Position numbers and translations under genes: made by a program. This document shows positions 1 to 64,000 of a stretch of 64,000 nucleotides of DNA, in pieces. Numbering within the stretch: position 1 is the first letter of the stretch; each line of letters starts with the position of its first letter. The notes under the pieces are model-generated. The model worked only from the letters and a program-made list of their open reading frames with translations, had not been told where the DNA came from and ran no database searches. The stretch is from a virus (Duplodnaviria > Caudoviricetes), in the IMG/VR virus record IMGVR_UViG_2711768098_000003, positions 20,517-84,516 of that record; one strand, given 5' to 3'.

Positions 1-817
1 GGCGCATCGCCAACTGCACTTCACGCAGTGGGACGCCAGCGTCGATCGCATTGACGCAGAAACTGTGCCGGAACGTGTGCGGTGACACGTTCATTTGAAT
101 GCCGGTTTTGCGGACGATGCGTTTCGCGACGCGGTCGGCGGAGTGGCGGGTCATGCGTGTGCCGTCGCGGCGTAGCAGTAGAGCACCGGTTTTGCGGTCG
201 CCGATTGCACGGTCGATAGCGCGCATGACGACGGGTGGCTGCGGTGCAACTGCGATCTCGCCGCCCTTCTGCACGAACTGCATGATGCGGTGGCCTTGCG
301 AGTAGGACGTCACGTTTTCGACGTCCAGGCTGCACGCCTCCGACACGCGTAGCCCGGTGTAGCCCATGATGACCAGCAGCGCGTAGTCGGTTGCCGAGGA
401 TTCGTAGGCTTGATGGCAGACGGCCTGCATCTCGTTGCGGTCGAGGTGGATCTTCTCCCCTACGACTTGCCGGATCTTCGGCATTTTGAGGAGTCTCGCC
501 GGGTTTTTGGTGATGCAGTCGTCGTCGAGTGCGATCTCGTAGAACAGTCGGAGTGTGCCGATACGGTGCGAGATGGTGGATGGGCTGTTGCGGCGCTCGT
601 CGGCGAGGTAACGCATGTACACCTCGATGTGTTGGCGACGGGCGTCGAACACGTGGAGTCCGTGTCCGTCGCACCACCGCCGATACATCTTGAGGTCGTC
701 GCGGTATGAGATTTGGGTGTTGCCGTCCCATCGCATGAGGAATGCTTCGCAGAACAGGTCGAGGGAGAGTGCGTCTCGTCCGGTGTGCGGGATGGTGATG
801 TCCAGTGCTGCGGTCAC
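1..817 (-). CDS. XerC/D-like tyrosine recombinase, 3'-truncated by the window edge
   Basis: Not in the ORF track; translated by hand from GTG at 817: MTAALDITIP...YRDDLK...NPARLL...GYTGLRVSEA...QKGG...SPHTFRHSF...AGVPLREVQLAMR. Catalytic R, K and HxxR motifs are present. Confidence 0.92.
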   Translation of the reverse strand, partial: MTAALDITIPHTGRDALSLDLFCEAFLMRWDGNTQISYRDDLKMYRRWCDGHGLHVFDARRQHIEVYMRYLADERRNSPSTISHRIGTLRLFYEIALDDDCITKNPARLLKMPKIRQVVGEKIHLDRNEMQAVCHQAYESSATDYALLVIMGYTGLRVSEACSLDVENVTSYSQGHRIMQFVQKGGEIAVAPQPPVVMRAIDRAIGDRKTGALLLRRDGTRMTRHSADRVAKRIVRKTGIQMNVSPHTFRHSFCVNAIDAGVPLREVQLAMR

Positions 818-866
818 GGTTGGAGAAGCTAGCAGCGTTTGCGTGTTGGCTTCCTAGTCAAATCTC

Positions 867-949
867 AGATACCCACTTGGTGTTATGTGCCGCTTCGATC
901 GCCTGACAGAAACGTGACAATCGCCTGTTAACTGTCACGTTCTCTGTCA
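867..949. promoter_or_regulatory. Candidate recombination/regulatory site upstream of the left recombinase
   Basis: Imperfect dyad AGATACC-N8-GTTATGT at 867-888, plus inverted repeat TGACAGAAACGTGACA (904-919) / TGTCACGTTCTCTGTCA (933-949). Confidence 0.4.
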
Positions 950-959
950 TGCTGACCGG

Positions 960-1172
960 ATGCTCTACTGGATTCTCGGCGGTGTCGCCGTTTGGGTCGT
1001 CATCGCCGTGATCGCGGTGTACTGGCTTGGGCGGACCATCTCGCACACCGACCTCGAAGAATCCGCCGCCGAGCTTCGACGAGCCGAGCGAACCGACCAG
1101 GCGCACGGTGCTACGCGGCCACTACGACCTTCAGATCATCGAGCACAAGGGAGTCGGAAGACGCTGAGTTGA
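960..1172 (+). CDS. Small single-pass membrane protein
   Basis: Strongly hydrophobic N-terminus (LYWILGGVAVWVVIAVIAVYWL). The 3' end overlaps the convergent gene by about 60 nt. Confidence 0.5.
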   Translation: MLYWILGGVAVWVVIAVIAVYWLGRTISHTDLEESAAELRRAERTDQAHGATRPLRPSDHRAQGSRKTLS

Positions 1173-4100
1173 ATCCCGCGATTCCGACGAGTGCGCCAGT
1201 GAGCACGTCGGTGTCTGTGGCGGAGTAGACAACGGTCCCGTTCTTCAGCAGTTGCAGCGCAGACCCAACCACCCGCACACCTACCGTGTCGCCGTCCGCC
1301 AACGGGAAAGACGATCCCGAGAAGGTCGTGGTCGTGGACCCGACCCGCTTGCGTAGATCGAACGCAGCCGACCCGATCCGAAGGCGGATGGAGGTGGAGT
1401 TCCCGGCCTGCCGCCTGACATCGAGGTACACCGACGTTCCAGTCGAAGCGGGGCGGGTGACGACCTTGACCGATGCTTCGACGTCCGAAGACGGCATCGG
1501 CGCTGTGGCGGACGGGGCCTCCCCTGCCACCAGTGACAGCGTGAGCGCACCGTTGACGGTGTATCGACCGAGAGGCGTGGCCGTCCACGAGGCCGCGGTG
1601 CCGCCTGCGTTCGAGTCCGTCGATCGACCGTTGAGTTCTCCCGTACCGGAGAATCCATCACTGAGCACCGTGGTGCCTATGGCCGGATTGCCGAGCACGT
1701 CGACCCATCCGAGTTCGAGCAGCTTCGCACCGACGAGCTTGGCGACTGCGTTGTACCCGGTGTACGACAGGTGCGCATCGTCGTCCGCCAACGACGGGGG
1801 CATGACGCCGTTGGCCTGAGCGGCGAGGTCCGCGGACGTGGGTGTGATACCGGTGTCGGTCCACACCTTCGATCCGGTGATGTACGCGCCGACGTCGAGG
1901 TACTTGTCCCCGTACGTCTGCCGGTACACCTCGTTCACGCGGGCAGTCTGCGCGACACGATCGGCTGCCCAGTTCTGATTGCAGAAGTGACCCAGGACCA
2001 GCCGGCGTTTGGCGAAAGCGCCGACCTGCTTCCAATGCTTCGCGGTGTAGTCGACGACCCTCTTCTCCTCCTCGGCGCTGAGCGTTCCGAGGTTGTTCTT
2101 ACCGACCCACAGCAGGGCCGCATTGTCGCGGCGAGTGACTCCGACCGACGAGAGGAACGGAGCCGGTGCTGCGACCGCGACAGCGCTCCCCGACGTCGTG
2201 CGGGTGAAGGTGTACCCCGGCGTCGGGGTGGCGGTGTACGCCAGGGTTCCCGCGATACCTGCCAGGGTGCCGTCGATGGTGACGGTGGAGTACACCGGAA
2301 AACTGTTGGCGATGGTGACCGCTACCGACCCCGACGCGGGAATCGATCCACCGACCGGCTGCACGAGAACGGGAACCGCGTTGGCCTTGGCTGCCGAGTG
2401 TTGGATCTCCTCGCCGCCGATGCCCTGCGAGTAGACCGGGATGCCGAGTACCGACTGCAGTGCACCCTGAGACACGAGACGCTGAGCGCTCGACGAACCC
2501 CACACCGCGACACCAGGGGCAGGTTGCACCGGCGAGACGTACCCAGTCGTGAGGTCGATGCACAGCCATGTCCCGGCCGTGTTGTGAAACAGCGCGAAAT
2601 CGCCGATGACTGCGGGGGTGTCGGTGATGTCGAGGCCGGTGGCGATCTGCTTTTCCGCTGCACCGTTGGCGAAGTTGGTCGCGTAGAGGGTCGACCCGTC
2701 CCGCCTGACGATGAAACGGTTGGCATCGACGGGCACTGCGGGGGTCTGCCATGCGACACCGGTGCCGGTCTTGGCGAGTACCTGCCCAGTCGCACCGCCC
2801 GCGGGAGTCGTCAGCTTCGAGTCGACGTCGATCGGCCCGGACATGATCTCGGAGGACGTCGCGACTGCGATTCCCTTCGACGCGATGTAGTCGATGAGAG
2901 CCGTGAAGTCGGCGACGGACCAGGAGTTGACACTGCCGGTGCTGTCGAGGGTGTGGAAGACGAGGTTGATCCAGCACTTTTCGGTGGTCGCGGAGTCGAC
3001 GAGTGCTTTCGCCGAGGCGAGGTCACGGCTACTTCCCAACGCGGCCGCGGGTACCGCCCAGCGTGCAGCGGCAGGTAGCTGCGAGTGTCGTCCGTCGTTG
3101 GTGCGGGCGAATCCGTAGTACTGCGAGACCAGGCGTTGCAACGGTGCGTCGAAGTTGCCTACCGGGTAGGCGAACGCGGACGACTCCACGCCGAGGCTGC
3201 GCTGCCACTGCCGCAACTGCGTGAGCATCGTACGGACCTCGGCCTCGGGTATGCCGACTCGGGACGCGTGTTCACCGGCTGTCATGCAGTGTCCGCCGAC
3301 GTCCCATCCGTGAGCGTCATGGAGCGTGCGCACCTGCGCCTCGGTGAGGTAACTCGGACCCGATCCCACACGTGAGACCACCGGGTACAGGGTGGCGCGG
3401 TAGCCGTACTTTCCGAGAACCTGGCGGGCGACCGTCCACGCTTCGATGTAACTGTCGTCGAAGTCGATGCTGACCACGCCGTTCGGGAATCGTGAGTCCC
3501 CCTCGACGTAGGTCGCGACCCCGCCCAGCTTGAGTCCGACTGTATTGCCGGATCCGATGTCTCGGACGCTCACCTGGGCGGTGGTCAGACCGACGCGGAG
3601 GGGCGCTCCTGAGCTGACGGAGAAGTTCGCCCAGGGGATGATGAGCGGTACCCACTCGTTCTCGCGGAGGGACGACTTGCCGCCCGAGGGTACCGAGACG
3701 GTCGCGCGCCACGAATCGGTCATGGCCGACGTCGTCGCGAGGTAGACGTCGAAGGTCGACAGGTTTTGCATGTTGACGGCTTTGACCCAGAGCACGAGGC
3801 CGCGGCCGTTCATGTCCAGGTTCAGGCTGACGTTCTTCAATCCAGCGGTGGCCCCGTCTCCGAGGGTGACCGTGGAGATGCAGCGAGTTCCGATTGCGAA
3901 GTCTGTGGTGTCCGATGGTGTGGGGGTCTGCGCGCCCACTCCGCCCCAGCCGTGGGCTGCGGCCTGGAACGGACTGATGATGGTGGTGCGCGGCCAGAAG
4001 CGGGGCGAAGGCGCGGGTGGGGAGACGATCGAAGTCGACGCATAACGGGTATTACTGAGTTCACGTTCCTGATCGAGGATCACGTTCAACTCAGCAACGT

Positions 4101-4203
4101 CAACCGCATCCTCAATACCCGCCTCAATACGATTGAGCTCCTCCGCAGTAATCGGAGTCGACGTATCAGGCTTGTTCTTCCATAGCTTTCGAATGAATGC
4201 CAA
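1111..4203 (-). CDS. Multidomain virion-associated protein: polysaccharide deacetylase (NodB/CE4) + SGNH-like esterase + C-terminal beta-sandwich
   Basis: Phage-type N-terminus (WKNKPDTSTPITAEELNRIEAGI); CE4 motifs DFDDSY, GGH...H, FAYPVG, LVFH; SGNH-like WGSSS, GKNN, DDAH. Confidence 0.75.
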   Translation of the reverse strand: MAFIRKLWKNKPDTSTPITAEELNRIEAGIEDAVDVAELNVILDQERELSNTRYASTSIVSPPAPSPRFWPRTTIISPFQAAAHGWGGVGAQTPTPSDTTDFAIGTRCISTVTLGDGATAGLKNVSLNLDMNGRGLVLWVKAVNMQNLSTFDVYLATTSAMTDSWRATVSVPSGGKSSLRENEWVPLIIPWANFSVSSGAPLRVGLTTAQVSVRDIGSGNTVGLKLGGVATYVEGDSRFPNGVVSIDFDDSYIEAWTVARQVLGKYGYRATLYPVVSRVGSGPSYLTEAQVRTLHDAHGWDVGGHCMTAGEHASRVGIPEAEVRTMLTQLRQWQRSLGVESSAFAYPVGNFDAPLQRLVSQYYGFARTNDGRHSQLPAAARWAVPAAALGSSRDLASAKALVDSATTEKCWINLVFHTLDSTGSVNSWSVADFTALIDYIASKGIAVATSSEIMSGPIDVDSKLTTPAGGATGQVLAKTGTGVAWQTPAVPVDANRFIVRRDGSTLYATNFANGAAEKQIATGLDITDTPAVIGDFALFHNTAGTWLCIDLTTGYVSPVQPAPGVAVWGSSSAQRLVSQGALQSVLGIPVYSQGIGGEEIQHSAAKANAVPVLVQPVGGSIPASGSVAVTIANSFPVYSTVTIDGTLAGIAGTLAYTATPTPGYTFTRTTSGSAVAVAAPAPFLSSVGVTRRDNAALLWVGKNNLGTLSAEEEKRVVDYTAKHWKQVGAFAKRRLVLGHFCNQNWAADRVAQTARVNEVYRQTYGDKYLDVGAYITGSKVWTDTGITPTSADLAAQANGVMPPSLADDDAHLSYTGYNAVAKLVGAKLLELGWVDVLGNPAIGTTVLSDGFSGTGELNGRSTDSNAGGTAASWTATPLGRYTVNGALTLSLVAGEAPSATAPMPSSDVEASVKVVTRPASTGTSVYLDVRRQAGNSTSIRLRIGSAAFDLRKRVGSTTTTFSGSSFPLADGDTVGVRVVGSALQLLKNGTVVYSATDTDVLTGALVGIAGFNSASSDSLVLDDLKVVVAA

Positions 4204-4290
4204 AACGATGTCCTATCAATAAGATCGAGTGGCAGCTATGGGCTGCCCCACGCCTAACCCACGCTGCAACTACTACGGGTAGACGTCGGA

Positions 4291-4315
4291 GCCGGGGAGA
4301 ACGCTGCTCCCCGGC
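4291..4315 (-). terminator. GC-rich hairpin downstream of the major tail gene
   Basis: GCCGGGGAG / CTCCCCGGC 9-bp stem about 10 nt after the stop codon. Confidence 0.5.
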
Positions 4316-4325
4316 ACCAAGGGCA

Positions 4326-4991
4326 TTAAGGGGTTGCAAGCTCGAAACCGAACTTTTCGATCTTGTTCTTCCAACCCAGACCACCGAAGCCATGACCGAC
4401 CGCGAAACCAGCCGTGTCATCCTTGAACGCAGTCAACGTCAACTTCTGGCCGAGCGACGTCGACGGAGTCCAGTTCTCGCCATCGAAGTTCGACACAGCG
4501 ACCTTCGGCAAAACCTTGAACACGTAGATCGGCTCCTCATCGGAACCGTCCTGGCCGATGACGATCGCACTGTAGTAGCGGATGCTCGGCGCGGTCGGCT
4601 GCGCGAAAAACACTTCACCGGACTCGGCGTCGCCCTTCACCGCATCCAAATCAGCGGCAGTCGTCAACTCGAGAACCAGCTTGTTGGTTTCCTGCGGCGT
4701 GAACGCGAACGTCGTCGAATCCGCGGTGATGTCCATGCGAGTCGGCTGCATCTCACCGTACGACTCCAGGTTCGACGTTTCCGTCGACCGGGCGAACGCG
4801 ATACCGTCAGCCTTCGCGAAATGCCCGACCGGAACATACGCGGCCGGCAACGTCTGCAACGCCGAATTCGAGGACGTGAACGCAGTCGGATGCGGCGTGT
4901 AATGCGGGGCCAGCCAAATGCCCGCGTCGAGCGGCTTCAGCAGGACTTCAGACTTGGCTGCCTTCAACAGAGACAGGGAGGTGTCCACCAT
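4326..4991 (-). CDS. Major tail protein
   Basis: 221 aa; GHFAKADGI...ESYG...PTRMDIT...FTPQET...LTLTAFKD pattern typical of actinophage tail tube proteins; follows the neck genes. Confidence 0.85.
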   Translation of the reverse strand: MVDTSLSLLKAAKSEVLLKPLDAGIWLAPHYTPHPTAFTSSNSALQTLPAAYVPVGHFAKADGIAFARSTETSNLESYGEMQPTRMDITADSTTFAFTPQETNKLVLELTTAADLDAVKGDAESGEVFFAQPTAPSIRYYSAIVIGQDGSDEEPIYVFKVLPKVAVSNFDGENWTPSTSLGQKLTLTAFKDDTAGFAVGHGFGGLGWKNKIEKFGFELATP

Positions 4992-5075
4992 GGTGGCTCC
5001 TTCAGGTTTTAGGGTCGGCGAAACACACCCGGCGTCGCGGGTGGCGAGGAATGCCGAAAAGTGATGCGAGAGGGG

Positions 5076-5498
5076 TTAGAACTGCCGCCGGAACGACATG
5101 ACGAAGGCGACCTGTACGGTGCGGTTCATCGGATCCAAGTCCGGGATTTCCAACGGTGCAGCCATTTCGCCGACGTCGTCGACGAGGACACCGTTGACGC
5201 GGGTGCGTGCAGCCGCCATCGCGGCTTTGCGGGCGAGGCGGGCATACTGTTGCGCTTCACGGCGAGTGTCGGCGAACACCGTGAACTGGACCATCGCGTT
5301 GTCGGTGATTTCGCTGCCGTCGAGGGCGCCACCGGTGCGGCGCGCCCAAATCAGCGGCATCAACTCATGCAACTGCTCTTCTTTTACGGGCAGGACTGTG
5401 ACGGTGCGGATGATCGGCGACAGCAAGTCGACGAGAACCTCTTCGACGTCAGGGAATTCGCCGTACTCCGGATACTCTTGGTCGGGATGCCCCATCAC
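5076..5498 (-). CDS. Tail terminator protein
   Basis: FPDVEEVL...RRTGG pattern; position directly before the major tail gene. Confidence 0.7.
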   Translation of the reverse strand: MMGHPDQEYPEYGEFPDVEEVLVDLLSPIIRTVTVLPVKEEQLHELMPLIWARRTGGALDGSEITDNAMVQFTVFADTRREAQQYARLARKAAMAAARTRVNGVLVDDVGEMAAPLEIPDLDPMNRTVQVAFVMSFRRQF

Positions 5499-5803
5499 GC
5501 CTCCTTGATTGCGGCTGTGGAACGCCGCAGGACACGTTCGGGTGCGTTGTATCGGGTGCCGATTTCACGCCATTTCGCGTAGTAGCCGTGCGTGTAGATG
5601 ATGGCGACGTCGCGGCCGGTGTGACGGCCTGCCCCTTCGCCTTCAAGGACGCGGACACTGGAAGCGTTGAATCCGGTGCGGATGCGTGAGTTCATCGTCC
5701 AAAACGTTGCCCCGGCTTGCGCTTTGCGCCGCAGAATCGTTTTCAGGCGGTCGTTGCCGCGTAAGGCTCGTTCAAAGTTGGAGCCTGCAGGGTTGTAGCG
5801 CAC
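5495..5803 (-). CDS. Neck/tail-completion protein (HK97 gp10-like)
   Basis: Likely GTG start at 5803 coupled to the upstream stop; RTG and EIGTRYNAPERVLRR motifs. Confidence 0.65.
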   Translation of the reverse strand: MRYNPAGSNFERALRGNDRLKTILRRKAQAGATFWTMNSRIRTGFNASSVRVLEGEGAGRHTGRDVAIIYTHGYYAKWREIGTRYNAPERVLRRSTAAIKEA

Positions 5804-6159
5804 TACACCACCACCTTCAGTGTGAAGTGGATGAATGGCGCCCAGTTGGTGAACGGGTTGACGGGCCGTTCGATGTCGGAGGTGATCGTCGCGACCATGC
5901 CGTTCGGGAGTTTCACCCGATCGGTTTTGCGGATGTCGGAGTCGGCGGGCGCATTGACGTTGACTGTGTCGGTTGCCCGTCCGTCGCCGAGCGCACTGCT
6001 GCGCGTCGACGAGGTCGGGATATCGCATGGCCCGATCGGATGTGAATCCGCCCAACCACCAGCACCGCCGCCGATAGGGTCACCGTGCGCATCGAGTTCC
6101 GGTTGACGCTGCACAATAAGCATCGCGCCCGCAGGGAAACGCATGTCACCCACAGTCAT
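5803..6159 (-). CDS. Head-to-tail stopper (head closure) protein
   Basis: ATGA-coupled start at 6159; DAHGDP, DIRKTDRV and NPFT motifs; synteny. Confidence 0.7.
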   Translation of the reverse strand: MTVGDMRFPAGAMLIVQRQPELDAHGDPIGGGAGGWADSHPIGPCDIPTSSTRSSALGDGRATDTVNVNAPADSDIRKTDRVKLPNGMVATITSDIERPVNPFTNWAPFIHFTLKVVV

Positions 6160-6575
6160 CCCACCCACGGCATGTGAGAGATGAGGCCCGCATTCTTCAA
6201 CACGCGCCGGGCACCCGGGCACACTGTGTCGACGGCAGCTTTCACTTCCTGCTGCGTAATCCCCGTCGCATACGAGACAGAGCCTCCGCCCGCAGACTGC
6301 GACGTGATGATCGGCTCCTGCCCGACAGTGCCGGCCTCGGGATCGATTTTCGCTTTCGCCCACAACACGACCTGGCGTAGTGTGGCGCGTTTGAACGCTT
6401 TCCGCACTTTCGGATCCGTGGGCATACCATCGTCGTCGACGGCATACCGGGCGAGAGTGGTTTCCTCGGTGATCATTTCGGAGGCGTAGCGGATCAACGC
6501 GGCCGCATTGGAGGGCACGGACGGAAGCCACTCTTCGGTCAGATCGGATGGTTCTGCGTAGATGGGTTCATCCAC
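6156..6575 (-). CDS. Head-to-tail adaptor
   Basis: YAEPSDL, ASEMI, SAGGGSVSY and LKNAGL motifs; synteny after the capsid gene. Confidence 0.75.
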   Translation of the reverse strand: MDEPIYAEPSDLTEEWLPSVPSNAAALIRYASEMITEETTLARYAVDDDGMPTDPKVRKAFKRATLRQVVLWAKAKIDPEAGTVGQEPIITSQSAGGGSVSYATGITQQEVKAAVDTVCPGARRVLKNAGLISHMPWVG

Positions 6576-6597
6576 CGTCCGTGCACCTCATTTTCAG

Positions 6598-7029
6598 TTA
6601 TGCGAACCAGGCTGCGATCGTCTTGGTTTTGACGCCTTTGAGCTCGTCGGCGGTTTTGCCGTTGGCGAGGGCGTAGGCGATCCATTCGTCGCGGTCGTCC
6701 TGCCCAGTGCCGGTAGGCTTCGGATGCAGAATTTCAGCGAGTTCGCTGTTCAACGTTTCGACAGCCTGCGGAGTCTTGTCTTCCGCTGCGAGTTCGCTTT
6801 TCAGTTCAGCGAGTGTTTCGGCGGCTTCGACGTGCGCATCGGCTAGTCCAGTGGCAGCACTGTCCACGGTTTCGGTGGCGCGAACCACGACCGCGTCAGC
6901 ATCCACGGTTTCTGCGGGAGCGCTCAGCTCCACCACGGTGCGGGTCCAGCGGGCCAAGCCCTCGAGATGCTCGAGCTGATGCTCGGACTCGACGACCTGG
7001 CCGCTGACATTCTCGTAGCGGTAAGGCAT
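6598..7029 (-). CDS. Hypothetical head-region protein
   Basis: 143-aa ORF between capsid and adaptor, with a C-terminal EWIAYA...DEL module. Confidence 0.6.
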   Translation of the reverse strand: MPYRYENVSGQVVESEHQLEHLEGLARWTRTVVELSAPAETVDADAVVVRATETVDSAATGLADAHVEAAETLAELKSELAAEDKTPQAVETLNSELAEILHPKPTGTGQDDRDEWIAYALANGKTADELKGVKTKTIAAWFA

Positions 7030-7098
7030 ACGTCAGTTCCCAGAGGGGAAGACATCGTTTCCGGGCATCAAACTGTCACCCGGAAACGACCCTTCTCC

Positions 7099-8022
7099 TC
7101 AAGCCTTGTCGTTGCCCTTGAGCAGGACCGCGCGGTTCGGATCCAACGTCTTCACACCGAACAGGGTGTCCAGCGAGACGATGGTCTCCTTGGTGTGAAT
7201 GTCGTACTGGTAGGCGACGCGGATGGTGAGGCCCTTGTATGCCTGCACCGATGCGAACGAGCCGGGTGCGACGGACAGTGGCGCGGACGCGAAGCAGAAC
7301 GCGGTCTCGTGGAATGCGACACCAACCTCGGTGGTCGGATCGCCGGCGAGCTGAGAGCCAACGAGCTTCGGCTGCCCGACATTCTGCGTCTGGTAGGCGT
7401 CGAAGCCGAACAGGTCATCACCGATGGATGCCTTACGGAGGGCGTCGGTGCTGTCGGAGCGGTTCGCGAACTTCAGCATATCGCTGTTGAGCCACTGCGC
7501 CTTCGTGGTCGGGCCGGTGACCGCGTTACGGCCATCGGTCGGCACGTTGCGGATGTCGAGCTGGCGGCCCGCCTCGATGAGAACCTCAGGCTTGTTCCAT
7601 TCGAAACCGGTCTGCGTGGACAGGCCTGCTTCCTGCGTGACATCGTCGCGGAGACCGAGGATCGCGCGGTCGATGTCCTGCGCGATCGCGACCATGGCGG
7701 GGCTGAGGAGCTGCGAGTCGAAGTCCTCGATGTCGAGGGTGAGCTGCTCGGAGGTGACGGCGAACGACACATCCGAGATCTCGTCGAGCTTGACGGGGAT
7801 GGACGACTCGGTTGCATTCTGCAACTCGATTCCGTTGGCCCGGTTGAAGCGCTTCGCCGTGAACACGGCGGGCTTGCGGACGTTGATCGTGTCACCGATC
7901 TTCTGCGACGTGAACTCAGTCGACAGGTCGGTGTAGACGAGGGGAACCATGACCAGCGACTCGTAGAGGGTCGCGAGTGCCTGCTTGGCGATGAGGTCAG
8001 GGGTCAGGAGAACGTTAGCCAT
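7099..8022 (-). CDS. Major capsid protein (P22 coat-like family)
   Basis: MANVLLTPDLIAKQAL...GDTINVRKP...SLDTLFGVKTLDP; strong RBS (AGGAG); follows the scaffold gene. Confidence 0.9.
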   Translation of the reverse strand: MANVLLTPDLIAKQALATLYESLVMVPLVYTDLSTEFTSQKIGDTINVRKPAVFTAKRFNRANGIELQNATESSIPVKLDEISDVSFAVTSEQLTLDIEDFDSQLLSPAMVAIAQDIDRAILGLRDDVTQEAGLSTQTGFEWNKPEVLIEAGRQLDIRNVPTDGRNAVTGPTTKAQWLNSDMLKFANRSDSTDALRKASIGDDLFGFDAYQTQNVGQPKLVGSQLAGDPTTEVGVAFHETAFCFASAPLSVAPGSFASVQAYKGLTIRVAYQYDIHTKETIVSLDTLFGVKTLDPNRAVLLKGNDKA

Positions 8023-8044
8023 GTAGGGCTCCTAAAGAAGTGGG

Positions 8045-8812
8045 TTACTTGCGTCCGCGGCCGCGTCGTTCGCGGCGGGACTTGATGAGCTCGTCGATCG
8101 ACGAGTCGTCGCCGAGTGGCTTGCTAGCTCCGTTACCTGCGGACAGGTCGGCGCCGGATCGTCCGGCGGCGGGGCGGGGCTGTTCCTTACGGAACTTCGG
8201 GTTTGCCTGCAGCGCAGCGGAGACCGCGGCGTCGACTTGTGCCGTGTAGTCGGCGGCGGAATGGTCGAGGGCTGCGAGAGTCTTCGACAGTTCCTTCGAG
8301 TCGGAGAGACTGTTGAAGTCGCCGTCGTTCGCTACTGCGGCGTCACGGAGTGCGTTGTGCTCGGTGAGTTCGCGGAGGCGGCGGGCGGTTTCGGTTTCCC
8401 GTTGGGCGACGGCATCACGGTCAGCGGTGAGCTGGGCGATGATGTCTTCAGGCTTGGGTGCTTCGTCGTTGTCTTTGATGAGGCCGAGTTCGCGGCCCCA
8501 CTTTTCGACGAGGCCCTGCTGTGTTTCGGCGGCAGCTTTTTCAGCGGCTTCCTTCGCAGCTTTTTCGGCCTTCTCGTTGCCTTTGACCCGTGCGGCAGCG
8601 TTTTCGCGGCGTAGCTTTTCGATTTCCTTGCGGAGGATCGCGGGGTCGTCGATGGGTTCGCTGGCGGCTGCGGCGTCCGGTTCTACCGTTGCGGCATCGT
8701 CTGCGGCGGGTTCGACTGCGGGTTCCGGTTCCACCGTCACTGCGGGTTCGACGGCTGGTGTGGCCGCCGTTTCCGGGGTGATGTCGGTGGGGGTGACTGT
8801 GCTGTCAGACAT
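8045..8812 (-). CDS. Capsid scaffolding protein
   Basis: Acidic P/A/T-rich N-terminus, coiled coil IEKLRRENAAARVK, RSGADL C-terminus; likely start MSDST at 8812. Confidence 0.8.
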   Translation of the reverse strand: MSDSTVTPTDITPETAATPAVEPAVTVEPEPAVEPAADDAATVEPDAAAASEPIDDPAILRKEIEKLRRENAAARVKGNEKAEKAAKEAAEKAAAETQQGLVEKWGRELGLIKDNDEAPKPEDIIAQLTADRDAVAQRETETARRLRELTEHNALRDAAVANDGDFNSLSDSKELSKTLAALDHSAADYTAQVDAAVSAALQANPKFRKEQPRPAAGRSGADLSAGNGASKPLGDDSSIDELIKSRRERRGRGRK

Positions 8813-8977
8813 GTGGTGTTGCCCTTCTGCCGCGCCTGGCGGACATGAAGAAGCCCCCGGCCACTTGTGGGTGTTCGGGGGCTGCGGAAATTTGTGTGGG
8901 AGCCCTGCGTCAGGCAGGGTTTGGTGCACCGCTGCTACGGCGGCTCCAGGCCGTGTAGTGCGGAAATTTGTGGGGTG

Positions 8978-11299
8978 TTATCGGGCGGTGTTCGCTTGTT
9001 CGCGGCGTCTCGCGCGCGGCACGGTGGGGTGTGCGGCGACGTGTTCGCGGATGCGTGCTTGGAGTGCGCGGGTGCGGGCGTTCGCTTTCGTTTTCGCGGC
9101 CGGGGTGAGTGCTGCGGCGTGGCGGCGTTTGCTGGCGCGGACTTGCCGTTCCAGGTAGCGGAGTTGCTGCGACGCTTTGTAGTCGGCGGGGTCGACTGAG
9201 GGGGCGTGAGGTAAATCATCCCCAGGCGTCCATATCGACAGGCTATGCCTGCAGTTATGGGTGATAATGGAATTGGCTATATACCAACCCTCCCCTGACT
9301 CAAGGTTGTAGACGTGACCCGAATAGTTCTGCCGCTCGACACTGACGATCTTGTCGCTCGATATCAGGCCGGGGAGAGCGCTAAAACTCTCTCCGAGATC
9401 TGCAAATGCAGCCCCGGCGCCATCTACCAACGACTCCGCAAAGCCGGTGTGCTGCGCTCTGTTTCGGATGCTGCGCAGGAACGCGCCAGCCGAGCCGCTG
9501 GGCCCGAGTGGCTGCCCGATGCTGTCCGGCTCTACAAGTCCGGGAAGTCTCAGATTGATATCGAACGCGAACTCGGCATCAAGCAATCCCTTATCAGTGC
9601 CGCTTTCAAGCGGCACGGAATAACCGTGCGGCCCGCCGACGAGAGAAACAGGATGAGATGGGCTAAGGAGACTCCCGAGGGCCGGGCTTTTCTGGTCGAA
9701 TCTGCCCATAATGCCGTCCGTGGAATGGTCCGCACCGAGGCTGACTTGGCTAAACGCGCCGAGGGAAAGCAGCGCACCAAGGCGCACGCCACCGATGAAG
9801 AGACTGCCATCCTGGATGCTCTCGCCGAACGAGGAGTCGAGGGCATCGCCCAGAAGGCTGTCGGCCGTTACAACATCGACATCGCCTGTGGACCCGTCGC
9901 CGTGGAACTGTGCGGCGGCGGCTGGCACGGTCATGGGCGGCACCTCAGCCGACTGCCGCAGCGCGTCAAATACATCGCCGATGCGGGCTTCAATCAGATC
10001 TACATTTGGGCCCTTGCTGGCAGTCGAGACCTTAACGTCTCCGCTGTGGCGGATGACATCGCCGCCTACCATGAGTTCTCCTGCAGCCACCCATCCGCTC
10101 GACGTCAATATCGGGTGGTTTGGGGTAGCAGTGAGTTTGTTTCCGCTGGTTGTGTTGATGACGACTACCTCGCCGTCATACCAGCGCCGATCCGCGGCCT
10201 TAACGCCACTAGGTACTGACACTGGAGTATCGCCAGGAAAGCAGTTGGGGTGGTGCAATCCCCGGGCGCGCGCTTTCGCCACCGACGTGACCACACGGCC
10301 ACGCCACGGCTCAGTACCGCCATACGACGTCGTCGCACCCGTCACCGACAACAGATTCCCTTGAAACGGGGCGCACAAGTTCGAACAGTTCGGGTGAATC
10401 GACACCTTCACCAAGTCGTAGCCGTAACTGGCAATCAACGTGATGTGCGCGTCGATCGCGGCCTGCGCTGTCGCAGTGCGCGTCGCCATCTCCATGTAGC
10501 TCGTCATCGACCAGTTGCGTCCGCGGGAGTCGACGAAACCGGTGATGCCGCGTTCGGCGTACCGGTCGATCAACTTTTGTGCGAGGCGAAGCCGGTCGGC
10601 TTCACTGGAGAGCGGGTTGGCGAGGACTTCGGCCATCACTTGCTGGTACATGCCTTCGGCTGCGGCGACCATGTGCGGCGCCATCGACTCCAACTGCGGC
10701 AAGAGTGGGTTTGGTGGGCGGACGGTGACGCCTCGCGGGGTTTGCGGTGCGATTGGGGCGGTGGCGCGGAGGTCGTCGAGTGTCATGTCGGCGGGTGCAT
10801 CGGGTGCGCGGTGCCGGGGTTCTCGTGCGCGATGCCTACCGTTCGTAGGGGGTGCGTCGAGGTCGACGGGCGGCAGGGTTGATGCTGTTCGGCCACTGCG
10901 GCTACCCGGCGACGCTATTTCGGATGTATTCGGCGAACCATTCCGATCGGGCTGTGACCTGCCGCGACCTTTAGGGGATGTATCTGCGGCTCCACGGGTG
11001 CGGCGCAGCGACTCCGACGCGGTATCCACACCGACATCGGCGGCATCATCCATCGCGGCATCCGCTGCGGCACGCGTACGACGCAACATGCCACCGACAT
11101 ACGTGCGAACCCGTTTACGGAACGCCGCCAACCGTGTGAACTTCCCTGCCGCCGCACCCGTGATCTCAGCGAACACAGCGCCCGCAACGATGCCGATCAA
11201 AGCGAGCTCGCCCGCCGACACTTCCTCGACGACAGGATCCTCGAGGCCCTCAGTGTCATCCGACGAGACCGGTACAGCATCCTCCTCGGATGACATCAA
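8978..11299 (-). CDS. Minor capsid/head maturation protein (MuF / phage minor capsid family) containing an intein
   Basis: GITGFVDSRGRNWSMTSYMEMATRT, CAPFQG and QQLRYLERQVR motifs. The conserved HPNCRH motif is split by a Hint-domain insertion. Confidence 0.9.
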   Translation of the reverse strand: MMSSEEDAVPVSSDDTEGLEDPVVEEVSAGELALIGIVAGAVFAEITGAAAGKFTRLAAFRKRVRTYVGGMLRRTRAAADAAMDDAADVGVDTASESLRRTRGAADTSPKGRGRSQPDRNGSPNTSEIASPGSRSGRTASTLPPVDLDAPPTNGRHRAREPRHRAPDAPADMTLDDLRATAPIAPQTPRGVTVRPPNPLLPQLESMAPHMVAAAEGMYQQVMAEVLANPLSSEADRLRLAQKLIDRYAERGITGFVDSRGRNWSMTSYMEMATRTATAQAAIDAHITLIASYGYDLVKVSIHPNCSNLCAPFQGNLLSVTGATTSYGGTEPWRGRVVTSVAKARARGLHHPNCFPGDTPVSVPSGVKAADRRWYDGEVVVINTTSGNKLTATPNHPILTSSGWVAAGELMVGGDVIRHSGDVKVSTASKGPNVDLIEARIGDVFDALRQSAEVPPMTVPAAAAQFHGDGSTGDVDVVTADSLLGDALDSSFGESIQDGSLFIGGVRLGALLSLGAFSQVSLGADHSTDGIMGRFDQKSPALGSLLSPSHPVSLVGGPHGYSVPLESGTDKGLLDAEFAFDINLRLPGLVEPDSIGQPLGPSGSAGAFLRSIRNRAQHTGFAESLVDGAGAAFADLGESFSALPGLISSDKIVSVERQNYSGHVYNLESGEGWYIANSIITHNCRHSLSIWTPGDDLPHAPSVDPADYKASQQLRYLERQVRASKRRHAAALTPAAKTKANARTRALQARIREHVAAHPTVPRARRREQANTAR
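9254..10243 (-). mobile_element. Intein (330 aa, residues 353-682 of the ORF)
   Basis: Block A CFPGDTPV, block B LTATPNHPILT (TxxH), block F HVYNLES, block G IITHN followed by +1 Cys. Removing it restores LHHPN-CRHSL. Confidence 0.93.
9314..10219 (+). CDS. Antisense-encoded putative homing endonuclease (two HTH-like repeats + Vsr/DUF559-like nuclease) nested within the intein
   Basis: LVARYQAGESAKTLSEICKCSPGAIYQRLRKAGV and AVRLYKSGKSQIDIERELGIKQSLISAAFKRHGI are HTH-like. EETAILDAL..GV....QKAVGRYNIDIA...VAVELCGGGWH matches the DUF559/Vsr pattern. GTG start with AAGG 8 nt upstream. Confidence 0.82.
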   Translation: MTRIVLPLDTDDLVARYQAGESAKTLSEICKCSPGAIYQRLRKAGVLRSVSDAAQERASRAAGPEWLPDAVRLYKSGKSQIDIERELGIKQSLISAAFKRHGITVRPADERNRMRWAKETPEGRAFLVESAHNAVRGMVRTEADLAKRAEGKQRTKAHATDEETAILDALAERGVEGIAQKAVGRYNIDIACGPVAVELCGGGWHGHGRHLSRLPQRVKYIADAGFNQIYIWALAGSRDLNVSAVADDIAAYHEFSCSHPSARRQYRVVWGSSEFVSAGCVDDDYLAVIPAPIRGLNATRY

Positions 11300-11314
11300 A
11301 GGGCCTCTTTCCAG

Positions 11315-12883
11315 TTAGGCGGCCGTCTCGAACTCGGTGTCGTCAGTGCCCCCGAAGTCGCCGCCGGAAGAGAACGAGTTTTCGTCCTTCATCTCCTGCT
11401 TGATGCGGGCCACTTCATCGTCCTGTTCATCCGTCGACCAGTTCGGGTTGCGCTCCTTCACGGCCTGTTCGATAGACATGGCGTTCGCAGTCCGCAACGT
11501 GGCGATAGACGCCGACAGTTCGGCAGGCGACTGCGTCGAGCGAGTCGGGAACTTCAACTCAGGGAGCTCCGACAATGCGATGCCAGTGCCGAACAGTTCG
11601 GCATCGATGTCCATCGCAGTCTTCGCGAGCGGCCGCAACCCGGCCTTCCAATAGTTGATTTTCTTGTCGCGGGTGCGTTCGGACAGCTTGTCTTTTGAGT
11701 TCACTTCGGTGGCGGTGGGAACGCCCACGGTGAGGCTCGAGTCGGAGAAGTTGTTCGACGACAGGCCGGCGCCACGCAGGATCGCGTTGAGTATTTCCGC
11801 GCACGTCTGCGAATGCTCTTGCCAGCGGATCGCGAACTGGTTTGCTTGCACCGATGATGCGGCGCCACCGGATGCGTCACCGAGCTGCTCGCGCAGCGGC
11901 GTGAAGATCGCCTGGTCGGAGTCGAACATGCCGCCCTTGCCGGGGCCACTGTTGATGAGGAGGCCTTCGTCGACGAACAAACGTGCTTTGCCGAGGTCCA
12001 GGTCACGCATCCACGACGTGTATGCCTCATCCAATGCGTCGAACAGTTGCTCGAGGCCGTCGAAGTCGGAGCGCCCCAACTGGGTGAGACCTGGTTTGGT
12101 GCGCCACCGCCGGTTCGGGCGGACGTTCGGCACATACGATGCCGTTAACTCGTCGACACCGGTCAGGATGGCGCCGTCCTGGTCGACTGCATTCGCGGCC
12201 CATTCGGTGGCATCAACCTCGGTTAACGGCACCTTCCGGCCCAGATGGCCTTGGTCGCCTTGGTAGAGGCCGTGGATGATCCGTCCGGATTCGTGACGCT
12301 CCAAATGGCGTAGCACGATACCGTTGTCATCCAGCACGGTTGTCCAGAACGTGACTGCTGTCAGATGGTTGTACGTCCACGTTGGGATCGCGGCATCCGC
12401 GGCGACCGCGCCGATCATCACATGGTCGGCGATACGGTCATCCCACCACAAACGGTTGTAGGTGCCGCCGAGCGCCGAACAGATTTCCGCGGACTCCAGG
12501 AATGTGGAGGCAGCCTCATCTGAGTTGAACATCAAGTCGAGGCGCTTAGTTGCAGCATCACCTGCAGCGGTGTCGTCTTCGGCGATCGCGAACTTCGGTG
12601 GCTGCGAAAACAGGAGGTCTGCGCTCGACCGGGCGAGGTCAGCGGCGGCGGGGATGTGCAGTTTCGACGATGACTGCAGGTTGGGGCGGCCCCAAAAGAA
12701 TTTGGCGAGGCGGCCCATGATGCCGCCGGGCATGACGGTTTGCCGCATCATGTTATTGCTGGCGTAGATGGTTTCGAGGTCTGCGGGGCTGCCGGTGTAC
12801 CAGGCGTTCCATGTTTTGAAGTCTTTTTGTGCTTCGTCGAATGGTTTGGGCGGGAATTGGCCCCCGGCATCTGGTAGCGCCAC
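11315..12883 (-). CDS. Portal protein (SPP1 gp6/A118-like)
   Basis: 522 aa; YVPNVRP, LGRSDF, LDEAYTSWMRDLDLGKARL and QFAIR motifs; lies between terminase and minor capsid. Confidence 0.9.
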   Translation of the reverse strand: MALPDAGGQFPPKPFDEAQKDFKTWNAWYTGSPADLETIYASNNMMRQTVMPGGIMGRLAKFFWGRPNLQSSSKLHIPAAADLARSSADLLFSQPPKFAIAEDDTAAGDAATKRLDLMFNSDEAASTFLESAEICSALGGTYNRLWWDDRIADHVMIGAVAADAAIPTWTYNHLTAVTFWTTVLDDNGIVLRHLERHESGRIIHGLYQGDQGHLGRKVPLTEVDATEWAANAVDQDGAILTGVDELTASYVPNVRPNRRWRTKPGLTQLGRSDFDGLEQLFDALDEAYTSWMRDLDLGKARLFVDEGLLINSGPGKGGMFDSDQAIFTPLREQLGDASGGAASSVQANQFAIRWQEHSQTCAEILNAILRGAGLSSNNFSDSSLTVGVPTATEVNSKDKLSERTRDKKINYWKAGLRPLAKTAMDIDAELFGTGIALSELPELKFPTRSTQSPAELSASIATLRTANAMSIEQAVKERNPNWSTDEQDDEVARIKQEMKDENSFSSGGDFGGTDDTEFETAA

Positions 12884-12894
12884 TGGGGCCTCCT

Positions 12895-13116
12895 CTATTC
12901 GTCTTTGCGTTGCCCTGGCCAGAGCCCAAACACAGCTCGAAAATATTTAGCTGCAAGGCCATTGATGTATTTCTCTGGGATCTTTTTCAAGCGAAGTTGG
13001 TTCACCAACGTGGTGTACGGGTGCGGGGACAGTGCCCATAGGGCGAGGCCATCGCCTTTGGTCCACCATTTGGTGGGGCCGTGCATCTTGGCTTCGCCGA
13101 CTTTGCCTTCATCCAT
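12895..13116 (-). CDS. Small hypothetical protein
   Basis: MDEGK...WWTKGDGLALWALSPHPYTTLV...GLWPG; AGGCGG upstream of ATG 13116. Confidence 0.6.
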   Translation of the reverse strand: MDEGKVGEAKMHGPTKWWTKGDGLALWALSPHPYTTLVNQLRLKKIPEKYINGLAAKYFRAVFGLWPGQRKDE

Positions 13117-13270
13117 GTAGCCGCCTATGAGAGTCGGTGCACGCGTGCGACTTGCCGCACCTGCGGCACAGTCATCGACGTGCGGGCAGGCAGAACTTGC
13201 ACGGGGGACGTCGCGGTCATTGGTGCGAGCCAGTCGACGATCCGTTGCAGACGCCGGGCGATCCGAAACC

Positions 13271-13513
13271 TTATTCGTTGCAGCCGCATCCTGGACCGCC
13301 TTTCGGGCAGGATCTCGCGACGATCCGCGGATCCTCTTCGTATTCGTCGATCCAGTTGCGTCGCCAGCCGCGGTCTTCGCGCCGACGCTGAGTGGCATTG
13401 TCGGGTGCGCAGTATCCGCAGCCATCCCAACAGCCGTGGCACTTCTTCATCCGTCCGGTGCCGATTCCGTAGACGGTTGGCCGGTCACTGGACCGACCGA
13501 TCATGCGGGCCAT
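13271..13513 (-). CDS. Small Cys-rich hypothetical protein
   Basis: GGAGG RBS before ATG 13513; CHGCWDGCGYC and CPKGGPGCGC clusters. Confidence 0.55.
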   Translation of the reverse strand: MARMIGRSSDRPTVYGIGTGRMKKCHGCWDGCGYCAPDNATQRRREDRGWRRNWIDEYEEDPRIVARSCPKGGPGCGCNE

Positions 13514-13601
13514 ATCGCCTCCCGATGTCGTTGGACCGTTGCCGCGCAGCAATGGGTGTAGTCACCTGCTGCGCGGCACGCGGCTATTCAGTTGTCGGTC
13601 T

Positions 13602-14942
13602 CTACGCGGCATTCAAGCCAGCGAGTTGAGCATCGGATACAGCGTCGGACGTCAGGTCAACCTTTCGGCGCCAACGCTTCTCCGTCGTAGAACACACGTA
13701 CCGGAGGCTGTCGAGGCCGTGGTCATCCTTCGTGATCGGATAATCCTTACCGTTGTCTGTCTGCTTCGGATCCCACGAGTAACCAGGGAACTCCTGGATC
13801 AGACCGCGGCACTTCGACGACACCTTCAACTTGCCTTTTTCCAGCAAGTTCGCGAGCAAACGGATGCCGTACAAGACTTCATTCGACGCCGGATAGGTGT
13901 GTACCCCGTCCGCTTTCATCTGCACACGAAACGATGCAGCGGCCGGGTCGACGATGACCGGGCCGATGTCAGGGTTGCCGTGCGGTGCAGGTAGATGCGG
14001 TTTCGTCAGCCATTCGCGGATGCCCTCCGACAGTTGCGAGTCGGTTTTGCGGGATTCCGACGATGATGCCGCGTACCGCCATTCATCTACGGCGTACAGG
14101 ACCCCGTCTTGGCCGAGGCCGAGGAGGATCGCGGATGTGGCGTTCGTGGTTCCGTAGTCGATTCCGACGCCGAAGTATTCGGTCATCGCGGGGAGTTTCT
14201 CCCACGGTACGACGTGGCGTTCTTGATCCCACATGTCGTAGACGGCGCCTTCGGCTGCCACCCAGTGTCCGAGGATGAATCGCCGATACCAGAGTCCCGT
14301 GTATTCGGCGTAGAGAGAAGCTTTGTACTCTTCTTCCAGTGACGGGTTGTCTTCGATGTTGAAGTGGAAGCGTCGCCAGTTGGTGAGTTGCAGTTTCCCT
14401 TGGTCATCGGGTACGCCGATGCGATCCAGGTAGTCCTTCTTCAAAAAGTGGGCTGGCGTGTCGGGGTTGGTAGTCCCGAACATCTGCGCACCGGGTATCG
14501 ACATGCGGCCGAGTGCCTGTTTGAAGAACGACTGGTCGAGGACTGTGATTTCGTCCAGGTACACTTGTTGCACCGACATTCCGCGAATCCGGTTCTCGGA
14601 TTTGGCGTCGTTGGCGCCGATGCAGTGCACTTTGCGGCCATAGATGATTGCGGTTGCTGCGCCTTGCCGGTAGTGCACTTCCTTCGCGAACTCGGCGAAC
14701 GCTGGGATCGATTCGATCGGTTCGAAAACGTTACGGTAGATCGCATCCCGGTTTTTGCCGACGATGATGATCGACCCCTCGGGACCTGCATTCTTGATCT
14801 TGTCGAGCATGATCATCAGCCACGAGAACGTTTTGCCGGCGCGGATGGAACCTTCGAAGATGTTGACGCGGCCTGTTGCAGCGATGATCGCGTACTGCTG
14901 CTTCGGTGACATTGCGGCCGGTTTGCGTGCGGGCGCGGTCAT
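13602..14942 (-). CDS. Terminase large subunit (PBSX-like)
   Basis: Walker A GSIRAGKT, Walker B YLDE, coupling motif TTNP; nuclease motifs GIDYG, VDPAA, DHGLDSLRY. Confidence 0.95.
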   Translation of the reverse strand: MTAPARKPAAMSPKQQYAIIAATGRVNIFEGSIRAGKTFSWLMIMLDKIKNAGPEGSIIIVGKNRDAIYRNVFEPIESIPAFAEFAKEVHYRQGAATAIIYGRKVHCIGANDAKSENRIRGMSVQQVYLDEITVLDQSFFKQALGRMSIPGAQMFGTTNPDTPAHFLKKDYLDRIGVPDDQGKLQLTNWRRFHFNIEDNPSLEEEYKASLYAEYTGLWYRRFILGHWVAAEGAVYDMWDQERHVVPWEKLPAMTEYFGVGIDYGTTNATSAILLGLGQDGVLYAVDEWRYAASSSESRKTDSQLSEGIREWLTKPHLPAPHGNPDIGPVIVDPAAASFRVQMKADGVHTYPASNEVLYGIRLLANLLEKGKLKVSSKCRGLIQEFPGYSWDPKQTDNGKDYPITKDDHGLDSLRYVCSTTEKRWRRKVDLTSDAVSDAQLAGLNAA

Positions 14943-15427
14943 ACGTCAGGAACCACATCGCCAATGCCCGCAGACATTGGTGTCGCACCAGGTGCAACGG
15001 CGGACTGTGCGATAGCGGCCATGTCGAAGCTGCTGGCCCGGATCGACGCCATCAGTTCATCGAGCGCTGCACGGGATTCGCCGGAATTATCGGGTTCGAC
15101 GATGAGGTCGAGGCCCTGATATTTGGCGCGGCGTTCCATGATTTTCAGTGCGGCGGCGATGGCTTTCGTGTCGCCGGTCGCTGCACCCTTCCATACGCCG
15201 AGGAGCATGACGTCGAGTCGTTGGAGTTCCATGTCGACGACTTGTTGTGCGGGTTCGCGTTTGATCTCGGCGATTGCTTCGGCGACGAGTCGTTGCGCTG
15301 TCGACTTGGAGATGTCGAGTTGCGCTGCGATGGTGCGCACGGTTGCGCCTGCTAGGCGTAGTTGGAGGGCCTTTTCCTGACGTTGAGCGCGTTCGATTGC
15401 TGCTGCGTCGGTTTTCGACTTCGCCAA
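14939..15427 (-). CDS. Terminase small subunit (HTH)
   Basis: ALQLRLAGATVRTIAAQLDIS HTH and IMERRAKYQGLD; GAAAGGAGG RBS; coupled to the large subunit. Confidence 0.8.
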   Translation of the reverse strand: MAKSKTDAAAIERAQRQEKALQLRLAGATVRTIAAQLDISKSTAQRLVAEAIAEIKREPAQQVVDMELQRLDVMLLGVWKGAATGDTKAIAAALKIMERRAKYQGLDLIVEPDNSGESRAALDELMASIRASSFDMAAIAQSAVAPGATPMSAGIGDVVPDV

Positions 15428-15444
15428 CGGGGCCTCCTTTCGCT

Positions 15445-16070
15445 TGGGGATAGGCGCTCCTGGCGTCCTTGTCCGCTGCGTTCAGGGGGTGCCGTTTCTG
15501 GGGCATGTGTTGCTGGTCCGCACTGGCCGACTGTTTCCGCGTGTTGTGCTCGTGTGTGGGGTGTGTGGGAGCTTGTTGCGGTGTTGGTTGGTGTGGTGCG
15601 GGGGTTTGGGCGCCCCGACTCGACCGGCGGGCTTCGCGACGGGTAGCGGCGTCGGCCTTGGGGCTCGGGAGTCGGGGCGATTTGTTGCGGCAGGCTGATC
15701 CGGCGGTTGTCGTGTGTGAGTGTCCGGTGGCGTGCCGCTGCTTTGGGTTGAGGCTTTTGTCGACGCAGTGCCTCACGATCGCGTCTGCGGTGCTCCCGGT
15801 TTCTGGTCCGGGTCTTTTCAGTTGATGCCTGCACGGGGCAAGTTGTGGCCCTATGTCGGGGGCTGGCCGGTGCGCCTTGGTCGTACGCCACGGACAGGCG
15901 CGGCAACCCCGCAGTTCCTGTGCGCTCACATGCCGAGAGCCCGCAGCTAAACCCACAGCCCTAACTGGATGCGGGGAAAGCGTTCACGTCCCAGCTTGCC
16001 CGTCGAGTGCTCGAGTTCGGCGGGCCTACTACTACGCGACGTCGATGTCCGGTCAAGGTGAAAGACGTCG
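15445..16070 (-). ncRNA. Candidate structured non-coding RNA / long late-operon leader
   Basis: About 630 nt with no credible ORF; stems GCGACGTC/GACGTCGC, GCCCG/CGGGC and CGCCCCGACTC/GAGTCGGGGCG; directly downstream of a tRNA-like gene. Confidence 0.35.
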
Positions 16071-16071
16071 C

Positions 16072-16144
16072 TGGCTGACCCGCCACGAATCGAACGTGGG
16101 TCTCCCATGCCTAGGATGCTCTATGCCAGTTGAGCTACGGGTCA
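16072..16144 (-). ncRNA. tRNA-like RNA with a truncated anticodon arm (or tRNA pseudogene)
   Basis: TGACCCG-TA-GCTC-AACTGGCATA-GAGC-A-TCCTA-GGCA-TGGGA-GAC-CCACG-TTCGATT-CGTGG-CGGGTCA-G-CCA: intact acceptor, D and T arms and CCA, but only a 4-nt anticodon loop. Confidence 0.75.
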
Positions 16145-16175
16145 AGACTGGATATCCGCGTCCAGTCAGCGCGAG

Positions 16176-16694
16176 CTACTTGCGGCGCCGCGGCCGCGCA
16201 AACGGATCCGTGTCCGTCCGATACGCCTTATCGCGCATGTTCGCCTGCGTCTGCGCATTGATACGAGCCGCCATGCCCTTATTCGACGGCGAACCAGCGC
16301 CGTTCAGCTTCTCGTTCAGGCGACGCGTCTTCTCGGCGCGGGCACTACGCTCAGCAGCCCGCTTCTCATTCCAGGAGTCCACGGTGGCTGCCGTCGTCTT
16401 CCGGTCGGCAGCGATCTCCGCCGCCGTTTTATCCGACTTGACGGGGCCACGCTTCGGGGCAGGCTGGACGCCGAACTTCTTTTGCGCTGCGAGATGCTGT
16501 TTCGACCCGGTGCCGTACATGGCTTCAGCAGCCTTAGTCTTGTCGGCGCCGGACATGCTGCGGGAGTCCCGCCCGTTCAAACCGGAAGGCTTCGAAGGGG
16601 CTTTCCGGTTTGTACTTTTCTTCCCGGATGCGTTGCGGGCTTTCAGCGCGGCACTGATCTTCGCCTTATGCTCGGCGGACAGTGGCCTACCCAT
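16176..16694 (-). CDS. Basic protein with N-terminal NUMOD3-like motif
   Basis: MGRPLSAEHKAKISAALKAR; very K/R/A-rich. Confidence 0.7.
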   Translation of the reverse strand: MGRPLSAEHKAKISAALKARNASGKKSTNRKAPSKPSGLNGRDSRSMSGADKTKAAEAMYGTGSKQHLAAQKKFGVQPAPKRGPVKSDKTAAEIAADRKTTAATVDSWNEKRAAERSARAEKTRRLNEKLNGAGSPSNKGMAARINAQTQANMRDKAYRTDTDPFARPRRRK

Positions 16695-17116
16695 CAGCGG
16701 CCTGTATTCCGTGCCGCACGCGCCGCGCGACGAGTCCGCGTATTCGCTGCACGACCCTCACGAGCCCAGTCAGTCGTCGCATCATCCTTACTTGCCGCAG
16801 CATGCTTCGCGACGAACCGGTAGCGGGAGTTGCTGGTGCCGTCCTTGCGCTGCTCCAGTTTGCCCATCTCGCCGCGGGCGCGACGGTCAGACTTGATTTT
16901 GTCGATGCTGCGGCGCGTTGCCGCGATACCGTCAGCTTCACTCGATTTCGGCTTTGCAGTCGATCCGGGTGCGCCCTTGATTGTGGATGCGGCAAGAGCT
17001 CCGGGTCTGCGGGCAGGCGCGTCCGGCTTGGCCTTGCTGGACTTGTTCGCGGCGTTGCGTTTCTTCAGTGCCGCCGAGATCTTCGCTTTGTGTTCAGCGG
17101 AGAGTGGTTTACCCAT
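16694..17116 (-). CDS. Basic protein with N-terminal NUMOD3-like motif
   Basis: MGKPLSAEHKAKISAALKKR; TGATG-coupled on both sides. Confidence 0.7.
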   Translation of the reverse strand: MGKPLSAEHKAKISAALKKRNAANKSSKAKPDAPARRPGALAASTIKGAPGSTAKPKSSEADGIAATRRSIDKIKSDRRARGEMGKLEQRKDGTSNSRYRFVAKHAAASKDDATTDWAREGRAANTRTRRAARAARNTGR

Positions 17117-17313
17117 CAGCGGCCTGCTTTCTTCGGTGCAGCCTTCGGTGCGGCAGCTTTCTTCGGGGCTGCCTTCTTGCCTGCGATCTTCGCGGCCAGG
17201 AACGGCGGCAGATCAGACTTGCCACCCGCCGGCTTCTTACCCGCAGCAGCCTTCTTCGCAGCAGCATTCTTCGCGAACGCTGGGGGCATGACGCCCTTCT
17301 TCGGTGCAGCCAT
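17116..17313 (-). CDS. Small histone H1-like (AKK/PKK-rich) basic protein
   Basis: MAAPKKG...AAAKKAAAGKK...KKAAPKKAAAPKAAPKKAGR; GGAG RBS before ATG 17313. Confidence 0.7.
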   Translation of the reverse strand: MAAPKKGVMPPAFAKNAAAKKAAAGKKPAGGKSDLPPFLAAKIAGKKAAPKKAAAPKAAPKKAGR

Positions 17314-17341
17314 CAGCAGCACTCCAATCATGTCGATTCGA

Positions 17342-18130
17342 TCAAGTGGCGGCGTTCTGGTAGATGCGATCAAACGCCGCATGGATGTCGCTTCTAACGT
17401 CTTCGTCGAGACCTGAACCGGGGAGACCCCCGCGAATGTTCAGACCTGCCCTCAACGCATCGTTCAGTAGGTATCCGTCAGATTCATCGTCGCCCAGTGA
17501 CTCGTAGCCGAGGGTGTCCCGCAGCTCTTCCATGTCAGCCATGGTCTGCACAAGGTCGCGGTTCGACAGGTTCCCTTTGACGATTGGCGGGCCGGTGACG
17601 AAGTTGTCGGCTGGCGGCCGCGTCTGGACTCGACGGTTGGCGTCGAGTATTTTCCAGAGGTCGGAGCCCATGTCAGCCCATTCGTCGTCGGTGATTTCGT
17701 AGTTGCCGCCGTCGAGGCCGCGGGAGAAGAAATCGACGTTGAGGCCGGATTGGATGACTGCGGTTTCAACGGCGGCCAGGTCGAAGTCGTTGATCGTCGC
17801 GCCGCCGGAAATTTTGCTTTGGCCGCTCCATTCGGAGTTTTCGGCGTCAAGCCACCGTTTGATGCCTCCGTAAACTTTCTTGGCGGTTTTCGGTGTGACT
17901 GAGTCGATGTCGGTTCCGCGGTATTTGGTGGTGTGTCCGCGAAATCGGGACTCGATGGGTTTGGTTGCGGGGAGTTCGTGTTGCCGGAACCCGGAGAGTC
18001 CTGCGTGTGTGGATGGTGTTGCGGCGCCGCGTCGGCTTCGGGGTTCGTCGGCGTGTCCGAGTCCGGCATAGAATGCGCGGAGGCCTTCGGAGATGTTTTC
18101 GCGATGCTCGGGGGTGAGGTGTCGAGTCAT
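17342..18130 (-). CDS. Hypothetical protein with NUMOD3-like N-terminus and acidic C-terminal part
   Basis: MTRHLTPEHRENISEGLRA; AGGAG RBS. Confidence 0.65.
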   Translation of the reverse strand: MTRHLTPEHRENISEGLRAFYAGLGHADEPRSRRGAATPSTHAGLSGFRQHELPATKPIESRFRGHTTKYRGTDIDSVTPKTAKKVYGGIKRWLDAENSEWSGQSKISGGATINDFDLAAVETAVIQSGLNVDFFSRGLDGGNYEITDDEWADMGSDLWKILDANRRVQTRPPADNFVTGPPIVKGNLSNRDLVQTMADMEELRDTLGYESLGDDESDGYLLNDALRAGLNIRGGLPGSGLDEDVRSDIHAAFDRIYQNAAT

Positions 18131-18154
18131 GGCGGAGTTCTCCTGCTGTTCAGT

Positions 18155-18230
18155 TGGTGGCGGGAGCGGGGTTTGAACCCGCGGCTTCCTGCGTATGAGA
18201 CAGGCGCTCTACCGGCTGAGCTATCCCGCT
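18155..18230 (-). tRNA. tRNA with CAT anticodon (Met, or Ile2 if lysidine-modified)
   Basis: 76-nt cloverleaf AGCGGGA-TA-GCTCAGCCGGTAGAGC-G-CCTGT-CTCATAC-GCAGG-AAGCC-GCGGG-TTCAAAC-CCCGC-TCCCGCC-A-CCA. Confidence 0.92.
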
Positions 18231-18446
18231 GTGAAGGCGATCGTGGTGTCGTCAAGTCTCTTGCCGGAGGTGCAGGACGATGGCTGATCGAAGTGTTTCG
18301 GCGATGGACGCAACTAGATGATGTTGGTCAGACTCTCGCCTACGGTCGGGAGCCTATCACCAATGATGTGACAGCCCTGCATATCCAACCAACACTGCTG
18401 GTCGTTGCCCTTGCTTATTGCATACTCGGTATGTAATGTTCGCGGC

Positions 18447-18767
18447 ATGAGCAGACGGAAACCCTCCACCGCAGCAAGTGTCATCTACGCACTCTTCGCC
18501 ATCGGCGTCATCAACATCGTCGCGCAATGGATCGCCGCGAACCTCACACTCGTCCTGATCATCGCCGGAAGTGTGGGCGCAATCATGTTGGCGCGGCACA
18601 TCAACCACCGCATCCACGCGAACACACTCCAACAGCAACGCGAAGACGATGCAACCGCTCTACGAGCCGATATCCAAAACTATCTCGCCCTCAACGATGA
18701 CCCTGCAGGCATCTACGGATACATTCACGCGAATGAACCCGCGGTGCGCGAAACATACCGCCGCTGA
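18447..18767 (+). CDS. Membrane protein on the opposite strand (moron-like)
   Basis: Two hydrophobic segments; TAATGT -10-like element shortly before ATG 18447. The track's start is 18405. Confidence 0.6.
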   Translation: MSRRKPSTAASVIYALFAIGVINIVAQWIAANLTLVLIIAGSVGAIMLARHINHRIHANTLQQQREDDATALRADIQNYLALNDDPAGIYGYIHANEPAVRETYRR

Positions 18768-18971
18768 GGTAAAATCAGCGTCGACGGATTCCAGGCAGCA
18801 CGCCTGATCCACGGTTTTCCGAAAGGGATCGTCCACCTTCATGCACCGGAAAACCTTCCCTGTTTCTTCTGCTCACTTCAAGCCCGCCCGGCTCTGGCAC
18901 CGACCCCTTCCTATGGGTGTCAGGCCGTGGACGGGATCGGCCGAGTCGTAGGTTTGGCTCGGGTTCACCGA

Positions 18972-19010
18972 CAGTCAAGACCCCCGGCGCGCAACCGGGG
19001 GTCTTGACTG
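18972..19010. terminator. 16-bp perfect inverted repeat at the early/late boundary
   Basis: CAGTCAAGACCCCCGG-cgcgcaa-CCGGGGGTCTTGACTG directly after the stop of the 19023 gene. Confidence 0.65.
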
Positions 19011-19022
19011 CGTTGTGGGGGT

Positions 19023-19790
19023 TTATGCTGCGGCAGTGTCGGGTTCGGGGATGCTGGCTTGATGCAGTTTGATGACGTCGCCGATGCGGTACATGGTGTG
19101 GCCGTCCATGATGACGGGTTTCAGTTTGCCGCGTTCCGCCCATTTGGTGATGGTGTTGGCTTTGATGGGTTTGCCGGCGAACCATGGTAGGAAGCGGGCC
19201 ATTTCGGCTGGTGTGGCGACGTGGTTTTTGGCGGATTCGAGTAGTGCGTTGCGTCGTTCGGTGACGGCGTGTTTGAGTCCGCAGGTGCGGCAGGTGACGG
19301 TGTCACTGTTGGAGTCTTTGATGGCGTAGAGGCTGGTGCCACAGTGGTCGCATGCGCCGGTGTAGATGCGTTCTCGGGGTGAGTCGATGGTGCGGCGTGC
19401 TTTGTCGGCGGTGTTGACGATGGCGGTGTAGATGCCTTCGATGGATGGTGCGTCGTCGGGGATGCCGGGGAGGTGTTTCTTCAGGTAGGTGATGCGGCCT
19501 TGTGCGGTGTGGGGTGCGTCTTCGCTGGTGACGATTTGGATGCGGAGCGCATACACGCGGAGTGCTTTTTCGAAGGCGATGCGTGCGTCGGATGCGGCTT
19601 GGTTGAAGGGGACGACGCGGATTTTGTGGCCGGTGGAGCCGAGGCGCATGGGTGCCATGCTGTCGGTTCGGGTGATGGTGATTTCGAGGTCTTCGAGGAG
19701 TTCGGCGGCGTTGTCGAGGATTTTCATCAAGGTGCGGCGTTGGAGTTTGTCGAGGACGCCTGCCTGCGGTGTGTCCATCGTCCGGGTCAC
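19023..19790 (-). CDS. Zn-finger + MerR/excisionase-type HTH protein, possible late-gene regulator
   Basis: CDHC and CRTC pairs; C-terminal TITKWAERGKL...YRIGDV; last gene before the late region. Confidence 0.7.
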   Translation of the reverse strand: MTRTMDTPQAGVLDKLQRRTLMKILDNAAELLEDLEITITRTDSMAPMRLGSTGHKIRVVPFNQAASDARIAFEKALRVYALRIQIVTSEDAPHTAQGRITYLKKHLPGIPDDAPSIEGIYTAIVNTADKARRTIDSPRERIYTGACDHCGTSLYAIKDSNSDTVTCRTCGLKHAVTERRNALLESAKNHVATPAEMARFLPWFAGKPIKANTITKWAERGKLKPVIMDGHTMYRIGDVIKLHQASIPEPDTAAA

Positions 19791-20488
19791 GATGCGGCTT
19801 CTTCCTGGGTTTCGATGAGGCGGATCAGGGTGTCGGCGTTCGATGCCGTATCCCACAGGTCGCCGAGGGCGGCGAGACGTGCAGTCACCCAGGAGTACTG
19901 CTCGAGCGGGTAGGAGAGGATGACACTGTGACTGCGGGGCTGCCCTGCAACGTTCACACGGCCATCGTCGCTGGCGTCGTCGCCATCGTCTCGCGGCTGG
20001 GGTGCCGGTTTCGGATCGACAGTCGGCGGCACCACAGGCGTAGCCGCAGCAACCGCGTCCTCCGCAGCATCCCGCGCATCCGCCAACAATCCATCCAAAT
20101 CCGCCGCCGTATAACCAGTACCATCCAAATCCGGTAGATCGACAAGCAGGTTTGCTAGGAGTCCTTCGTCGAAGTCGCCGAGCTGCCCGGTCTTATTGTC
20201 GGCGAGCATGATGCGGGTCGCAGCCTCATCGTCGACATCGACGTGTACGGCTTTGATTGTCGGCCACTTCAACTTTTTCGCAGCCAAGGCGGTGTGGTTG
20301 CCGCGCAGGATTTCGTTGTAGCGGCCAGTCTGGGTGCCTTTGTTGACGACGATGGGCACGAATTGGCCGTTGGTTTTGAGTGATTCGGCGATGGCTGCGA
20401 TGTCGCCTTTGCGGGGGTTGTCTTCGTAGGGGCGGAGTGCGGCGATTTTGACGTCGGTGACTTCGAGGTCGTGGATGGTGGCAGGCAT
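19787..20488 (-). CDS. ParB/Srx N-terminal domain protein
   Basis: LRPYEDNPR, IAESLKTNGQFVPIVV, ILRGNHT and LADNK motifs. Confidence 0.85.
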   Translation of the reverse strand: MPATIHDLEVTDVKIAALRPYEDNPRKGDIAAIAESLKTNGQFVPIVVNKGTQTGRYNEILRGNHTALAAKKLKWPTIKAVHVDVDDEAATRIMLADNKTGQLGDFDEGLLANLLVDLPDLDGTGYTAADLDGLLADARDAAEDAVAAATPVVPPTVDPKPAPQPRDDGDDASDDGRVNVAGQPRSHSVILSYPLEQYSWVTARLAALGDLWDTASNADTLIRLIETQEEAAS

Positions 20489-20865
20489 CAGGCGTCGTCT
20501 CCGGGTAGGGCTGCGTCAGGGTATGCGGGGAGGATTTCGGCGAGCAATGCTGTGATGTCGCCGGCCTCGTAGATCATGTATTTGGCGTTGGCGTCGAAGA
20601 GTCCGTCGCGGGCGTGAACCATGTCGACGCGGTAGCTTGCGCCGTTGGTGAGCATGTCGTCTTCGCGTTCCCACATTTCGACGCTGTCTTCGTGTTCTGG
20701 GCTGCGGATGCCGTGGGTGAAGAAGTCGCCGTTGTGTCCGTTGTCGAAGGATTCGCCGAGGATGCACAGGTCGATGGGGTTGTAGCCGTGTGTGGTGAGG
20801 TTGAGTTCCCAGTAGAGGGTTCCTGGGGGTTGCTGCATGAGTTCGGCGCGGCTGATGATCTTCAC
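20488..20865 (-). CDS. Hypothetical protein
   Basis: GTGA-coupled start, VKIISRAELMQQPPGT; RDGLFD motif. Confidence 0.6.
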   Translation of the reverse strand: MKIISRAELMQQPPGTLYWELNLTTHGYNPIDLCILGESFDNGHNGDFFTHGIRSPEHEDSVEMWEREDDMLTNGASYRVDMVHARDGLFDANAKYMIYEAGDITALLAEILPAYPDAALPGDDA

Positions 20866-21155
20866 GCGGCCGCGTCCTTCCATACCTCGACGTCGAACAG
20901 GTTGTCGGGGACCTGCCACACACCGAGGGTGCCGACTCGCCCGAAAGCGCTCTCGGGTACGGGCTGTCCGGTGTCGGCGTAGCGGAGTGCATCCACGGGG
21001 ACGGTGATGTCCATGCCGCGGCGTCGGATGACTGCGAGGCCTTCGCCTAGGTGTCGGGGTGTGGGCTGTAGCTGTCCGACGACGACAGGCAGTTTGCCGT
21101 CTTCGGGCTGATAGAAGACACGATCAGAACGGTTCTCGGTCGCTGCGCGGTTCAT
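20862..21155 (-). CDS. Hypothetical protein
   Basis: Coupled by 4-nt overlaps on both sides. Confidence 0.55.
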   Translation of the reverse strand: MNRAATENRSDRVFYQPEDGKLPVVVGQLQPTPRHLGEGLAVIRRRGMDITVPVDALRYADTGQPVPESAFGRVGTLGVWQVPDNLFDVEVWKDAAA

Positions 21156-21529
21156 GCCTTCACCTCGCGGTCCGCTACGGGGTGCGGTTCACGTGCCGCT
21201 AGCGCGTGGTCGAACTCGGGAACGACGATCTGGATGACCCTTCTGCCCTTGTCGTTCTCCATCACTGTCAGCCTGTCCAGCCATCCACGGAATCGGCCGT
21301 TCTCGCCGTCGTCGATGACGATGAATGTCGACCGGTCGGGGCCGTCGAGAATGGACTTCGAGAAGTCAACTTCGAGCGGGAGTGTCGCGGTCGCGGATGT
21401 GCCGTCGCCGCTGTAAACGATGTTGTCGCGAGCGTATCCGTTGCCAAGTCGCACAGATGCATGATGCGCCAACGACCCGAAGTCGCCGTACTGCCACGCA
21501 GAAATGATGGTGTCGGTCTTTTCGATCAT
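21152..21529 (-). CDS. Hypothetical protein
   Basis: GAGGT RBS before ATG 21529. Confidence 0.55.
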   Translation of the reverse strand: MIEKTDTIISAWQYGDFGSLAHHASVRLGNGYARDNIVYSGDGTSATATLPLEVDFSKSILDGPDRSTFIVIDDGENGRFRGWLDRLTVMENDKGRRVIQIVVPEFDHALAAREPHPVADREVKA

Positions 21530-21533
21530 GGGT

Positions 21534-22283
21534 CTACCTCTTTCGGCCGAGTTCGGCGATGACATTGTGTAGATGCTTCGTGTACGTGACATTCGAGCCA
21601 GGCATGTTCTCCACCGCATACTTGATGTGGCGGCCACCATGCAGGTAGTTGTTGGCCCAGAAGATGGCGCCCGACCAGGTGCGCCACGACCGCAGATCCC
21701 ACCAGCGCTGCCACTGCCGGGCGGTCGCAACCTTCACCAGTTCACGAAGCCACCGGTCGATATCGGGTCCCCAGTATTCGGTGAGGTCTGCGAGACTGCG
21801 GAGCGGGTTGCCCTCAGGTAGTTCGGAGATGGGGTCGCCGGGTGCGGTGTAGCTGTAGACCGGGAAGTCCTTCGGGTCGATCCAGCGGCCACCGGTGATG
21901 CCGTAACCGCCGCGGTCTTCGCCTACGAACTGTGTGTGATGCCGTGCAGGGTCGGCGATGACACCGACGAGAAGCACGTGCAGTCGCGGGTGCATGCCAC
22001 TCGCGATCTCGGCAGCAACATCCCCCACCAGTTTGGCGCCGGCGGAGAAGCCTACAAGAATGACCGGGTACGGGTCTTCGTCAATCATCCGCAACAGGGC
22101 TGCACGGCCGCGTTCCTGCGAAACCCCGAACGCCTCGTTACCGCCAACCCAACCATACGAAGCGCTGAATGCTTCCAGTTCGCGGACACGGAACCGGGTG
22201 GGATCAAGGCCGCGGGTGACAGCGGTGATCATGTTGCGTCCGATAGCCTCTGAGACGCCTCGGGCGGTGATGATGGTGATCAT
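21534..22283 (-). CDS. Cutinase/PE-PPE-like alpha/beta hydrolase (LysB-like)
   Basis: ARGVSE, nucleophile elbow GFSAGA, IADPAR, GDPIS, and a late His (GRHIKY). Confidence 0.8.
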   Translation of the reverse strand: MITIITARGVSEAIGRNMITAVTRGLDPTRFRVRELEAFSASYGWVGGNEAFGVSQERGRAALLRMIDEDPYPVILVGFSAGAKLVGDVAAEIASGMHPRLHVLLVGVIADPARHHTQFVGEDRGGYGITGGRWIDPKDFPVYSYTAPGDPISELPEGNPLRSLADLTEYWGPDIDRWLRELVKVATARQWQRWWDLRSWRTWSGAIFWANNYLHGGRHIKYAVENMPGSNVTYTKHLHNVIAELGRKR

Positions 22284-23160
22284 GCGTGGCCCCTATCGGG
22301 GATTGTGTGGTGGCAGATGAAGACGCCCGCGACGATGAGGGCGATGACGAAACTGAAGGTCAGCATGGTTGAATCTCCAAGACGGTTCCAGGGTGCGCCC
22401 ACTCGTAGGCTTCAGCCCACACGTCGGCACGCCACCGGTCAGCGGCCGTGTACAAGACAGTTCCGTCGACGGCGACCGTGAATCGCGGGATAGGCTGCGA
22501 AAAGTCGATGCTCATGCGAAGCGGGTGAGCCAGCGGAATGCGAGAAACTCGGCCACATACCCTGCAACAACATCGAAGACGATGCGCGGGATGGTTTTAC
22601 GCTGCGACCTCAGCATTCGACAGACTCCCACCTGTGCCCTGACGGATCCGTGTGCAGTACTGGATGCCCGGCTTTCAGTGAGCAGTCGATCCGCCACTCC
22701 ACCGGCTGCCCGTTACCACCCAACTCGTCGACGATCGGCTTGTTGATGCGCCGGAATGCTGGGCATTCTTCACCTGGCGCGCCGCGGCCGTCGTTGGCGG
22801 GGTGCCGGGGGGTGTTGATGGCGCTCACGCTGGCATCTTGTCTGATGCGACACCGAGGAATTGGAGGAGTGCGCGGCGTACATCGGTGGGGAGGTCTGCG
22901 GGCCGGGGTCGTACGGGGCTGGATGTGGTTTGGTTGTCGCGGGCGAGTTCGATGGTCCAGCCGTCTTCGATGTCGAATGCCAGGTGTGTGACATGGTATT
23001 CGGTGAGGTAGCCGCCGGTCGCAAACGTCGGGGCTGCAGTGCGGAGGGTGTCGGCGGACGACAGTGGCCGTTTAAACGGGAGCACGTTCGAGGTCATGCC
23101 ATGATTGTTGCGCCGCCCCTGTCGTTTTGGATATGGCAACCAACACGCCTGTCCCGAGCG

Positions 23161-23946
23161 TCAATGTCCCGCAGTTCGTCCCGCCCTCAAAGCGAATTCG
23201 TACCCGCGTTGCTGCGCAGTGATCGGCGTAAACACCGGAGTGTCGAGGTCAAACGTCGAAGCCGGCACCGTCATTGCGGGGGAACTAGAAGCGGGGCCGA
23301 ACACTGGCGGCGGCATCATGACCATCCGCGCAGCCTGTTCCGCGACATCCGCCGCGTGTGCATTCATCAAGTGCCCGATCAGCGTGTCTGCGCCAATATC
23401 GGCGAACCTACCAAGTCCGCGCCTCATGTACGCGCGTGCAGCATCTTCGGTGAGTTCTTGCCCGTAGTTCGCGCGGTTCTCGGCGGCGATACGAGATGCG
23501 ATCCGCTCATGCGTTTCCGTGCGATGCGCCTTCGCGGCTTCCTCACGCTCTCGGCGCTGCATGTACTGCAACCAAGACTCTCCAGGGCGCACCGGCACAT
23601 CCTTATCGCCGGTTTGTAGATACTTGACTGCGGTCGCGCACTCCCCGACCGTCGCCGACTTCTTGCTGAGGATGCTGATGGCGTGGTCTATTGCATCCTC
23701 GGTTGGCTTCTCAGTGTTGGCGATGGCGTCGAACAGGCGGATGCGTGCGTCTGCGATGGCGTTGCCTGTGAAGCCTTCACCGTTGAGGTAGGCGTCGTTT
23801 TCTTGGTCGGCGATGGCGGCGAGTGGTCGTGTGGTGATGATGCGGGGGCGCATGAGGTGTGCGACCCTGAGCTTCGGCGCGATCGTGGCGGTCAAGGTCA
23901 CGATGAAGACGATGGGTGCCAGCCAGATGAGATGCTCAGGGGTCAC
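23161..23946 (-). CDS. Hypothetical protein with N-terminal membrane anchor
   Basis: 261-aa ORF with a hydrophobic N-terminus. Confidence 0.55.
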   Translation of the reverse strand: MTPEHLIWLAPIVFIVTLTATIAPKLRVAHLMRPRIITTRPLAAIADQENDAYLNGEGFTGNAIADARIRLFDAIANTEKPTEDAIDHAISILSKKSATVGECATAVKYLQTGDKDVPVRPGESWLQYMQRREREEAAKAHRTETHERIASRIAAENRANYGQELTEDAARAYMRRGLGRFADIGADTLIGHLMNAHAADVAEQAARMVMMPPPVFGPASSSPAMTVPASTFDLDTPVFTPITAQQRGYEFALRAGRTAGH

Positions 23947-24122
23947 GGTGGGCTACCTTGCGAGGAGTGGTGTCGCGATGACGATGGCACCCGCGAACGG
24001 TATCGACAGGACGATGGTGATGCGTTCACCTTCGCAGGTGGACAGCCACGGCCAGAAGCGGACTGGGGTTTCTCGCGGCACATACCAGGCGTCGAACGGA
24101 TACCGGACATTCTGCAACGACC

Positions 24123-24431
24123 TCACTTCACCACACCCCCGAGCCTCTCAATTTCGTCCCGCAAGTACCAGCGCGCCTTGTTCAAGTCTTCGACCTGCTT
24201 CGCGGGATCGGCGGAATCCTTCAACCCTGCACGCCACAGGTATTTGATCGCGTTGCCGATGTTGAAGTTTCGCCATCGGGTGACCTGGATGCATTCCACG
24301 CCGCTAGGGTCGCTCGTGTAGTGCGATGGATGGTTGACGGGATCGTTGCCGGGCAGTACCTGCGCATCAGCTTTGGCGAGCTCCGCTTCCGCCGCCTTCA
24401 CAGCCAAGTTCACCCTGTCGTCGTAGCTCAT
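24123..24431 (-). CDS. DUF3310 (SaV-like) protein
   Basis: DPVNHPSHYT, ECI, FNIGNAIKYLWRAGLK and EDLNKARWYL motifs. Confidence 0.85.
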   Translation of the reverse strand: MSYDDRVNLAVKAAEAELAKADAQVLPGNDPVNHPSHYTSDPSGVECIQVTRWRNFNIGNAIKYLWRAGLKDSADPAKQVEDLNKARWYLRDEIERLGGVVK

Positions 24432-24668
24432 CGTCGTGGCCTTTTCTGTTTCGTCGGATTGTGTGCCCAAAACGGGGGTTGATGCGCCCAAAGCTCACGT
24501 TGTGTCGCGGTCAATGCAATCCCCTCCACACGATCCGGTAGCCGCGCCGCCACTCAAAGCTGATGCCGCATATAGGGCCGGACGGCGCGCCATACAAGGT
24601 GATCTCAGGAATCCTGCGCGGATACGGATCCACTGTCCGGTACCAAATTGGCCAGTGCCATCTCAAGC

Positions 24669-25826
24669 TCATGCTGCGGGGAGCCTGACAGGCATCAACA
24701 AGTACAGGAAATCCGTTTCCGACGCGGTGTACTCCCCCGCATCCTCGCGGCCGTCAGTATCGACACCAGGCCGCAGCACGGCAGGGCGTGCAGGGACAGT
24801 GAACCCGAACGTCACTTGCTCCGAACGCAATGCTGCCAACCCGTCCAGCAGGTAGCCGGGGTTGAAGGCGATGTCGATGGGTGCACCGACCAGGACGGCA
24901 GGCAGGGTTTCTTCGGCTTCACCTGCATCCGCGCCACCAGCCGACAACGTCAACCCATCCGCCGTGAAGGACAGGCGGACCTGTGCGCCACGATCCGCCA
25001 TCAACGCGACACGCTTGATCGCACCCGACAACTCCGCGACATTCACCGACGCCAACGCTGTATGTGATGCGGGAATCAACTGCCGGAACTTCGGGAACTC
25101 GGAATCGATCAGCCGTGTCGTGGTTTGCTTTCCGCCTGCGGTGACACCGAGGATCCCCAACGTGCCGATGCCTGAGGCGTTTCCGAGGGCGACGTCGACG
25201 GATCCCGTACCCGCATTCTTGGCGGTCTCTGCGAATGCTTTCGCCGGTACGAGGACGCCGGTCGGCTCTGCGATGTCGGCATCCCATCGGATGGTGCGAA
25301 CCGCCAGCCGGAAACGATCGGTGGATGCCAGGGTGATGGTGTCGCCAGCAAGGTCGATGCGTACACCCGTCAACATCGGCAGCGTGTCATCCTTCGACGC
25401 TGCGACAGTGACCTGTGCGGCAGCCTCAGTGAACAAGTCTGCGGGGATGCTTCCGGTGACGGCGGGTGTCGCCGGGAGGGCCGGGTATTCGCCATCGGGC
25501 ATGGTGGGGAGTGAAAACTTTGCGGCACCGCAGGTGATGCGTACCTGGTTGCCGTCGACGCGGATATCGACGGGCTTGTTGGGTAGTGATTTGGTGATGT
25601 CGGCGAGGAGTTTGCCGGAGACGAGGACGCGGCCGGGTGTGGCGTGGTCGACGGGGATGGTTTGTTCGGCGGATGTTTCGTAGTCGAAGACTGCGACTGT
25701 GAGGTGTGTGTCGGTGGCGGTGAGTAGGATGCCGCCGAGGATGGGGGTGACTGCGCGTCCGGGGAGTGTGCGTGCAACCCATGTGATGGTGTTTGCGAAG
25801 TCGGTGCGGTCTGCGGTGATGTGCAT
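24669..25826 (-). CDS. dnaN: DNA polymerase III beta sliding clamp
   Basis: FDYETSA, VSGKLLADI, ASKDDTLPMLTGV, STDRFRLA, IAFNPGYLLDGL and YLLMPVRL; closely resembles actinobacterial DnaN. Confidence 0.93.
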   Translation of the reverse strand: MHITADRTDFANTITWVARTLPGRAVTPILGGILLTATDTHLTVAVFDYETSAEQTIPVDHATPGRVLVSGKLLADITKSLPNKPVDIRVDGNQVRITCGAAKFSLPTMPDGEYPALPATPAVTGSIPADLFTEAAAQVTVAASKDDTLPMLTGVRIDLAGDTITLASTDRFRLAVRTIRWDADIAEPTGVLVPAKAFAETAKNAGTGSVDVALGNASGIGTLGILGVTAGGKQTTTRLIDSEFPKFRQLIPASHTALASVNVAELSGAIKRVALMADRGAQVRLSFTADGLTLSAGGADAGEAEETLPAVLVGAPIDIAFNPGYLLDGLAALRSEQVTFGFTVPARPAVLRPGVDTDGREDAGEYTASETDFLYLLMPVRLPAA

Positions 25827-25916
25827 GTGGTGGGGGTTCTTTCGGTGTGGGTGTTGGTGGGAAAGTAGATGCCGTGTGGGGGTTTTGCATGCGGCAACCA
25901 ACAGTGCTGATGGCAG

Positions 25917-26282
25917 TCAGCGTGAGTTACGGGGTTCCCATGTTCGGATGACAGTGTCGGGTCCGGTGCCCCAGAAGTTGCAGCCATATCCGCGAAGCAC
26001 GCCGGCGGGGGCGTTAGCCCGGATGAACCCGAGCATCGCCTCTTCACCGTCTTCGTTTGCAGTGTGGATGTACAGTTCTTTCGGCCAGAATTCGTTGTCG
26101 CGCATCCAAATGAGGAGCGGCATGATTGTGTCGCTGTAGCCGAGGTCGTGATCCAGTGACAGCGCTGCGACTGGGTCACGCAGGAGTATCTGCCCGGCGA
26201 TTACGAGCTTGGCGTCGTCGACGTCCACCGCCAAAGCCCATCCATCGGGGGCGGGTCGTTCGTCGTCCACGAAAAGCATCAC
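25917..26282 (-). CDS. Cyclic-phosphate-processing receiver domain protein
   Basis: LFVDDERPAPDGW, LSLDHDLG and IHTAN motifs. Confidence 0.8.
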   Translation of the reverse strand: MMLFVDDERPAPDGWALAVDVDDAKLVIAGQILLRDPVAALSLDHDLGYSDTIMPLLIWMRDNEFWPKELYIHTANEDGEEAMLGFIRANAPAGVLRGYGCNFWGTGPDTVIRTWEPRNSR

Positions 26283-26452
26283 GATGTCTCCTCAGGTTCA
26301 GCAGCAGGGGCGGCGCGGTGTGATGCGTACAGTGCGATTCCGATGTGCAGGGCCGTGCTTCGTGCGTGCAGTGCAGTCGACGCGTTCATGCGGCGCAGCG
26401 CGAGAGCGTGCTCGTACGGCGACACGCCCCATGGGTCAGGCTCTCTCATCAC

Positions 26453-26578
26453 TCAGCAGCTCCCATCGCACGTGCAGGCGTAGCATTCTTCGCACTTCTC
26501 GCCAGACCCGCCAGGGCAGTCCCCGAGCGTCAGACCGTCGTCGCCTACAGGCTCGAGACATTCGATGCACTCGCCCAT
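26453..26578 (-). CDS. 41-aa Cys-rich miniprotein (8 Cys)
   Basis: Hand-translated MGECIECLEPVGDDGLTLGDCPGGSGEKCEECYACTCDGSC; TGATG-coupled to the upstream gene. Confidence 0.5.
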   Translation of the reverse strand: MGECIECLEPVGDDGLTLGDCPGGSGEKCEECYACTCDGSC

Positions 26579-27129
26579 CACTCACCGACCTTCGCAGCAG
26601 AAGCGGGAGTGCGGAGTCGTAGGTCCCTCGCCCGGAATGGCCCCTGTCCGCCGTCGAGGTCACGCCACCGCACCTCGATGTAGTCGATGCCGTGAAGGGA
26701 TTCGATGACGGTGCCCCAGTGTTCGGGCAGCAGGTACCAGTCGTCGCCGTTTCGGACTGCACGTTCGTCGTGGTACGACACGATGTCGCCCACCTGGAAC
26801 TTAGTTTCAGTGTCAGCCATTGTCGGCCTCCTTCGTGGTTGCCGAAGCATCAGCGGCAAGCAGTGTTTTCGCATCATGCACCGGGCACGTCTGACCCGGT
26901 TGGAGGCTGATGTAGCCGTGCGCCTGGCAGCCGCCGTGGTGATCGAACCAGCAGTCGTCTGGGTCGACTAGCTCCGACAGCAACGTTGTGGGCACGATAA
27001 TCTGCCCGGCCTGCACCAATCGGGACGCCACATGCTCGGCGACCTCGCGTGCCTCATGCCCATACATGCGATGGCCGATCACCGCCGCCACATCATCTTC
27101 AATCGCATCCGCGATGACGTCGATAGCGC

Positions 27130-27909
27130 TCACGGTTTGACCTCGCGTGCGGGTTCCTGCGCAGCCGAATCGTCCCACACCGCACGCGCCTCCACATCGA
27201 ACACGTTCGGGGCGTGTACAGCCAACTGTGCACCGATCTCACGTGCCAATCGCTGGATTTCGGCGTCTGCGGCGGGATTGTCGCGTTTCACCAGGAATTC
27301 GATCCACGCCCGATAGTTGCCGGTCACGACCAGTCGGGTTTCAGTCGAGTTCGGCAACGAGTGGCGTGCGGCCTCGCGGATCTGTTTCTTGCTCAGACCT
27401 TTCGATTCGAGTCGCGCCACATCTTCGTCGTAGGCGGAGACGGCGAGGATGAAGTCGCATGCGGCGGCGCTGGTGAGGTCTGCATCGCCTTCGAATGCGG
27501 GCGGCATGACCATCTTCGCGGTCGCCGAGTCCACGTACCGCTGCGAGAGCTGCGAGAAACTGAAGTGCCTGTGCCGCACCAGCTCGTGCGTGAGTGAACG
27601 CGAGACACCGGCCAGGTAGAACGACACCGATGCATGCTCGAGCACTGACCCGTGTCTTTGGCGCAAGATGTTGAGGAGATAGTCGGCGTTCGTGGCGGTC
27701 TTCGCGTTCGGGCGGTCAAACGACCAGTAGCACAGCCTGCCCCCGAATTCTGCCAACGCTTGCCCATCGAACCGCAGATCATGCTCATCAAGGTTCGCAT
27801 CATCCGGCTCGAACAATGGGCGGCGAGCGCCATCCTCCCCCGCGGCCGATGGCGGTGTGAACACTGTGTGCCCAATCAACTGCACATCCAACATCGCAAC
27901 CCGACTCAT
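27130..27909 (-). CDS. thyX: Flavin-dependent thymidylate synthase
   Basis: GRLCYWS, HGSVLEH, THELVRHRHFSFSQLSQRY and TGNYRAW motifs. Confidence 0.95.
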   Translation of the reverse strand: MSRVAMLDVQLIGHTVFTPPSAAGEDGARRPLFEPDDANLDEHDLRFDGQALAEFGGRLCYWSFDRPNAKTATNADYLLNILRQRHGSVLEHASVSFYLAGVSRSLTHELVRHRHFSFSQLSQRYVDSATAKMVMPPAFEGDADLTSAAACDFILAVSAYDEDVARLESKGLSKKQIREAARHSLPNSTETRLVVTGNYRAWIEFLVKRDNPAADAEIQRLAREIGAQLAVHAPNVFDVEARAVWDDSAAQEPAREVKP

Positions 27910-28304
27910 ACCGAACCGCCTTCCGTAACACCCTGCCAAACACCAAGACTGCTGCCATTCACACGCCGAGACCCCACCTTCACAATCCGACCCAAACGAT
28001 TCGCAGCCGCAACAATGCTCTGCGCCGACTTGTTGTCGTCACCGAATGGAAGTGCATCCGCAGTGAACGGCACACCCGATGCGATCAGGCGGTCCAGGAC
28101 TGCATGCTGATGCCGTGCGGTGGGTGTGCGAGTGTCGAGTTCAATGTTGGCGCGACGCAAACGCAGCGTGAACGCTTCCCAAGTCGTGCCGAGACGTTCA
28201 GCGATCTCATGGTTGGCGAGGCCGTAGGAACGGAGGTGCTGGTATTCGATGATTTGCGCATCAAGTTCATCAGTCAGGACGCGTGGCCGTTCAATGGTGG
28301 TCAT
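27906..28304 (-). CDS. HTH-containing hypothetical protein
   Basis: YGLANHEIAERLGTT; ATGA-coupled. Confidence 0.55.
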   Translation of the reverse strand: MTTIERPRVLTDELDAQIIEYQHLRSYGLANHEIAERLGTTWEAFTLRLRRANIELDTRTPTARHQHAVLDRLIASGVPFTADALPFGDDNKSAQSIVAAANRLGRIVKVGSRRVNGSSLGVWQGVTEGGSV

Positions 28305-28822
28305 GCCGCATCGACCTTCCAACCGGCTTCGGTGAGTGCACCGACAACATCCGGCCCCTGCCAGCCGGCAGGCTTGAGGACCTTCGACTTGAACGGTTCC
28401 CCATGCCACTGCGTCGGACCGTGTTTGCCGTTGACTTTGTCGTCGTTGGCGCGCGTCACCTCGGCTTGCGTGAGGCGTGCGCCTTTGATGCCGGCGGTTT
28501 CGAGGGTGCCGCCGTGGGAGACGACGATGATGTCGTTGTAGGCGTCGGTGACGTCGGGGACGTCGAAGATGTTGGTGTCGATGAAGCCTTGGATGCGGTC
28601 CTCGAGAAGTTCACGCGGGGTGTCTTGCACGGCGAGGGTGGCGTCGACGATACCGGAGAAGCCGATGCCTTTGGCGAGTTCGTCGACTTCTTCTAGCAGC
28701 ATGGCGAGGCGGTTGGCGACGGTTTTGGCGGGTGGGATGCCGGGGGTGTCGGGGATAGGTTGTGCTGCAGCAGTCATGAATCGGGCTGTGCCGTCGAGAA
28801 GATTCGGGATCTGGACAGTCAT
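28301..28822 (-). CDS. MazG-like nucleotide pyrophosphohydrolase
   Basis: LLEEVDEL, DAYNDII, EVTRAN..K and KVLKPAGWQGPD motifs. Confidence 0.8.
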   Translation of the reverse strand: MTVQIPNLLDGTARFMTAAAQPIPDTPGIPPAKTVANRLAMLLEEVDELAKGIGFSGIVDATLAVQDTPRELLEDRIQGFIDTNIFDVPDVTDAYNDIIVVSHGGTLETAGIKGARLTQAEVTRANDDKVNGKHGPTQWHGEPFKSKVLKPAGWQGPDVVGALTEAGWKVDAA

Positions 28823-29880
28823 TGGAAACCTCTATTGGTCACATACTCGGCGAGAGTGAGATATTGGGTGGAGATCTCGTCGGACTGGTTGCCGACGTGA
28901 CCTTCGGACGGTGTGACTACGTGGAATAGTTCGTTCGCGACTTGCAGGTAAAGCCTGTCGTTCTCGGCTTTTATGTGCCTGTCGATCCCGGTTTCAGCGT
29001 CCGACCATTTCGAACCGAAATATTCTTGGCCGCAGTTGCACTGGGCTTGATGGTCGGTGTTTCCGCCGCGATAGGTGCGTTTGATGAACCGTCTACCGTG
29101 CGGGGTCATGTGGGATCCTGTTCGCTGGGTAGCGGATTTGTGGTGATGAGTTCGATGATGCGTTCGCCGATGTCCTGCACGCCGGCGTCGTAGCCGCTGT
29201 CTGCGAGGTAATGGGCGTACTGTCCGACGCGGTCGATGGCGTCGTGGAGGCGGACACGTTCCATGCCGAGGGTCGTGTTCTTCGCTTCCAGTTCGCGGAT
29301 GCGGGCAGCCATGGCGGGAATGTCTTCGCGGGCATGAGCGATCAGCTCGGCGTCATAGGATGCACTGTTCGTGGACACCATGTCGATGAAGTTCAGGGCA
29401 GATCCTGATGCTTCTCCTGGCGCTGCGACGTTGTATACGTAGCCGTATTGGGTCTCGCGGCGAATGGTTTCCCAATGTCCTGGGGTGGCTGCGTTGGCGC
29501 GGGCTTCGATGGCATCCAAGTCGAGATCGATCACGCTGCGACCTCCTCGATGTCATCCATGTCGGCTTCCCAGGTTCCCACTGGCATATACCTGTTGTCG
29601 CCGTCTATGAGGAAGAGCGGACCCTTGGCTTCTGCTAGATCGGCCGCGTGGTCCAGGTCGTCCGCTTCTACATCCACGGACGTGGTCACCGTGGCTTGAA
29701 TGAAAACTCGGTACCGGGTCATGCGGCGAGGGTTTCCGTGCGGGCAATCTCGGCCTCAGCGGCAGCGGCATCCAAGGCGCGCTGCATCCGTGCAGCCACA
29801 GCCTGCAACTGCTGATGCGGCGACGGCACCAAACTACGATCCAAATAATCAGGTCGATCCAACATGGCGGGTTCCTTTGA

Positions 29881-29938
29881 CGTTTGGCAGAACGCTTCGT
29901 ACCCGCGTAACTGTATGCGCAACCGGCGCGTAACTCAA
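29881..29938 (-). promoter_or_regulatory. SigA-type promoter with GCG(C/T)AAC boxes, followed by a CTGCCA-loop hairpin
   Basis: Minus strand TTGAGT-N17-TACAGT (29938-29910); hairpin CGTT-CTGCCA-AACG (29894-29881); AAAGGA RBS. Confidence 0.7.
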
Positions 29939-30655
29939 CTCTGGGGTGTCAAAGGTTGCGCGGATGGTTCATTCGTTGCACGTATTGCAGCCAGTCTTCG
30001 CCGGGCCAGGGTCCATGCTGGGTATGGAGGTCGCGTTGCAATTGAGTGTTGCGGCGTTGGGTGTGGATGTTGTAGCGGCGGGTGCGGTGTCGCCATTGCC
30101 AGTGCCGCCACAGTGTGCGCAACCAAGTCACAGGCTGCGCTTCCGGTACGTGTTGGAGTCGCCCCAAACGAACAATGCGATGAGCGCACTGTTAATGGTG
30201 AAGCCGAGTAGTCCGAGGTTGATCGATCCGTTGCCGATGCGCCATAACGCTAGGGCGGCGAAGATGAGAGGTACCGCGTAGAACGTGGCGACCATGAACC
30301 GTTCGAACTTCCAGTCGAGGTGGCGGTTGTGCAGCCAGGCTTCGATGATGCGCTGTTGGATGCGGGTTTCAATCCGCTGCGGCGCCGTCACGGCAGCTCC
30401 GTCACTGGGCCGAGCATCGTCAACGGCCATATCCGAGATCCCAATCTTTGTGAGTGAGCAGTTCGTGTACGCGGGCAGCGCCGGCGTCGTCACGGACTGT
30501 CAGGTTCACTTCCTTGGCGACGTTGACGTTCGATGTCAGTGCATCGGCGATGCGTTTCACCTGATCGCCCAGATAGATGAGCGCGTGAATGTTGGCGCTG
30601 AGCGGATTGGTTTCCGCGTTACGGAGCGCGGTCGCGCGATGGTCGACGTTGCTCA

Positions 30656-30997
30656 TCACGGGCCTTCAATCGGGCCGTCAACACCGATGATGTTCGGGAA
30701 CATCGACAGAAACCCCACCCGGAAATCGCCAGTCCGCAGGTTGTAGACCTTGCCCTCCTCCAGCCTGTTGAAGGTGTCCTGCGAGCCGAAACCGCCTGCA
30801 ATGGAATCGTTCGCAACGAAGGATCCGCATGACGTGTAGACGCGCTTCTCGCCAGATGAGCCGTCACGGATGAGGCGTTCTTTCGACTGGATGGTGCAGT
30901 TACTGTGGTCCTGCTGGTTCATGCTGGAGCAGCCGGCGAGGCCGATCGTTGCGACAGCGATTGCGGTAGCGGCGACGGTCTTCTTGAAACGGTTCAC
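30656..30997 (-). CDS. Lipoprotein
   Basis: VNRFKK signal peptide with lipobox LAGC; GAAGGA RBS. Confidence 0.75.
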   Translation of the reverse strand: MNRFKKTVAATAIAVATIGLAGCSSMNQQDHSNCTIQSKERLIRDGSSGEKRVYTSCGSFVANDSIAGGFGSQDTFNRLEEGKVYNLRTGDFRVGFLSMFPNIIGVDGPIEGP

Positions 30998-31759
30998 AGG
31001 GTGTTTCCTTCGGGTTCGTGTTTCGCGGGTGTCGTGTACGCGGCCAACGCCATAGCGGGCACAGAGCAGGGGTCGATGCCGAGTTTGTGGACGTTGGTTT
31101 CGCCTGCGAGTGCGGCGATGACATTGTTGAGTGCTGCGATGGCGAGGTCGGCGCGGATGTGTACGGGTCGGCCGGGGTAGGCGGTGTGGATGTCGCGGGT
31201 GGTGCGTGCGATTTCTTCGCGGTAGTGGCTTGCGGTGATGCCTGCTATGCGGTTTCGTCGCAGCGCGTTGTCGACGGTCATGCCCGTTAGTGTGCGGGCT
31301 ATCCTGTGTTGGTTGGATATTCAGCGCACAGGCTTGGGTATGCGTGAACCCCAGGCCCCGCCTAGACGGGTAATCCTGGGGTTCACTTCCGGCCACACCT
31401 CAATGCGCCGGCAAACTAGGCGGGCCTCTCTGCGGGTCCGTCTGCGAGCGTGACGATCTGGTCGAATCGTCGGGTAATGTTGCGGCCTTGCTGGCCACGG
31501 ATGAGCAGTTCACCGCCGCCAGGAAACTCGGCACGGACAGTGGAGACGGTATGACGCACGGCGCCTCGGAACATGTCTGCTACTGCATCGACTGCACTGA
31601 ACAGTTCCCGTGATTCACGGAAGTCGTGGAGGATGAGCATGGTCTTGAACCCGAGGGCGGCGCTGACGGTTGCCCAGATCGGCCCTTGGTGGCGCGGGAG
31701 TTGGTAGCGGGGCGTGTGAGGGTGGTGGATGTCGAGGTACTGGCTAATCTCGTCGGGCG

Positions 31760-32197
31760 TCACGCTGCTACTACCTGTTCTGCAAAGATCTCCGTGTAGG
31801 TGATGTGGACGCCCGGCAACTCCCCCACTTCTGCATACCGTTTCCGCGCCCGCAGATCCGTCACCTGCGCATCATCGACGTAGAGCGCGCCCTCGAGTGC
31901 ATCCAGGACGCCGCGCGCGAGTTTGTCGGTGTCTCCGATGCGTTTCACGGCTGGCGGAGTCGGCTTGCCCTTAGGCATAGATGCCGGGCGGGGCATCACA
32001 AACATGAGGTTGAGTGCGACTGGACCGGTCATGAGCGGTTGCTTCCGGTAGTGCACGTGAGCCTCCGCTGTCACGACTGCACGCCACGGCTTTAACGCCT
32101 TCGAGGACTCCACCAGCACAGGCTTGCCCTTGCGCATCCCCTTGTAGGATTTCGATCCTTGCGGAGCTGGTCTGCCGTGGACGAAGAAGCTACTCAC
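31760..32197 (-). CDS. rusA: RusA family Holliday junction resolvase
   Basis: GRPAPQGSK, DTDKLARGVLDAL and DDAQV motifs. Confidence 0.9.
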   Translation of the reverse strand: MSSFFVHGRPAPQGSKSYKGMRKGKPVLVESSKALKPWRAVVTAEAHVHYRKQPLMTGPVALNLMFVMPRPASMPKGKPTPPAVKRIGDTDKLARGVLDALEGALYVDDAQVTDLRARKRYAEVGELPGVHITYTEIFAEQVVAA

Positions 32198-33063
32198 TGG
32201 GGCATTCCTGATGTCGGTAGAGGGTGTGTTCGATGGGCATGGTGCGGCCGCCGACAACGGTGGTTTGGGTGATGATGACGGGGCTGCGGCGTTCCGTTTT
32301 CAGGATGAGTTGGCGGCAGTCGATGCATGTGGACGCCATCAGCATTCCTCCCTCGCGGGCAGCCAAGACTTCTGCGTCCGCACCACCGTGCCGCCGCCGA
32401 AACCTGCGGGTTGATCCCACTCGGTGACGTTGACTTCCATGATGATCCAGCACTGTTGGCAATCGTCACAACTCCAGATGCTGCCGATTGCTGCATCGTT
32501 CAGATCTGGTGTCGGGCAGACGTGACCGCGGAGGTCGAAGTTGTGTTTGATCCAGCCCATCAGGATGCGTGCCGGTAGCCGTGGATCACGAACGGGTAGA
32601 CGGGCGTGAACACCCACACCTGGGACGCCGCCCACAGCGCCTCATCCTCAACCCATTCCGGGTCGAAACCGTGCTGCCAGCCGTTCGCGGCGCATTCATC
32701 ACCGGTGTGCCCGGCGAGATCCTTCTGCACCGCGAATCCGAAGTAACGGCCGTCTTCCCGCCTGCGGATGACTCGCATCGTCTCGAGCCATTCATCATAC
32801 GATTCGGAGGCGAGGTTGATGCCGACGTCGTTGATGATCTCATAGTCGACGAGGAATGCGTCTAGGTCGGCGCGCGCTTGTTCCGCGTTGGCGATCCATT
32901 GGAGTGCGTCTGTGGTGGTGCCGTGTTTGCCTGCGATGATTTCGCCGAGGGTGCCGCGGAGGATGACGCGGTTGGTTTCGGCGACGTAGGGCGCGGGGGT
33001 GAGGGTGGCGGTCATGGCTGTGACGGTACGACTTTCACCGTGTTGGCCGTATTTGCAAACCCC

Positions 33064-33963
33064 CTAGAACGCCCCCGGTGCAACCTGGAAACACGGCAAC
33101 CCCATCGAACGCCACATCTCCACCACCTGATCCCGGTCATCCCACACCGCACGCACGTTGTACTGCCGCCGCACAAACCGATCAAACAATTCCGCTTTCA
33201 CCACCGAATCCTTACGGATATCCCCCGTCGCACGCATCAACAATCGTTCCGGGTGGATACCGTTAGCGGTCAACCACTTCGCAGTCTCCTGCGCGCACGA
33301 GGCCTCCCGCCCCGACATCACAATCAGCGCGCCGGGTAGCAGGTCGATGACCTCGGCGACATGCTCCACCAGCTCGTCTTCACCGACACGGCGGTAGTCG
33401 TAGGGGCTGCGGTCCCCCATCTTCGCGAGAGTGCCATCGATGTCGACGATGTAGGCGAGCGGCTTCGACTCATCCGGGACGTACACATCCGGTTTGACAG
33501 TCACGTCGGGACGCACTTCGATCGGCTTCCACGAACGGATCGGGAACCGTGCAGCCATGTCACGGATCACCGTCTCGCCCACGACACGGCCGCCAGCATC
33601 CCCGCGAGCCTTGTCACGCCGCAAACACTCTTCCAACGGTGTCGGCACATCCTGGGTGACGAATTCGGCGCCCACCTGCTTCGCCAACGATGCAACCTCG
33701 CGGGCATACTTCATCCGCAGGTTCGTGTCATCGAAGATGACGGATACACCGTTGCCGAGGAGGTGTTTCGCGGCAGTGTGTTGGGCGATCGTGACGGCCC
33801 GTTCCTGCTCGTATGTGCCGACGCCTTCGATGTTGAACATGCCGGCGCGGAGGTCGTCACGGTTGATGCGTGCACGATGGTTGGGGTCTTCGGCGACCCA
33901 TTGGCGTGCCCAGGTCGTTTTCCCTGACGCCGGGTATCCGCGTGTGGCTACAACAGTCGTCAT
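33064..33963 (-). CDS. T4 PseT-like polynucleotide 5'-kinase/3'-phosphatase
   Basis: P-loop GYPASGKTT, RDDLR, DDTNL; HAD DIDGT, SGR, DDRDQVV and QVAPGAF. Confidence 0.93.
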   Translation of the reverse strand: MTTVVATRGYPASGKTTWARQWVAEDPNHRARINRDDLRAGMFNIEGVGTYEQERAVTIAQHTAAKHLLGNGVSVIFDDTNLRMKYAREVASLAKQVGAEFVTQDVPTPLEECLRRDKARGDAGGRVVGETVIRDMAARFPIRSWKPIEVRPDVTVKPDVYVPDESKPLAYIVDIDGTLAKMGDRSPYDYRRVGEDELVEHVAEVIDLLPGALIVMSGREASCAQETAKWLTANGIHPERLLMRATGDIRKDSVVKAELFDRFVRRQYNVRAVWDDRDQVVEMWRSMGLPCFQVAPGAF

Positions 33964-35048
33964 GCGACAGCCTCCGAATGGTCGAGCATGAACGAATCGC
34001 CGCGCGGTTTCAACTGCTTCCAGATGGCATCGTTCATGCGGTCGTGTTGCCCGTCTGCGAGGCAGAACAGCAGGGACCGGTTGTCGTGTTTGACGGCGTG
34101 TGCCGCGAACCCTTTCCTGTCGCCGCTTGTGACCATCTGGTCGAGGATTTCACCGTAGGTGGCGACTGCGCGCGCCCCGATTGTCTTCCGCTTCTGCTGT
34201 AGCGCATTCCATGTTGTGGTCAGCCAGTCGTGGAATTCGTCGGGCAGGTCGGCGATGAGGTCTTCGAACGGCTGCCCGGATGCGGCATGTTCCCACACTG
34301 TTTTCTCGGACATGCCGGTGACGATTTTGTGGAGCTGCACGTATCGTTCCAGTTTCAGTTTCACCATTGTGCCGTCGCGGTATTGGACGACGAATCCTTC
34401 GGCGTTGTCACGTACGGGCGCGCGGAGGGCATCTGCGAGGGTGTCGTATGGGAACGTTCGAGACTTGCGGCCCGGCCAACCCCATCCGAAGGGTGCCAAC
34501 ACTTCACCGCTCGTGTTGTCCACGACGCCGAGGAGCACTAGGTCTTCGAAGTCGTAGTCGACGACGATGCGGTTTGCTTTGTAGATGATCTCGACTAGGT
34601 ATGTGAACCCTGGCGCGGGCGTGTAGTCGTCGGCGTAGTTTGCCTGCCAGTAGTCGGTTGCCCAGCGTGCTTGTTCGGACTCGAATGATCCGCGTGTCGC
34701 GATCTCGTAGAGTCCGTCCCTTGTCGGGTAGAGGATGCCTAGTGAGCCGTCGAGTTTGTCGGACACTCTGACGGGGGCGTCGAGGTCCAACTGCGGGTGG
34801 CGCTCTCCATCGTGTTCAGCGTCGTTGAAGAATTTGGGGAACGGTCGGGCTATCACTTCACCGGAGTCGTCGACGATGAGGCCGCGGCATTGCAAGGTCA
34901 CTTCATCCCATGCCTGCGAGTATGCGGTGAGCTCGGAGTAGTTGTAGATCCGGTATGGCAGGCGCGGGTGGGATCGTACTTTGACGAGGCCGGCGTCGAT
35001 GCGATCCTGCAGGACGGTTGGGTTCATCAGGTCGTCGATGTTCACCAT
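33960..35048 (-). CDS. T4 Rnl1-family RNA ligase
   Basis: CRGLI, ARPFPKFFN, motif I KLDGSLG, ATRGSF, EGFVV and VKLK. Confidence 0.92.
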   Translation of the reverse strand: MVNIDDLMNPTVLQDRIDAGLVKVRSHPRLPYRIYNYSELTAYSQAWDEVTLQCRGLIVDDSGEVIARPFPKFFNDAEHDGERHPQLDLDAPVRVSDKLDGSLGILYPTRDGLYEIATRGSFESEQARWATDYWQANYADDYTPAPGFTYLVEIIYKANRIVVDYDFEDLVLLGVVDNTSGEVLAPFGWGWPGRKSRTFPYDTLADALRAPVRDNAEGFVVQYRDGTMVKLKLERYVQLHKIVTGMSEKTVWEHAASGQPFEDLIADLPDEFHDWLTTTWNALQQKRKTIGARAVATYGEILDQMVTSGDRKGFAAHAVKHDNRSLLFCLADGQHDRMNDAIWKQLKPRGDSFMLDHSEAVA

Positions 35049-35806
35049 GCGATGTCCTCGAGGTAGTGGCGGCGTACGCGTTGCATGAAGTCTTCGATGG
35101 GCGCTTCGTCGGGATGCTCAGGCAGCGGCGACACGGCGGCATCGAACTTCTGCGAGTATTCGACGATCAAACTGTTGGCGGCTTTCGCCTCCGGATCAGC
35201 CTTGATGGATGCCCCGAAGTCGAAGAACGGTTGCGGATCCGGGACGCGGATGGGTAGGTGCCCGGTGGTGTACAGCTCGTAGCCTTGCCAGAGGAGTCGC
35301 ATCGTGTGGCGGGCATGTTTTTCGCGGCGGGTTTCGAGGCTGCCGGCGAACCTGCCACGGGAGAGTAGCCGTTTGAACTGGCTGGTGGCGAAGCCGAAGT
35401 ATGCGTCGCGGACACGCTTCCGGCACAGGAATGCCGTCCGCAGCCCGATCAGTTCTTCACCGAACGCATTCTTGCGTTGATGGTGGTCGAGCCACAGTAT
35501 TTCGGATGCTGTGGGGTTGCAGGACAGCATGAGTCCCATGGCTTTGCCGACTTCATGGAAGGTGGTGTCGGGGTCGTCGCGTTTCCATGTGGCGCGTTCG
35601 CGGGCGGGCGGGTGTAGGCCGAGGAATGCACTGGTGGGTTCGGCGTAGATGCCGGTGTAGTCGATGTCACTGTCAGGTGTGTTGAGTCCGTAGGCGACTG
35701 ATCCGACGATGCCTTCCAACAGGATGTGGGTGGTGCGGGTTTCGGGGTTGAATTTGGGGTGTGGTCGGATGATGCTGCGTGGCGGGTTGCCGGTGGTTGC
35801 GCTCAT
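35042..35806 (-). CDS. Pol-beta superfamily nucleotidyltransferase (RlaP/YcgL-like, RNA repair-associated)
   Basis: VGSVAYGLNTPDSDID, NP and KHARHTMRLL motifs. Confidence 0.85.
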   Translation of the reverse strand: MSATTGNPPRSIIRPHPKFNPETRTTHILLEGIVGSVAYGLNTPDSDIDYTGIYAEPTSAFLGLHPPARERATWKRDDPDTTFHEVGKAMGLMLSCNPTASEILWLDHHQRKNAFGEELIGLRTAFLCRKRVRDAYFGFATSQFKRLLSRGRFAGSLETRREKHARHTMRLLWQGYELYTTGHLPIRVPDPQPFFDFGASIKADPEAKAANSLIVEYSQKFDAAVSPLPEHPDEAPIEDFMQRVRRHYLEDIAW

Positions 35807-36743
35807 GGTGGCCCCTATCCGCAGTCTTCGCAGCAGTAGTAGTCACTGACGGGCGCGGTTTCCCGGCCCGGCAGCTCGGTCTCGCCGGGCTTCAAAGATC
35901 GCCCCTGCTCCTGTTTCAGCGACAGGACGACCGTCTCCAACTGGGGTACACCCAGCACGGCGCGGGTGAATGCCGCGTATCGGCATCGCAGTGACGGCGC
36001 GAGGTCCATGTAGTCGTCGACGCCATCCAAGCCGGGCGCGAGTGTCTTCATGGCTTTCCATCCACGGATGGTTGCGTCGTTGAGCGGGTCGGCTTCCCAT
36101 TCGGCTAACGCTGCAGCCTGCGCGGCCTGTTTGGCCTCGTATTCGGCTTGCCGCTTCTGTTCTGCGAGGCGGCGGAATTCTTGCCGCTCAGCGATGACGC
36201 GGTCGATGCGGGCTCGCAGCATGTCGACGAGCGTGAGGTTGGCGTCGTTGGGGAACTGCTGCAGTGTCTTGATGTGTTGGTAGCAGTCGTATTCGCTGAG
36301 TTGGTCGATGTCGGTCACGGCTGTCCTGCCTTGTCGTTGTTGTGGAGGATGCGGGTTGCTTCACGCGCATAGCCTCGGGCTGTCGCATGGTCGGGGAAGC
36401 GGCGGGTGTTGTCGCCGATGGTGACGGTCCAGTCCCAGCCGGTTCCGAGGGCGAACGGTTGGCGTGCGATGTTGATCCGGTCGTCGATACCGATGTCCGG
36501 GTCAATCAAGACTTCTCCTTGGCGTTGTCGAGTTCACGTTGGCGGCGCCTGTTGTGGCGGTCGTTTGCGACACACGAGCCGTCGAAGTGTCCGCGGGCGT
36601 AGATGCGTGCGGCGAGGCGGTGCAGTTCGGCGATGCCACCTTCGTCGAGCAGTGACCTGTTGTCGTACTTGGCGGCTAATGAACGTTCGTCTTCGACGTA
36701 CGCCTCCACAAGTTGACCGACTTCGAGCGGTTCGACCGGTTGA

Positions 36744-36900
36744 TTCACTGGTCCTCCTCAGCGGCAGCAGCAGCGAGGAGGTCGCGCAGCTCGTCGACGA
36801 CATCACCGGATACGAAGTTGTCGACAATGGAGCGAAGGCTGTCCAGCAGGTCGTCACGCTCCACTGTGGGCACGATGCTGTATCCGGCGTCCGACAACCG
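36744..36900. repeat. Two blocks (32 bp and 30 bp) repeated identically at 49641-49672 and 49873-49902
   Basis: TTCACTGGTCCTCCTCAGCGGCAGCAGCAGCG and CACGATGCTGTATCCGGCGTCCGACAACCG are each present twice. Confidence 0.85.
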
Positions 36901-37001
36901 CTCCGCTAACACCTCTGCCGCATCCTCAAAGAATGCTTCCCATCCATCAGGGCGGTTTGCGATCTTGCGTAGCTCCAGCGCGAGGACTTCCATTTTTCTG
37001 C

Positions 37002-37814
37002 TCATGCTGCGATGGCCTCTCGTAAAGGTGCAGTGATGTTCGCGATAATCCGGGACCGGGCTTCAACATCCACACGCGCTTCATGCAACCTGCGTGCCGC
37101 TACCGCCAACCGGTGCGCCGTCTCATTCAAGGCGTGCCCGGAATGCCCTGGCACCCATTCGATAGTCACATCGCGGTCGCGCATCAACCGGTGAATGTCG
37201 GTGACTGTGGGCGCGGCTTTCGCGTGTCGGGTGATGGAGTTGCCGAAGCGGATTGCGGAGACGGCGGCTTTGGAGTCGGTGAGGATGTGGAGGCGTCGGT
37301 GTTTGTGTTCTGCGAGGGCGAGTCGGATACCGAGGAGTTCGCCGACGAGGATGCTGCGGATGTCGGGGTGGTATCCGCGGTGGGCTTTGCCGGTTTCGGT
37401 GACGCATGCGTATCCGACGCCGCGGCGGTGGCCTTTGGAAGCATCGGTGGCGATCGTCAACACAGGCATATTGTTGAGGCGGTTCGCTTCGACACTGGGG
37501 AGTTCGGGAGCGGGTGCCCGTTGCAGGTCGTCCAGGACGGATGCGGCGTGGTCGAGGAGGGTGAGTAACTGTCCGCGCGGTGTGGTGACGAATGTGATGT
37601 TCGGGAATGATGCGGCGACAGCAAGGATTTCGCGGCGTGTGGTGCCATCGGATACGTATACGCAGGCGGGGGCTTGTGCGAGTTGTTCGACGAGGGTGGT
37701 GAGGGCGTCGAGGGTGGCGGCGTGTGGGTGTGGGTTTTCGTGGATGGTGGTGGTGTCGTGGGTGGTGAGTGCGGCGCGGGTGTCGCGGGTGTGAATCACC
37801 GCCAACACCGTCAC
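37002..37814 (-). CDS. RNase HI-domain protein
   Basis: ATDASK, GELLGI, TDSKAA and WVPGHSGHALNETAHRLA; GTGA-coupled start at 37814. Confidence 0.85.
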   Translation of the reverse strand: MTVLAVIHTRDTRAALTTHDTTTIHENPHPHAATLDALTTLVEQLAQAPACVYVSDGTTRREILAVAASFPNITFVTTPRGQLLTLLDHAASVLDDLQRAPAPELPSVEANRLNNMPVLTIATDASKGHRRGVGYACVTETGKAHRGYHPDIRSILVGELLGIRLALAEHKHRRLHILTDSKAAVSAIRFGNSITRHAKAAPTVTDIHRLMRDRDVTIEWVPGHSGHALNETAHRLAVAARRLHEARVDVEARSRIIANITAPLREAIAA

Positions 37815-37989
37815 TCGTCGGCCCACACAATCTCGAAGAGTTTGATCTCGCCAGGCAGCCATGGACCGCGAACAACCTTCACGCTGGTGCGGCGATGCCA
37901 CAACTGGGCTACCAGGCGCGCCTGCTCCATCGCGGTCGCAAGATCGCCGTACATGCTGGTCAGCTCGAACGGGGCGAAGTGATAGTCGA

Positions 37990-38715
37990 TCATGCGGCTT
38001 CCCTGTCAGCGCGACGATTCGCCCGCACACACGCCACACAAAACCCACCAGCCTCATGCAACGCAGTCGGACGCAAAGGATCCACACCCTGCGAACGACG
38101 CCGCAACGGACGATCACACCCACGGCAATTCACCGGCAACAACGACCGAACCGCCGGCGTCAACACACCCGCCCGCTTCTGCCGCGAATAACATCCACGG
38201 CACAATGCGTGCACCATCGTCGCCCGGTGAGCCGTATTCTCCCCCAACACGATCTGCTCATCATCCGCAATGAAAATGCGGTCGCAGTCACTGCACGCGC
38301 CGCCTTCATCCGCATACGGTTCCGGTGTCACATCCGGGTGCACGATCTGATGCAGTTGAAAGTAGGTGGCGGCGTCGCCTCGGCAGACGACACCGGCCAT
38401 GATGCAGCCGTCTGCGACTCGTTCCCGTTTCTGGCCTTCGCAGGTTCCGATGGCGAGGGCTTCGGTGGCGCATTCGAGGAAGCGGGTGCAGGCGTTTCGG
38501 CATTGTGCTTGTGCGAAACGGGTTTCCGTTTTGTGGTGCCAAAGCTCATCTTCTCCTGGCTGGAGGAATGAGTTGGGGTTGGTGCGGCAGGGAACGGTCA
38601 CAGGTGGGTGCGGCTTTCTGCGAGGCGGTGTTCTGCGGGGTGTGCATGTCGAGTATGCAGTTACGCAGGGTTGCGCGTCAAGCTGCGCAGAATATCCGTT
38701 CCGGGTTTCATTCAA
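37990..38715 (-). CDS. WhiB-like regulator with extra Zn-finger pairs
   Basis: VPCR...AQAQCRNAC...ECA...GCIMAG, then CSDC, CRGC, CRGC and CVAC; start uncertain. Confidence 0.6.
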   Translation of the reverse strand: MNETRNGYSAQLDAQPCVTAYSTCTPRRTPPRRKPHPPVTVPCRTNPNSFLQPGEDELWHHKTETRFAQAQCRNACTRFLECATEALAIGTCEGQKRERVADGCIMAGVVCRGDAATYFQLHQIVHPDVTPEPYADEGGACSDCDRIFIADDEQIVLGENTAHRATMVHALCRGCYSRQKRAGVLTPAVRSLLPVNCRGCDRPLRRRSQGVDPLRPTALHEAGGFCVACVRANRRADREAA

Positions 38716-38950
38716 ACATGCGGTTGTGCAGGTGTTTCATGTTGCGGTGGTGTCTGATGCGGTATGGGGTGGTGTTGCGCAACCAACTTTGGTTGCGCGC
38801 CACTTGTGTCACACACGTCCCGCATTCACGGGTTCACGTGTTGTCCCGCAGCTCACTCGTCATCCTCGTCGTCGGTTTCCCCGCACACGTGGCATGGGTA
38901 GCTGCAGATGCGGCCGTCGTCGAAGTCGTAGTAACCGTCTTCGTCGACGC

Positions 38951-39820
38951 TCATGCCGCGTCCTGTTCGTCGCCGTCGAGGGCGGGCTGCAGGGGCGGCA
39001 GGGATTCGAGTTCACGCACGACGGCGTCCAATGCGGTCTGTGCTTCTGCGACGAGTACTCGGTCTGCGCTTGCGCTGTCAGTGAAGGGGTACGGCGAGAG
39101 CGCGTCAACACGGGCCTTGAACACGTTCTTGAGTCGCTCGAGTGCCGTGTGTGCGAGTGCGGCAGGATCAGCCGCAGGCTCCACTGCTGCAGCCGCGGCC
39201 TTCGCCTTACGCTTCGCAACGAACTCCTTGTATGCCTTCCGGCGATCCTCCGACGCGACATCCTTGTACGGCTGGAACGGATCGCCTGTGGCAGCTATGA
39301 ACGCGGCCGCAGCATCCGAGATACCTGATTCGCCGATGATCTTCTTGATGGCGCCCGGCTCGAGGTCGAAGTCGATGCCGAACAGGGTTCCCATGTATTC
39401 GAGGGTTTCCTCAATCTGCTTTACGGCAGCTTCTTTGACGGCTTCACTGAGGTCGCCGACTGACTGGATGCCCTCGGAGACGGCTTCGTCCACGGTGGGC
39501 ATGGGGTCGCCAGTCAGCCAACGCTTGGCCGTGAACGCCGTGTCCGCATCCTCCAACAGCTTCTTCGCGGCATCCGCGGCACGCTTCTTCGCGGCATGTT
39601 CTTCGAAGGAAACCTCACCGTCCGCAGCATGCTTGCCGGTCTCCACCTTCACCTCAGTAGGCGGCTTGAACCAGCGCTCCCCCGAAACATCGTTGCCGAA
39701 GCGGTCCCGCGTAACAAACCGGGCCATGTACGAGAGCGGCGTGGTAGCGAGAAGTTCGCGGACGGTCTTCGAGTCCTCGGTGGTGATGTCAGAGAATTCG
39801 AGGGTGAGGCTGTTGGTCAT
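38951..39820 (-). CDS. Hypothetical protein
   Basis: CCGAAAGAAG upstream of ATG 39820; Ala/Glu/Lys-rich. Confidence 0.6.
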   Translation of the reverse strand: MTNSLTLEFSDITTEDSKTVRELLATTPLSYMARFVTRDRFGNDVSGERWFKPPTEVKVETGKHAADGEVSFEEHAAKKRAADAAKKLLEDADTAFTAKRWLTGDPMPTVDEAVSEGIQSVGDLSEAVKEAAVKQIEETLEYMGTLFGIDFDLEPGAIKKIIGESGISDAAAAFIAATGDPFQPYKDVASEDRRKAYKEFVAKRKAKAAAAAVEPAADPAALAHTALERLKNVFKARVDALSPYPFTDSASADRVLVAEAQTALDAVVRELESLPPLQPALDGDEQDAA

Positions 39821-39909
39821 GTCTTCTTTCGGGGTTGCAGGTTTGGTTCGCCAACCGGGGCCGGCGGTGAGAATGGCGTAGGCGGTAGCCTCAAGACCGT
39901 AGGAATAGG

Positions 39910-40287
39910 TCACGCGGCGGCGGGCTTCGACAGCAGCGGTGCAAGCGCATCCACGACGGCACGGAACAGGGAATCCTTCACCTTCTGCCCGGCAGGGAGC
40001 TCGACGTACGGCACCATGCACGGATGCTGCTTCAGTGCTTCGTTTTTGATCGGCCCGTACGTCCAACCGTCCGCGAGCTTGAACCGCAGCCAGTTTTCGT
40101 GGGATTGCGCGGGTGTCGGATTCTCGGTGAGGGCATGGACAACTCCGTCGACCGCTGAATCCTCCTGAGATTGAGGAGCTAGAGACCACGGCGGCGAGAT
40201 GCTCGGCTCCCGAAGAACAATCTGAAGTTGCCGATTTGCTTCATGCACCACGGATGCGATGTCGTAGACGTCGAGAGTGTCAGTCAC
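39910..40287 (-). CDS. RyR-domain protein
   Basis: HENWLRFKLADGWTYG...KQHPCMVPYVELP...KVKD matches the RyR repeat. Confidence 0.85.
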   Translation of the reverse strand: MTDTLDVYDIASVVHEANRQLQIVLREPSISPPWSLAPQSQEDSAVDGVVHALTENPTPAQSHENWLRFKLADGWTYGPIKNEALKQHPCMVPYVELPAGQKVKDSLFRAVVDALAPLLSKPAAA

Positions 40288-41112
40288 AGTTGTTCTCCTG
40301 GGTTTCATGGATGCGGTGACGGCGGATGAAATCCTGTTTCGCGACCTCCAACATCGCGAGACCGTCGTAATACGGAATCAACTCACTGTCAGTGCCGGCG
40401 ACAACGAACTTGCAGGCGACGGATGGGCGGGCGTCGTCGTCGAGACCACCGGTGATGCGGATGCAATGTTCTTCGATGGCGAGGCTGGATCCGTTCACGC
40501 TGCCACCGGCTTCTTGAACAGGTCGGGGAAGATGTTGATGAATCCGTCGATGATGTTGCCTTCGTATCGCGGTGCGGTGAGGTGTGCGCGGGCGGATGTT
40601 TCGAGTAGTCGCCGCTTCTCCGGTGAGCGCCGTAGTTCCCAGCCTGGCGCCCAATGCAGCTCGGAGATTGACAGGCCGCGTAGCGCGTTGCCGTCGACGA
40701 TGACGAGGGTATTCACGGGCACACTCGGGGTCTCGGCAATGTACTTTTTGCCTTCGCCGATGGTTCGGGCGATGACAACCGGTCGTGCACTATCACGCTG
40801 CATGGAGACTCCAATCGATGTCATCACGGGTCGGGAAGTACATTGCTGAGACTCGCTGCCCACCGGCGGCCGTACGCGTCACCGTGACCGCCTCAAGCCG
40901 CCCATAGAACTTCCCCGATAGCGGCTTGTCGTCGATCAATAGCCACGGATGGTTCTCAAGGCTGCGGATCTCGTCACCCGACATGGCAGGTGACACGTCG
41001 ATGGCGGCATGCAAACCGTCTGGGGTGCGCGTGATCGTCCAGTAGTGGCCGCGCACGGCGAACCTGGTTTCGGTGGTGAAGTCCTCGTTCCACAGGTCTA
41101 TCCATGGAAGCT

Positions 41113-41571
41113 TCATGCTGCGAGCTCCAATCGGGGTGTCTCGAGTAGTACTTCGATGAGATGGTCCGCAAGCGGCGCCGCGATGTACGCGATGATTTCC
41201 TCGCGCGTCCGGTCATCCACCGACAGCCGTAGTGGCCGATACTTGCGCGACCCGAAATGCAGTTGCGCCACATACACGCCCACATGCACTGCTTCATGGA
41301 TGATCTGGTCGCGGTCAATGTTTTCGCGGTCAAACCACAACTCGCCGACATAACCGTCTACGAGTTCCTCGTGTTCGGCGTGGAAGAAGCATGCCCCTAC
41401 GGTGGCGCCGGTACCTTCGGGTTCGACGTCGGCGCAGGCTTCGTCGTAGGCGGTGTTGAATTCGGCTTCGGTGTCGAAGATTTTGATGTTGACGTGGTTG
41501 TCTGCGACGGGCTTTTTGAGTCCGGGGACGTAGACGTCTTGTGTTTGGGCGCGGAGTTCGGTTACGGCCAC
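41113..41571 (-). CDS. Hypothetical protein with HExxH metallopeptidase-like motif
   Basis: IIHEAVHVG. Confidence 0.55.
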   Translation of the reverse strand: MAVTELRAQTQDVYVPGLKKPVADNHVNIKIFDTEAEFNTAYDEACADVEPEGTGATVGACFFHAEHEELVDGYVGELWFDRENIDRDQIIHEAVHVGVYVAQLHFGSRKYRPLRLSVDDRTREEIIAYIAAPLADHLIEVLLETPRLELAA

Positions 41572-42219
41572 TGGTCAACTCCTGTGCCTTGATTTTGGCC
41601 AGTCAAGGCTGCAGCCTCGTCGAGCTCCAACGCTTCGAGTGCTTTGCGGACGAGCACCCATGCACCGTCTGCCTCCCGGTGGTCTACGAGCACCTCCCGA
41701 TAGGTCAGCGGTTCGGGGTAGTCGTAGACGCGGACCTGATACATGTTGATGTCACGCGGGTTTTCGATGCCGGTCATACGTCGGGCTTCGAAGTGGCCGA
41801 TGGTGTCGCGGTTGACGGCGAGGGCGAATCCGAGCATCAGAATCCTCCGCCGCCGGAGTCGCAGGACGATGAGCTGGAGCCACTGTCATAGCTGCTGGAG
41901 TACGACGTGGAGGCGATGATCGACGGTGTCGGGTCATATGTGCTCGACGCGGACGGATTCGACGGCCGCGGAGTACGTGCCGGTGCCGTTCGCGGCTTCA
42001 CCGATGGCTGACGGGCGCTCCGAAGCAAGGCTGCCTGCCGAACCAGGAACTGGCGCTCCTGCTCCGCCTGCAACAACGCAATGACGTCGAGCGGTTCAGC
42101 GTCGAGGTCGGACTGCCGCACCTCCACATGCGGCACATGCACGGCAGCGATCGACGTGTCATCCGCTGTCACGTCGATGCGGCCGGTCTTCCTGCGGCGG
42201 AACAGATCAAAGAAACCCA

Positions 42220-42609
42220 TCACTTACCTCCATTAAGGGTGAATTGGACTGCAGCGGCCCACGAAGCGAACTGCTTCGGAAGGCCTGGCATCGAGCCGTT
42301 CGGCTGGTCTACATACCAGCGACGGTCTCCGGCGTGGCTAGTTGACCAGATACGCCAGTCGGAACTCCTACGCCGGACGGATTCTCGGCGCCACTGTCGG
42401 ATGCCTTTGATGATGGCGATCGTGTTGACTGCCCCGTAGGCGAGAGCCGACAGAATGAACCCGTACTGCATGGTGACCAGTGCGTAGGCGATCCACAGGA
42501 ACTGCACCAACAGTCCGACGCCGTAGCCCGCCCACCGTGTGCCACCTTCGCGGGTCGTCAGATACAAGCCCGTGACACCGATCGCCGCAAGAACAAACGA
42601 CCACCACAT
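42220..42609 (-). CDS. Small membrane protein (PnuC-like transporter fragment)
   Basis: Three hydrophobic helices; QFLWIAYAL...QYGFI. Confidence 0.6.
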   Translation of the reverse strand: MWWSFVLAAIGVTGLYLTTREGGTRWAGYGVGLLVQFLWIAYALVTMQYGFILSALAYGAVNTIAIIKGIRQWRRESVRRRSSDWRIWSTSHAGDRRWYVDQPNGSMPGLPKQFASWAAAVQFTLNGGK

Positions 42610-43730
42610 CAGACGAGACTGATATCAGAAGGCAGGCCAGCCTGCGTCACATACACGAGCGCACCCTGACGCGACTCCGCACCCGTACGCTCCCGGTAAT
42701 AGTTCGAACCGCCATCCAACGTCGACGACTGAATTCGCGTCCGAGACTTCGTCGTCTCCAACTCGAACGTGTGATAATGCCCGTGCACCAGAAGATGCGC
42801 GCCACCCGGATTCTGGCCGTGGAACGACTGATCCGCCCACCAATCCATAGCTTTGCCGCGCCTCCACTGATGGCCGTGCGCAATCGTGAAGATCGTGTCG
42901 CCGGCGGGAACCGTCATGTAGCCCTGTTCGGGGTCGGGTACGCGCACCTGGACGTGCCCGTAGGCGGACGTGTTCCGCTCGAGGCCTTTCGCTACCGAGT
43001 TTGCGGCGTGTGTTGCCCAACCGTCACCAGGGCGTGTTGTCTGAAACCTCTGCGCTTCATCATGGTTGCCGTTGACAACATCCAGCAGCAGTTCATCCGT
43101 GTCGTCGACGAATGCGTCGATGGTGGCGTACAGCAGCCGTTCGAACACGGCGATCTGTTCGGTGAGTGTGAGGTCGGTGCGCCACATGTTGCGACCAGAC
43201 TGGGACTGGTTGCCTTCGATGCAGTCGCCGGGGAACATGAGATGCACTCCGCCGATACGCTGGCGTTTACGGAGATCGAGGTATTCGCAGCGAGCTCGCT
43301 CGAGGCTGTCGAGGTAGCGGGTGATGATGCCGTCCGTACCGCCGTTATCCGATTTTCCGAGTTGGGTGTCGCTGGCCTGCATGTTGAAGAATGCGGGACC
43401 GCCCTGCACAGGCGTGTGCGGCTTATGGTTCTCGATCAGCTTGATGAGCGCGTCACCAGTCGTCCGACCCGACCGCTTACGGATCGTGAACTTGAAGTAT
43501 GACAGCCAGCGTTCGTCGTAGGTCTGCCAGCGGCGGGTCTGCGGATCCCCGAAGATTTCGACCTGTTCGGGGTCGTATCCGAAGAATTTGAGGAGTTCGT
43601 CGTAGTCGGTGGGCGGGTTTTCGACGGGCGCGGTTTGGATGAATCCGGTGATGCCGTCGAATTCGGTGGATGCCTTGTATTTTGGTTCTGTGGCGACGGG
43701 TTGCGCGGCGAGCTGCGCTGCGATGCTCAT
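42609..43730 (-). CDS. Calcineurin-like metallophosphoesterase
   Basis: SDTQLGK, GDCIEG, GNHDE, HGH and HGHYH motifs. Confidence 0.88.
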   Translation of the reverse strand: MSIAAQLAAQPVATEPKYKASTEFDGITGFIQTAPVENPPTDYDELLKFFGYDPEQVEIFGDPQTRRWQTYDERWLSYFKFTIRKRSGRTTGDALIKLIENHKPHTPVQGGPAFFNMQASDTQLGKSDNGGTDGIITRYLDSLERARCEYLDLRKRQRIGGVHLMFPGDCIEGNQSQSGRNMWRTDLTLTEQIAVFERLLYATIDAFVDDTDELLLDVVNGNHDEAQRFQTTRPGDGWATHAANSVAKGLERNTSAYGHVQVRVPDPEQGYMTVPAGDTIFTIAHGHQWRRGKAMDWWADQSFHGQNPGGAHLLVHGHYHTFELETTKSRTRIQSSTLDGGSNYYRERTGAESRQGALVYVTQAGLPSDISLV

Positions 43731-46654
43731 GCGGCACGCCGGTAGCAGTTGCAGTCACGGCGCGCATGAATATTCAACGCAGACGGCGAATACGGGAACC
43801 CCGACGCCTCCAACGTCCGATACAACCGATTCCGGGTTTTCCCAGCCTCAATGTGTTCGTTGATGGCGTCACGATCCTCTGCAGCCTGCTCGGCAATCCA
43901 CCGGCCGGGACCGCATGGTGTTTTGGTGGGGCGTTCAGCTAACGCGGCAGCAATGCTCATCCGGTGACCACCAGGACGGCATCGTGGGGTGCGGTGACGG
44001 TGAGGCGACTGGAGTAGTCGGTGTCTTTCGACTGGACTACGTTGACGGGCCATGATGGGAGTGGGTGTGCTTCGTCGGTTTGTCCGACTGTGATTCCCCA
44101 GCATCCTGAGTTGTCGTCGAGTGCGACGGTGACCTGCATTTGTCCGCTGCGGCTGATGATGTGGAATTGGGCGTTGGCGCCTTCGTAGGCGTCGTATTCG
44201 TCGGGGCGGCCGTCGACGGTTACGTAGGCGATGTCGTCGGATGCGCCTTCGAAGCTGATGGGCTTGGTGGTCATGGTTGTGACGGTAGGGGTTTGGGCGT
44301 GTTGGTTGGTTTTGCAGTGGGGAAAGCCCCGTGAGTGTGGGTGGCTCACGGGGCTTTCGGATGCTGGTTATGCGGCTGCGGTGGTTGCCCATCCGTGTGC
44401 GTGGAGGATCGCTTCCACGGTCTCGTCGGTGAGGTGTTCGTTGATGCGCGCCCGGGTCTGGTCGTCGGCGTTGGCGATGATCGTTGCGAGGAGTTCGTTG
44501 GGGATGAGGGTGTTGGTGGTGTAGCCGTTGGCGATGCGCCAGTTTTTTTGGTAGGTGGCTGCGGCGCGGTGGCATGGGTCGCAGACTCCGGCGGGTCGGC
44601 GGCGGCATTTCTGGTAGCCCTTGTAGGTGCCGTGTTCGAGGCTGCTGATCGGCCAGGTGACGGGCGTTTCGCTCATCGGTCACTCCATTCGGGTGGGTCG
44701 CAGGTGCAGTCGTCGGCGGGATTCCGCCAGTCGGAATGGTCTTCGGCTAGGCATTCATCGCGAGGCCGACCATCCAGCCAACTCACTTTTTCGGCCATTC
44801 GTCGGGGTCGACAGCCTCACCGACATCATCACGATCCTCTTCGCCGTTCCACTCTTCGTAGAGTTGGCCGACTGCGCCTTCTTCGGACCAGACGGTGTCG
44901 CAGTCGTAGCAGCGGTAGCTATCGCCGTCGTGTTCGACGGAGCTGATGCTGCAGGACATTCCGCCGCATTCGATGCTAATTTGCATCGAGGGAGCCTCGG
45001 TGTACCGGACGCTCACTTCTCCCCCTCGTGTAGCAGTGTGGCGGGTAGTGCGATGTCGTCGACGTCAACCCCGAAGTCGCGGTGGAAGGCATCCCAGCCG
45101 TCGAACGGATACCACGTGGCTGTGCGGTCAACGTGCCACGGGTCGAGTCGGTAGGTGACATCGTTTGCGTCGAGGACGATGCTGCGGCGCGGCAACACTT
45201 TCAGGTCATCGAGTGTGCGCAGGCTCTGGGCGGGAGGACGCATCTCAGCGAGGCATTCGTACACGCCCTGCCAATCACCGTCACCGTCCCCGCCGATCAG
45301 ATGGTGCAACCCAGTCGCATGCAAGACATCCATGTTCAGTTCGTGAACGAGATGCCCGAGATGCTTGGCGCCTTCCTTCGTGCGGACTAGCAGGGCGGCG
45401 AGGCGGTCGACCTCGTCGAGCAGCTTCGGGACGTACCCGGCAAGCGTGTCGTCGTGACCATCTTCCCGCGACCACCGGTCAAGATTATGCAAATCCCGCT
45501 CAGTGACGGGGATACCGTCTCGGGGGCCTGGTTCGCGGGCTTGCATGATCGTGAACCGTTCCATGAGCCGTTCCGCGAGAGCGTGTTCAGTTGGGTAGCG
45601 GTCGGGTGATCGCTTGTCGTATTCGTATTCGGCGCGGATCAATGCTGCAAGGTCGTCGTACGTGGTCATAGGAGGTGTCCGATCAGGTAGATGATGCCCG
45701 CCCACACCACGAGTGCAGGGGCGATGGCGATAGCGAGGCCACGGAAAGCATTCGCGGTCACAGGATCACATTCCCTGCCACCAGGAGCGCACCCATGAAC
45801 AGGCAGGCGAACAGGAGGTGCATCCGCATCCGCCGCATCACGACGACACCACCTTGACGCGCCGCCCGTTCACGTCATGCGATGCCACCCACAACGCATC
45901 CGCTGCAGCGTTCTCGGCGGCAGTCGGCGCGGGAACCTTGTTGCCGGCGCGGATTACAAGCCCGCAACGGCACCACGTCGCATCCAACATAGGATTGAAG
46001 GTGACAGGCTGATGTCGGTCGGTAGAGCATTCGTTGCGGATGCCGATCATGTCGGGGTGTTCCGCTGCGATGAGGGTGCGGGATCCGAGTCTCATCGGTT
46101 CACGCTCCGCACATGCCCGAGGAAGCTGTAACCCGTCCAACCGCATGCGCACCGGTAGTGCGCCTCCGGCCTCCAAAACCGCAGTGACGTCAACAAGCGG
46201 TGACGATTCGTCATCAGCGGGCCGCCTTTGCATGCTGTTCAGCCGCCAACAAGGCTGAGGCGAGCTCGGCGGGACTGTCACCTTTGCTGATGTTCCAGTA
46301 GGACTGTGCGCCGTAGCGGACGATGCCGCCTTCCACGCGGACGGCGGGCATGTTCTCACCAGCGTCGTAGACTGCGGCGTCGGCGCTGTCGCGGATCGGC
46401 TGCGGCAAGGTGACATTGACTGTCCCGGCGTTCGGGAGTAGGGGCACAAGGGCGTCCACGATCACCGTCGCGGTGCGGTAGACGCGTTCCTGGTAGTCGA
46501 CGGTGTGATCCGCCAACGGCTGCAGTGGCGTGATGTCGTCACGGTATGCGCGGTCATCGGACTGCAGGTCGGCGTGCAAGGCTTCGGCGGCACGGTTGAT
46601 TGCGGCCGCATACGTTTCTTCATCCATCATGGGGGGTTTCTCTTTCGGTGGGGT

Positions 46655-46716
46655 CGCCCTGGCAGGGGCGGGGATCGTTCGACTGCAAGGTTACGCACAG
46701 TTACGCGCAAACGCAA
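46655..46716 (-). promoter_or_regulatory. SigA-type promoter with operator boxes + CTGCCA hairpin
   Basis: TTGCGT-N17-TAACCT (46716-46688); CGCCC-CTGCCA-GGGCG (46670-46655). Confidence 0.72.
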
Positions 46717-46722
46717 GGCCAG

Positions 46723-47679
46723 TTACGCGTCCTGGTCGAAAAGCGACGGCAACGCCAACTCCGACTCGAGGCCAGTCAAATTGTCGACCGCAGTCCGCCA
46801 ATAACTCGGCTTCAACTCGATCCCCACCGCCCGACGGCCCCGCTTCACCGACTGGTACAGCTCCGAACCGATACCCGCGAACGGCGTAAACACGAGCTCA
46901 CCCGGATTCGACCACAACCGGACACACCGGTCGATGAAGTCGAGCTGCAGCGGCGCGATATGACGCTCATCGCCCTGCTCCTTCGCGACCTTCGTGTTCA
47001 GCGTGTTCGTTTCCTTCACGCCGTGCCATACCGGGCAGATGCCGTCACCGTCGATCCATCCACCATCGTGATGGTCGGACCAGATCGGCGATGCCCAATC
47101 GATCCAGTCATCGTTGGTGACCTCGCCATCGACCGGCGTGTTCCTGACCGGTACAGCGTTGTCGCCGGGCTTCTTGAACAGCAGCAGGTAGTCGGCCATC
47201 GCCGGCCTCGACTTCGACGAGTCACGGTTTTTGGTAGCAAATGCGAGCGCATGCGCTTTGGTGCGGATCGACTGCGCCTGCGGGTCTTTCCACACAGTGA
47301 CCTCACCGTAGAAGATCCAGCCGACCTCCTGAAACAGTCGGATCACATCGCCGCGGAAGTCGGTCAAACCGATGAATCCGTCGACAGCCTTTTTTGTTGC
47401 GACCTGCTGGACGTGGATTGCAGCGTTGCGTCCGGGCTTCGTGATCCGCAACTGCTCGGCGACGATGAACCGGTAGTGGTCGAGGAACTCAGTGCGGGTG
47501 GCACTGTTGCCGAGGTCCCGCACCGAGGGACTGTAGGTGTACAGCGAGTCGAACGGCGGGGAGCAGATCGACAGGTCGACCGTGTCGGTGCCGATTTCGG
47601 AGATGCGTTCACAAGAGTCCCCGAGCATGAGAGTCCAGTTGGTTCCGGCGGCAGTGTCTGTGATGTACGGGGCGCTCAT
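46723..47679 (-). CDS. N4-cytosine/N6-adenine DNA methyltransferase (beta class)
   Basis: Catalytic SPPF precedes SAM-binding TPFAGIGS. Confidence 0.9.
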   Translation of the reverse strand: MSAPYITDTAAGTNWTLMLGDSCERISEIGTDTVDLSICSPPFDSLYTYSPSVRDLGNSATRTEFLDHYRFIVAEQLRITKPGRNAAIHVQQVATKKAVDGFIGLTDFRGDVIRLFQEVGWIFYGEVTVWKDPQAQSIRTKAHALAFATKNRDSSKSRPAMADYLLLFKKPGDNAVPVRNTPVDGEVTNDDWIDWASPIWSDHHDGGWIDGDGICPVWHGVKETNTLNTKVAKEQGDERHIAPLQLDFIDRCVRLWSNPGELVFTPFAGIGSELYQSVKRGRRAVGIELKPSYWRTAVDNLTGLESELALPSLFDQDA

Positions 47680-48977
47680 GCTGCAATATCCATTTCGGTT
47701 CGGGCTCGACGCATTTCAGCGACGAGGGCTTCGGTGATGTCGGATGCCGACTTTTCTTTACGGGAGATGTTGGCGGCGATCCGCGATTCAATGTCGGAGA
47801 GGATGACGTGCGCTTCGACGACGCGGGTTTGTCCGTAGCGGTAGCAGCGCCGGATGGCCTGGTAGTACTGCTCGTAGGAGTCGCCGAGGCCGACGAATGC
47901 CATTCGGGCGGCGTGCTGCCAGTTCAAGCCCTGCGATGCGATTTGAGGCTTGGTGATGAGGTATTGGATGCGGCCGTCTGCGAAGTTGAGGAGATGCTGG
48001 GCTTTCTCTTCGGCAGTGAGTCCTCCGTGAACGTTGACAGCCCCGGGGATGGCTGCGGCCAGCGCCTCAGCTTCAGCGTTCATGCCGCACCACAGGATCC
48101 ATGGTTCGCGCGGTTCGTTGCCGATGAGCTTCGCGGCCTCGTCGACGCGGGCGGCGAGGGTTTGCTTTCGGACCGCGGATCGGCCTGACACTCCCCCGAG
48201 TTCGGTGGCGAACAGTTGCCCTTCGGCTTCAATCTCGGATTCGACGAGGTGCGGGATGACTTCGAGGCCGGGCAGGTTGTATCCGGTGTCGTCGCCGCCC
48301 ATATCGGATGGTTTCGTGAGTGCGACTGCCCATGTCGCCATCCACTGCATCATCGGCGTTTTCGCGTGGCCTTTGAGCCGCCACCCGTCTGCATCGTGAA
48401 CAAAGTAGGCGGCGAGCATGTGAGTGCGGGACATGCGGCCAAGGAACTCGGCTTGATTGGTGAGTTCCTCGGGATCGTTCGGCGCTGGTGTGGCGGAGCA
48501 CGCGAGACGGTGCGGGACGAGCTGAAAGTGTTCGATCAGCATGGTGCGGGTTTTGCCGTCCGACTGTTTCAGAATCGAGGATTCGTCGAGGACGACTGCA
48601 TCGAACATTGCCGCCGGGAAGTGCGGCACCATCTCGTAGTTGGTGATCCAGATGCCTGGCCCGGCGATGTCGGCGGGGTCGCGGACGTAAGTAGCGGTGA
48701 CGCCGAGCTTCGCCGCTTCGCGGACGGTTTGAGCGCACACTGCGAGTGGCGCGACGATCAGTGATGTTTCACCGGACAGTCGCGCCCACTCGACTTGCAT
48801 AACGGTTTTGCCGAGTCCAGTGTCAGCCCATATGGCGGCGCGGGAGGTGCGGACAGCCCATTGGACGAGTTCGTTCTGCCATGGGTGCAGCATGGGGTGA
48901 ATTTGGTCGCTGGTGATGGTGCGGCCTGGGGTTTCGGCGCGTTTCGCTTTGCGGGCGAGGAAGTCGGCGTAAGTCAT
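47676..48977 (-). CDS. SF2 (SNF2-like) helicase
   Basis: DTGLGKT, LDESS, SATP, GLNWQ and QAIRRCYRYGQ motifs; coupled to the methyltransferase. Confidence 0.88.
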   Translation of the reverse strand: MTYADFLARKAKRAETPGRTITSDQIHPMLHPWQNELVQWAVRTSRAAIWADTGLGKTVMQVEWARLSGETSLIVAPLAVCAQTVREAAKLGVTATYVRDPADIAGPGIWITNYEMVPHFPAAMFDAVVLDESSILKQSDGKTRTMLIEHFQLVPHRLACSATPAPNDPEELTNQAEFLGRMSRTHMLAAYFVHDADGWRLKGHAKTPMMQWMATWAVALTKPSDMGGDDTGYNLPGLEVIPHLVESEIEAEGQLFATELGGVSGRSAVRKQTLAARVDEAAKLIGNEPREPWILWCGMNAEAEALAAAIPGAVNVHGGLTAEEKAQHLLNFADGRIQYLITKPQIASQGLNWQHAARMAFVGLGDSYEQYYQAIRRCYRYGQTRVVEAHVILSDIESRIAANISRKEKSASDITEALVAEMRRARTEMDIAA

Positions 48978-49287
48978 GGGTTCCTTTCGCATGCCCTGGC
49001 AGGGGCAGTAGTTCGGCCCCGACACGGGGTCGGGGCCGATGGACGGTCAGGCGTTGCGGCGGGCGATTTCCCGGTCGAACTGGTCGGCATCCCACAGTTC
49101 GCCGGCGAGCCGCGACCACTTGGCCCTGGATGCGAGTTCGGTGTCGGTGAGGGCTGCGAGGTAGGCGGTGTAGTTGCTGCCTGCGAGTGCGGCGAGCATG
49201 TCTCCGCGGGCTTCTTCGGCGGCTGCGGCGGTTTCGGCTGCGAGGTGGGCGGTGGCTTCGGGGGAGAGTGTGTTTGTCATGCCAGTT

Positions 49288-49316
49288 AAGTTACGCGCAA
49301 CCGTGCGCAACCACAA
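49288..49316 (-). promoter_or_regulatory. SigA-type promoter with operator boxes, probably leaderless into ATG 49280
   Basis: TTGTGG-N17-TAACTT; ATG begins 7 nt after the -10 element. Confidence 0.65.
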
Positions 49317-51813
49317 GCTGGTTACGCAGATGTGTTTGTGTCGCTCCCTGAAGCAGTGGCCCATTGGGCGATGGTGAAAAGCTCACCGTTCTGCCGAACC
49401 TCAAACCAGTGGCGGTGCCACTCGCCCTCGTTGTCGCAGCCGAACCCGTCAACGCGACTGCACCACTTGATGCGAGGCTGGTAAGCGAGGCGCACTTCTT
49501 CGAGCGACAGAGTCTCCTTTGGCGACTGCAGGCCGAGGTTGTGTTCGAGGTCGGCTTGCAGTGCTGCGGAGTCGAGTCCGTGACCTTGGTGAATTCGCCC
49601 CCAGCGCCCACTGCTGGTGTAGATGTCCTGCGGGTACTCGTTCACTGGTCCTCCTCAGCGGCAGCAGCAGCGGAGAGGAGAGCTGCGGCGACTGCACGCG
49701 CTTCGTCAGGCGTCCACATCGTCAGACCTGACCATCTCGCCTCCACAATGCCCGGATGCTGGCCGACTGCTGCGCCGATGTCTGCGAGCCCCTGCGGATA
49801 CCAGACCGGGAACGTAAGCCCCTCGAAGCCTGGGCGCGTGTCGGCAACTTGCTCGCTGTAGGCGGGCAGTTCCACGATGCTGTATCCGGCGTCCGACAAC
49901 CGGGACACCACATGAGCCGCGAGGTCGTGCACTGTCATCGTGTTCGGGAACGCGCCCCATAGTTGGCCGTCATCGCGAGCACCCGGCGCGCCGTTGTGGC
50001 CCTCAGTTGCGACGTCCCGCATCGCGTCTGCGATGATTTCCAGTTCCTTGCTCACGACTCACCCCCAGGGCATCGACTAGCGGCGTGCATCTGCCGGATG
50101 GTCTTGCCAGCAGCCATCGAGTGATTTGGGCACAGGGGGTCGACCCGATTGGAGTCGACAAGGCCGCACGACTCCTGAGGGCACGGGCATTCATCCTCGA
50201 TTGGATGCCCGGACCATGACCGGCCAATATGGTGGCTCATGACTCACCCCCAGCAGCACGAGGAGGGTGCCACAACACCGTCAGTGGGTACCGAGCATTC
50301 TCGGAGTGAACTCGTTTATAGAAACTCTCATCGCTGTTTGGGTAGTACTCGATGCGGTCCTGTGGGTCGGTGCATTCCAGCCCGACACCCATTGCCTCGG
50401 AGTCGTCTTCGTGCATGTAAGCCATCCAGAACATGCCCTCGCGGTCCAGCACTGGGATAGCGGTGGATAAGCCGATGACGTTGTACTGCTCCATGAACTC
50501 CCACAATGAATCGGGATCGACGATGACTGGCTGCACGATGAGGGCTGCAATCACAGACGCCTGATGGGCAGCGAACTGTGCGTCCCAGTCGTCGCCGGTC
50601 TCGTCAACCTTCCAGCCACAGCCGCGGCATTTCCCCCAGTCGTCGTCCGCATGCTTCGCCAACGCCTCTGCGATGACCTCCACGGGGGCGCTCACGCGGT
50701 ACGCGCCAACTGGAGTTCCGCAGCCGACGACCACATACCCACCTGCCGCGTCACATGCATCACATCCTCATTCCCCGCCCACTGCAACACCATCGACGGT
50801 TCCGCAGGCACAATCCGACCATCCGGCCAATACAAGCCATGCTCGATATCAACATCGTCCATCGATGCACGTTTCGTCGTCACCTTGTTGGCGGCGAGCA
50901 CCGCCTGTAGGGCTTCGGCAGAGTTGTAGAAGTTGGTGGCGATGCGGGTGCGTCCGGCTTGGCTGGCCGTTTCGGCTGCCGCGGTCCAGGTGTCGATGAG
51001 GGTTTCGAGGTCGGCGCGCAGTGACATGGGTGTTCCTTTCAGGGGCGGCTGGCAGGCCACGATGGTTCAGGCTTGAATCGTCGGGATTTCGTCGAACAGG
51101 TAGGTGCGGGGGCGTTGCGGAAAGGTGCGGATGACGAGGCCGGATAGGGAGATAACGGCGTGGTCGTCGTCGTGATCTTCGGGTAGCCCGCAACGCTCAT
51201 CGTTGTAGGTGGGGGCACCGCATTCCGGTGCGCTACGCGGGAGTGGCTCGACTCGATCGAACTGGCGGACAGTCATGCCGCATCGAAGAATTCGTGGACC
51301 GACAGTGCACGCGTCACCGAATTCGCATCCTCCACAGCATGCCCCTTAATCAACTCTTCCAGCCGATCCGCTGTCCGATCATCCGCCGCAGCATCCGACG
51401 TCCACCCGGACGGGAAGTCATCCGGGACCGTGAACTGCTGGCGGTGCCGCGTCAACTCATCCCACTCCACAACAATGTTTTTCACGATGCTTCACCGCCG
51501 ATGTAGGCGATGTACACGTCGCCTTGCCGAACCTCGGCTTTGAAGCCGTGCCCGAATGCTGCCGTGTCGCCGCGGTTGATGCGGGATCGGAATCCGGACG
51601 GTGATTTCAGGTTGCGGGGGTAGCGGGCGTACGTGTTGGGTCGCTGCCGGAGTTCGTCTGCGAATTCTTTGTTTTCGGCGTGGCGTGCGAGGGTTTCGGG
51701 TTCGGGGAGGTGGTCTACGAATTCGATGACCATGGGTGTGGTTCCTTTCGGGGTGGTGGCCGGGCCGCGGCGATAGCAGTCGTCGCGGCCCGGTGTTGTT
51801 GCGGGATGATGGT

Positions 51814-52278
51814 TTAAAACGGTGGATTCTGGTTTCCGAAGTTGCCTGATGCGACGGGTGCGGAACCCCACGGATCGTCCTGCGCGGACTGATTGTTTCG
51901 ACCCTGTCCGCCAGCCGCATTGCTGCGGGAAGCCTTCTGCGGGCGAGCGGTGGCGAACTGGAGGGAAGGGCCGACAGCCTCGACGTCGACCTCCAGGCTG
52001 TATCGAGTCTGCCCATCCTTGTCGTACGGGCGGTTCTTGATGCGTCCGAGGATGACGACCTGGTCGCCCTTCTTCAGGGATTCGGCGATGTTCTCGGCGA
52101 GGTTGCGCCACGCGTTCGCTCGATACCAGGTGGTGTCACCGTCCTTCCAGTCATTGCCGTCCTTCACGCGTTCGGTGACGGCGACGGAAAAGTTGACCAC
52201 GGCGGCGCCGGAGGCGGTGAAACGAAGTTCTGGATCCTGTCCGAGCGATCCGACGATGGAGACTGTTGCTTGAGCCAT
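51814..52278 (-). CDS. ssb: Single-stranded DNA-binding protein
   Basis: DPELRFTASGAAV, AWRNLAENIAESL, VGPSL, DDPW and C-terminal PPF. Confidence 0.95.
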   Translation of the reverse strand: MAQATVSIVGSLGQDPELRFTASGAAVVNFSVAVTERVKDGNDWKDGDTTWYRANAWRNLAENIAESLKKGDQVVILGRIKNRPYDKDGQTRYSLEVDVEAVGPSLQFATARPQKASRSNAAGGQGRNNQSAQDDPWGSAPVASGNFGNQNPPF

Positions 52279-52317
52279 TTCGGCTGGTCCTTTCGGTGGG
52301 GGTGGTGTGGTGGAGGG

Positions 52318-52602
52318 TTATTCGGCGGGGGAACTGGCAGGCTCCCACGCCTCCAGAATGTCGGCGAGCTGGTCGAGCTTCTGACTGCGGTAGTCGTTCC
52401 AATGCATGTCGCCGGCGACGACAACAGGGACTCCCCTGTATCCGAGTTCGCGTACACGTTCGGCGCCGTTCGGGTCTTTGGTGACGTCGACTTTCGTGTA
52501 CGGGATCTCGTTTTTGTCGAGGTGGCGGGCGGTTGCCATGCATGGCCCGCATCCTGGTTTCGAGTAGAGGGTGACGGTTGGGGCGTCGGGGTGGATCGTC
52601 AA
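52318..52602 (-). CDS. nrdH: NrdH-like glutaredoxin
   Basis: YSKPGCGPC, GYRGVPVV and HW..YR motifs. Confidence 0.88.
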   Translation of the reverse strand: MTIHPDAPTVTLYSKPGCGPCMATARHLDKNEIPYTKVDVTKDPNGAERVRELGYRGVPVVVAGDMHWNDYRSQKLDQLADILEAWEPASSPAE

Positions 52603-53302
52603 GGGTGTTTCTTTCTGTGGTGGGGTTATTCGATGTCGTCGCGGGCGGCGAGTTCATCGGGTGACGGTGGATGCTTGAGCTTCCGCTCCTCATTCGCGAT
52701 CGTCGCGGACACGCGCTTGAAAATGGCTACGTAGTCGCCAGGTTCTTCTGCGACGATGTCCGCGATTTCGTCGCCGATGCGATACATGCGCTCGTTTTCT
52801 GCGTCGATACGCCGGGCTTCTGCCCTGAGCTCGTTTGCAGCATCGGACATTCCCACGCTGTCGAGGTGTGCAGCCGCGTCGGTGAAGGCGTCAGCCGTGG
52901 TGGACATTTTCATGCTGCGATCGCTCCAAGGTCGAGGTACGCAGCCAACGCGTACGCACTAATCGTGACTTCGATACTCGAGTCCTCGAACCGCTCCGAA
53001 TCATCCTCCAGCAGTGCATCAAGCCGCTCCGCCAGCCCATCCAGCGTGCCCTCTTCGAACTCGACCACCTTGTCTTCGCTGTACTCCGGGCCGCTATCAG
53101 ACCAGTAGGAGCCGCGGATCAGGTTTTCTTCGCGTCGCACCCATTCGAGTTCGTAGTCGACGCGTTTCCAGTGCGGTGATGTCGGGTTGGGTTCGATGAA
53201 GTAGCGGATGTTGTGGCCGGTGGGGAGGCCTGCTGCGGTGATGTCTGCGGTTTCGTGGGGGGTGGGGATGCGGTAGGTCATGGTGGTGGTCCTTTCGGTG
53301 GC

Positions 53303-53355
53303 GCCCTGGCAGGGGCTTCACGGTTCAGGTTACGCATGGTTGCGCGCATATGCAA
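53303..53355 (-). promoter_or_regulatory. SigA-type promoter with operator boxes + CTGCCA hairpin
   Basis: TTGCAT-N17-TAACCT (53355-53327); GCCC-CTGCCA-GGGC (53316-53303); CCGAAAGGA RBS. Confidence 0.72.
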
Positions 53356-53368
53356 CCCGGTTGCGCAT

Positions 53369-54409
53369 TTAAGCTGCGGCAACGAGCTCATCGACTGCCA
53401 GTAGTTGCGCAGTGACAGCCTGCGCGAGCATCGGCGGCACAGCATCGCCAACCTGCCTGTACTGCGATGTCTTCGTTCCCTGCCACGGATAATCCGCAGG
53501 AAACGTCTGCAACACCGCCGATTCTTCAACGGTGAGTTGCCTGCCATTCGGGTCGCGGTCACGCGGTCCACCCGCTCGAGTCAATCTCGTTGACCATGCT
53601 GCTGTCGCCTTGCCTGTAATGGTCGGCGCCGGATACCGGATCGGCCGCGGATCAACCTGCGTCGACGACGTTCCCGCCGGCGCCAACGCCTTCACGTCGC
53701 CAATACCGCGGCGACGCAACTGCCATCCGAGAACATCCTGCGTCGACACCCACCGCCTCATATCGGCGTCCAGCCAGTCAGGATGCAAGGACCGGTAGCG
53801 GGAATGCGTCGGCGATGGGAGTCGAGCGGGGCCTCGCAGCATCGTTTCCCGCGGCGATCGAGCAACCAGAATGGCCCGCTTTCTGGTTTGCGGCACCCCG
53901 TACCGTTCGGCTTGCAGGATGCCCGCGTCGACGCTGTACCCAACGGCTTCGAGGATGGCTGCGCACGCCTTCCATATCGGCAGGGCTCCGGGTACCTGCT
54001 CCCACGCCACCCATTCGGGGGTGTTTGCGAGTAGCCACCTGATCGGCTGCATGATGAGGATGGTTCGCGGATCCGACATTTGCGGTTCGAGCGCGTCGAT
54101 TGCGTTCTCGACGTCAGCGAAGGTTCGGATGCCGTGCAGCGCCTCGAGGATGAGGTCGACCTGTTTGGTTCCGCGTTGCGCGCCTGCTGCAGAGAGTGAT
54201 TGGCAGGGTGATGACGCGAGTTGCCCGGTCGAGGGGAAGTCGCGGGGGTCGAGTTCGGTGACGTCGCGCATCAGCCTGGCATGCCCGGCTGCTGTGGCGG
54301 TGGCGCAGGCGTCTGCATCCCATTCGATACCGAGGTAGTCGCCTGCGTATCCGGCTTGCCGTATCCCGGTACTCCATCCACCAGGTCCTGCGAACAAGTC
54401 GATGATCAT
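53369..54409 (-). CDS. C5 cytosine DNA methyltransferase
   Basis: DLFAGPGG, SPCQ, EQV, YGVPQTRKR, LQTFP and QVGDAVPP motifs. Confidence 0.92.
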   Translation of the reverse strand: MIIDLFAGPGGWSTGIRQAGYAGDYLGIEWDADACATATAAGHARLMRDVTELDPRDFPSTGQLASSPCQSLSAAGAQRGTKQVDLILEALHGIRTFADVENAIDALEPQMSDPRTILIMQPIRWLLANTPEWVAWEQVPGALPIWKACAAILEAVGYSVDAGILQAERYGVPQTRKRAILVARSPRETMLRGPARLPSPTHSRYRSLHPDWLDADMRRWVSTQDVLGWQLRRRGIGDVKALAPAGTSSTQVDPRPIRYPAPTITGKATAAWSTRLTRAGGPRDRDPNGRQLTVEESAVLQTFPADYPWQGTKTSQYRQVGDAVPPMLAQAVTAQLLAVDELVAAA

Positions 54410-54894
54410 GGGTGGCCGCCGAGGAGTCTGAGGAAACCGCGGGCCGCGTAGGTGGTGATCGTGTACCAGGGCACGTACATGGCATCCAGTAGGAGGTCGA
54501 ATCGTCCTGGCCGGTAATGCTCGTCTCTCATGCTGCAGCCTGGATTGCACGGTAGTGGGCAGCCCACTCGCTGATCGACAGTTCGACGAGACTGTCGGGG
54601 CAGCGATTCGGTGTCGACAGGACTCGCGTGAAAACTGTTGGCAGGTTGTTGAATGTGCCGTATTCGTAGCGTGGCGTCCGGTTCGGCTCGTCGTAGTGGG
54701 CGTCGACGGTCAGTTCATGCCATTCGATGACGAAGTCGGCGGCGTCACCGGATGCGGTGTGTTCGTCGAGCCAGAAGTCGTCGCGGCTGAAGTTGATGTC
54801 GACGCCGGCGGTGGGTGCGATGCCGATGCGGCGGAGGAGGTTGCGTTCCCTGGTGGTGAGCAGTGTTGTGGCGGTCATGGTGTTCCTTTCGGCG

Positions 54895-54955
54895 GGGCTG
54901 GCAGGCCCAAACGGTTTCGCCCCGTAGGTTACGCGCGGTTGCGCAGTTTTGGCAA
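54895..54955 (-). promoter_or_regulatory. SigA-type promoter with operator boxes + CTGCCA hairpin
   Basis: TTGCCA-N18-TAACCT (54955-54926); GGGC-CTGCCA-GCCC (54908-54895). Confidence 0.72.
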
Positions 54956-55657
54956 GCTGGTTGCGCAGGCTACCACAGGAGTGGGAAGCCTTCGTCGAGG
55001 TGACTGACGTCATCCGGTAGGACCTCGACCTCCGCGGCCGGTGCGACTCGCGTCGACCATCCGGGTGCGTCATCGTCGATCCACCGCACCAACACCACCT
55101 CGGCGGCGCCACGGTTTGTGTCGACTTTCCATTCGAGTCCCCGCCACATCACACGCGCGGCAACCGGTAGAACACTCATCGAAACCTGCTTTCCATCAGA
55201 TGATTCGGCCGTAAATGTCGAATGACGGGCCGTGATGCATGACGCTCCGCGGATACCGGTAGGCGTCTTCGATTTGGTCGGGTGTGCAGCCGATGGCTTT
55301 CGCCGCTGCGACGGCGGCGTTGTATCCAGCCCAGTCGTTGGAGCGTACGGCTGCGGCGATGCGGCGGAGTGCGCCGAGGATGGCTTTCGGACTGGGCTGA
55401 CGCCTGGTCACGCGGCTTTCGTGCCGCCGATGGTGGCTGCGAGTTCGTCGATGGCGGGGAGGATGCGGGTGGCGGGGATGTCGATGACGTCGCCGACGTC
55501 GGTGATGACGGTGGCGGTGAGGTTTCCGTCGTCGTTGAGGGTGTAGTCGATGATTTCGATGATGGTGACGAAGATTTCGGGGCCGTTGCGGTCGATTCCG
55601 ATGCAGCGGTTGAAGATGTTGTGCATGGGGTGTGCCTTTCGGTGTGGCATCGGGGTG

Positions 55658-55736
55658 TCGGTGGCAGCCGGTGTCCGATGCGGTGGTGGTCGTGACGTTC
55701 TTCCGTCAGGTTACGCATAGTTGCGCGTAACCGCAA
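55658..55736 (-). promoter_or_regulatory. SigA-type promoter with operator boxes + CTGCCA hairpin
   Basis: TTGCGG-N17-TAACCT (55736-55708); CGG-CTGCCA-CCG hairpin near 55660. Confidence 0.72.
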
Positions 55737-55741
55737 GCATG

Positions 55742-57049
55742 TTACGCAACGCGTGCTTGGTACGCCTTCCATAGAAGCGGAACCGTCCCCAACCGGCCAG
55801 TCCTGTTCTTCGCGATCACGAACTCGACAGTCCCAGTCGGCTCACCCTGATCCGTCTTCTCGTGATGCAACAGAATCACCACATCCGCGTCCTGCTCGAT
55901 CGACCCCGATTCCCGCAGCTCAGACAATGCAGGCTTACGTTCCTGGTTGGCCGCATTGCGGTTCAACTGGCACGCCACGATCACCGAGCAGTCGAGCTCC
56001 CGCGACAGGATTTTCAGGGCACGCGAAATCATCGCGACCTGACGTTCACGGGCAACCTTCGTATCCGACTCGCGCAGCAACTGCAGATAGTCGACGACGA
56101 TGACGTCGAGGCCTTCCGGGCGACGTTTCAACGTCCGGCAGATCGCAGCAATGTATTCGACGGTGATGTCGGACTTGTCGACCAACGTCAACGGCATTTT
56201 GCGGTGACTGTCGGTGTACGCCTGCAGCTTCGACCGATTGTGGTCATCGATGTTGCGTTTGGTGATCTGCCCGTATTCGGCCTGAGCACCGGAAGCCATG
56301 ATGCGGGAGACGACCTCGGTCTCCCCCATTTCGACGCTGAAGATGACTGCGGGGTGCCCGAGTTGTGCGGCGTGGGTGGCGAAGTTGAGCAGGGCGATGG
56401 ATTTGCCTTCGCCGGGTCGGCCGCCGACGACGTAGGACCGTCCTGGCTGCAGTCCGCCGGCGAGCATCTCGTTGACTTCCGCCCACGGCGTGGCGATGGT
56501 TTTGACGTCGGTGCGCGGCGCATCGGCCCACTCCCACCATCCAGCGAGGGCGTCTTCGAACGAACGGGACTCTTTTGAGGGTGCAGCCTCACTGAGGCCG
56601 GAAATCTGCTCAGAAGCGAAATGAAGGGCTTCCGAGTAGGTGTTGGCGCGTCCCGCGTTCTCGGCGGCACGGTGGAGTGCATGCAGAAGGTGCCGGGATT
56701 TCGCCAACTCGGTCACCGCCCGGGCTGCAGCGTGCGCAGCCTTCGCCTGAACCGGCTCCCCCGCCAACGCTTTCACGCGAACCTTCACCGGGTGCGCTTC
56801 CGCCGTGAACTCTGCGAGCAGTAGCCGCTTGGACACCTGGCGGCCCGATGCGGCGATGCGCTTCGCCGCCGACCACAGTTCACCGAGGTGTGGATCGTAG
56901 AAGTCTTCGGCTGCGACAGACGCCAGGAGCGCCTCGTGGTCGTGGCGCAACGTCACCGACAGGATCGCCGAGACGAGTGTCGCTTCGTCGCCGAGCGACT
57001 CGAGGAGCTCTTCAGATTCATGAAAGACGCGGGTGTCTGGGGTGGTCAT
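55742..57049 (-). CDS. dnaB: Replicative DNA helicase
   Basis: GGRPGEGKS, FSVEM, VDYLQL, QLNR, LRESGSIEQDAD and KNRTG motifs. Confidence 0.95.
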   Translation of the reverse strand: MTTPDTRVFHESEELLESLGDEATLVSAILSVTLRHDHEALLASVAAEDFYDPHLGELWSAAKRIAASGRQVSKRLLLAEFTAEAHPVKVRVKALAGEPVQAKAAHAAARAVTELAKSRHLLHALHRAAENAGRANTYSEALHFASEQISGLSEAAPSKESRSFEDALAGWWEWADAPRTDVKTIATPWAEVNEMLAGGLQPGRSYVVGGRPGEGKSIALLNFATHAAQLGHPAVIFSVEMGETEVVSRIMASGAQAEYGQITKRNIDDHNRSKLQAYTDSHRKMPLTLVDKSDITVEYIAAICRTLKRRPEGLDVIVVDYLQLLRESDTKVARERQVAMISRALKILSRELDCSVIVACQLNRNAANQERKPALSELRESGSIEQDADVVILLHHEKTDQGEPTGTVEFVIAKNRTGRLGTVPLLWKAYQARVA

Positions 57050-58236
57050 GCTGCTTTGCTCGCTTCCCTGGCTCCGATTTTGGCGACGATGGCTTCGAGG
57101 TTCGTCTCGATCCATTCACGGCGGTGCTTCTCGAAGAACCGCTTGGTTTCGGCGTTGTCGAGTCCGTCTGGCGGGTCAGGCTGGGTGTAGTAGATCCCGG
57201 CACGGTCTTCGATCGGCTTGACGGTGGCGTCGCGCCAGCACGCCCGCGCCCAATCACGGATGGTGTCGGAATCTTCGGGGAGTTTGATTCCGTCGCGGAT
57301 CATCTGCCCGAGCAACGTGTCGTACTTTTCGCGGAACTTCGACATCGACTGGATGTTCGGTTTCCACCACGACTGCTGAGACCACCGGAGGACTGCCATC
57401 GCTTTGGCGTGAGGGATCTCGTCGATGTCGAGAAGTTTGCGGGCGTGGTCTCGCCATGCTGCCGGGTTCTTGGGTTTGCGGAATCCGTTTGCGATGACGG
57501 ATCGCTCAAGTTCTAGGCAGAGCTCTTCGACGTCAGGTCGAACCGGCGACGGTTCGGACATGTCTTTTAAAGGTAAAGGTATAGGTAGGGACCCCCCATC
57601 CTTGGGGGCATCCTGGGGGCAAACCTTGGGGGCATCCTGCCCCCCACCGTTGGGGGCACCCTTGGGGGCATCCTGGGGGGCGTCGCCGGGCGGATCGTAC
57701 GACTGCACGGCATACAAAATGCCCTCCCGATTCGGGAACGAAGTCGGAAAGATCGCCGGATCGATCGACTCCCGATCAAGCAACGCGGCGATGCGCTCTG
57801 CAGCCTTGGGGACGCCAGACCACCCCTTCAACGTCGGGTAGTTTTCACGCAGCTTCCGGAGTTCGTGGACCACCACGCCGCGCAAAGTCTTCGATGCGAT
57901 CGCACCGTAATCGTTGAGCATCGACACCACCGTCGAAGGATTCTTGAGCACGCCGTCGTACTTGATGAACGAGCGGACCAAGATTTCCTCGGTGTCCTCG
58001 TCGACAATCACGAACAGTTGGACCGCGAGTTCGGTTGCGGCTTCCCGGATCGCATCCGGTGTCCAGCCCCGGGCTTTCGCGGCAATCTTGCCGGGCCGCC
58101 AGTCCGCCACTCCGGCGTAGGAGAGCGTCGGATCGGTCATGAGCGCGAAGTAGAGGTGTTGGGCGGTGGGTGTGAGGTCACGGAATCCGTCGTCCGCCCA
58201 GATGTCTAGGCGCACGGGGGCGTACTCGCGGGGCAT
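57046..58236 (-). CDS. Phage replication initiator protein
   Basis: IWADDGFRDLT..AQHLY N-terminus, central iteron-encoded repeats, WKPNIQSMSKFREKYD C-terminus; coupled to dnaB. Confidence 0.8.
   Translation of the reverse strand: MPREYAPVRLDIWADDGFRDLTPTAQHLYFALMTDPTLSYAGVADWRPGKIAAKARGWTPDAIREAATELAVQLFVIVDEDTEEILVRSFIKYDGVLKNPSTVVSMLNDYGAIASKTLRGVVVHELRKLRENYPTLKGWSGVPKAAERIAALLDRESIDPAIFPTSFPNREGILYAVQSYDPPGDAPQDAPKGAPNGGGQDAPKVCPQDAPKDGGSLPIPLPLKDMSEPSPVRPDVEELCLELERSVIANGFRKPKNPAAWRDHARKLLDIDEIPHAKAMAVLRWSQQSWWKPNIQSMSKFREKYDTLLGQMIRDGIKLPEDSDTIRDWARACWRDATVKPIEDRAGIYYTQPDPPDGLDNAETKRFFEKHRREWIETNLEAIVAKIGAREASKAA
57561..57685. repeat. Putative replication origin: TGGGGGCA iteron-like repeats with an adjacent AT-rich tract inside the initiator gene
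   Basis: Five to six copies of (T/C)TGGGGGCA, including CTTGGGGGCATCCTG three times; TCTTTTAAAGGTAAAGGTATA next to them, as in lambda O-type origins. Confidence 0.7.
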
Positions 58237-58793
58237 GGTGTCTGCTTCCTGTGGGTGGGTTAGGCGGCGCGTGCGGCGCGGTAGGGTGCTTCGTTTTCGA
58301 CCTCGGCGGCTCGAGTCGCCTGCAGCTTTTCGTCAACAGTCGCTGACTCGTCAATGAGGTCTTGTAGTTCTTCGGGGTCTGGGTCGCCGGCGTTGATGAT
58401 GTATGCGGCGGCATCGAGTAGTGCCCAGTTCTGTCGCATCAGATCGTTGACGCGGTCGCTGGCGCCGGGGATTGCCTGCCAGTCGCCGAGCCTCTCAACG
58501 TTGTCGTTCATGGGCGTTCCCGGACTGCGTCGACTATCAGCCGGGCACCTTTGATCGCTGCGGAGTGCTGTTCGCAGAGTGCGATCACTGCGTGTTCCGG
58601 GCAGTACGGCCAGCCGTCTGGGTGTCGCCCGGAGTGGTCTGTGATTGTGGCGACGGCGAGTGCTGTGCAGGGTGCGAGTAGGTCCACGTGAGAGCATTCT
58701 CGGTCGAGTGTCAGTTGCTGCATGAGGGTTCTTTCTCCGATGCGAGCGCGGGGGCCTGCGCCAGGTGACGCAGACCCCCAGCGGCGGCATGAT

Positions 58794-59657
58794 TTAGGCG
58801 GCCTGTACGACACCGAGGTCGGCGGCACGTGCTTTCGCCAACGACATCAGCGTCTGCGCGTTCGCGCCCGTCAGCGTGTTCTGTGCCGTCGAATACAAGC
58901 CAAGGAGTGTTTCCCTGTCGGTCGCAGCTTCGATCTGCGCCGTCAGCTTCTCCACGACATCGTCGTCGTTCACAGCGGGCGCCTGCGCCTGACTCTGCTC
59001 CGACATCTTTTCCGAAAGCGATGCAACTCCGCCCTGCCGTTTCGGTGCAGCCTCGCGGGCAGGGGTTGAAGCAGTCGGTTCGTCGTCGCCGTTGAGGGGA
59101 CGCTCAACCTCGTCGTGACCCATCGACTTGGATTCGGGCACGTTCTCCTGGATGTCCTTCTCGACGTCATCCTCACCGGGCATCACCAGTGTTCCGCCGA
59201 CGAGGGCGGCCAACTGCCCCTTGTTGTACAGCGACAATCCGAACTGGTCACCGAGTGCGATAGCGCAGCGCTTCTTCGCCAGCGAGATCGCGGACTTGAA
59301 GGCTAGGTCGTGGCCGTCCGCCCGGGACTGGTTGGAGCTTGACCCAGTCGATCCGTCTTCGAATCGGCACACTAGGTCGCCGCTACTGTTCCGTACGGTG
59401 AGGCGCATGGTGACGCGGTAGCAGACATCGAATCGGCCTTCAGGCTTCGTTCCGTCACGCTTGGTGTGCTGCTGTTCGAACACCATGTCGTCGGACAGCA
59501 TTTCGTAGTCGAATGCTCCGAAGCCGAAGATACGGTTGAGGTGCGCGAGTACATCCTGCTGAGGCAGATGCGCGTTGCCCTTGCCGTCTTTCATCACTCG
59601 AACCGGATTGATGGGCGAGAGTAGCTGTTTCGTCTGCGCTGAGGTGAAGTTTGCCAT
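58794..59657 (-). CDS. Rad52/Sak-family single-strand annealing protein
   Basis: LNRIFGFG, FKSAISLAKKRCAIALGDQFGLSLY. Confidence 0.85.
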   Translation of the reverse strand: MANFTSAQTKQLLSPINPVRVMKDGKGNAHLPQQDVLAHLNRIFGFGAFDYEMLSDDMVFEQQHTKRDGTKPEGRFDVCYRVTMRLTVRNSSGDLVCRFEDGSTGSSSNQSRADGHDLAFKSAISLAKKRCAIALGDQFGLSLYNKGQLAALVGGTLVMPGEDDVEKDIQENVPESKSMGHDEVERPLNGDDEPTASTPAREAAPKRQGGVASLSEKMSEQSQAQAPAVNDDDVVEKLTAQIEAATDRETLLGLYSTAQNTLTGANAQTLMSLAKARAADLGVVQAA

Positions 59658-59700
59658 GATGTTTCCTTCGGTGGTTGTGTGGTTGCGGTGGCAGCCGCGG

Positions 59701-60753
59701 TCAGGCTGCGATGGGGATGTTTTCGGCGGCGAGGCGTTCCTTGCGGATCGCGTGTAACTGTTCGAGGACGTCGTGCGGTTTCGACGGCTTCTTCAACGTC
59801 GTTCCCCCGCCCCGGACACCACTGCGGGTAGCGACGACCAAAGGCTTCGCCTTCAGTGGCTTACCGGACTTGCCGTACACGGTCGGTGTCGGCACGATCG
59901 CTTGACGCGCCTTACCCATCACCCTGAACACGTCCGACTTCGCCTTCGACAATCGGCCTTCAGCGCGTTCGAAGTCCGTCAACGCGTCCAGGTATTCGAT
60001 CCCGAGGTCGATGTTGATTTCCCACTCTTCGCCAGCCTCGCCTCGCAGAATGTCGGGGTGGACTCGACGGATCGCTTCGAAGGTTTCCGCACGTGTGTCG
60101 TTGACGGGTTCGATGCCGAGCTCCAGTGATCGCATGAAGGCTGCGACACGGAATTCCACGTCGGCGAACAGGGCTGCGTCGTAGGTGATCCAGTAGGTGT
60201 CCTGGTCGTCGATCATCGGCCCGGACTTGATGAATGCGGCGCGCGTCAACTCGGGGTGTGTGTGGCGTGCGATGAGGATCTGCCAGATTCCCTGAGCGAG
60301 GTAGTCGTAGGGGATGACATCGGTGCCGGGATCGCCCCACTGCGCATGGTCGGCCCATTGTCCTGCGGTTTTGTTGTCGATGACGATGGTTTCGCCGGTT
60401 TCGCGGTGGCGGGCGACACTGTCGGGTGTTGCGGCGGCGGGGTAGCCGAGGTCATCGCGGGTGTACAGGACTTCGCCGGGTGCGAGGCGCTCCCATTCGG
60501 GGTGCTCGTCGAACCATTTCCGCAGGAAACCTTCCTCGAGGTAGTGGCCGCGGTTCTGCACTTTGTTCGACTTCCGGGGAAACGCTTCGGGATGCCGCAT
60601 CTTCAACCACATCGACTTCTCGGAGTCGTGGGTGGACATGCCGATCATCGCGGCGACTTTCGATGCGGTCGCGGTGATGCGCCAAACGTCACCGTCTGGG
60701 GCCATATCGTCTGGGCAGGCAGGAGCTTCCGGCTTTGGTGAGGTGTCAATCAC
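59701..60753 (-). CDS. YqaJ/lambda-type exonuclease
   Basis: TASKVAAMIG, RGHYLE, ATPD, IDNKT and YLAQGIWQ motifs; adjacent to the annealase. Confidence 0.85.
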   Translation of the reverse strand: MIDTSPKPEAPACPDDMAPDGDVWRITATASKVAAMIGMSTHDSEKSMWLKMRHPEAFPRKSNKVQNRGHYLEEGFLRKWFDEHPEWERLAPGEVLYTRDDLGYPAAATPDSVARHRETGETIVIDNKTAGQWADHAQWGDPGTDVIPYDYLAQGIWQILIARHTHPELTRAAFIKSGPMIDDQDTYWITYDAALFADVEFRVAAFMRSLELGIEPVNDTRAETFEAIRRVHPDILRGEAGEEWEINIDLGIEYLDALTDFERAEGRLSKAKSDVFRVMGKARQAIVPTPTVYGKSGKPLKAKPLVVATRSGVRGGGTTLKKPSKPHDVLEQLHAIRKERLAAENIPIAA

Positions 60754-61006
60754 AGTGCGACCGCCATCCATAATTCGCCGAGACCCCACACTGATCCGGC
60801 GCTTAACGCCAGCGTGGCGGCTGCACGCCACATGAAAGCCGTCGACATCGTCTTCAGGGATGCGGTGTCATCGATGACCGTTGTACGATTGGACGGCACA
60901 ATGCACACGCCCTGTTGAGGGCGGGTTCCTTTCGGTGCGACGGAAGCCGGTTTCGCGCAAGCCCTTGGCAGAGGGGCGGGACCGGCTTTCGCCGTTTCTG
61001 TCGGTG

Positions 61007-61288
61007 TCATGCGGCAGGCTCCCAAGGGTGAGCTTCCAGATATGCGTCGAGGTCGGCGCGCATGATGCGTCGGGCGCCGACGATGGGCTGTACGGCGGGC
61101 AGTTCGCCGGCCTCGACGAGTCGGTAGACGGAGCGTTCCGAAACGGACATCAGTTGCGCAGCCTCCCGGAATTTGAGGGCGATCTTGCCGTGAATCGGCA
61201 GGGCGTCGTTCGAGTTTTTGGTGGGTTGCGCACCAATTGTGGTGACGGTTGCCCCTTCAACTGGGCTAGGGTTGCGCGACATGACCAA
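61007..61288 (-). CDS. Excisionase/Cro-like HTH protein
   Basis: FREAAQLMSVSERSVYRLVEAGEL...RRI...LDAYL; divergent from the repressor. Confidence 0.85.
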   Translation of the reverse strand: MVMSRNPSPVEGATVTTIGAQPTKNSNDALPIHGKIALKFREAAQLMSVSERSVYRLVEAGELPAVQPIVGARRIMRADLDAYLEAHPWEPAA

Positions 61289-61319
61289 CCTTTCAGGCGA
61301 GTTTCAAGTATTTTTCGTG

Positions 61320-61513
61320 CGTATCCGACTGCGCAACTATATGCGCAACCGAGCGTAATTCGCAACACCGTGGCCAAGTATGGCGGCGAATGACGTTGGC
61401 TAACCTGCCGCAACATGCGGAAACGTGCGTAACTTTGATGCGCAGCCCAAACCCCTGTACAGTCCAACCTGGGCGCAACCAGACCTAGAGTTACGCGTTC
61501 GTTGCGCTACGCT
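61320..61513. promoter_or_regulatory. Divergent immunity (switch) region with multiple GCG(C/T)AAC operator boxes
   Basis: Boxes near 61331, 61343, 61353, 61427, 61473, 61490 and 61501; TACGCT -10 (61508-61513) just before the repressor ATG at 61520. Confidence 0.7.
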
Positions 61514-61519
61514 CTGACC

Positions 61520-61918
61520 ATGGACACGACACACGAGCACATGGTCGGCGACCTGATCCGCCGTACCCGCGAGGGCATGAAGCTGTCGCGCCGCAAAGTC
61601 GCGGCGACCGCGGGCGTCAGTGAAAGTCGCCTCCGGCAGATCGAAAACGGCGTGCAGTACAAGGGAGGAGAAGCTCAGCCTGCGACGACGAAGGCGGAAA
61701 CGCTAGTTCGGATCGCGCGAGCACTGAACATGGAAGCCGTCGAACTTTTGGAGGCAGCCGGGTTCCCACCCGAAGCCGCGGAAGTGGTAACGGAGGCACC
61801 GCCGTTGGCGAAAGGTAACGTGATCGACCTCAACGACTTCCCGGACTATGAGGCGGAACTCATCCGCACATTCGCTTCGGGACTGAAGTTGGGTCGAACG
61901 GGTCGGGGAAAGCAGTAA
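61520..61918 (+). CDS. Immunity repressor (XRE-family HTH)
   Basis: LIRRTREGMKLSRRKVAATAGVSESRLRQIENG, TLVRIARAL; probably leaderless. Confidence 0.88.
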   Translation: MDTTHEHMVGDLIRRTREGMKLSRRKVAATAGVSESRLRQIENGVQYKGGEAQPATTKAETLVRIARALNMEAVELLEAAGFPPEAAEVVTEAPPLAKGNVIDLNDFPDYEAELIRTFASGLKLGRTGRGKQ

Positions 61919-61935
61919 GACAATCGCTAGTTGGA

Positions 61936-62631
61936 GTGGCACGGTCGGCCGGAAGGGGCGACACGGCCCTGTTCGGGAAGGCCCCATACACACCAATGGA
62001 AACCCAGATCCGCGCTAGAGCCCTCGTACGTATGCGCGCGTACGACGCTTTCGCGGACGCCGCAGCTCGAGGTATCGAAGTTCAGTACCTCCCCATCACC
62101 ACCACGCGAATAGTGTGGCTCCCCGACGTCAACGGGGTGGTGATCAGTTCCCATGTCGACACGGTTCGTGAGCGCCGTGATCTTCTCGCCCATGCGATCG
62201 CTCATGCTGACATCGAAGACTCGAAGATGATGCGCAAGTTCCGCAGCGGGACTGCCACGCGAGACCAGGTTGAGCGGCGGGTGCGGCGTATTGCGGCCCG
62301 CCGTCTCATCCACTCCGAGAATCTGCATGAGGCGTTGCGTTTGTCGACGTCGGCGATCGACATTGCCGATCATTTCGATGTGCCGATCGGGACGCTCGCT
62401 GATCGGATGCGTGACCTGTCGATGCGTGAGTTGAGGTCGTTCGGTGACGCGGCCGCGAAGCTGGAATGGCCGAAATCGTCGCATTCGCCGGCCGAGGAGA
62501 ATTGCGGCCTCGGTTGTGCACGTGAAGGTACGCGGCGCCGTGTTGCTATGGCGAACGCCGCATCTGCTTTGAGTCACCATGCCGCTCGAGTCGGCACTGT
62601 TGCTGCAGCGATCGGGTTGATCATCTCGTAG
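61936..62631 (+). CDS. ImmA/IrrE-like protein (HExxH reads HAIAH)
   Basis: ERRDLLAHAIAH...QVERRVRRIAARRLI...IADHFDV; lies next to the repressor; start uncertain. Confidence 0.75.
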   Translation: MARSAGRGDTALFGKAPYTPMETQIRARALVRMRAYDAFADAAARGIEVQYLPITTTRIVWLPDVNGVVISSHVDTVRERRDLLAHAIAHADIEDSKMMRKFRSGTATRDQVERRVRRIAARRLIHSENLHEALRLSTSAIDIADHFDVPIGTLADRMRDLSMRELRSFGDAAAKLEWPKSSHSPAEENCGLGCAREGTRRRVAMANAASALSHHAARVGTVAAAIGLIIS

Positions 62632-62643
62632 GTCGAACTCCAT

Positions 62644-62685
62644 CACGAACTATGCCCCCGCTTCTTCCCAGCGGGGGCGTTCGTG
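62644..62685. terminator. Hairpin between the convergent ImmA-like and integrase genes
   Basis: CACGAAC..GCCCCCGCT-N7-AGCGGGGGC-GTTCGTG. Confidence 0.7.
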
Positions 62686-62698
62686 TATCTAAGGCAAG

Positions 62699-64000
62699 TC
62701 AGCTTGCGATGCCGTCTGCGATCTCCGGGGTGATCAGTGCTGGATGTTTGGCCCGTGAGAATGCCGTGCCGAGTACGGCTTTGCCTAGATTGTTGATTGC
62801 GTCACCAGTGAGTTGGATGTTGCGGCCGTGCGCGTAGTTCTTGGCCATGGCCTCGGAGTTGTGGCCCATGATTTCCATGCGGACGGGATCGGGGACGCCC
62901 ATGCTCTGCATGAGTGTGGCTGCGGTGTGTCGCGCCGAGTGCAACGGTAGATCTGGGAGTCCCGCCCGTTTTAGCGCGTTCTTCCAGTTGGTTCTGTCGA
63001 CTTCCGGGGACACCGGTAGCCGTTTGCGTGGCCCGACCCATACGAGCCCGAACTCGTTGTCGATGCGGTTGTCGTACTGGTGCAGGAGTGCTTCGCGGAT
63101 CGGGCCGAGCATGGTGATGATGCGCCGCGACGATTCGGTTTTCGGTGCCGCGAGGACCAGTGGTCCGCGGAGGTGTTTGCATTTGAATCCGCGAGTGATG
63201 TTGGGGCGGCGTTGATCACAGGCTGACGGTCGATCGATTGGTGCGCCGCAACTGGGTAGTCCGGCGGCGGTGGTGAGGCATCCGTGGACTTCGCCGATCG
63301 ACGACATCGCCCATGACAGGTCGATTTCGTTGTTGTCGAAATCAACTCGGTTCCATTCGAGGCCGATGCATTCGCCTTGTCGTGCGCCGGTGATGAGTGC
63401 GAGCGCCCATCGGGCTGCCATCGGGTCGCCGACAGTCACGGCAGTCTCGATCATGTGGTGCGCTTGTTCGATGGTGAGGGATCCGCGTGATTCCGTGTCG
63501 CCCTTGGGTTTTCCAACTATCTTCGCGGGGTTGCGGGCAAGGATTTCATCCTTCTCCGCGTCGTCGAGGGCGACCTGGAGGACGGTGTGGGCGAGCTTGG
63601 CGGTGGAGAGCGACAATCCTTGGTCGAGGAGTTTGGCGTGCATCTCTCGGACTTGCGTTGGCCCGAGTTTGATGAGCTTGTATCCGCCGATGGTCGGTTT
63701 GATCTGGTTGCGGATCATCTGTTCGTAGATGCCGACTGTGTTGGGTCGTAGCCCGCGGGTGGGGATGATCTTTTCGGTCCAGTGGTCGAGCCATTTGGTG
63801 AGTGTCATCTTGGGGTCGACGGTGACGGAGATGTCTTGGAGTTCGCGGACGCGTAACTGTGCAGCTTTGATTGCGAGGTTTCGGTTCTTTCTCGCTACAG
63901 TTTTTCGGGTGCGTTTTCCGTCTCCTCCAGGGGGTAGATAGATGGGTACGACCCAGAGGTTGTCGGATGTTCGTTTGTACGGTTTACCTGCGGTGATCAT
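62699..64000 (-). CDS. int: Phage tyrosine integrase (true start may lie beyond the window)
   Basis: Arm-binding N-terminus, TGARQGE, PKT..S.R, LHSARHT, MGH and catalytic Y in NYAH. Confidence 0.95.
   Translation of the reverse strand: MITAGKPYKRTSDNLWVVPIYLPPGGDGKRTRKTVARKNRNLAIKAAQLRVRELQDISVTVDPKMTLTKWLDHWTEKIIPTRGLRPNTVGIYEQMIRNQIKPTIGGYKLIKLGPTQVREMHAKLLDQGLSLSTAKLAHTVLQVALDDAEKDEILARNPAKIVGKPKGDTESRGSLTIEQAHHMIETAVTVGDPMAARWALALITGARQGECIGLEWNRVDFDNNEIDLSWAMSSIGEVHGCLTTAAGLPSCGAPIDRPSACDQRRPNITRGFKCKHLRGPLVLAAPKTESSRRIITMLGPIREALLHQYDNRIDNEFGLVWVGPRKRLPVSPEVDRTNWKNALKRAGLPDLPLHSARHTAATLMQSMGVPDPVRMEIMGHNSEAMAKNYAHGRNIQLTGDAINNLGKAVLGTAFSRAKHPALITPEIADGIAS

What the first reader, a model, noticed from the sequence alone, without database searches (positions are those of the whole stretch)
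9254..10243. Intein whose putative homing endonuclease is encoded on the antisense strand as a fully nested overlapping gene
Seen in the sequence: the minor capsid gene carries a canonical class-1 intein (C1 at 10243, TxxH, HN/C at 9254) inserted in the conserved HPNCRH motif. Its roughly 220-aa interior is open but looks like filler (G/S/L/D/A-rich, no convincing LAGLIDADG or HNH). On the opposite strand a 301-aa ORF (9314-10219) fills 906 of the 990 intein bases, starting 60 nt inside one splice junction and stopping 24 nt inside the other. It is in exact codon register with the intein and overlaps splicing block B. It encodes two HTH-like repeats and a Vsr/DUF559-like nuclease motif (E..IL..L...G....Q..VGRYNIDIA...VAVELCGGGWH). 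Established: inteins normally carry their homing endonuclease in frame, and Vsr-like/EDxHD nucleases with N-terminal DNA-binding repeats are known as homing endonucleases of phage introns and split-intein loci. Inference: this is a two-strand selfish element in which the sense strand splices itself out of the virion protein and the antisense strand supplies mobility. That would uncouple nuclease expression from late structural-gene expression. I do not know of this architecture being described. Caveats: in-register antisense ORFs are common at high GC, and the usual E-x-D-G reads E-L-C-G here, so activity is uncertain.
Basis: partly seen in the sequence, partly recalled or inferred. Interest (0 to 1): 0.95.

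Follow-up and report, generated by a model that had tools for sequence, protein, structure and literature searches.

The report
Intein with antisense Vsr-like homing endonuclease
A self-splicing insert (intein) in a phage head gene carries its DNA-cutting mobility enzyme as a separate, conserved gene on the opposite strand; this looks real and widespread, but a 2025 preprint already described the layout.

Summary
The MuF gene (8978-11299, minus) carries a 330-aa class-1 intein (9254-10243). A 301-aa ORF (9314-10219, plus) lies inside it in exact codon register.

The antisense ORF looks like a real gene:
- In 98 of 99 loci examined, at GC 0.38-0.73 and from several bacterial phyla, a homolog is nested the same way.
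- Inside the intein, substitutions shift from sense codon position 3 to sense position 1, which is the antisense wobble position.
- The sense interior (intein residues 133-285) is predicted disordered.
- The start codon, the Shine-Dalgarno site and, in a subset, a -10 box are complements of intein block F/G codons. Synonymous-codon choice at these positions is strongly biased.

The three closest extein relatives lack the intein. One relative is a free-standing gene beside an intein-less MuF.

The novelty claim fails. Gosselin, Arsenault and Gogarten (bioRxiv 2025) report anti-sense VSR-like endonucleases in actinophage minor-capsid inteins. This scan also noted the layout before on other DNA (e1-3440232). 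I did not find the breadth beyond actinophages or the embedded expression signals in that preprint's main text. Cleavage, homing and expression are untested.

The parts
8978..11299 (-). MuF-like minor capsid / head morphogenesis gene (773 aa precursor including the intein)
   Evidence: ORF. Pfam Phage_min_cap2 2e-35, 122.8 bits against a cut-off of 26.3. PHROG 581 minor head protein 6.9e-56. It lies between the portal-like ORF 11315..12883 and the scaffold/capsid ORFs, all on the minus strand.
10244..11299 (-). N-extein, ending ...HHPN
   Evidence: The closest relative L085 is 72% identical over the last 163 aa and continues HPN-CKH with no intein.
9254..10243 (-). Class-1 intein, 330 aa (C1 ... 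H329-N330, followed by C+1)
   Evidence: In the alignment of 50 inteins (A4), N42, H43, T47, G50 and N330 are invariant and C1 is conserved in at least 90%.
9854..10243 (-). Intein N-terminal HINT lobe (residues 1-130), with block B T40-x-x-H43 at 10115-10126
   Evidence: AlphaFold2 with 50 sequences: pLDDT is at or above 87 for residues 1-70 and 60-86 for residues 81-130.
9389..9847 (-). Intein interior in the sense frame (residues 133-285): an open but structureless linker
   Evidence: pLDDT is below 50 across residues 133-285. There is no Pfam match. Sense codon position 1 is more variable than position 3.
9254..9376 (-). Intein C-terminal HINT lobe (residues 290-330, blocks F and G)
   Evidence: pLDDT 89-97. 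The motif GHVYNL...SIITHN is.
8978..9253 (-). C-extein (CRHSLSIW...) with stop codon
   Evidence: It aligns with the C-terminus of the intein-less MuF in L085.
9314..10219 (+). Antisense nested gene: 301-aa tandem-HTH plus Vsr-like (EDxHD-type) putative homing endonuclease
   Evidence: ORF. tblastn hits 124 phage records, E down to 5e-33. 196 IMG/VR loci encode a relative. Selection acts on this frame. Mean pLDDT 91.3.
9341..9442 (+). HTH module 1 (residues 10-43)
   Evidence: Helices 10-18, 23-30 and 34-43. The profile matches the tandem-HTH protein 2lvs at 1.3e-9 over profile positions 9-101. HTH_7 is matched by 38 of 54 family members.
9512..9613 (+). HTH module 2 (residues 67-100)
   Evidence: Helices 67-75, 80-87 and 91-100. 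Pfam HTH_28 matches residues 70-95.
9782..10153 (+). Vsr-like nuclease core (residues 157-280). Codons of E163 at 9800-9802, D189 at 9878-9880, E198 at 9905-9907, H205 at 9926-9928, D223 at 9980-9982
9314..9316 (+). GTG start codon, the complement of the His310 codon of intein block F (GHVYNL)
   Evidence: At the homologous place, 45 of 54 relatives carrying the motif have ATG (39) or GTG (6). The His codon there is CAT in 45 of 52, against 346 of 807 elsewhere.
9302..9305 (+). Weak Shine-Dalgarno-like AAGG, 8 nt before the GTG, the complement of the Asn-Leu codons of block F
   Evidence: At the same place 45 of 54 relatives have GGAG or GAGG. The Leu codon there is CTC in 41 of 47, against 838 of 3151 elsewhere.
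9263..9268 (+). -10-like GATAAT (5 of 6), the complement of the Ile-Ile codons of block G; candidate promoter element, weak in this window
   Evidence: The consensus promoter scan found 0 sites in the window. At the same place 15 of 50 unique relatives read a perfect TATAAT and 13 of 50 have TGn plus at least 5 of 6.

Best explanation
This is a composite selfish element read on both strands.

Minus strand. The late MuF mRNA is translated through a 330-aa class-1 intein. Its two HINT lobes (residues 1-130 and 290-330) are joined by a structureless linker of about 150 aa. The linker only has to stay free of stop codons. Protein splicing then restores HPN-CRH in the mature head protein.

Plus strand. 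The same DNA encodes a separate 301-aa protein with two helix-turn-helix DNA-binding modules, a helical linker and a Vsr-like (EDxHD-type) nuclease core. Its start codon and ribosome-binding site are complements of intein block F codons. In many relatives a -10 promoter box is the complement of block G codons.

Proposed function. The nuclease most likely cuts intein-less MuF alleles near the conserved HPN/C codons. Recombinational repair from the intein-bearing allele then copies intein and nuclease gene together (homing), and the intein makes the insertion harmless to the phage.

What is shown and what is inferred. Shown by computation: the gene is real and under purifying selection, it has the fold and the conserved acidic and His residues, the expression-signal codons are biased, and the distribution is sporadic. 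Inferred: transcription, translation, cleavage specificity, homing and splicing.
For: 1. Conservation of the layout.
- tblastn with the antisense protein hits 124 phage records: Salmonella 63, Pseudomonas 15, Gordonia 14, Klebsiella 8, Escherichia 6 and others.
- The three records I opened all have the match antisense to an annotated MuF gene, with open frames of 280, 269 and 316 aa.
- 196 IMG/VR stretches encode a relative and 80 were kept. In 83 of 84 loci (the window, 3 phage records and 80 IMG/VR loci) the homolog is nested in register in a long minus ORF, at GC 0.38-0.73.
- 15 of 15 bacterial genome loci show the same: Firmicutes, Sumerlaeota, Actinobacteria, Acidobacteria, Bacteroidales, Anaerolineae, Gammaproteobacteria and Pirellulaceae.

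2. Selection on the antisense frame.
- In an alignment built on the sense proteins (74 ORFs, 25 pairs at 60-98.5% nt identity), exteins and intein ends vary most at sense position 3. Window residues about 400-640 (stop-to-stop numbering) vary most at sense position 1, which is antisense position 3.
- In pairs above 95% nt identity, differences per antisense position 1/2/3 are 0.009/0.007/0.039. Amino-acid identity is higher in the antisense frame in every divergence bin.
- The antisense query scores higher than the sense intein against the same phage: Fosterous 134 bits against 103 bits.

3. Fold.
- Antisense model: pLDDT 91.3 with 54 sequences.
- Sense model: pLDDT 62.7 with 50 sequences, and residues 133-285 below 50.
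- PDB profile search: 2lvs 1.3e-9, 3hrl 2.9e-4, 3r3p 3e-3.
- Pfam MTES_1575 in 47 of 54 members and HTH_7 in 38 of 54.

4. Active site. E163, D189 and E198 are invariant or nearly so, H205 is present in 43 of 54, and the window has all of them. The spacing resembles E170, D196 and H213 of I-Bth0305I (PMC3239194, section 17 read).

5. Expression signals. See: His CAT Fisher p 4e-10, Leu CTC p 9e-18, and the Ile-Ile codon pair ATT-ATA in 15 of 22 against 8 of 80 elsewhere, p 1e-7.

6. Mobility.
- The closest extein relatives lack the intein: L085 at 72%, and PSonyx at 45% and VanLee at 44%, whose MuF genes of 372 and 346 aa have no room for it.
- The best intein-bearing extein is only 41% identical. 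56 of 73 intein-bearing exteins are not detected at all by the window's N-extein.
- A free-standing homolog sits convergent to an intein-less MuF that ends ...HPNCRCCLTFKVD.
Against: - There is no expression evidence; no RNA run was listed.
- The window's own signals are the weak versions: a GTG start, AAGG instead of GGAGG, and GATAAT without TGn. The consensus promoter scan found nothing.
- The window's Pfam matches are below the curated cut-offs.
- H205, the presumed general base, is absent in 11 of 54 members, among them the Snoke-like and Fosterous-like lineages. Some lineages may therefore not be active nucleases even though the frame is still conserved.
- My residue equivalences with Vsr and I-Bth0305I rest on spacing and fold match, not on a residue-level superposition.
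- Pairs used in the substitution and codon-bias tests are phylogenetically non-independent, so the p-values overstate significance.
- No cleavage site is known.
- The preprint notes that some VSR-like intein groups look vertically inherited.
Confidence: 0.8

Rival explanations
1. The antisense ORF is a chance open frame of the kind common in GC-rich DNA, and its similarity across phages merely mirrors conservation of the sense intein.
For: In this window alone the chance of such an open run is about 0.03. Other long antisense ORFs exist over the exteins. Part of the antisense C-terminus (QYRVVWG) is simply the complement of intein block B (arithmetic).
Against: - The frame is open in 98 of 99 loci, down to 38% GC.
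- The wobble pattern flips to the antisense frame inside the intein, even in a sense-built alignment.
- The antisense frame scores higher than the sense frame.
- The antisense protein folds at pLDDT 91 into a known nuclease fold, while the sense interior is disordered.
- Independent Pfam and PDB profile matches exist.
Confidence: 0.02
2. The antisense gene is real, but its product is not, or is no longer, the intein's homing enzyme. It could be a domesticated DNA-binding regulator. It could also be a nuclease used in phage-phage competition or marker exclusion that uses the intein only as a safe landing place.
For: - The presumed catalytic His (H205) is missing in 11 of 54 members, yet those lineages still show purifying selection.
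- The tandem HTH region is the best-scoring part of the profile.
- The preprint reports that some VSR-like intein groups look vertically inherited (section 15 read).
Against: - D189 and E198 are invariant and E163 is present in 53 of 54.
- The architecture equals that of the proven homing endonuclease I-Bth0305I: two HTH/NUMOD repeats plus a Vsr-like domain (PMC3239194).
- The intein is sporadic among close exteins.
- A free-standing copy sits right at the MuF HPNC site.
Confidence: 0.1
3. The family is a working homing element, but the copy in this provirus is a poorly expressed or decaying relic.
For: It has a GTG start, an AAGG in place of GGAGG and a GATAAT without TGn, where most relatives have ATG and GGAG(G) and 15 of 50 have TATAAT. 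The record is classed as a provirus.
Against: The ORF is full length and keeps every conserved active-site residue. GTG starts and weak -10 boxes are ordinary in GC-rich actinobacterial hosts (my own knowledge, not tested). The nearest relatives L004 and L006, at 69-72% GC, also lack a perfect -10.
Confidence: 0.08

Closest known systems
[quoted passage not shown]
   Same: - A full intein whose homing endonuclease is a VSR-like protein encoded on the antisense strand.
- Minor capsid proteins are among the hosts; the paper says minor-capsid inteins carry only non-canonical HENs.
- The sense interior has no recognisable structure.
   Different: - Their survey is limited to PhagesDB actinophages. 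The family here extends to Salmonella, Escherichia, Pseudomonas, Klebsiella and Vibrio phages and to prophages of at least eight bacterial groups.
- Their main text has no hit for promoter, express, ribosom, start codon, synonymous or Salmonella.
[quoted passage not shown] Here about 100 codons of the nuclease core lie opposite the structured N-terminal HINT lobe.
- Their supplements were not visible to me.
I-Bth0305I and the EDxHD family of homing endonucleases (Taylor et al. 2011, PMC3239194; I read passages and section 17)
   Different: I-Bth0305I is encoded in the sense orientation inside a group I intron of a phage recA gene. Here the gene is antisense inside an intein and shares its codons with it. 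No activity is known here. The extra invariant E198 corresponds only loosely to the acidic residue the paper places at Vsr Phe62.
Fractured genes: split inteins with free-standing Vsr-like or GIY-YIG endonuclease genes between the halves (Dassa et al. 2009, PMC2677866; I read the abstract and passages)
   Same: A Vsr-like endonuclease gene is associated with an intein at the position between the N- and C-terminal splicing parts. The nuclease is a separate gene, not a domain of the intein.
   Different: There the host gene and intein are broken in two and the nuclease is on the same strand, overlapping the downstream gene by 6-69 bp. Here the intein stays contiguous and the nuclease is fully nested on the opposite strand.
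Anti-sense LAGLIDADG inteins (Synechocystis dnaX, Chloroflexus SpoVR-like; Gorbalenya 1998 and Gogarten et al. 2002, as cited in the preprint; I did not read these papers)
   Same: The homing endonuclease is encoded antisense inside a contiguous intein.
   Different: The nuclease family is different (LAGLIDADG rather than Vsr-like) and the hosts are cellular.
Canonical bifunctional inteins such as PI-SceI (background in PMC8966425, passages read)
   Same: A HINT splicing domain plus a homing nuclease occupy the same DNA insert and move as one unit.
   Different: In the canonical type the nuclease is an in-frame domain of the intein polypeptide, made in step with the host protein. Here it is a separate polypeptide from the other strand with its own start signals.

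Membership tests
Class-1 intein | Cys/Ser at position 1, block B TxxH, C-terminal His-Asn, and Cys/Ser/Thr at +1 | tested here: met
   C1, T40-P-N-H43, H329-N330 and C+1 can be read. They are conserved across 50 inteins.
Class-1 intein | HINT fold / Pfam Intein_splicing | tested here: inconclusive
   PF14890 scores E 1.8e-8 at 34.7 bits, just under the 35.8-bit cut-off. AlphaFold2 gives confident beta-rich lobes at residues 1-70 and 290-330. I ran no fold search on the sense model.
Class-1 intein | Protein splicing activity | not testable with these tools
   Inferred only, from the motifs and from the need for a working MuF.
MuF-like minor capsid protein (Pfam Phage_min_cap2) | Profile match above the curated cut-off | tested here: met
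   2e-35, 122.8 bits against a cut-off of 26.3. PHROG 581 at 6.9e-56.
Vsr-like / EDxHD homing endonucleases | Vsr-like nuclease fold | tested here: met
Vsr-like / EDxHD homing endonucleases | Composite active-site residues (Glu, Mg-binding Asp, His general base, second Asp) | tested here: inconclusive
   The window has E163, D189, E198, H205 and D223. Family conservation is 53/54, 54/54, 54/54, 43/54 and 30 D + 18 N of 54. Equivalence with I-Bth0305I E170/D196/H213/D222 is inferred from spacing, not from a residue-level superposition.
Vsr-like / EDxHD homing endonucleases | N-terminal tandem HTH/NUMOD DNA-binding repeats | tested here: met
   Two three-helix modules at residues 10-43 and 67-100. 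Tandem-HTH protein 2lvs at 1.3e-9. HTH_7 in 38 of 54 members.
Vsr-like / EDxHD homing endonucleases | Site-specific cleavage of the element-free allele, and homing | not testable with these tools
   Only indirect support: intein-less closest relatives and a free-standing copy at the MuF HPNC site.
Pfam REase_MTES_1575 (PF18741) | Profile match above the curated cut-off | tested here: not met
   The window's protein scores 20.9 bits against a cut-off of 38.2. 47 of 54 relatives match at E <= 0.01, best 5.8e-9. This is a distant relative, not a member by Pfam's threshold.
Anti-sense VSR-like HEN inteins (2025 preprint) | Contiguous intein; VSR-like ORF on the antisense strand within it; sense interior without recognisable structure | tested here: met
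   Gordonia phages from PhagesDB (Fosterous, Affeca, Angelicage, Vivi2, Malisha) are among the homologs.

The most novel reading that the evidence does not exclude
The intein and its backwards nuclease gene may be one old, inseparable unit spread across phages of many bacterial phyla.
- The nuclease's start codon, ribosome-binding site and, in many lineages, an extended -10 promoter are written into the codons of intein splicing blocks F and G.
- About 100 codons encode two folded domains at once: the nuclease catalytic core on one strand and the N-terminal HINT lobe on the other.

Under this reading neither partner can easily be lost or replaced without harming the other. That would differ from the preprint's picture of a rare, possibly transient, invasion of an intein by a free-standing endonuclease in actinophages.
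Probability: 0.55. Interest if true: 0.6.

Novelty: new member of a known kind. Interest (0 to 1): 0.4.

Why it matters
- Annotation. Annotation pipelines miss this gene. In the three phage records I opened, only the MuF gene is annotated over it. More than 100 deposited phage genomes, including Salmonella and E. coli phages, therefore probably carry an unannotated nuclease gene.
- Overlapping coding. This is a clean natural case of long sense/antisense double coding in which one can see which strand selection reads at each codon.
- Link between selfish elements. A free-standing relative sits next to an intein-less target, so the family ties free-standing endonucleases, split inteins and full inteins together. 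This bears on how inteins acquire their mobility genes.
- Practical use. The family offers a new set of candidate site-specific nucleases with modular HTH recognition.

Tried and rejected
- blastn (distant mode) of the 990-nt intein against the phage collection found nothing.
- GC by codon position within the window did not discriminate the frames, so I dropped it in favour of comparative substitution patterns.
- The -35/-10 consensus promoter scan found 0 sites in window 8800-10600. In Snoke it found none at the relevant place, because that scan demands a -35. I then looked directly for -10 and extended -10 boxes at the homologous position. A first regex mis-placed the intein end in several loci, the window included, and was corrected.
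- RNA evidence: no RNA holder was listed.
- Literature searches 'intein + homing endonuclease + opposite strand', 'intein + antisense + overlapping gene + endonuclease', 'intein + MuF + phage + endonuclease' and 'intein + complementary strand + open reading frame + homing' turned up no description of this layout. 'intein + actinobacteriophage' found the preprint. 'intein + anti-sense + homing endonuclease' found it again and nothing else relevant.
They may list the same Gordonia phages or details I call unreported.
- I considered a phylogenetic incongruence test of intein against extein but did not run it. Most exteins are too diverged to align.
- Not used: the search of protein representatives, complex prediction, the protein-atlas search, the listing of cluster members, the look-up of encoding contigs.


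Full report
OBSERVATION

The window holds a 773-aa minus-strand ORF (8978..11299) that reads ...GLHHPN|CFPGDTPV ... SIITHN|CRHSLS. It also holds a 301-aa plus-strand ORF (9314..10219, GTG start). The intein spans 990 nt, which is 330 codons in frame.

From the coordinates, the plus ORF starts 60 nt inside the C-terminal junction and stops 24 nt inside the N-terminal junction. Because 10243-9314+1 = 930 = 3x310, the two frames are in exact codon register. Intein residue i lies opposite antisense residue 311-i. Block B (T40-x-x-H43) therefore lies opposite antisense residues 268-271.

Pfam calls the sense protein Phage_min_cap2 (2e-35) plus Intein_splicing (1.8e-8, just under its cut-off) and finds nothing on the interior. 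The antisense protein gets sub-threshold HTH_28 and REase MTES_1575 matches. PHROGs agrees on a minor head protein. The record is an 84.5-kb IMG/VR provirus with one copy of the ORF.

IS IT MORE THAN CHANCE?

In this window alone the case is only weak. Sense codons that would be antisense stops (TTA, CTA, TCA) make up 5 of 448 extein codons, so an open run of 306 codons has P of about 0.03. The comparative evidence decides the matter.

- tblastn with the antisense protein hits 124 phage records at E down to 5e-33: Salmonella 63, Pseudomonas 15, Gordonia 14, Klebsiella 8, Escherichia 6, Vibrio 3, Acinetobacter 3 and others.
- In the three records I opened (Gordonia phages Fosterous and Malisha, Escherichia phage Snoke) the match is antisense to the annotated MuF or capsid-morphogenesis gene. 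The frame is open for 280, 316 and 269 aa.
- A scan of IMG/VR found 196 stretches encoding a relative, of which 80 were kept.
- Across the window, the 3 phage records and the 80 IMG/VR loci, 83 of 84 have the homolog nested in register inside a long minus-strand ORF, at locus GC from 0.38 to 0.73. At 38-47% GC the chance of such an open run is 1e-2 to 2e-8 per locus.
- A scan of one genome per prokaryote species added 15 loci, all 15 nested in register. They come from Firmicutes, Sumerlaeota, Microbacterium, Mycobacterium, Salinibacterium, Acidobacteria, Bacteroidales, Anaerolineae, Gammaproteobacteria and Pirellulaceae.
- The protein database holds only 37 called homologs, mostly on contigs of 1-2 kb, some carrying PF18741, PF04480 and HTH domains. 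This fits a gene that callers usually miss.

WHICH STRAND DOES SELECTION READ?

I aligned 74 unique MuF ORFs by their sense translation, which biases towards the sense frame if at all, and threaded the codons. I then counted differences per codon position in the 25 pairs with 60-98.5% nucleotide identity.

- In the exteins and at both ends of the intein, sense position 3 varies most, for example 0.18/0.15/0.37.
- Between window residues about 400 and 640 (stop-to-stop numbering; the intein's first Cys at 357, its last Asn at 686), sense position 1 varies most, for example 0.20/0.02/0.08 and 0.30/0.12/0.15. Sense position 1 is the antisense wobble position.
- Around residues 380-420 the two positions are equal and both low, as expected where both frames are constrained.

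In an antisense-built alignment of 71 unique sequences, the 15 pairs above 95% identity differ by 0.009/0.007/0.039 at antisense positions 1/2/3. Amino-acid identity is higher in the antisense frame in every bin: 0.984 against 0.957, 0.668 against 0.534, and 0.400 against 0.313.

The sense intein as query scores lower than the antisense protein against the same genomes. Fosterous gives 103 against 134 bits. For many of the Salmonella and Escherichia phage records listed, the sense hit covers only intein residues 1-181/187. The pairs are not phylogenetically independent, so I treat these results as patterns, not probabilities.

WHAT THE TWO FRAMES ENCODE

With an alignment of 54 antisense proteins (A3), AlphaFold2 gives mean pLDDT 91.3. 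The model has two three-helix modules (residues 10-43 and 67-100), a helical linker and an alpha/beta core at residues 161-280.

With an equally deep alignment of 50 sense inteins (A4), the model has mean pLDDT 62.7. It is confident at residues 1-70 and 290-330, intermediate at 81-130, and below 50 for residues 133-285.

- Foldseek ranked the same chains with probability 1.00 but E-values above 1e-3.
- A profile of A3 finds the tandem-HTH protein 2lvs (1.3e-9), 3hrl (2.9e-4) and 3r3p (3e-3) among PDB sequences.
- 47 of 54 members match Pfam MTES_1575 and 38 of 54 match HTH_7 at E <= 0.01.
- In A3, D189 and E198 are invariant, E163 is present in 53 of 54, H205 in 43 of 54, and D223 is D in 30 and N in 18. 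The window's protein has all of them.

Their spacing resembles E170, D196, H213 and D222 of I-Bth0305I, the residues that paper equates with Vsr E25, D51, H69 and D97 (PMC3239194, section 17). I did not make a residue-level superposition.

Since the nuclease core (antisense residues 181-280) lies opposite intein residues 31-130, roughly 100 codons appear to encode parts of two folded domains.

EXPRESSION SIGNALS

A companion first-reader note (e1-6222248) suggested a promoter and ribosome-binding site inside the block F/G codons. I tested this across the family.

- Start codon. In 45 of 54 unique loci with the G-x-V-Y/F motif, the antisense codon opposite the block-F His is a start codon (ATG 39, GTG 6). 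The His codon there is CAT in 45 of 52 loci, against 346 of 807 His codons elsewhere in the same ORFs (Fisher p 4e-10).
- Shine-Dalgarno site. 45 of 54 have GGAG or GAGG 5-16 nt upstream, formed by the complement of the Leu-Gln codons. The Leu codon there is CTC in 41 of 47, against 838 of 3151 elsewhere (p 9e-18). In loci below 55% GC it is CTC in 13 of 15.
- -10 box. At block G, 15 of 50 unique loci read a perfect TATAAT on the plus strand, and 13 of 50 have TGn plus at least 5 of 6 matches. Among loci with Ile-Ile there, the codon pair is ATT-ATA in 15 of 22, against 8 of 80 Ile-Ile pairs elsewhere (p 1e-7). Snoke reads TGcTATAAT about 45 nt before its ATG.

The window has the weaker versions: GATAAT at 9263-9268, AAGG at 9302-9305 and GTG at 9314. 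The consensus scan finds no promoter. No RNA run was listed, so expression itself remains untested.

MOBILITY

- The closest relative of the window's N-extein is provirus L085, at 72% over 163 aa with the same portal-MuF-scaffold-capsid order. It has a 434-aa MuF reading ...NHPNCKHWVTLW..., with no intein.
- The next best are Corynebacterium phage PSonyx (45%) and Gordonia phage VanLee (44%). Their MuF genes of 372 and 346 aa have no room for an intein.
- The best intein-bearing extein is only 41% identical. The window's N-extein fails to detect 56 of 73 intein-bearing MuF proteins at E <= 1e-3, although their nucleases match at E <= 1e-30.
- The single non-nested locus, L027, has a 328-aa homolog as a free-standing gene. 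It is convergent with an intein-less MuF that ends ...SRHPNCRCCLTFKVD, and overlaps it by 14 nt. Its ORF contains 17 TTA/CTA/TCA codons in 328, so the MuF-sense frame across it is closed. Nested copies have none of these codons over the overlap.

This fits an origin from a free-standing endonuclease that targets the MuF HPNC region, as the preprint proposes in general terms. The recoding need is also modest. An earlier scan check (e1-1915598) notes that a filter on arrival can suffice to explain an open opposite frame.

WHAT IS KNOWN

Gosselin, Arsenault and Gogarten (bioRxiv 10.1101/2025.01.02.630785, version of 20 Oct 2025; I read the abstract, sections 8, 15 and 28, and passages) surveyed PhagesDB.

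[quoted passage not shown] Minor capsid proteins are among the four host protein types.
- They state that inteins in minor capsid proteins were exclusively of the non-canonical kind.
- They cite Gorbalenya 1998 and Gogarten et al. 2002 for earlier anti-sense LAGLIDADG inteins (not read by me). They cite Dassa et al. 2009 for Vsr-like endonucleases in split-intein loci (PMC2677866, passages read).

This scan has also reported the same layout on other DNA: e1-3440232 for a phage head gene and e1-3444396 for a TerL intein with an antisense HNH.

Some things I could not find in the preprint's main text. Term searches for promoter, express, ribosom, start codon, Shine, synonymous and Salmonella returned nothing relevant. 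Apparently missing are:
- the spread of this one family far beyond actinophages;
- the codon-position evidence;
- the expression signals embedded in splicing-motif codons;
- the overlap with the structured HINT lobe. [quoted passage not shown]

My other literature searches found no further description.

VERDICT

The case is a new member of a known, recently described kind. I score interest as moderate (0.4). The headline novelty is gone, but the breadth, the hard-wired expression signals and the free-standing relative are worth a specialist's attention, and culturable phages offer direct tests.

Noticed in passing
L027:2875-3861 (+) and L027:3848-4354 (-): The only non-nested relative among 99 loci. 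It is a free-standing 328-aa homolog, convergent with an intein-less MuF gene that ends ...HPNCRCCLTFKVD and overlapping it by 14 nt. Its ORF has 17 TTA/CTA/TCA codons, so the opposite frame is closed.
   Followed up: partly
L002:2552-3304 (+) (Escherichia phage Snoke) and relatives L066, L068, L073; also L001 (Fosterous): These lineages lack the presumed general-base His: they read WA or AQY where the window has W-H205. Even so, the Snoke group shows the clearest purifying selection on the antisense frame, with differences of 0.014-0.024 / 0.004-0.027 / 0.059-0.105 at antisense positions 1/2/3. They are either active by another residue or kept for DNA binding.
   Followed up: partly
L002:2498-2506 (+): Snoke reads a perfect extended -10 (TGcTATAAT), which is the complement of the Ile-Ile-Ala codons of intein block G. 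It lies about 45 nt before the antisense ATG, which is preceded by GAGG.
   Followed up: yes
phage records (for example PV446483.1 Salmonella phage PK2): A few deposited annotations list 'hypothetical protein' features under the antisense match next to 'head morphogenesis protein', so some annotators did call an ORF there. ZCSE7 labels the MuF gene as an NAD+--asparagine ADP-ribosyltransferase.
   Followed up: no
window 10700-11000 (-), MuF residues about 100-200: The N-terminal part of the window's MuF has an Arg/Pro/Ala/Ser-rich stretch that does not align with relatives (rows marked 'few'). L085 has a comparable stretch.
   Followed up: no
window 1-4991, 15444-18130 and upstream of the window: Other first-reader notes on this provirus were listed by the findings index but not examined here: a tRNA-like element with a GNRA loop, an ORF-free stem-rich region, a NUMOD3-like tagged gene cluster, and a Xer-like recombinase island in the tail module.
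   Followed up: no

Follow-up and report, generated by a model that had tools for sequence, protein, structure and literature searches.

Post-transcriptional regulons are well described for phage T4 and hardly at all for actinobacteriophages. In lambdoid phages, boxB is a small hairpin early in the early transcripts that a phage protein recognizes through the loop and not through the stem sequence. Each genome has two copies, paired with boxA; in lambda and P22 the loop is a GNRA-like pentaloop, and the element acts on RNA polymerase. Gram-positive mRNA stabilizers combine a 5′-proximal hairpin with a strong Shine-Dalgarno sequence (SD) downstream of it, and the intercistronic RNase III sites of T7 are hairpins that punctuate polycistronic phage RNA. 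The stabilizers and the T7 sites act by structure alone or through long irregular helices, and we know of none with a shared invariant hexaloop.

Two further systems are compared here. According to the available excerpts of a review of T4, the gene 43 operator is a short hairpin with a conserved loop that lies upstream of and runs into the ribosome binding site (RBS), RegA represses about 30 early and middle mRNAs at their initiation regions, and the gp43 operator, RegA and RegB coordinate early-gene shut-off after transcription (PMC3014915). In cluster K mycobacteriophages, SAS is a fixed 13-mer, GGGATAGGAGCCC, located at starts (PMC3203893), and ESAS has 17-bp conserved arms and a variable spacer. 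As far as excerpts of the two reports go, an RNA hairpin had little support in their authors' view, and SAS/ESAS function was still without a test as of 2025 (PMC3203893, PMC12699233).

Here we describe a hairpin with the loop CUGCCA that recurs in a 64-kb window, the whole stretch of DNA analyzed, from the 84,516-bp phage genome G000. Cluster K SAS/ESAS is its closest described analog. Judged from the same excerpts, both are multi-copy (11-19 per genome), keep to one orientation and to the non-structural half of their temperate actinophage genomes, and lie no more than a few nucleotides from start codons or SDs; in both, about half of the copies have an upstream inverted repeat. The hairpin is not a member of the SAS/ESAS group, because its arms (3-7 bp) vary and covary while its 6-nt center, the loop, is invariant, which is the reverse of ESAS; moreover, the SAS 13-mer is absent here and the leaders carry CC-GAAAGG(A). 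Like the T4 gene 43 operator, the hairpin lies just upstream of the RBS; unlike the hairpin set, the gp43 operator is described in the excerpts as a single autoregulatory site, RegA sites as A/U-rich and unstructured, and RegB as reading GGAG within the SD itself (PMC3014915). Homologs of the T4 gp43-operator, RegA and RegB proteins were not seen among the scanned open reading frames (ORFs). The element may be likened to boxB as a small loop-read hairpin, and differs from it in having 11-15 copies, no boxA and a tie to the RBS; unlike Gram-positive stabilizers and T7 RNase III sites, its hexaloop is the same in every copy.

Inventory and frequency of the hairpin

An earlier note on this DNA had listed ten hairpins. 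All ten exist on the minus strand with the loop CTGCCA, and the list was incomplete, as an eleventh copy (hairpin 6) had been missed (Table 1). The stems of hairpins 7 to 11 are 5 bp, longer than the note gave for several of them, and hairpin 1, which it called weaker, proved to be a clean 4-bp stem nested within a longer outer helix.

Table 1. Hairpins and promoter-like elements in the window (all on the minus strand; stems and loops written as RNA)
Feature	Position	Loop start	Sequence	Context
Hairpin 1	60962-60975	60966	CCCU-CUGCCA-AGGG	nested in outer helix, about 60938-60994; 3′ of HTH_17 first early gene, 5′ of small membrane-type ORF (start 60908) and YqaJ exonuclease gene; stem identical to G001 copy at 86976
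Hairpin 2	59685-59698	59689	GCGG-CUGCCA-CCGC	ahead of Rad52-like annealase gene (start 59657); first base 2 nt past YqaJ stop codon; competing fold predicted in native context
Hairpin 3	55659-55670	55662	CGG-CUGCCA-CCG	ahead of 72-aa orphan gene (start 55626); enclosed by outer 7-bp helix (55647-55681)
Hairpin 4	54895-54908	54899	GGGC-CUGCCA-GCCC	ahead of 116-aa orphan gene (start 54878)
Hairpin 5	53303-53316	53307	GCCC-CUGCCA-GGGC	ahead of 123-aa orphan gene (start 53281)
Hairpin 6	52329-52346	52335 (loop 52335-52340)	6-bp stem GGGAGC/GUUCCC, one G·U pair (G-C in G001)	overlaps last codons of glutaredoxin gene; 34 nt upstream of SSB SD (SSB start 52278)
Hairpin 7	51045-51060	51050	GUGGC-CUGCCA-GCCGC	ahead of 111-aa orphan gene (start 51027)
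Hairpin 8	48992-49007	48997	UGCCC-CUGCCA-GGGCA	ahead of SNF2-type helicase gene (start 48977); terminator-like hairpin on its 5′ side
Hairpin 9	46655-46670	46660	CGCCC-CUGCCA-GGGCG	ahead of 138-aa orphan gene (start 46630)
Hairpin 10	29880-29895	29885	GCGUU-CUGCCA-AACGU	ahead of 48-aa ORF (start 29865); predicted outer helix takes in the SD
Hairpin 11	25906-25921	25911	GCUGA-CUGCCA-UCAGC	cREC_REC stop codon inside 5′ arm; 62 nt upstream of dnaN SD (dnaN start 25826)
Promoter-like, inferred from motif	55708-55736		TTGCGG-N17-TAACCT	upstream of hairpin 3
Promoter-like, inferred from motif	54926-54955		TTGCCA-N18-TAACCT	upstream of hairpin 4
Promoter-like, inferred from motif	53327-53355		TTGCAT-N17-TAACCT	upstream of hairpin 5
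Promoter-like, inferred from motif	46688-46716		TTGCGT-N17-TAACCT	upstream of hairpin 9

Within the window, CTGCCA is flanked by at least three pairs at 11 of its 23 minus-strand occurrences and at 1 of 32 on the plus strand. The earlier note had proposed a genome-wide count on each strand against shuffled sequence, and this count gave a clear coding-strand excess (11/30 vs 1/38 on the opposite strand). Compared with 300 first-order Markov simulations, the 11 copies with stems of at least 3 bp exceeded a simulated mean of 1.32 (maximum 6; binomial P = 1.2 × 10−7), and the 10 copies with stems of at least 4 bp exceeded a mean of 0.44 (maximum 3; P = 3.3 × 10−10). Among 1768 coding-strand hairpins with stems of at least 4 bp, CTGCCA was the most frequent hexaloop, with 10 copies against 6 for the next. 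Loops with one mismatch occurred at chance frequency (10 minus, 20 plus), and none of them was in a leader ahead of a GAAAGG-type SD. The hairpin observation is thus confirmed, and the earlier note understated it.

Stem covariation and conservation in a relative

The syntenic provirus G001 aligns with G000 over 28.9 kb, mostly at 64-78% nucleotide identity, and proteins common to both phages are only 40-78% identical. It carries 15 copies, 14 on the coding strand and one on the opposite strand; counted per strand, 18 of 39 coding-strand CTGCCA sites and 6 of 43 on the other strand form hairpins. In orthologous leaders the loop is identical in 9/9 cases, while the flanks are 41-77% and the downstream orphan proteins 42-55% identical. 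The single plus-strand copy (2665) is followed by a DUF2786 gene, also on the plus strand, that has an SD and ATG of its own, and because the copy is in sense with that gene, the orientation of the hairpin is supported as following the gene and not the genome strand. The hairpin cassette was retained even where its cargo had been swapped (Rad52-like vs RecT; 48-aa ORF vs RNA ligase). The motif is carried by these two genomes, and a protein tail suggests a third, so the independent evolutionary sampling is thin, and orthologous stems are mostly unchanged rather than altered by compensatory change. Outside these phages, a GCCC-CTGCCA-GGGC hairpin also occurs in soil contigs, in the leader of an unrelated IS200-like tnpA. 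Both phages encode a C5 DNA methylase.

Over 25 sites from the two phages, 90.4% of stem cells were paired, all five pairs varied on both sides, and the hexaloop was invariant, which bears out the earlier statement that stem sequences differ with pairing kept. The covariation score was 1.01 vs 0.216 after shuffling (0/500 shuffles reached the observed score) and dropped to 0.25-0.27 when the pairing partner was slid by one position; as sites had been chosen for at least three pairs, the inner three pairs of this comparison are partly biased. Because the stems covary while the loop is invariant, the data support an element that is structured and read on the transcript strand, and from these sequence patterns it probably acts at the RNA level. 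In native contexts, the minimum-energy fold adopted a competing structure in 4/11 cases, and folding z-scores were unremarkable (best −2.46).

Position relative to Shine-Dalgarno sequences and promoters

All G000 copies fall in leaders or intercistronic gaps of the early (recombination/replication) region. On one side of them is the immunity region (HTH repressor, 61502-61918) and on the other dnaN (24669-25826); no copy was found among the terminase, portal or coat genes or elsewhere in the genome. An SD and a start codon follow each of the 11 hairpins (nine GAAAG[G/A], one GAAGGA and one AAAGGA), and all 11 are on the minus strand, in agreement with the earlier description of same-strand copies usually just 5′ of a GAAAGG-type RBS. 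The distance from stem to SD over the 25 sites was 2-9 nt in 17, 15-34 nt in 7 and 62 nt in 1, and the hairpin usually ends about 13-27 nt before the start codon. Short spacers were 70% C and 20% A, with T at 6 of 103 spacer bases. The 8/25 sites located 15-62 nt from the SD are too far away for simple steric competition. GAAAGG-type leadered genes without a hairpin also exist, for example at 61294, 58735 and 51749. The copies had further been described as often just after a promoter; by a promoter-like motif defined by eye, which a generic promoter scan did not flag, this holds for 4 of the 11, and the other 7 lack the motif.

Searches for known families and a cognate factor

An Rfam comparison, which the earlier note had named as a check, was run, and the hairpin matched no family: only tRNA passed the gathering threshold, and four chance matches at E ≤ 10 in 46000-61500 all fell outside the hairpins. 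Intrinsic terminators were rejected as an identity, since a terminator scan flagged 0/11 and the copies have no U-tract and C/A-rich 3′ flanks. REP/RAYT or IS200/IS605 end hairpins were likewise rejected, as no Y1/HUH domain was detected by Pfam in 70 window ORFs and the copies occur singly, all face one way and are linked to the SD. Recognizable RNA-binding proteins were absent from the 70 window ORFs by Pfam and from 20 ORFs by PHROGs, and non-exhaustive Pfam and PHROG scans of early ORFs recognized no small arginine-rich N-type protein. Conserved basic proteins without assignment include a 40-aa CxC..H peptide and a 102-aa protein. The RNA-end enzymes PNKP, RNA ligase and RlaP are encoded by G000, and G001 gave no match to the G000 PNKP, Rnl1 or RlaP genes.

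Candidate functions

We tentatively favor a loop-specific protein operator that coordinates the translation or stability of early mRNAs. The earlier note had called the motif a protein-binding RNA element: it is structured, tied to the SD and conserved in a diverged relative, and a protein may bind it. Of the three mechanisms offered there, a translational operator fits the geometry best, while boxB/nut-like antitermination is disfavored (no boxA; 11-15 RBS-tied copies). The element would be an RNA hairpin that works in cis, placed in 5′ leaders and in the gaps between cistrons of temperate actinobacterial phage early mRNAs, in which the stem need only pair and the invariant CUGCCA hexaloop is the part presumably recognized. 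Recognition would be by a trans-acting loop-specific RNA-binding protein, which the phage is more likely to encode than the host. As the usual gap between hairpin end and SD is 2-9 nt, such a protein would, when bound, occupy the 5′ edge of the site where the 30S subunit binds, and there it could set translation initiation, and thereby mRNA lifetime, for the whole early set together (anti-restriction, recombination, replication and several acidic orphan genes). The pattern points to a shared factor that controls these roughly dozen early genes after transcription, and repression or shut-off appears somewhat more probable than activation.

The one comparable start-associated multi-copy motif of actinophages, cluster K SAS/ESAS, has been unexplained since 2011. 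The CUGCCA hairpin is a cleaner case, with an invariant hexaloop, covarying stems, fixed SD distance, restriction to early genes and retention in a diverged relative, so a short RNA bait together with loop and stem mutants should identify the factor and the direction of control. Should the phage encode the factor, it would represent a new RNA-binding protein or nuclease with loop specificity, and its compact tag would help to tune or insulate genes in mycobacterial hosts and those of the Rhodococcus type; a host protein would reveal a leader signal read by the host translation or decay machinery.

It is also conceivable, though unlikely, that the hairpin marks mRNA for processing or stability, either as an endoribonuclease site that splits polycistronic early RNA or as a 5′ barrier against RNase J/RNase E decay. 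In the barrier version, the hairpin and strong SD would protect the downstream cistron from 5′-end-dependent decay; this is the layout of Gram-positive 5′ stabilizers. For the processing or stability reading in general, 4/11 G000 copies and 3 in G001 begin about 10-40 nt from a promoter-like −10 and would therefore be near an mRNA 5′ end, with the remainder at cistron junctions. A pure structural barrier, however, needs no six invariant loop bases over 25 sites. For cleavage, there is precedent in T4 RegB, a phage nuclease that, in the excerpts available, targets the intergenic initiation regions of early genes (PMC3014915), and G000 has its RNA-end enzymes; however, G001 retains the hairpins without matches to these enzymes, no nuclease candidate was found, and RNase III would need longer stems. 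We regard as rather improbable an enhancer or insulator of translation that needs no factor, in which the hairpin would shield the SD from upstream pairing or provide a standby platform and the loop may contact rRNA or a ribosomal protein. The tight juxtaposition to a strong GAAAGG SD across an unstructured C/A-rich spacer is consistent with such a role, as are the association with genes at which translation has to initiate de novo past a gap and the persistence of one loop in phages as diverged as these, which would fit a conserved host target. However, chance alone is expected to yield a 6-mer match in rRNA, and the hairpin-free leadered genes have the same type of SD.

A signal at the level of DNA (replication, recombination, HUH/Y1 transposition or a methylation protein site), or a linker that merely promotes module exchange, has a small chance of being correct. 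All G000 genes and copies are on one strand, so DNA strand and RNA sense are inseparable in that genome, cargo swaps occur exactly behind the hairpin cassette, and the tnpA leader hairpin and the shared methylase would suit such a signal. Against this, the plus-strand copy of G001 shares the sense of its gene, a constant 2-9-nt distance to the SD has no DNA-level rationale, variable arms around an asymmetric invariant center are ill-suited to a dimeric duplex-DNA binder, and no Y1/HUH gene was present among the scanned proteins. We give a very small chance to a pause signal or a nut/boxB-like one, by which RNA polymerase would be loaded with an antiterminator. The size is right (4-6 bp stem, small loop), several copies are promoter-proximal, and hairpin 1 comes after the first early gene (HTH_17, in the cro position) and is followed by another stable hairpin; yet the 25-nt 5′ flanks of the 25 sites hold no boxA-like conserved block, their sole regularity being that −1 is never G. 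Nor do 11-15 copies per genome fit, with more than half (7/11 in G000) lacking a promoter-like element and the SD as the universal link; hairpin 8 follows rather than precedes a terminator-like hairpin, and the non-exhaustive search recognized no N-like protein. Least probable of all, the loop could be a tRNA look-alike that recruits a tRNA-recognizing factor (a synthetase, modification enzyme or anticodon nuclease) or pairs loop to loop with a tRNA. If true, translation of the whole early gene set would be coupled to host tRNA pool status, and the thrS-operator or T-box principle would have been extended to many copies throughout a phage. Anticodon-arm mimics of the thrS-operator type have a 7-nt loop identical to the host tRNA anticodon loop and a 5-bp stem. 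The hairpin loop is 6 nt, and its UGCCA equals U33-G34-C35-C36-A37 of tRNA-Gly(GCC), loop UUGCCAA, in one actinobacterial genome, as distinct from tRNAs of the host. UGCCA is also the exact complement of the U33-A37 stretch of the tRNA-Ala(GGC) anticodon loop.

CUGCCA-loop hairpins recur on the coding strand of the phage

The virus record under study (G000) is a single contig of 84,516 bp, of which the window is bases 20517-84516, with a GC content of ~62% and nearly all genes on the minus strand (the coding strand). Gene identities were taken from Pfam and PHROG scans, and because of the gene order, taken along the minus strand by descending coordinate (table), we regard G000 as a temperate phage or prophage of actinobacteria, with the hairpin-bearing region as its early, non-structural half. 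The record stops exactly at the integrase start codon (window 64000), and genome position 1 lies inside a DUF2786-type gene. The product of a 102-aa ORF of G000 is also encoded on a contig of 197,911 bp, so the record probably represents a prophage excised from a bacterial contig. Ala-Ala C-termini were seen in about one fifth of predicted proteins (26 of 120 in G000, 22 of 130 in its syntenic provirus relative G001; alanine fraction ~12%), for example at window positions 59701, 58794, 57046, 54528, 52910, 47676 and 24669. They often fall at ...GCAGC(A/G)TGA start/stop overlaps and are a possible coupling signal or C-terminal degron.

Features of G000 (window coordinates; genes listed in minus-strand order)
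Feature	Coordinates	Strand	Remark
Tyrosine integrase	62699-64000		Pfam/PHROG scans
M78 peptidase	61936-62631	plus	divergent pair with HTH repressor
HTH repressor	61502-61918	plus	divergent pair with M78 peptidase
HTH_17 gene	61007-61288	minus	first early gene
Small ORF with hydrophobic tail	60750-60908	minus	between hairpin 1 and YqaJ
YqaJ exonuclease, then Rad52-like annealase		minus	after HTH_17 gene
Replication initiator/DnaD-like protein, DnaB		minus	after Rad52-like gene
C5 DNA methylase, glutaredoxin, SSB		minus	after DnaB
SNF2-type helicase with second methylase		minus	after SSB
Exonuclease, WhiB-like protein, RNase H-domain protein		minus	after SNF2 helicase/methylase
40-aa basic peptide	46092-46214	minus	directly after a hairpin-preceded orphan gene
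102-aa basic protein	40495-40803		
RNA-repair genes: RlaP nucleotidyltransferase, Rnl1-like RNA ligase, PNKP	33064-35806	minus	after RNase H-domain gene
RusA, ThyX, cREC_REC protein, then DnaN clamp	24669-25826 (DnaN)	minus	
Cyclic-phosphate-processing receiver (cREC_REC) protein	25917-26282	minus	same protein as in the row above; belongs to the RNA-repair set but lies apart from its other genes
tRNA-Met (CAU), phage-borne	18155-18230	minus	between early and virion regions
Terminase, portal, minor capsid protein with intein, coat protein			after DnaN
Minor capsid protein 2	8978-11299	minus	intein-splicing domain present
Promoter-like motif	55708-55736, 54926-54955, 53327-53355, 49288-49316, 46688-46716	minus	

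All ten hairpins listed in an earlier note were found on the minus strand with the loop CTGCCA, and an eleventh, absent from that list, lies at 52329-52346. The copy at 60966, which had been called weaker, is not so: its 4-bp stem is nested inside a longer outer helix. Over the whole genome, three or more flanking pairs accompany 11 of the 30 coding-strand CTGCCA words and four or more accompany 10, compared with 1 of 38 with such pairs on the opposite strand; that sole plus-strand hairpin, at 34644, depends on G.U pairs. Given background chances per position of 5.1% for three flanking pairs and 2.1% for four, the binomial P values are 1.2e-7 (at least three pairs) and 3.3e-10 (at least four). 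The count against random sequence that the note had called for agreed: over 300 first-order Markov simulations the counts for the two thresholds averaged 1.32 and 0.44, with maxima of 6 and 3, against 11 and 10 observed. Among the 1768 hexaloop hairpins of the coding strand, no loop is more frequent than CTGCCA (10 copies; the second most frequent has 6). One-mismatch loop variants occur only at chance level in G000 and are absent from leaders upstream of a GAAAGG-type Shine-Dalgarno (SD) sequence; the CTGCCA loop is effectively invariant. No sense-strand partner hairpin with the loop UGGCAG was found.

Stem sequences vary while pairing is kept

Twenty-five SD-linked sites from G000 and G001 were aligned as 7+6+7 nt and the helix was scored over five pairs. 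We found that 90.4% of cells are paired, with double-sided changes at all five pairs (49 cells) and 18 additional pair types. Covariation scored 1.01 versus 0.216 with shuffled partners (0 of 500 shuffles reached 1.01), and sliding the partner by one column gave 0.25-0.27, so the earlier observation that stems differ while pairing is kept extends to 25 sites in two genomes. The inner three pairs served as the selection criterion; the fourth pair, which was not selected on, is paired in 24 of 25 sites. From the stem end to the SD the distance is 2-9 nt at 17 sites, 15-34 nt at seven and 62 nt at one. In the short spacers C makes up 70% of bases and A 20%, with T at 6% and G at 4%, and no site has G immediately 5′ of the stem.

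The minimum-energy fold in native context includes the hairpin at 7 of 11 sites and a competing fold at the other four, and native-context folding energies are ordinary for the composition; the case is carried by the comparative pattern and not by thermodynamics alone. A strand test comparing G.U with A.C pairs was not informative because the A/C-rich flanks make apparent pairs on the other strand. An Rfam search returned no family at the hairpins, no U-tract follows them, and a terminator scan flagged 0 of 11. At hairpin 2 (59685-59715, minus strand), GGCUGC of the loop and 5′ arm can pair with GCAGCC at the end of the YqaJ gene, and the predicted minimum-energy fold adopts this alternative, a 6-bp hairpin that competes with the CUGCCA one.

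Hairpins lie ahead of early-gene ribosome-binding sites

Each of the 11 copies lies upstream of an SD and a start codon, within a leader or a gap between cistrons. The GAAAGG-type ribosome-binding site reported after the hairpins was borne out: nine copies have GAAAG(G/A), one has GAAGGA and one AAAGGA. The genes behind the hairpins encode a small membrane-type ORF preceding YqaJ, the Rad52-like annealase, orphans of 72, 116, 123, 111 and 138 aa, SSB, the SNF2 helicase, a 48-aa ORF and DnaN; the small orphans are acidic (pI 4.1-4.9) and had no match in Pfam or PHROG. Neither the virion/lysis half of G000 nor the 20.5 kb beyond the window contains a copy.

Upstream of four hairpins lies TTGCNN-N17/18-TAACCT, which we read as a promoter from its sequence; it occurs five times on the G000 coding strand and never on the opposite strand, and at these sites the loop begins 14-40 nt past the -10 element. 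The claim that hairpins often come just after a promoter is thus upheld for a promoter-like motif before 4 of 11, but a generic promoter scan found a single promoter, at 61365-61336. The remaining hairpins come after the stop codon of the upstream gene, except that one contains this codon and another precedes it; one hairpin comes after a terminator-like hairpin. A fuller form of the motif, TTG(C/T)NN-N17/18-(G/C)CGTAA(C/T)NT with repeated GCGTAAC/TGCGCAAC words, is counted five times on the coding strand of G000 and four times on that of G001, with none on the opposite strand. The motif at 49316 almost abuts an ATG and may indicate a leaderless mRNA. The small ORF between hairpin 1 and YqaJ keeps its position in G001, and a second stable hairpin lies between its SD-like GAAAGG and its start.

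The element is conserved in a diverged relative

G001, an IMG/VR provirus record of 90,137 bp (65.7% GC, rated 99% complete), was found with a pattern consisting of the commonest stem plus SD. It is syntenic with G000: 37 segments can be aligned, 28.9 kb in all, most of it at 64-78% identity. On its coding strand 18 of 39 CTGCCA words have three or more flanking pairs, against 6 of 43 on the other, and an SD follows 14 of the 18 coding-strand hairpins within 70 nt. One of the six opposite-strand copies, at position 2665, precedes a DUF2786 gene on the plus strand, shares its sense and has every part of the cassette: a promoter-like sequence, a spacer rich in C, CCGAAAGG and an ATG. The motif thus tracks gene direction and not genome strand. 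We take this gene-oriented copy, judged by its sequence, as the strongest single argument that the element would act on the transcript.

In nine orthologous leaders the loop is identical (9/9), while the 60-nt flanks are 41-77% identical and the orphan proteins behind them 42-55% identical. Elsewhere the cassette is kept and the gene swapped: the Rad52-like gene (window 58794-59657) is replaced by RecT (G001 84692-85654), and the 48-aa ORF (29719-29865) by an RNA ligase (G001 54404-55660). These gene-swap cassettes fall at mosaic junctions. ArdA and a metallophosphatase are further genes behind G001 hairpins. The RlaP, Rnl1, PNKP and cREC_REC genes of G000 had no tblastn match in G001, whose RNA ligase, behind the hairpin at 55678, is a different one; a link between the hairpins and the RNA-repair module was rejected on this ground. 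One protein cluster with a match to a G001-type ORF carries the source name of a Rhodococcoides fascians hypothetical protein, which suggests hosts of Rhodococcus type.

A putative loop-reading factor for the early set

We rate the CUGCCA hairpin as a multi-copy cis-regulatory leader element. Its combined pattern (paired stem, six invariant loop bases, short fixed distance to the ribosome-binding site, gene orientation and one temporal class) is what would be expected if a single macromolecule recognized an RNA operator by its loop, and the hairpins persist while neighboring coding sequence diverges to ~50% identity. As described in PMC3014915, the T4 gene 43 operator is a hairpin just 5′ of the SD, which is also the layout in G000 and G001, and T4 RegA and RegB exert coordinate control of many early messages at initiation regions. 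From the hairpin pattern and this likeness we tentatively favor, at somewhat below even confidence, a loop-specific RNA-binding protein: it would recognize the CUGCCA loop in early-gene leaders and, once bound, would control translation initiation of the whole early set, with mRNA stability affected secondarily. We mildly prefer shut-off over activation.

The earlier note had offered a boxB/nut-like signal, a translational operator or a processing site; the operator is the reading we prefer, and processing survives as a rival. A processing or stability mark on early mRNA would suit the near-5′-end and junction positions of the hairpins and the RNA-end enzymes that G000 encodes, but it leaves the invariant loop unexplained and G001 has no match to those enzymes, and we consider it unlikely. 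The same loop in two diverged phages would also fit a factor-independent enhancer or insulator contacting the ribosome, which we regard as rather less probable still. Complementarity of the loop to 16S rRNA was set aside as an argument, since chance alone would be expected to give a 6-mer match. A role at the level of DNA is made very improbable by the plus-strand copy in sense with its gene and by the fixed SD distance, and we hold about as little, or marginally less, expectation of a nut-like signal; boxA, copy number and the tie to the ribosome-binding site all speak against it.

For the preferred RNA-binding protein, no RNA-binding domain was found among the ORFs scanned. SSB is a lead by analogy with T4 gp32, and its leader has a conserved 34-nt unstructured C/A-rich spacer. 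Two basic proteins of unknown function conserved between G000 and G001, the 40-aa peptide and the 102-aa protein, are further leads. The peptide (45% identical in G001) carries the pattern FWR...H..CxCGW.GYS..GH.RS and looks like a mini zinc-binding module; the 102-aa protein occurs in only three protein clusters, and its AlphaFold model (mean pLDDT 39.6) was too poor to use. The hairpin loop has UGCCA in common with the tRNA-Gly(GCC) anticodon loop UUGCCAA of one actinobacterial genome (6 versus 7 bases), and ARAGORN found no tRNA-Gly(GCC) or tRNA-Ala(GGC) over all loci collected.

Relation to known elements and wider distribution

Among described systems the nearest is the SAS/ESAS of cluster K mycobacteriophages, which is multi-copy, in one orientation and at the starts of non-structural genes, with an upstream inverted repeat in half of the copies and a function not yet established (PMC3203893, PMC12699233). 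CUGCCA hairpins are likewise multi-copy and at the starts of non-structural genes. Membership in that family was rejected: the SAS 13-mer is absent and the repeat logic is inverted, SAS/ESAS having conserved arms, a variable spacer and no compensatory support for a hairpin, whereas the CUGCCA element has variable, covarying arms and an invariant center. A full-text search of the actinophage literature, with subscription journals and supplements outside its scope, returned nothing relevant on a comparable hairpin.

The 80 IMG/VR loci carrying the SNF2 helicase have only the helicase and methylase genes in common with G000. CTGCCA with stems of at least 4 bp was at background in helicase-sharing loci (5/383 and 14/536), and no other loop was enriched in the nine closest. 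A search with the 123-aa orphan protein gave no match, a YqaJ alignment search matched only G001, BLAST against GenBank phages gave single-gene similarity only (helicase/methylase, SSB, glutaredoxin, methylase), and phage REQ2 had no covariance-model match. The stricter pattern GCCCCTGCCAGGGC-N1-12-CCGAAAG had seven single matches in species-representative genomes and ten in metagenomes, about chance level, and none of these had a second same-strand copy with an SD after it. Four of the ten metagenome matches are one IS200-like tnpA leader (soil contigs L110, L113, L116 and L117), with a TAGGTT -10-like element, GCCC-CTGCCA-GGGC, CCGAAAGGAG and ATG; the hairpin of this unrelated element is probably a coincidence.

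The covariance-model search proposed earlier, made with a 20-nt core (model R1) over 1.48 Mb, placed all 25 best matches in G000 or G001, whereas 14 weak matches of at most 18.6 bits came from the remaining 81 loci (~1.3 Mb). No RNA set was listed for window 46000-55999, and the one partial DNA set (X2), compared at 80% likeness, gave only patchy contigs from several organisms over conserved genes and nothing usable at the hairpins. In the available collections the hairpin family is rare. A glutaredoxin homologue (P0001), encoded on a contig of 2.8 kb, implies a third carrier: its tail, WEPASSAAE, spans the WEPASS codons that overlap hairpin 6.
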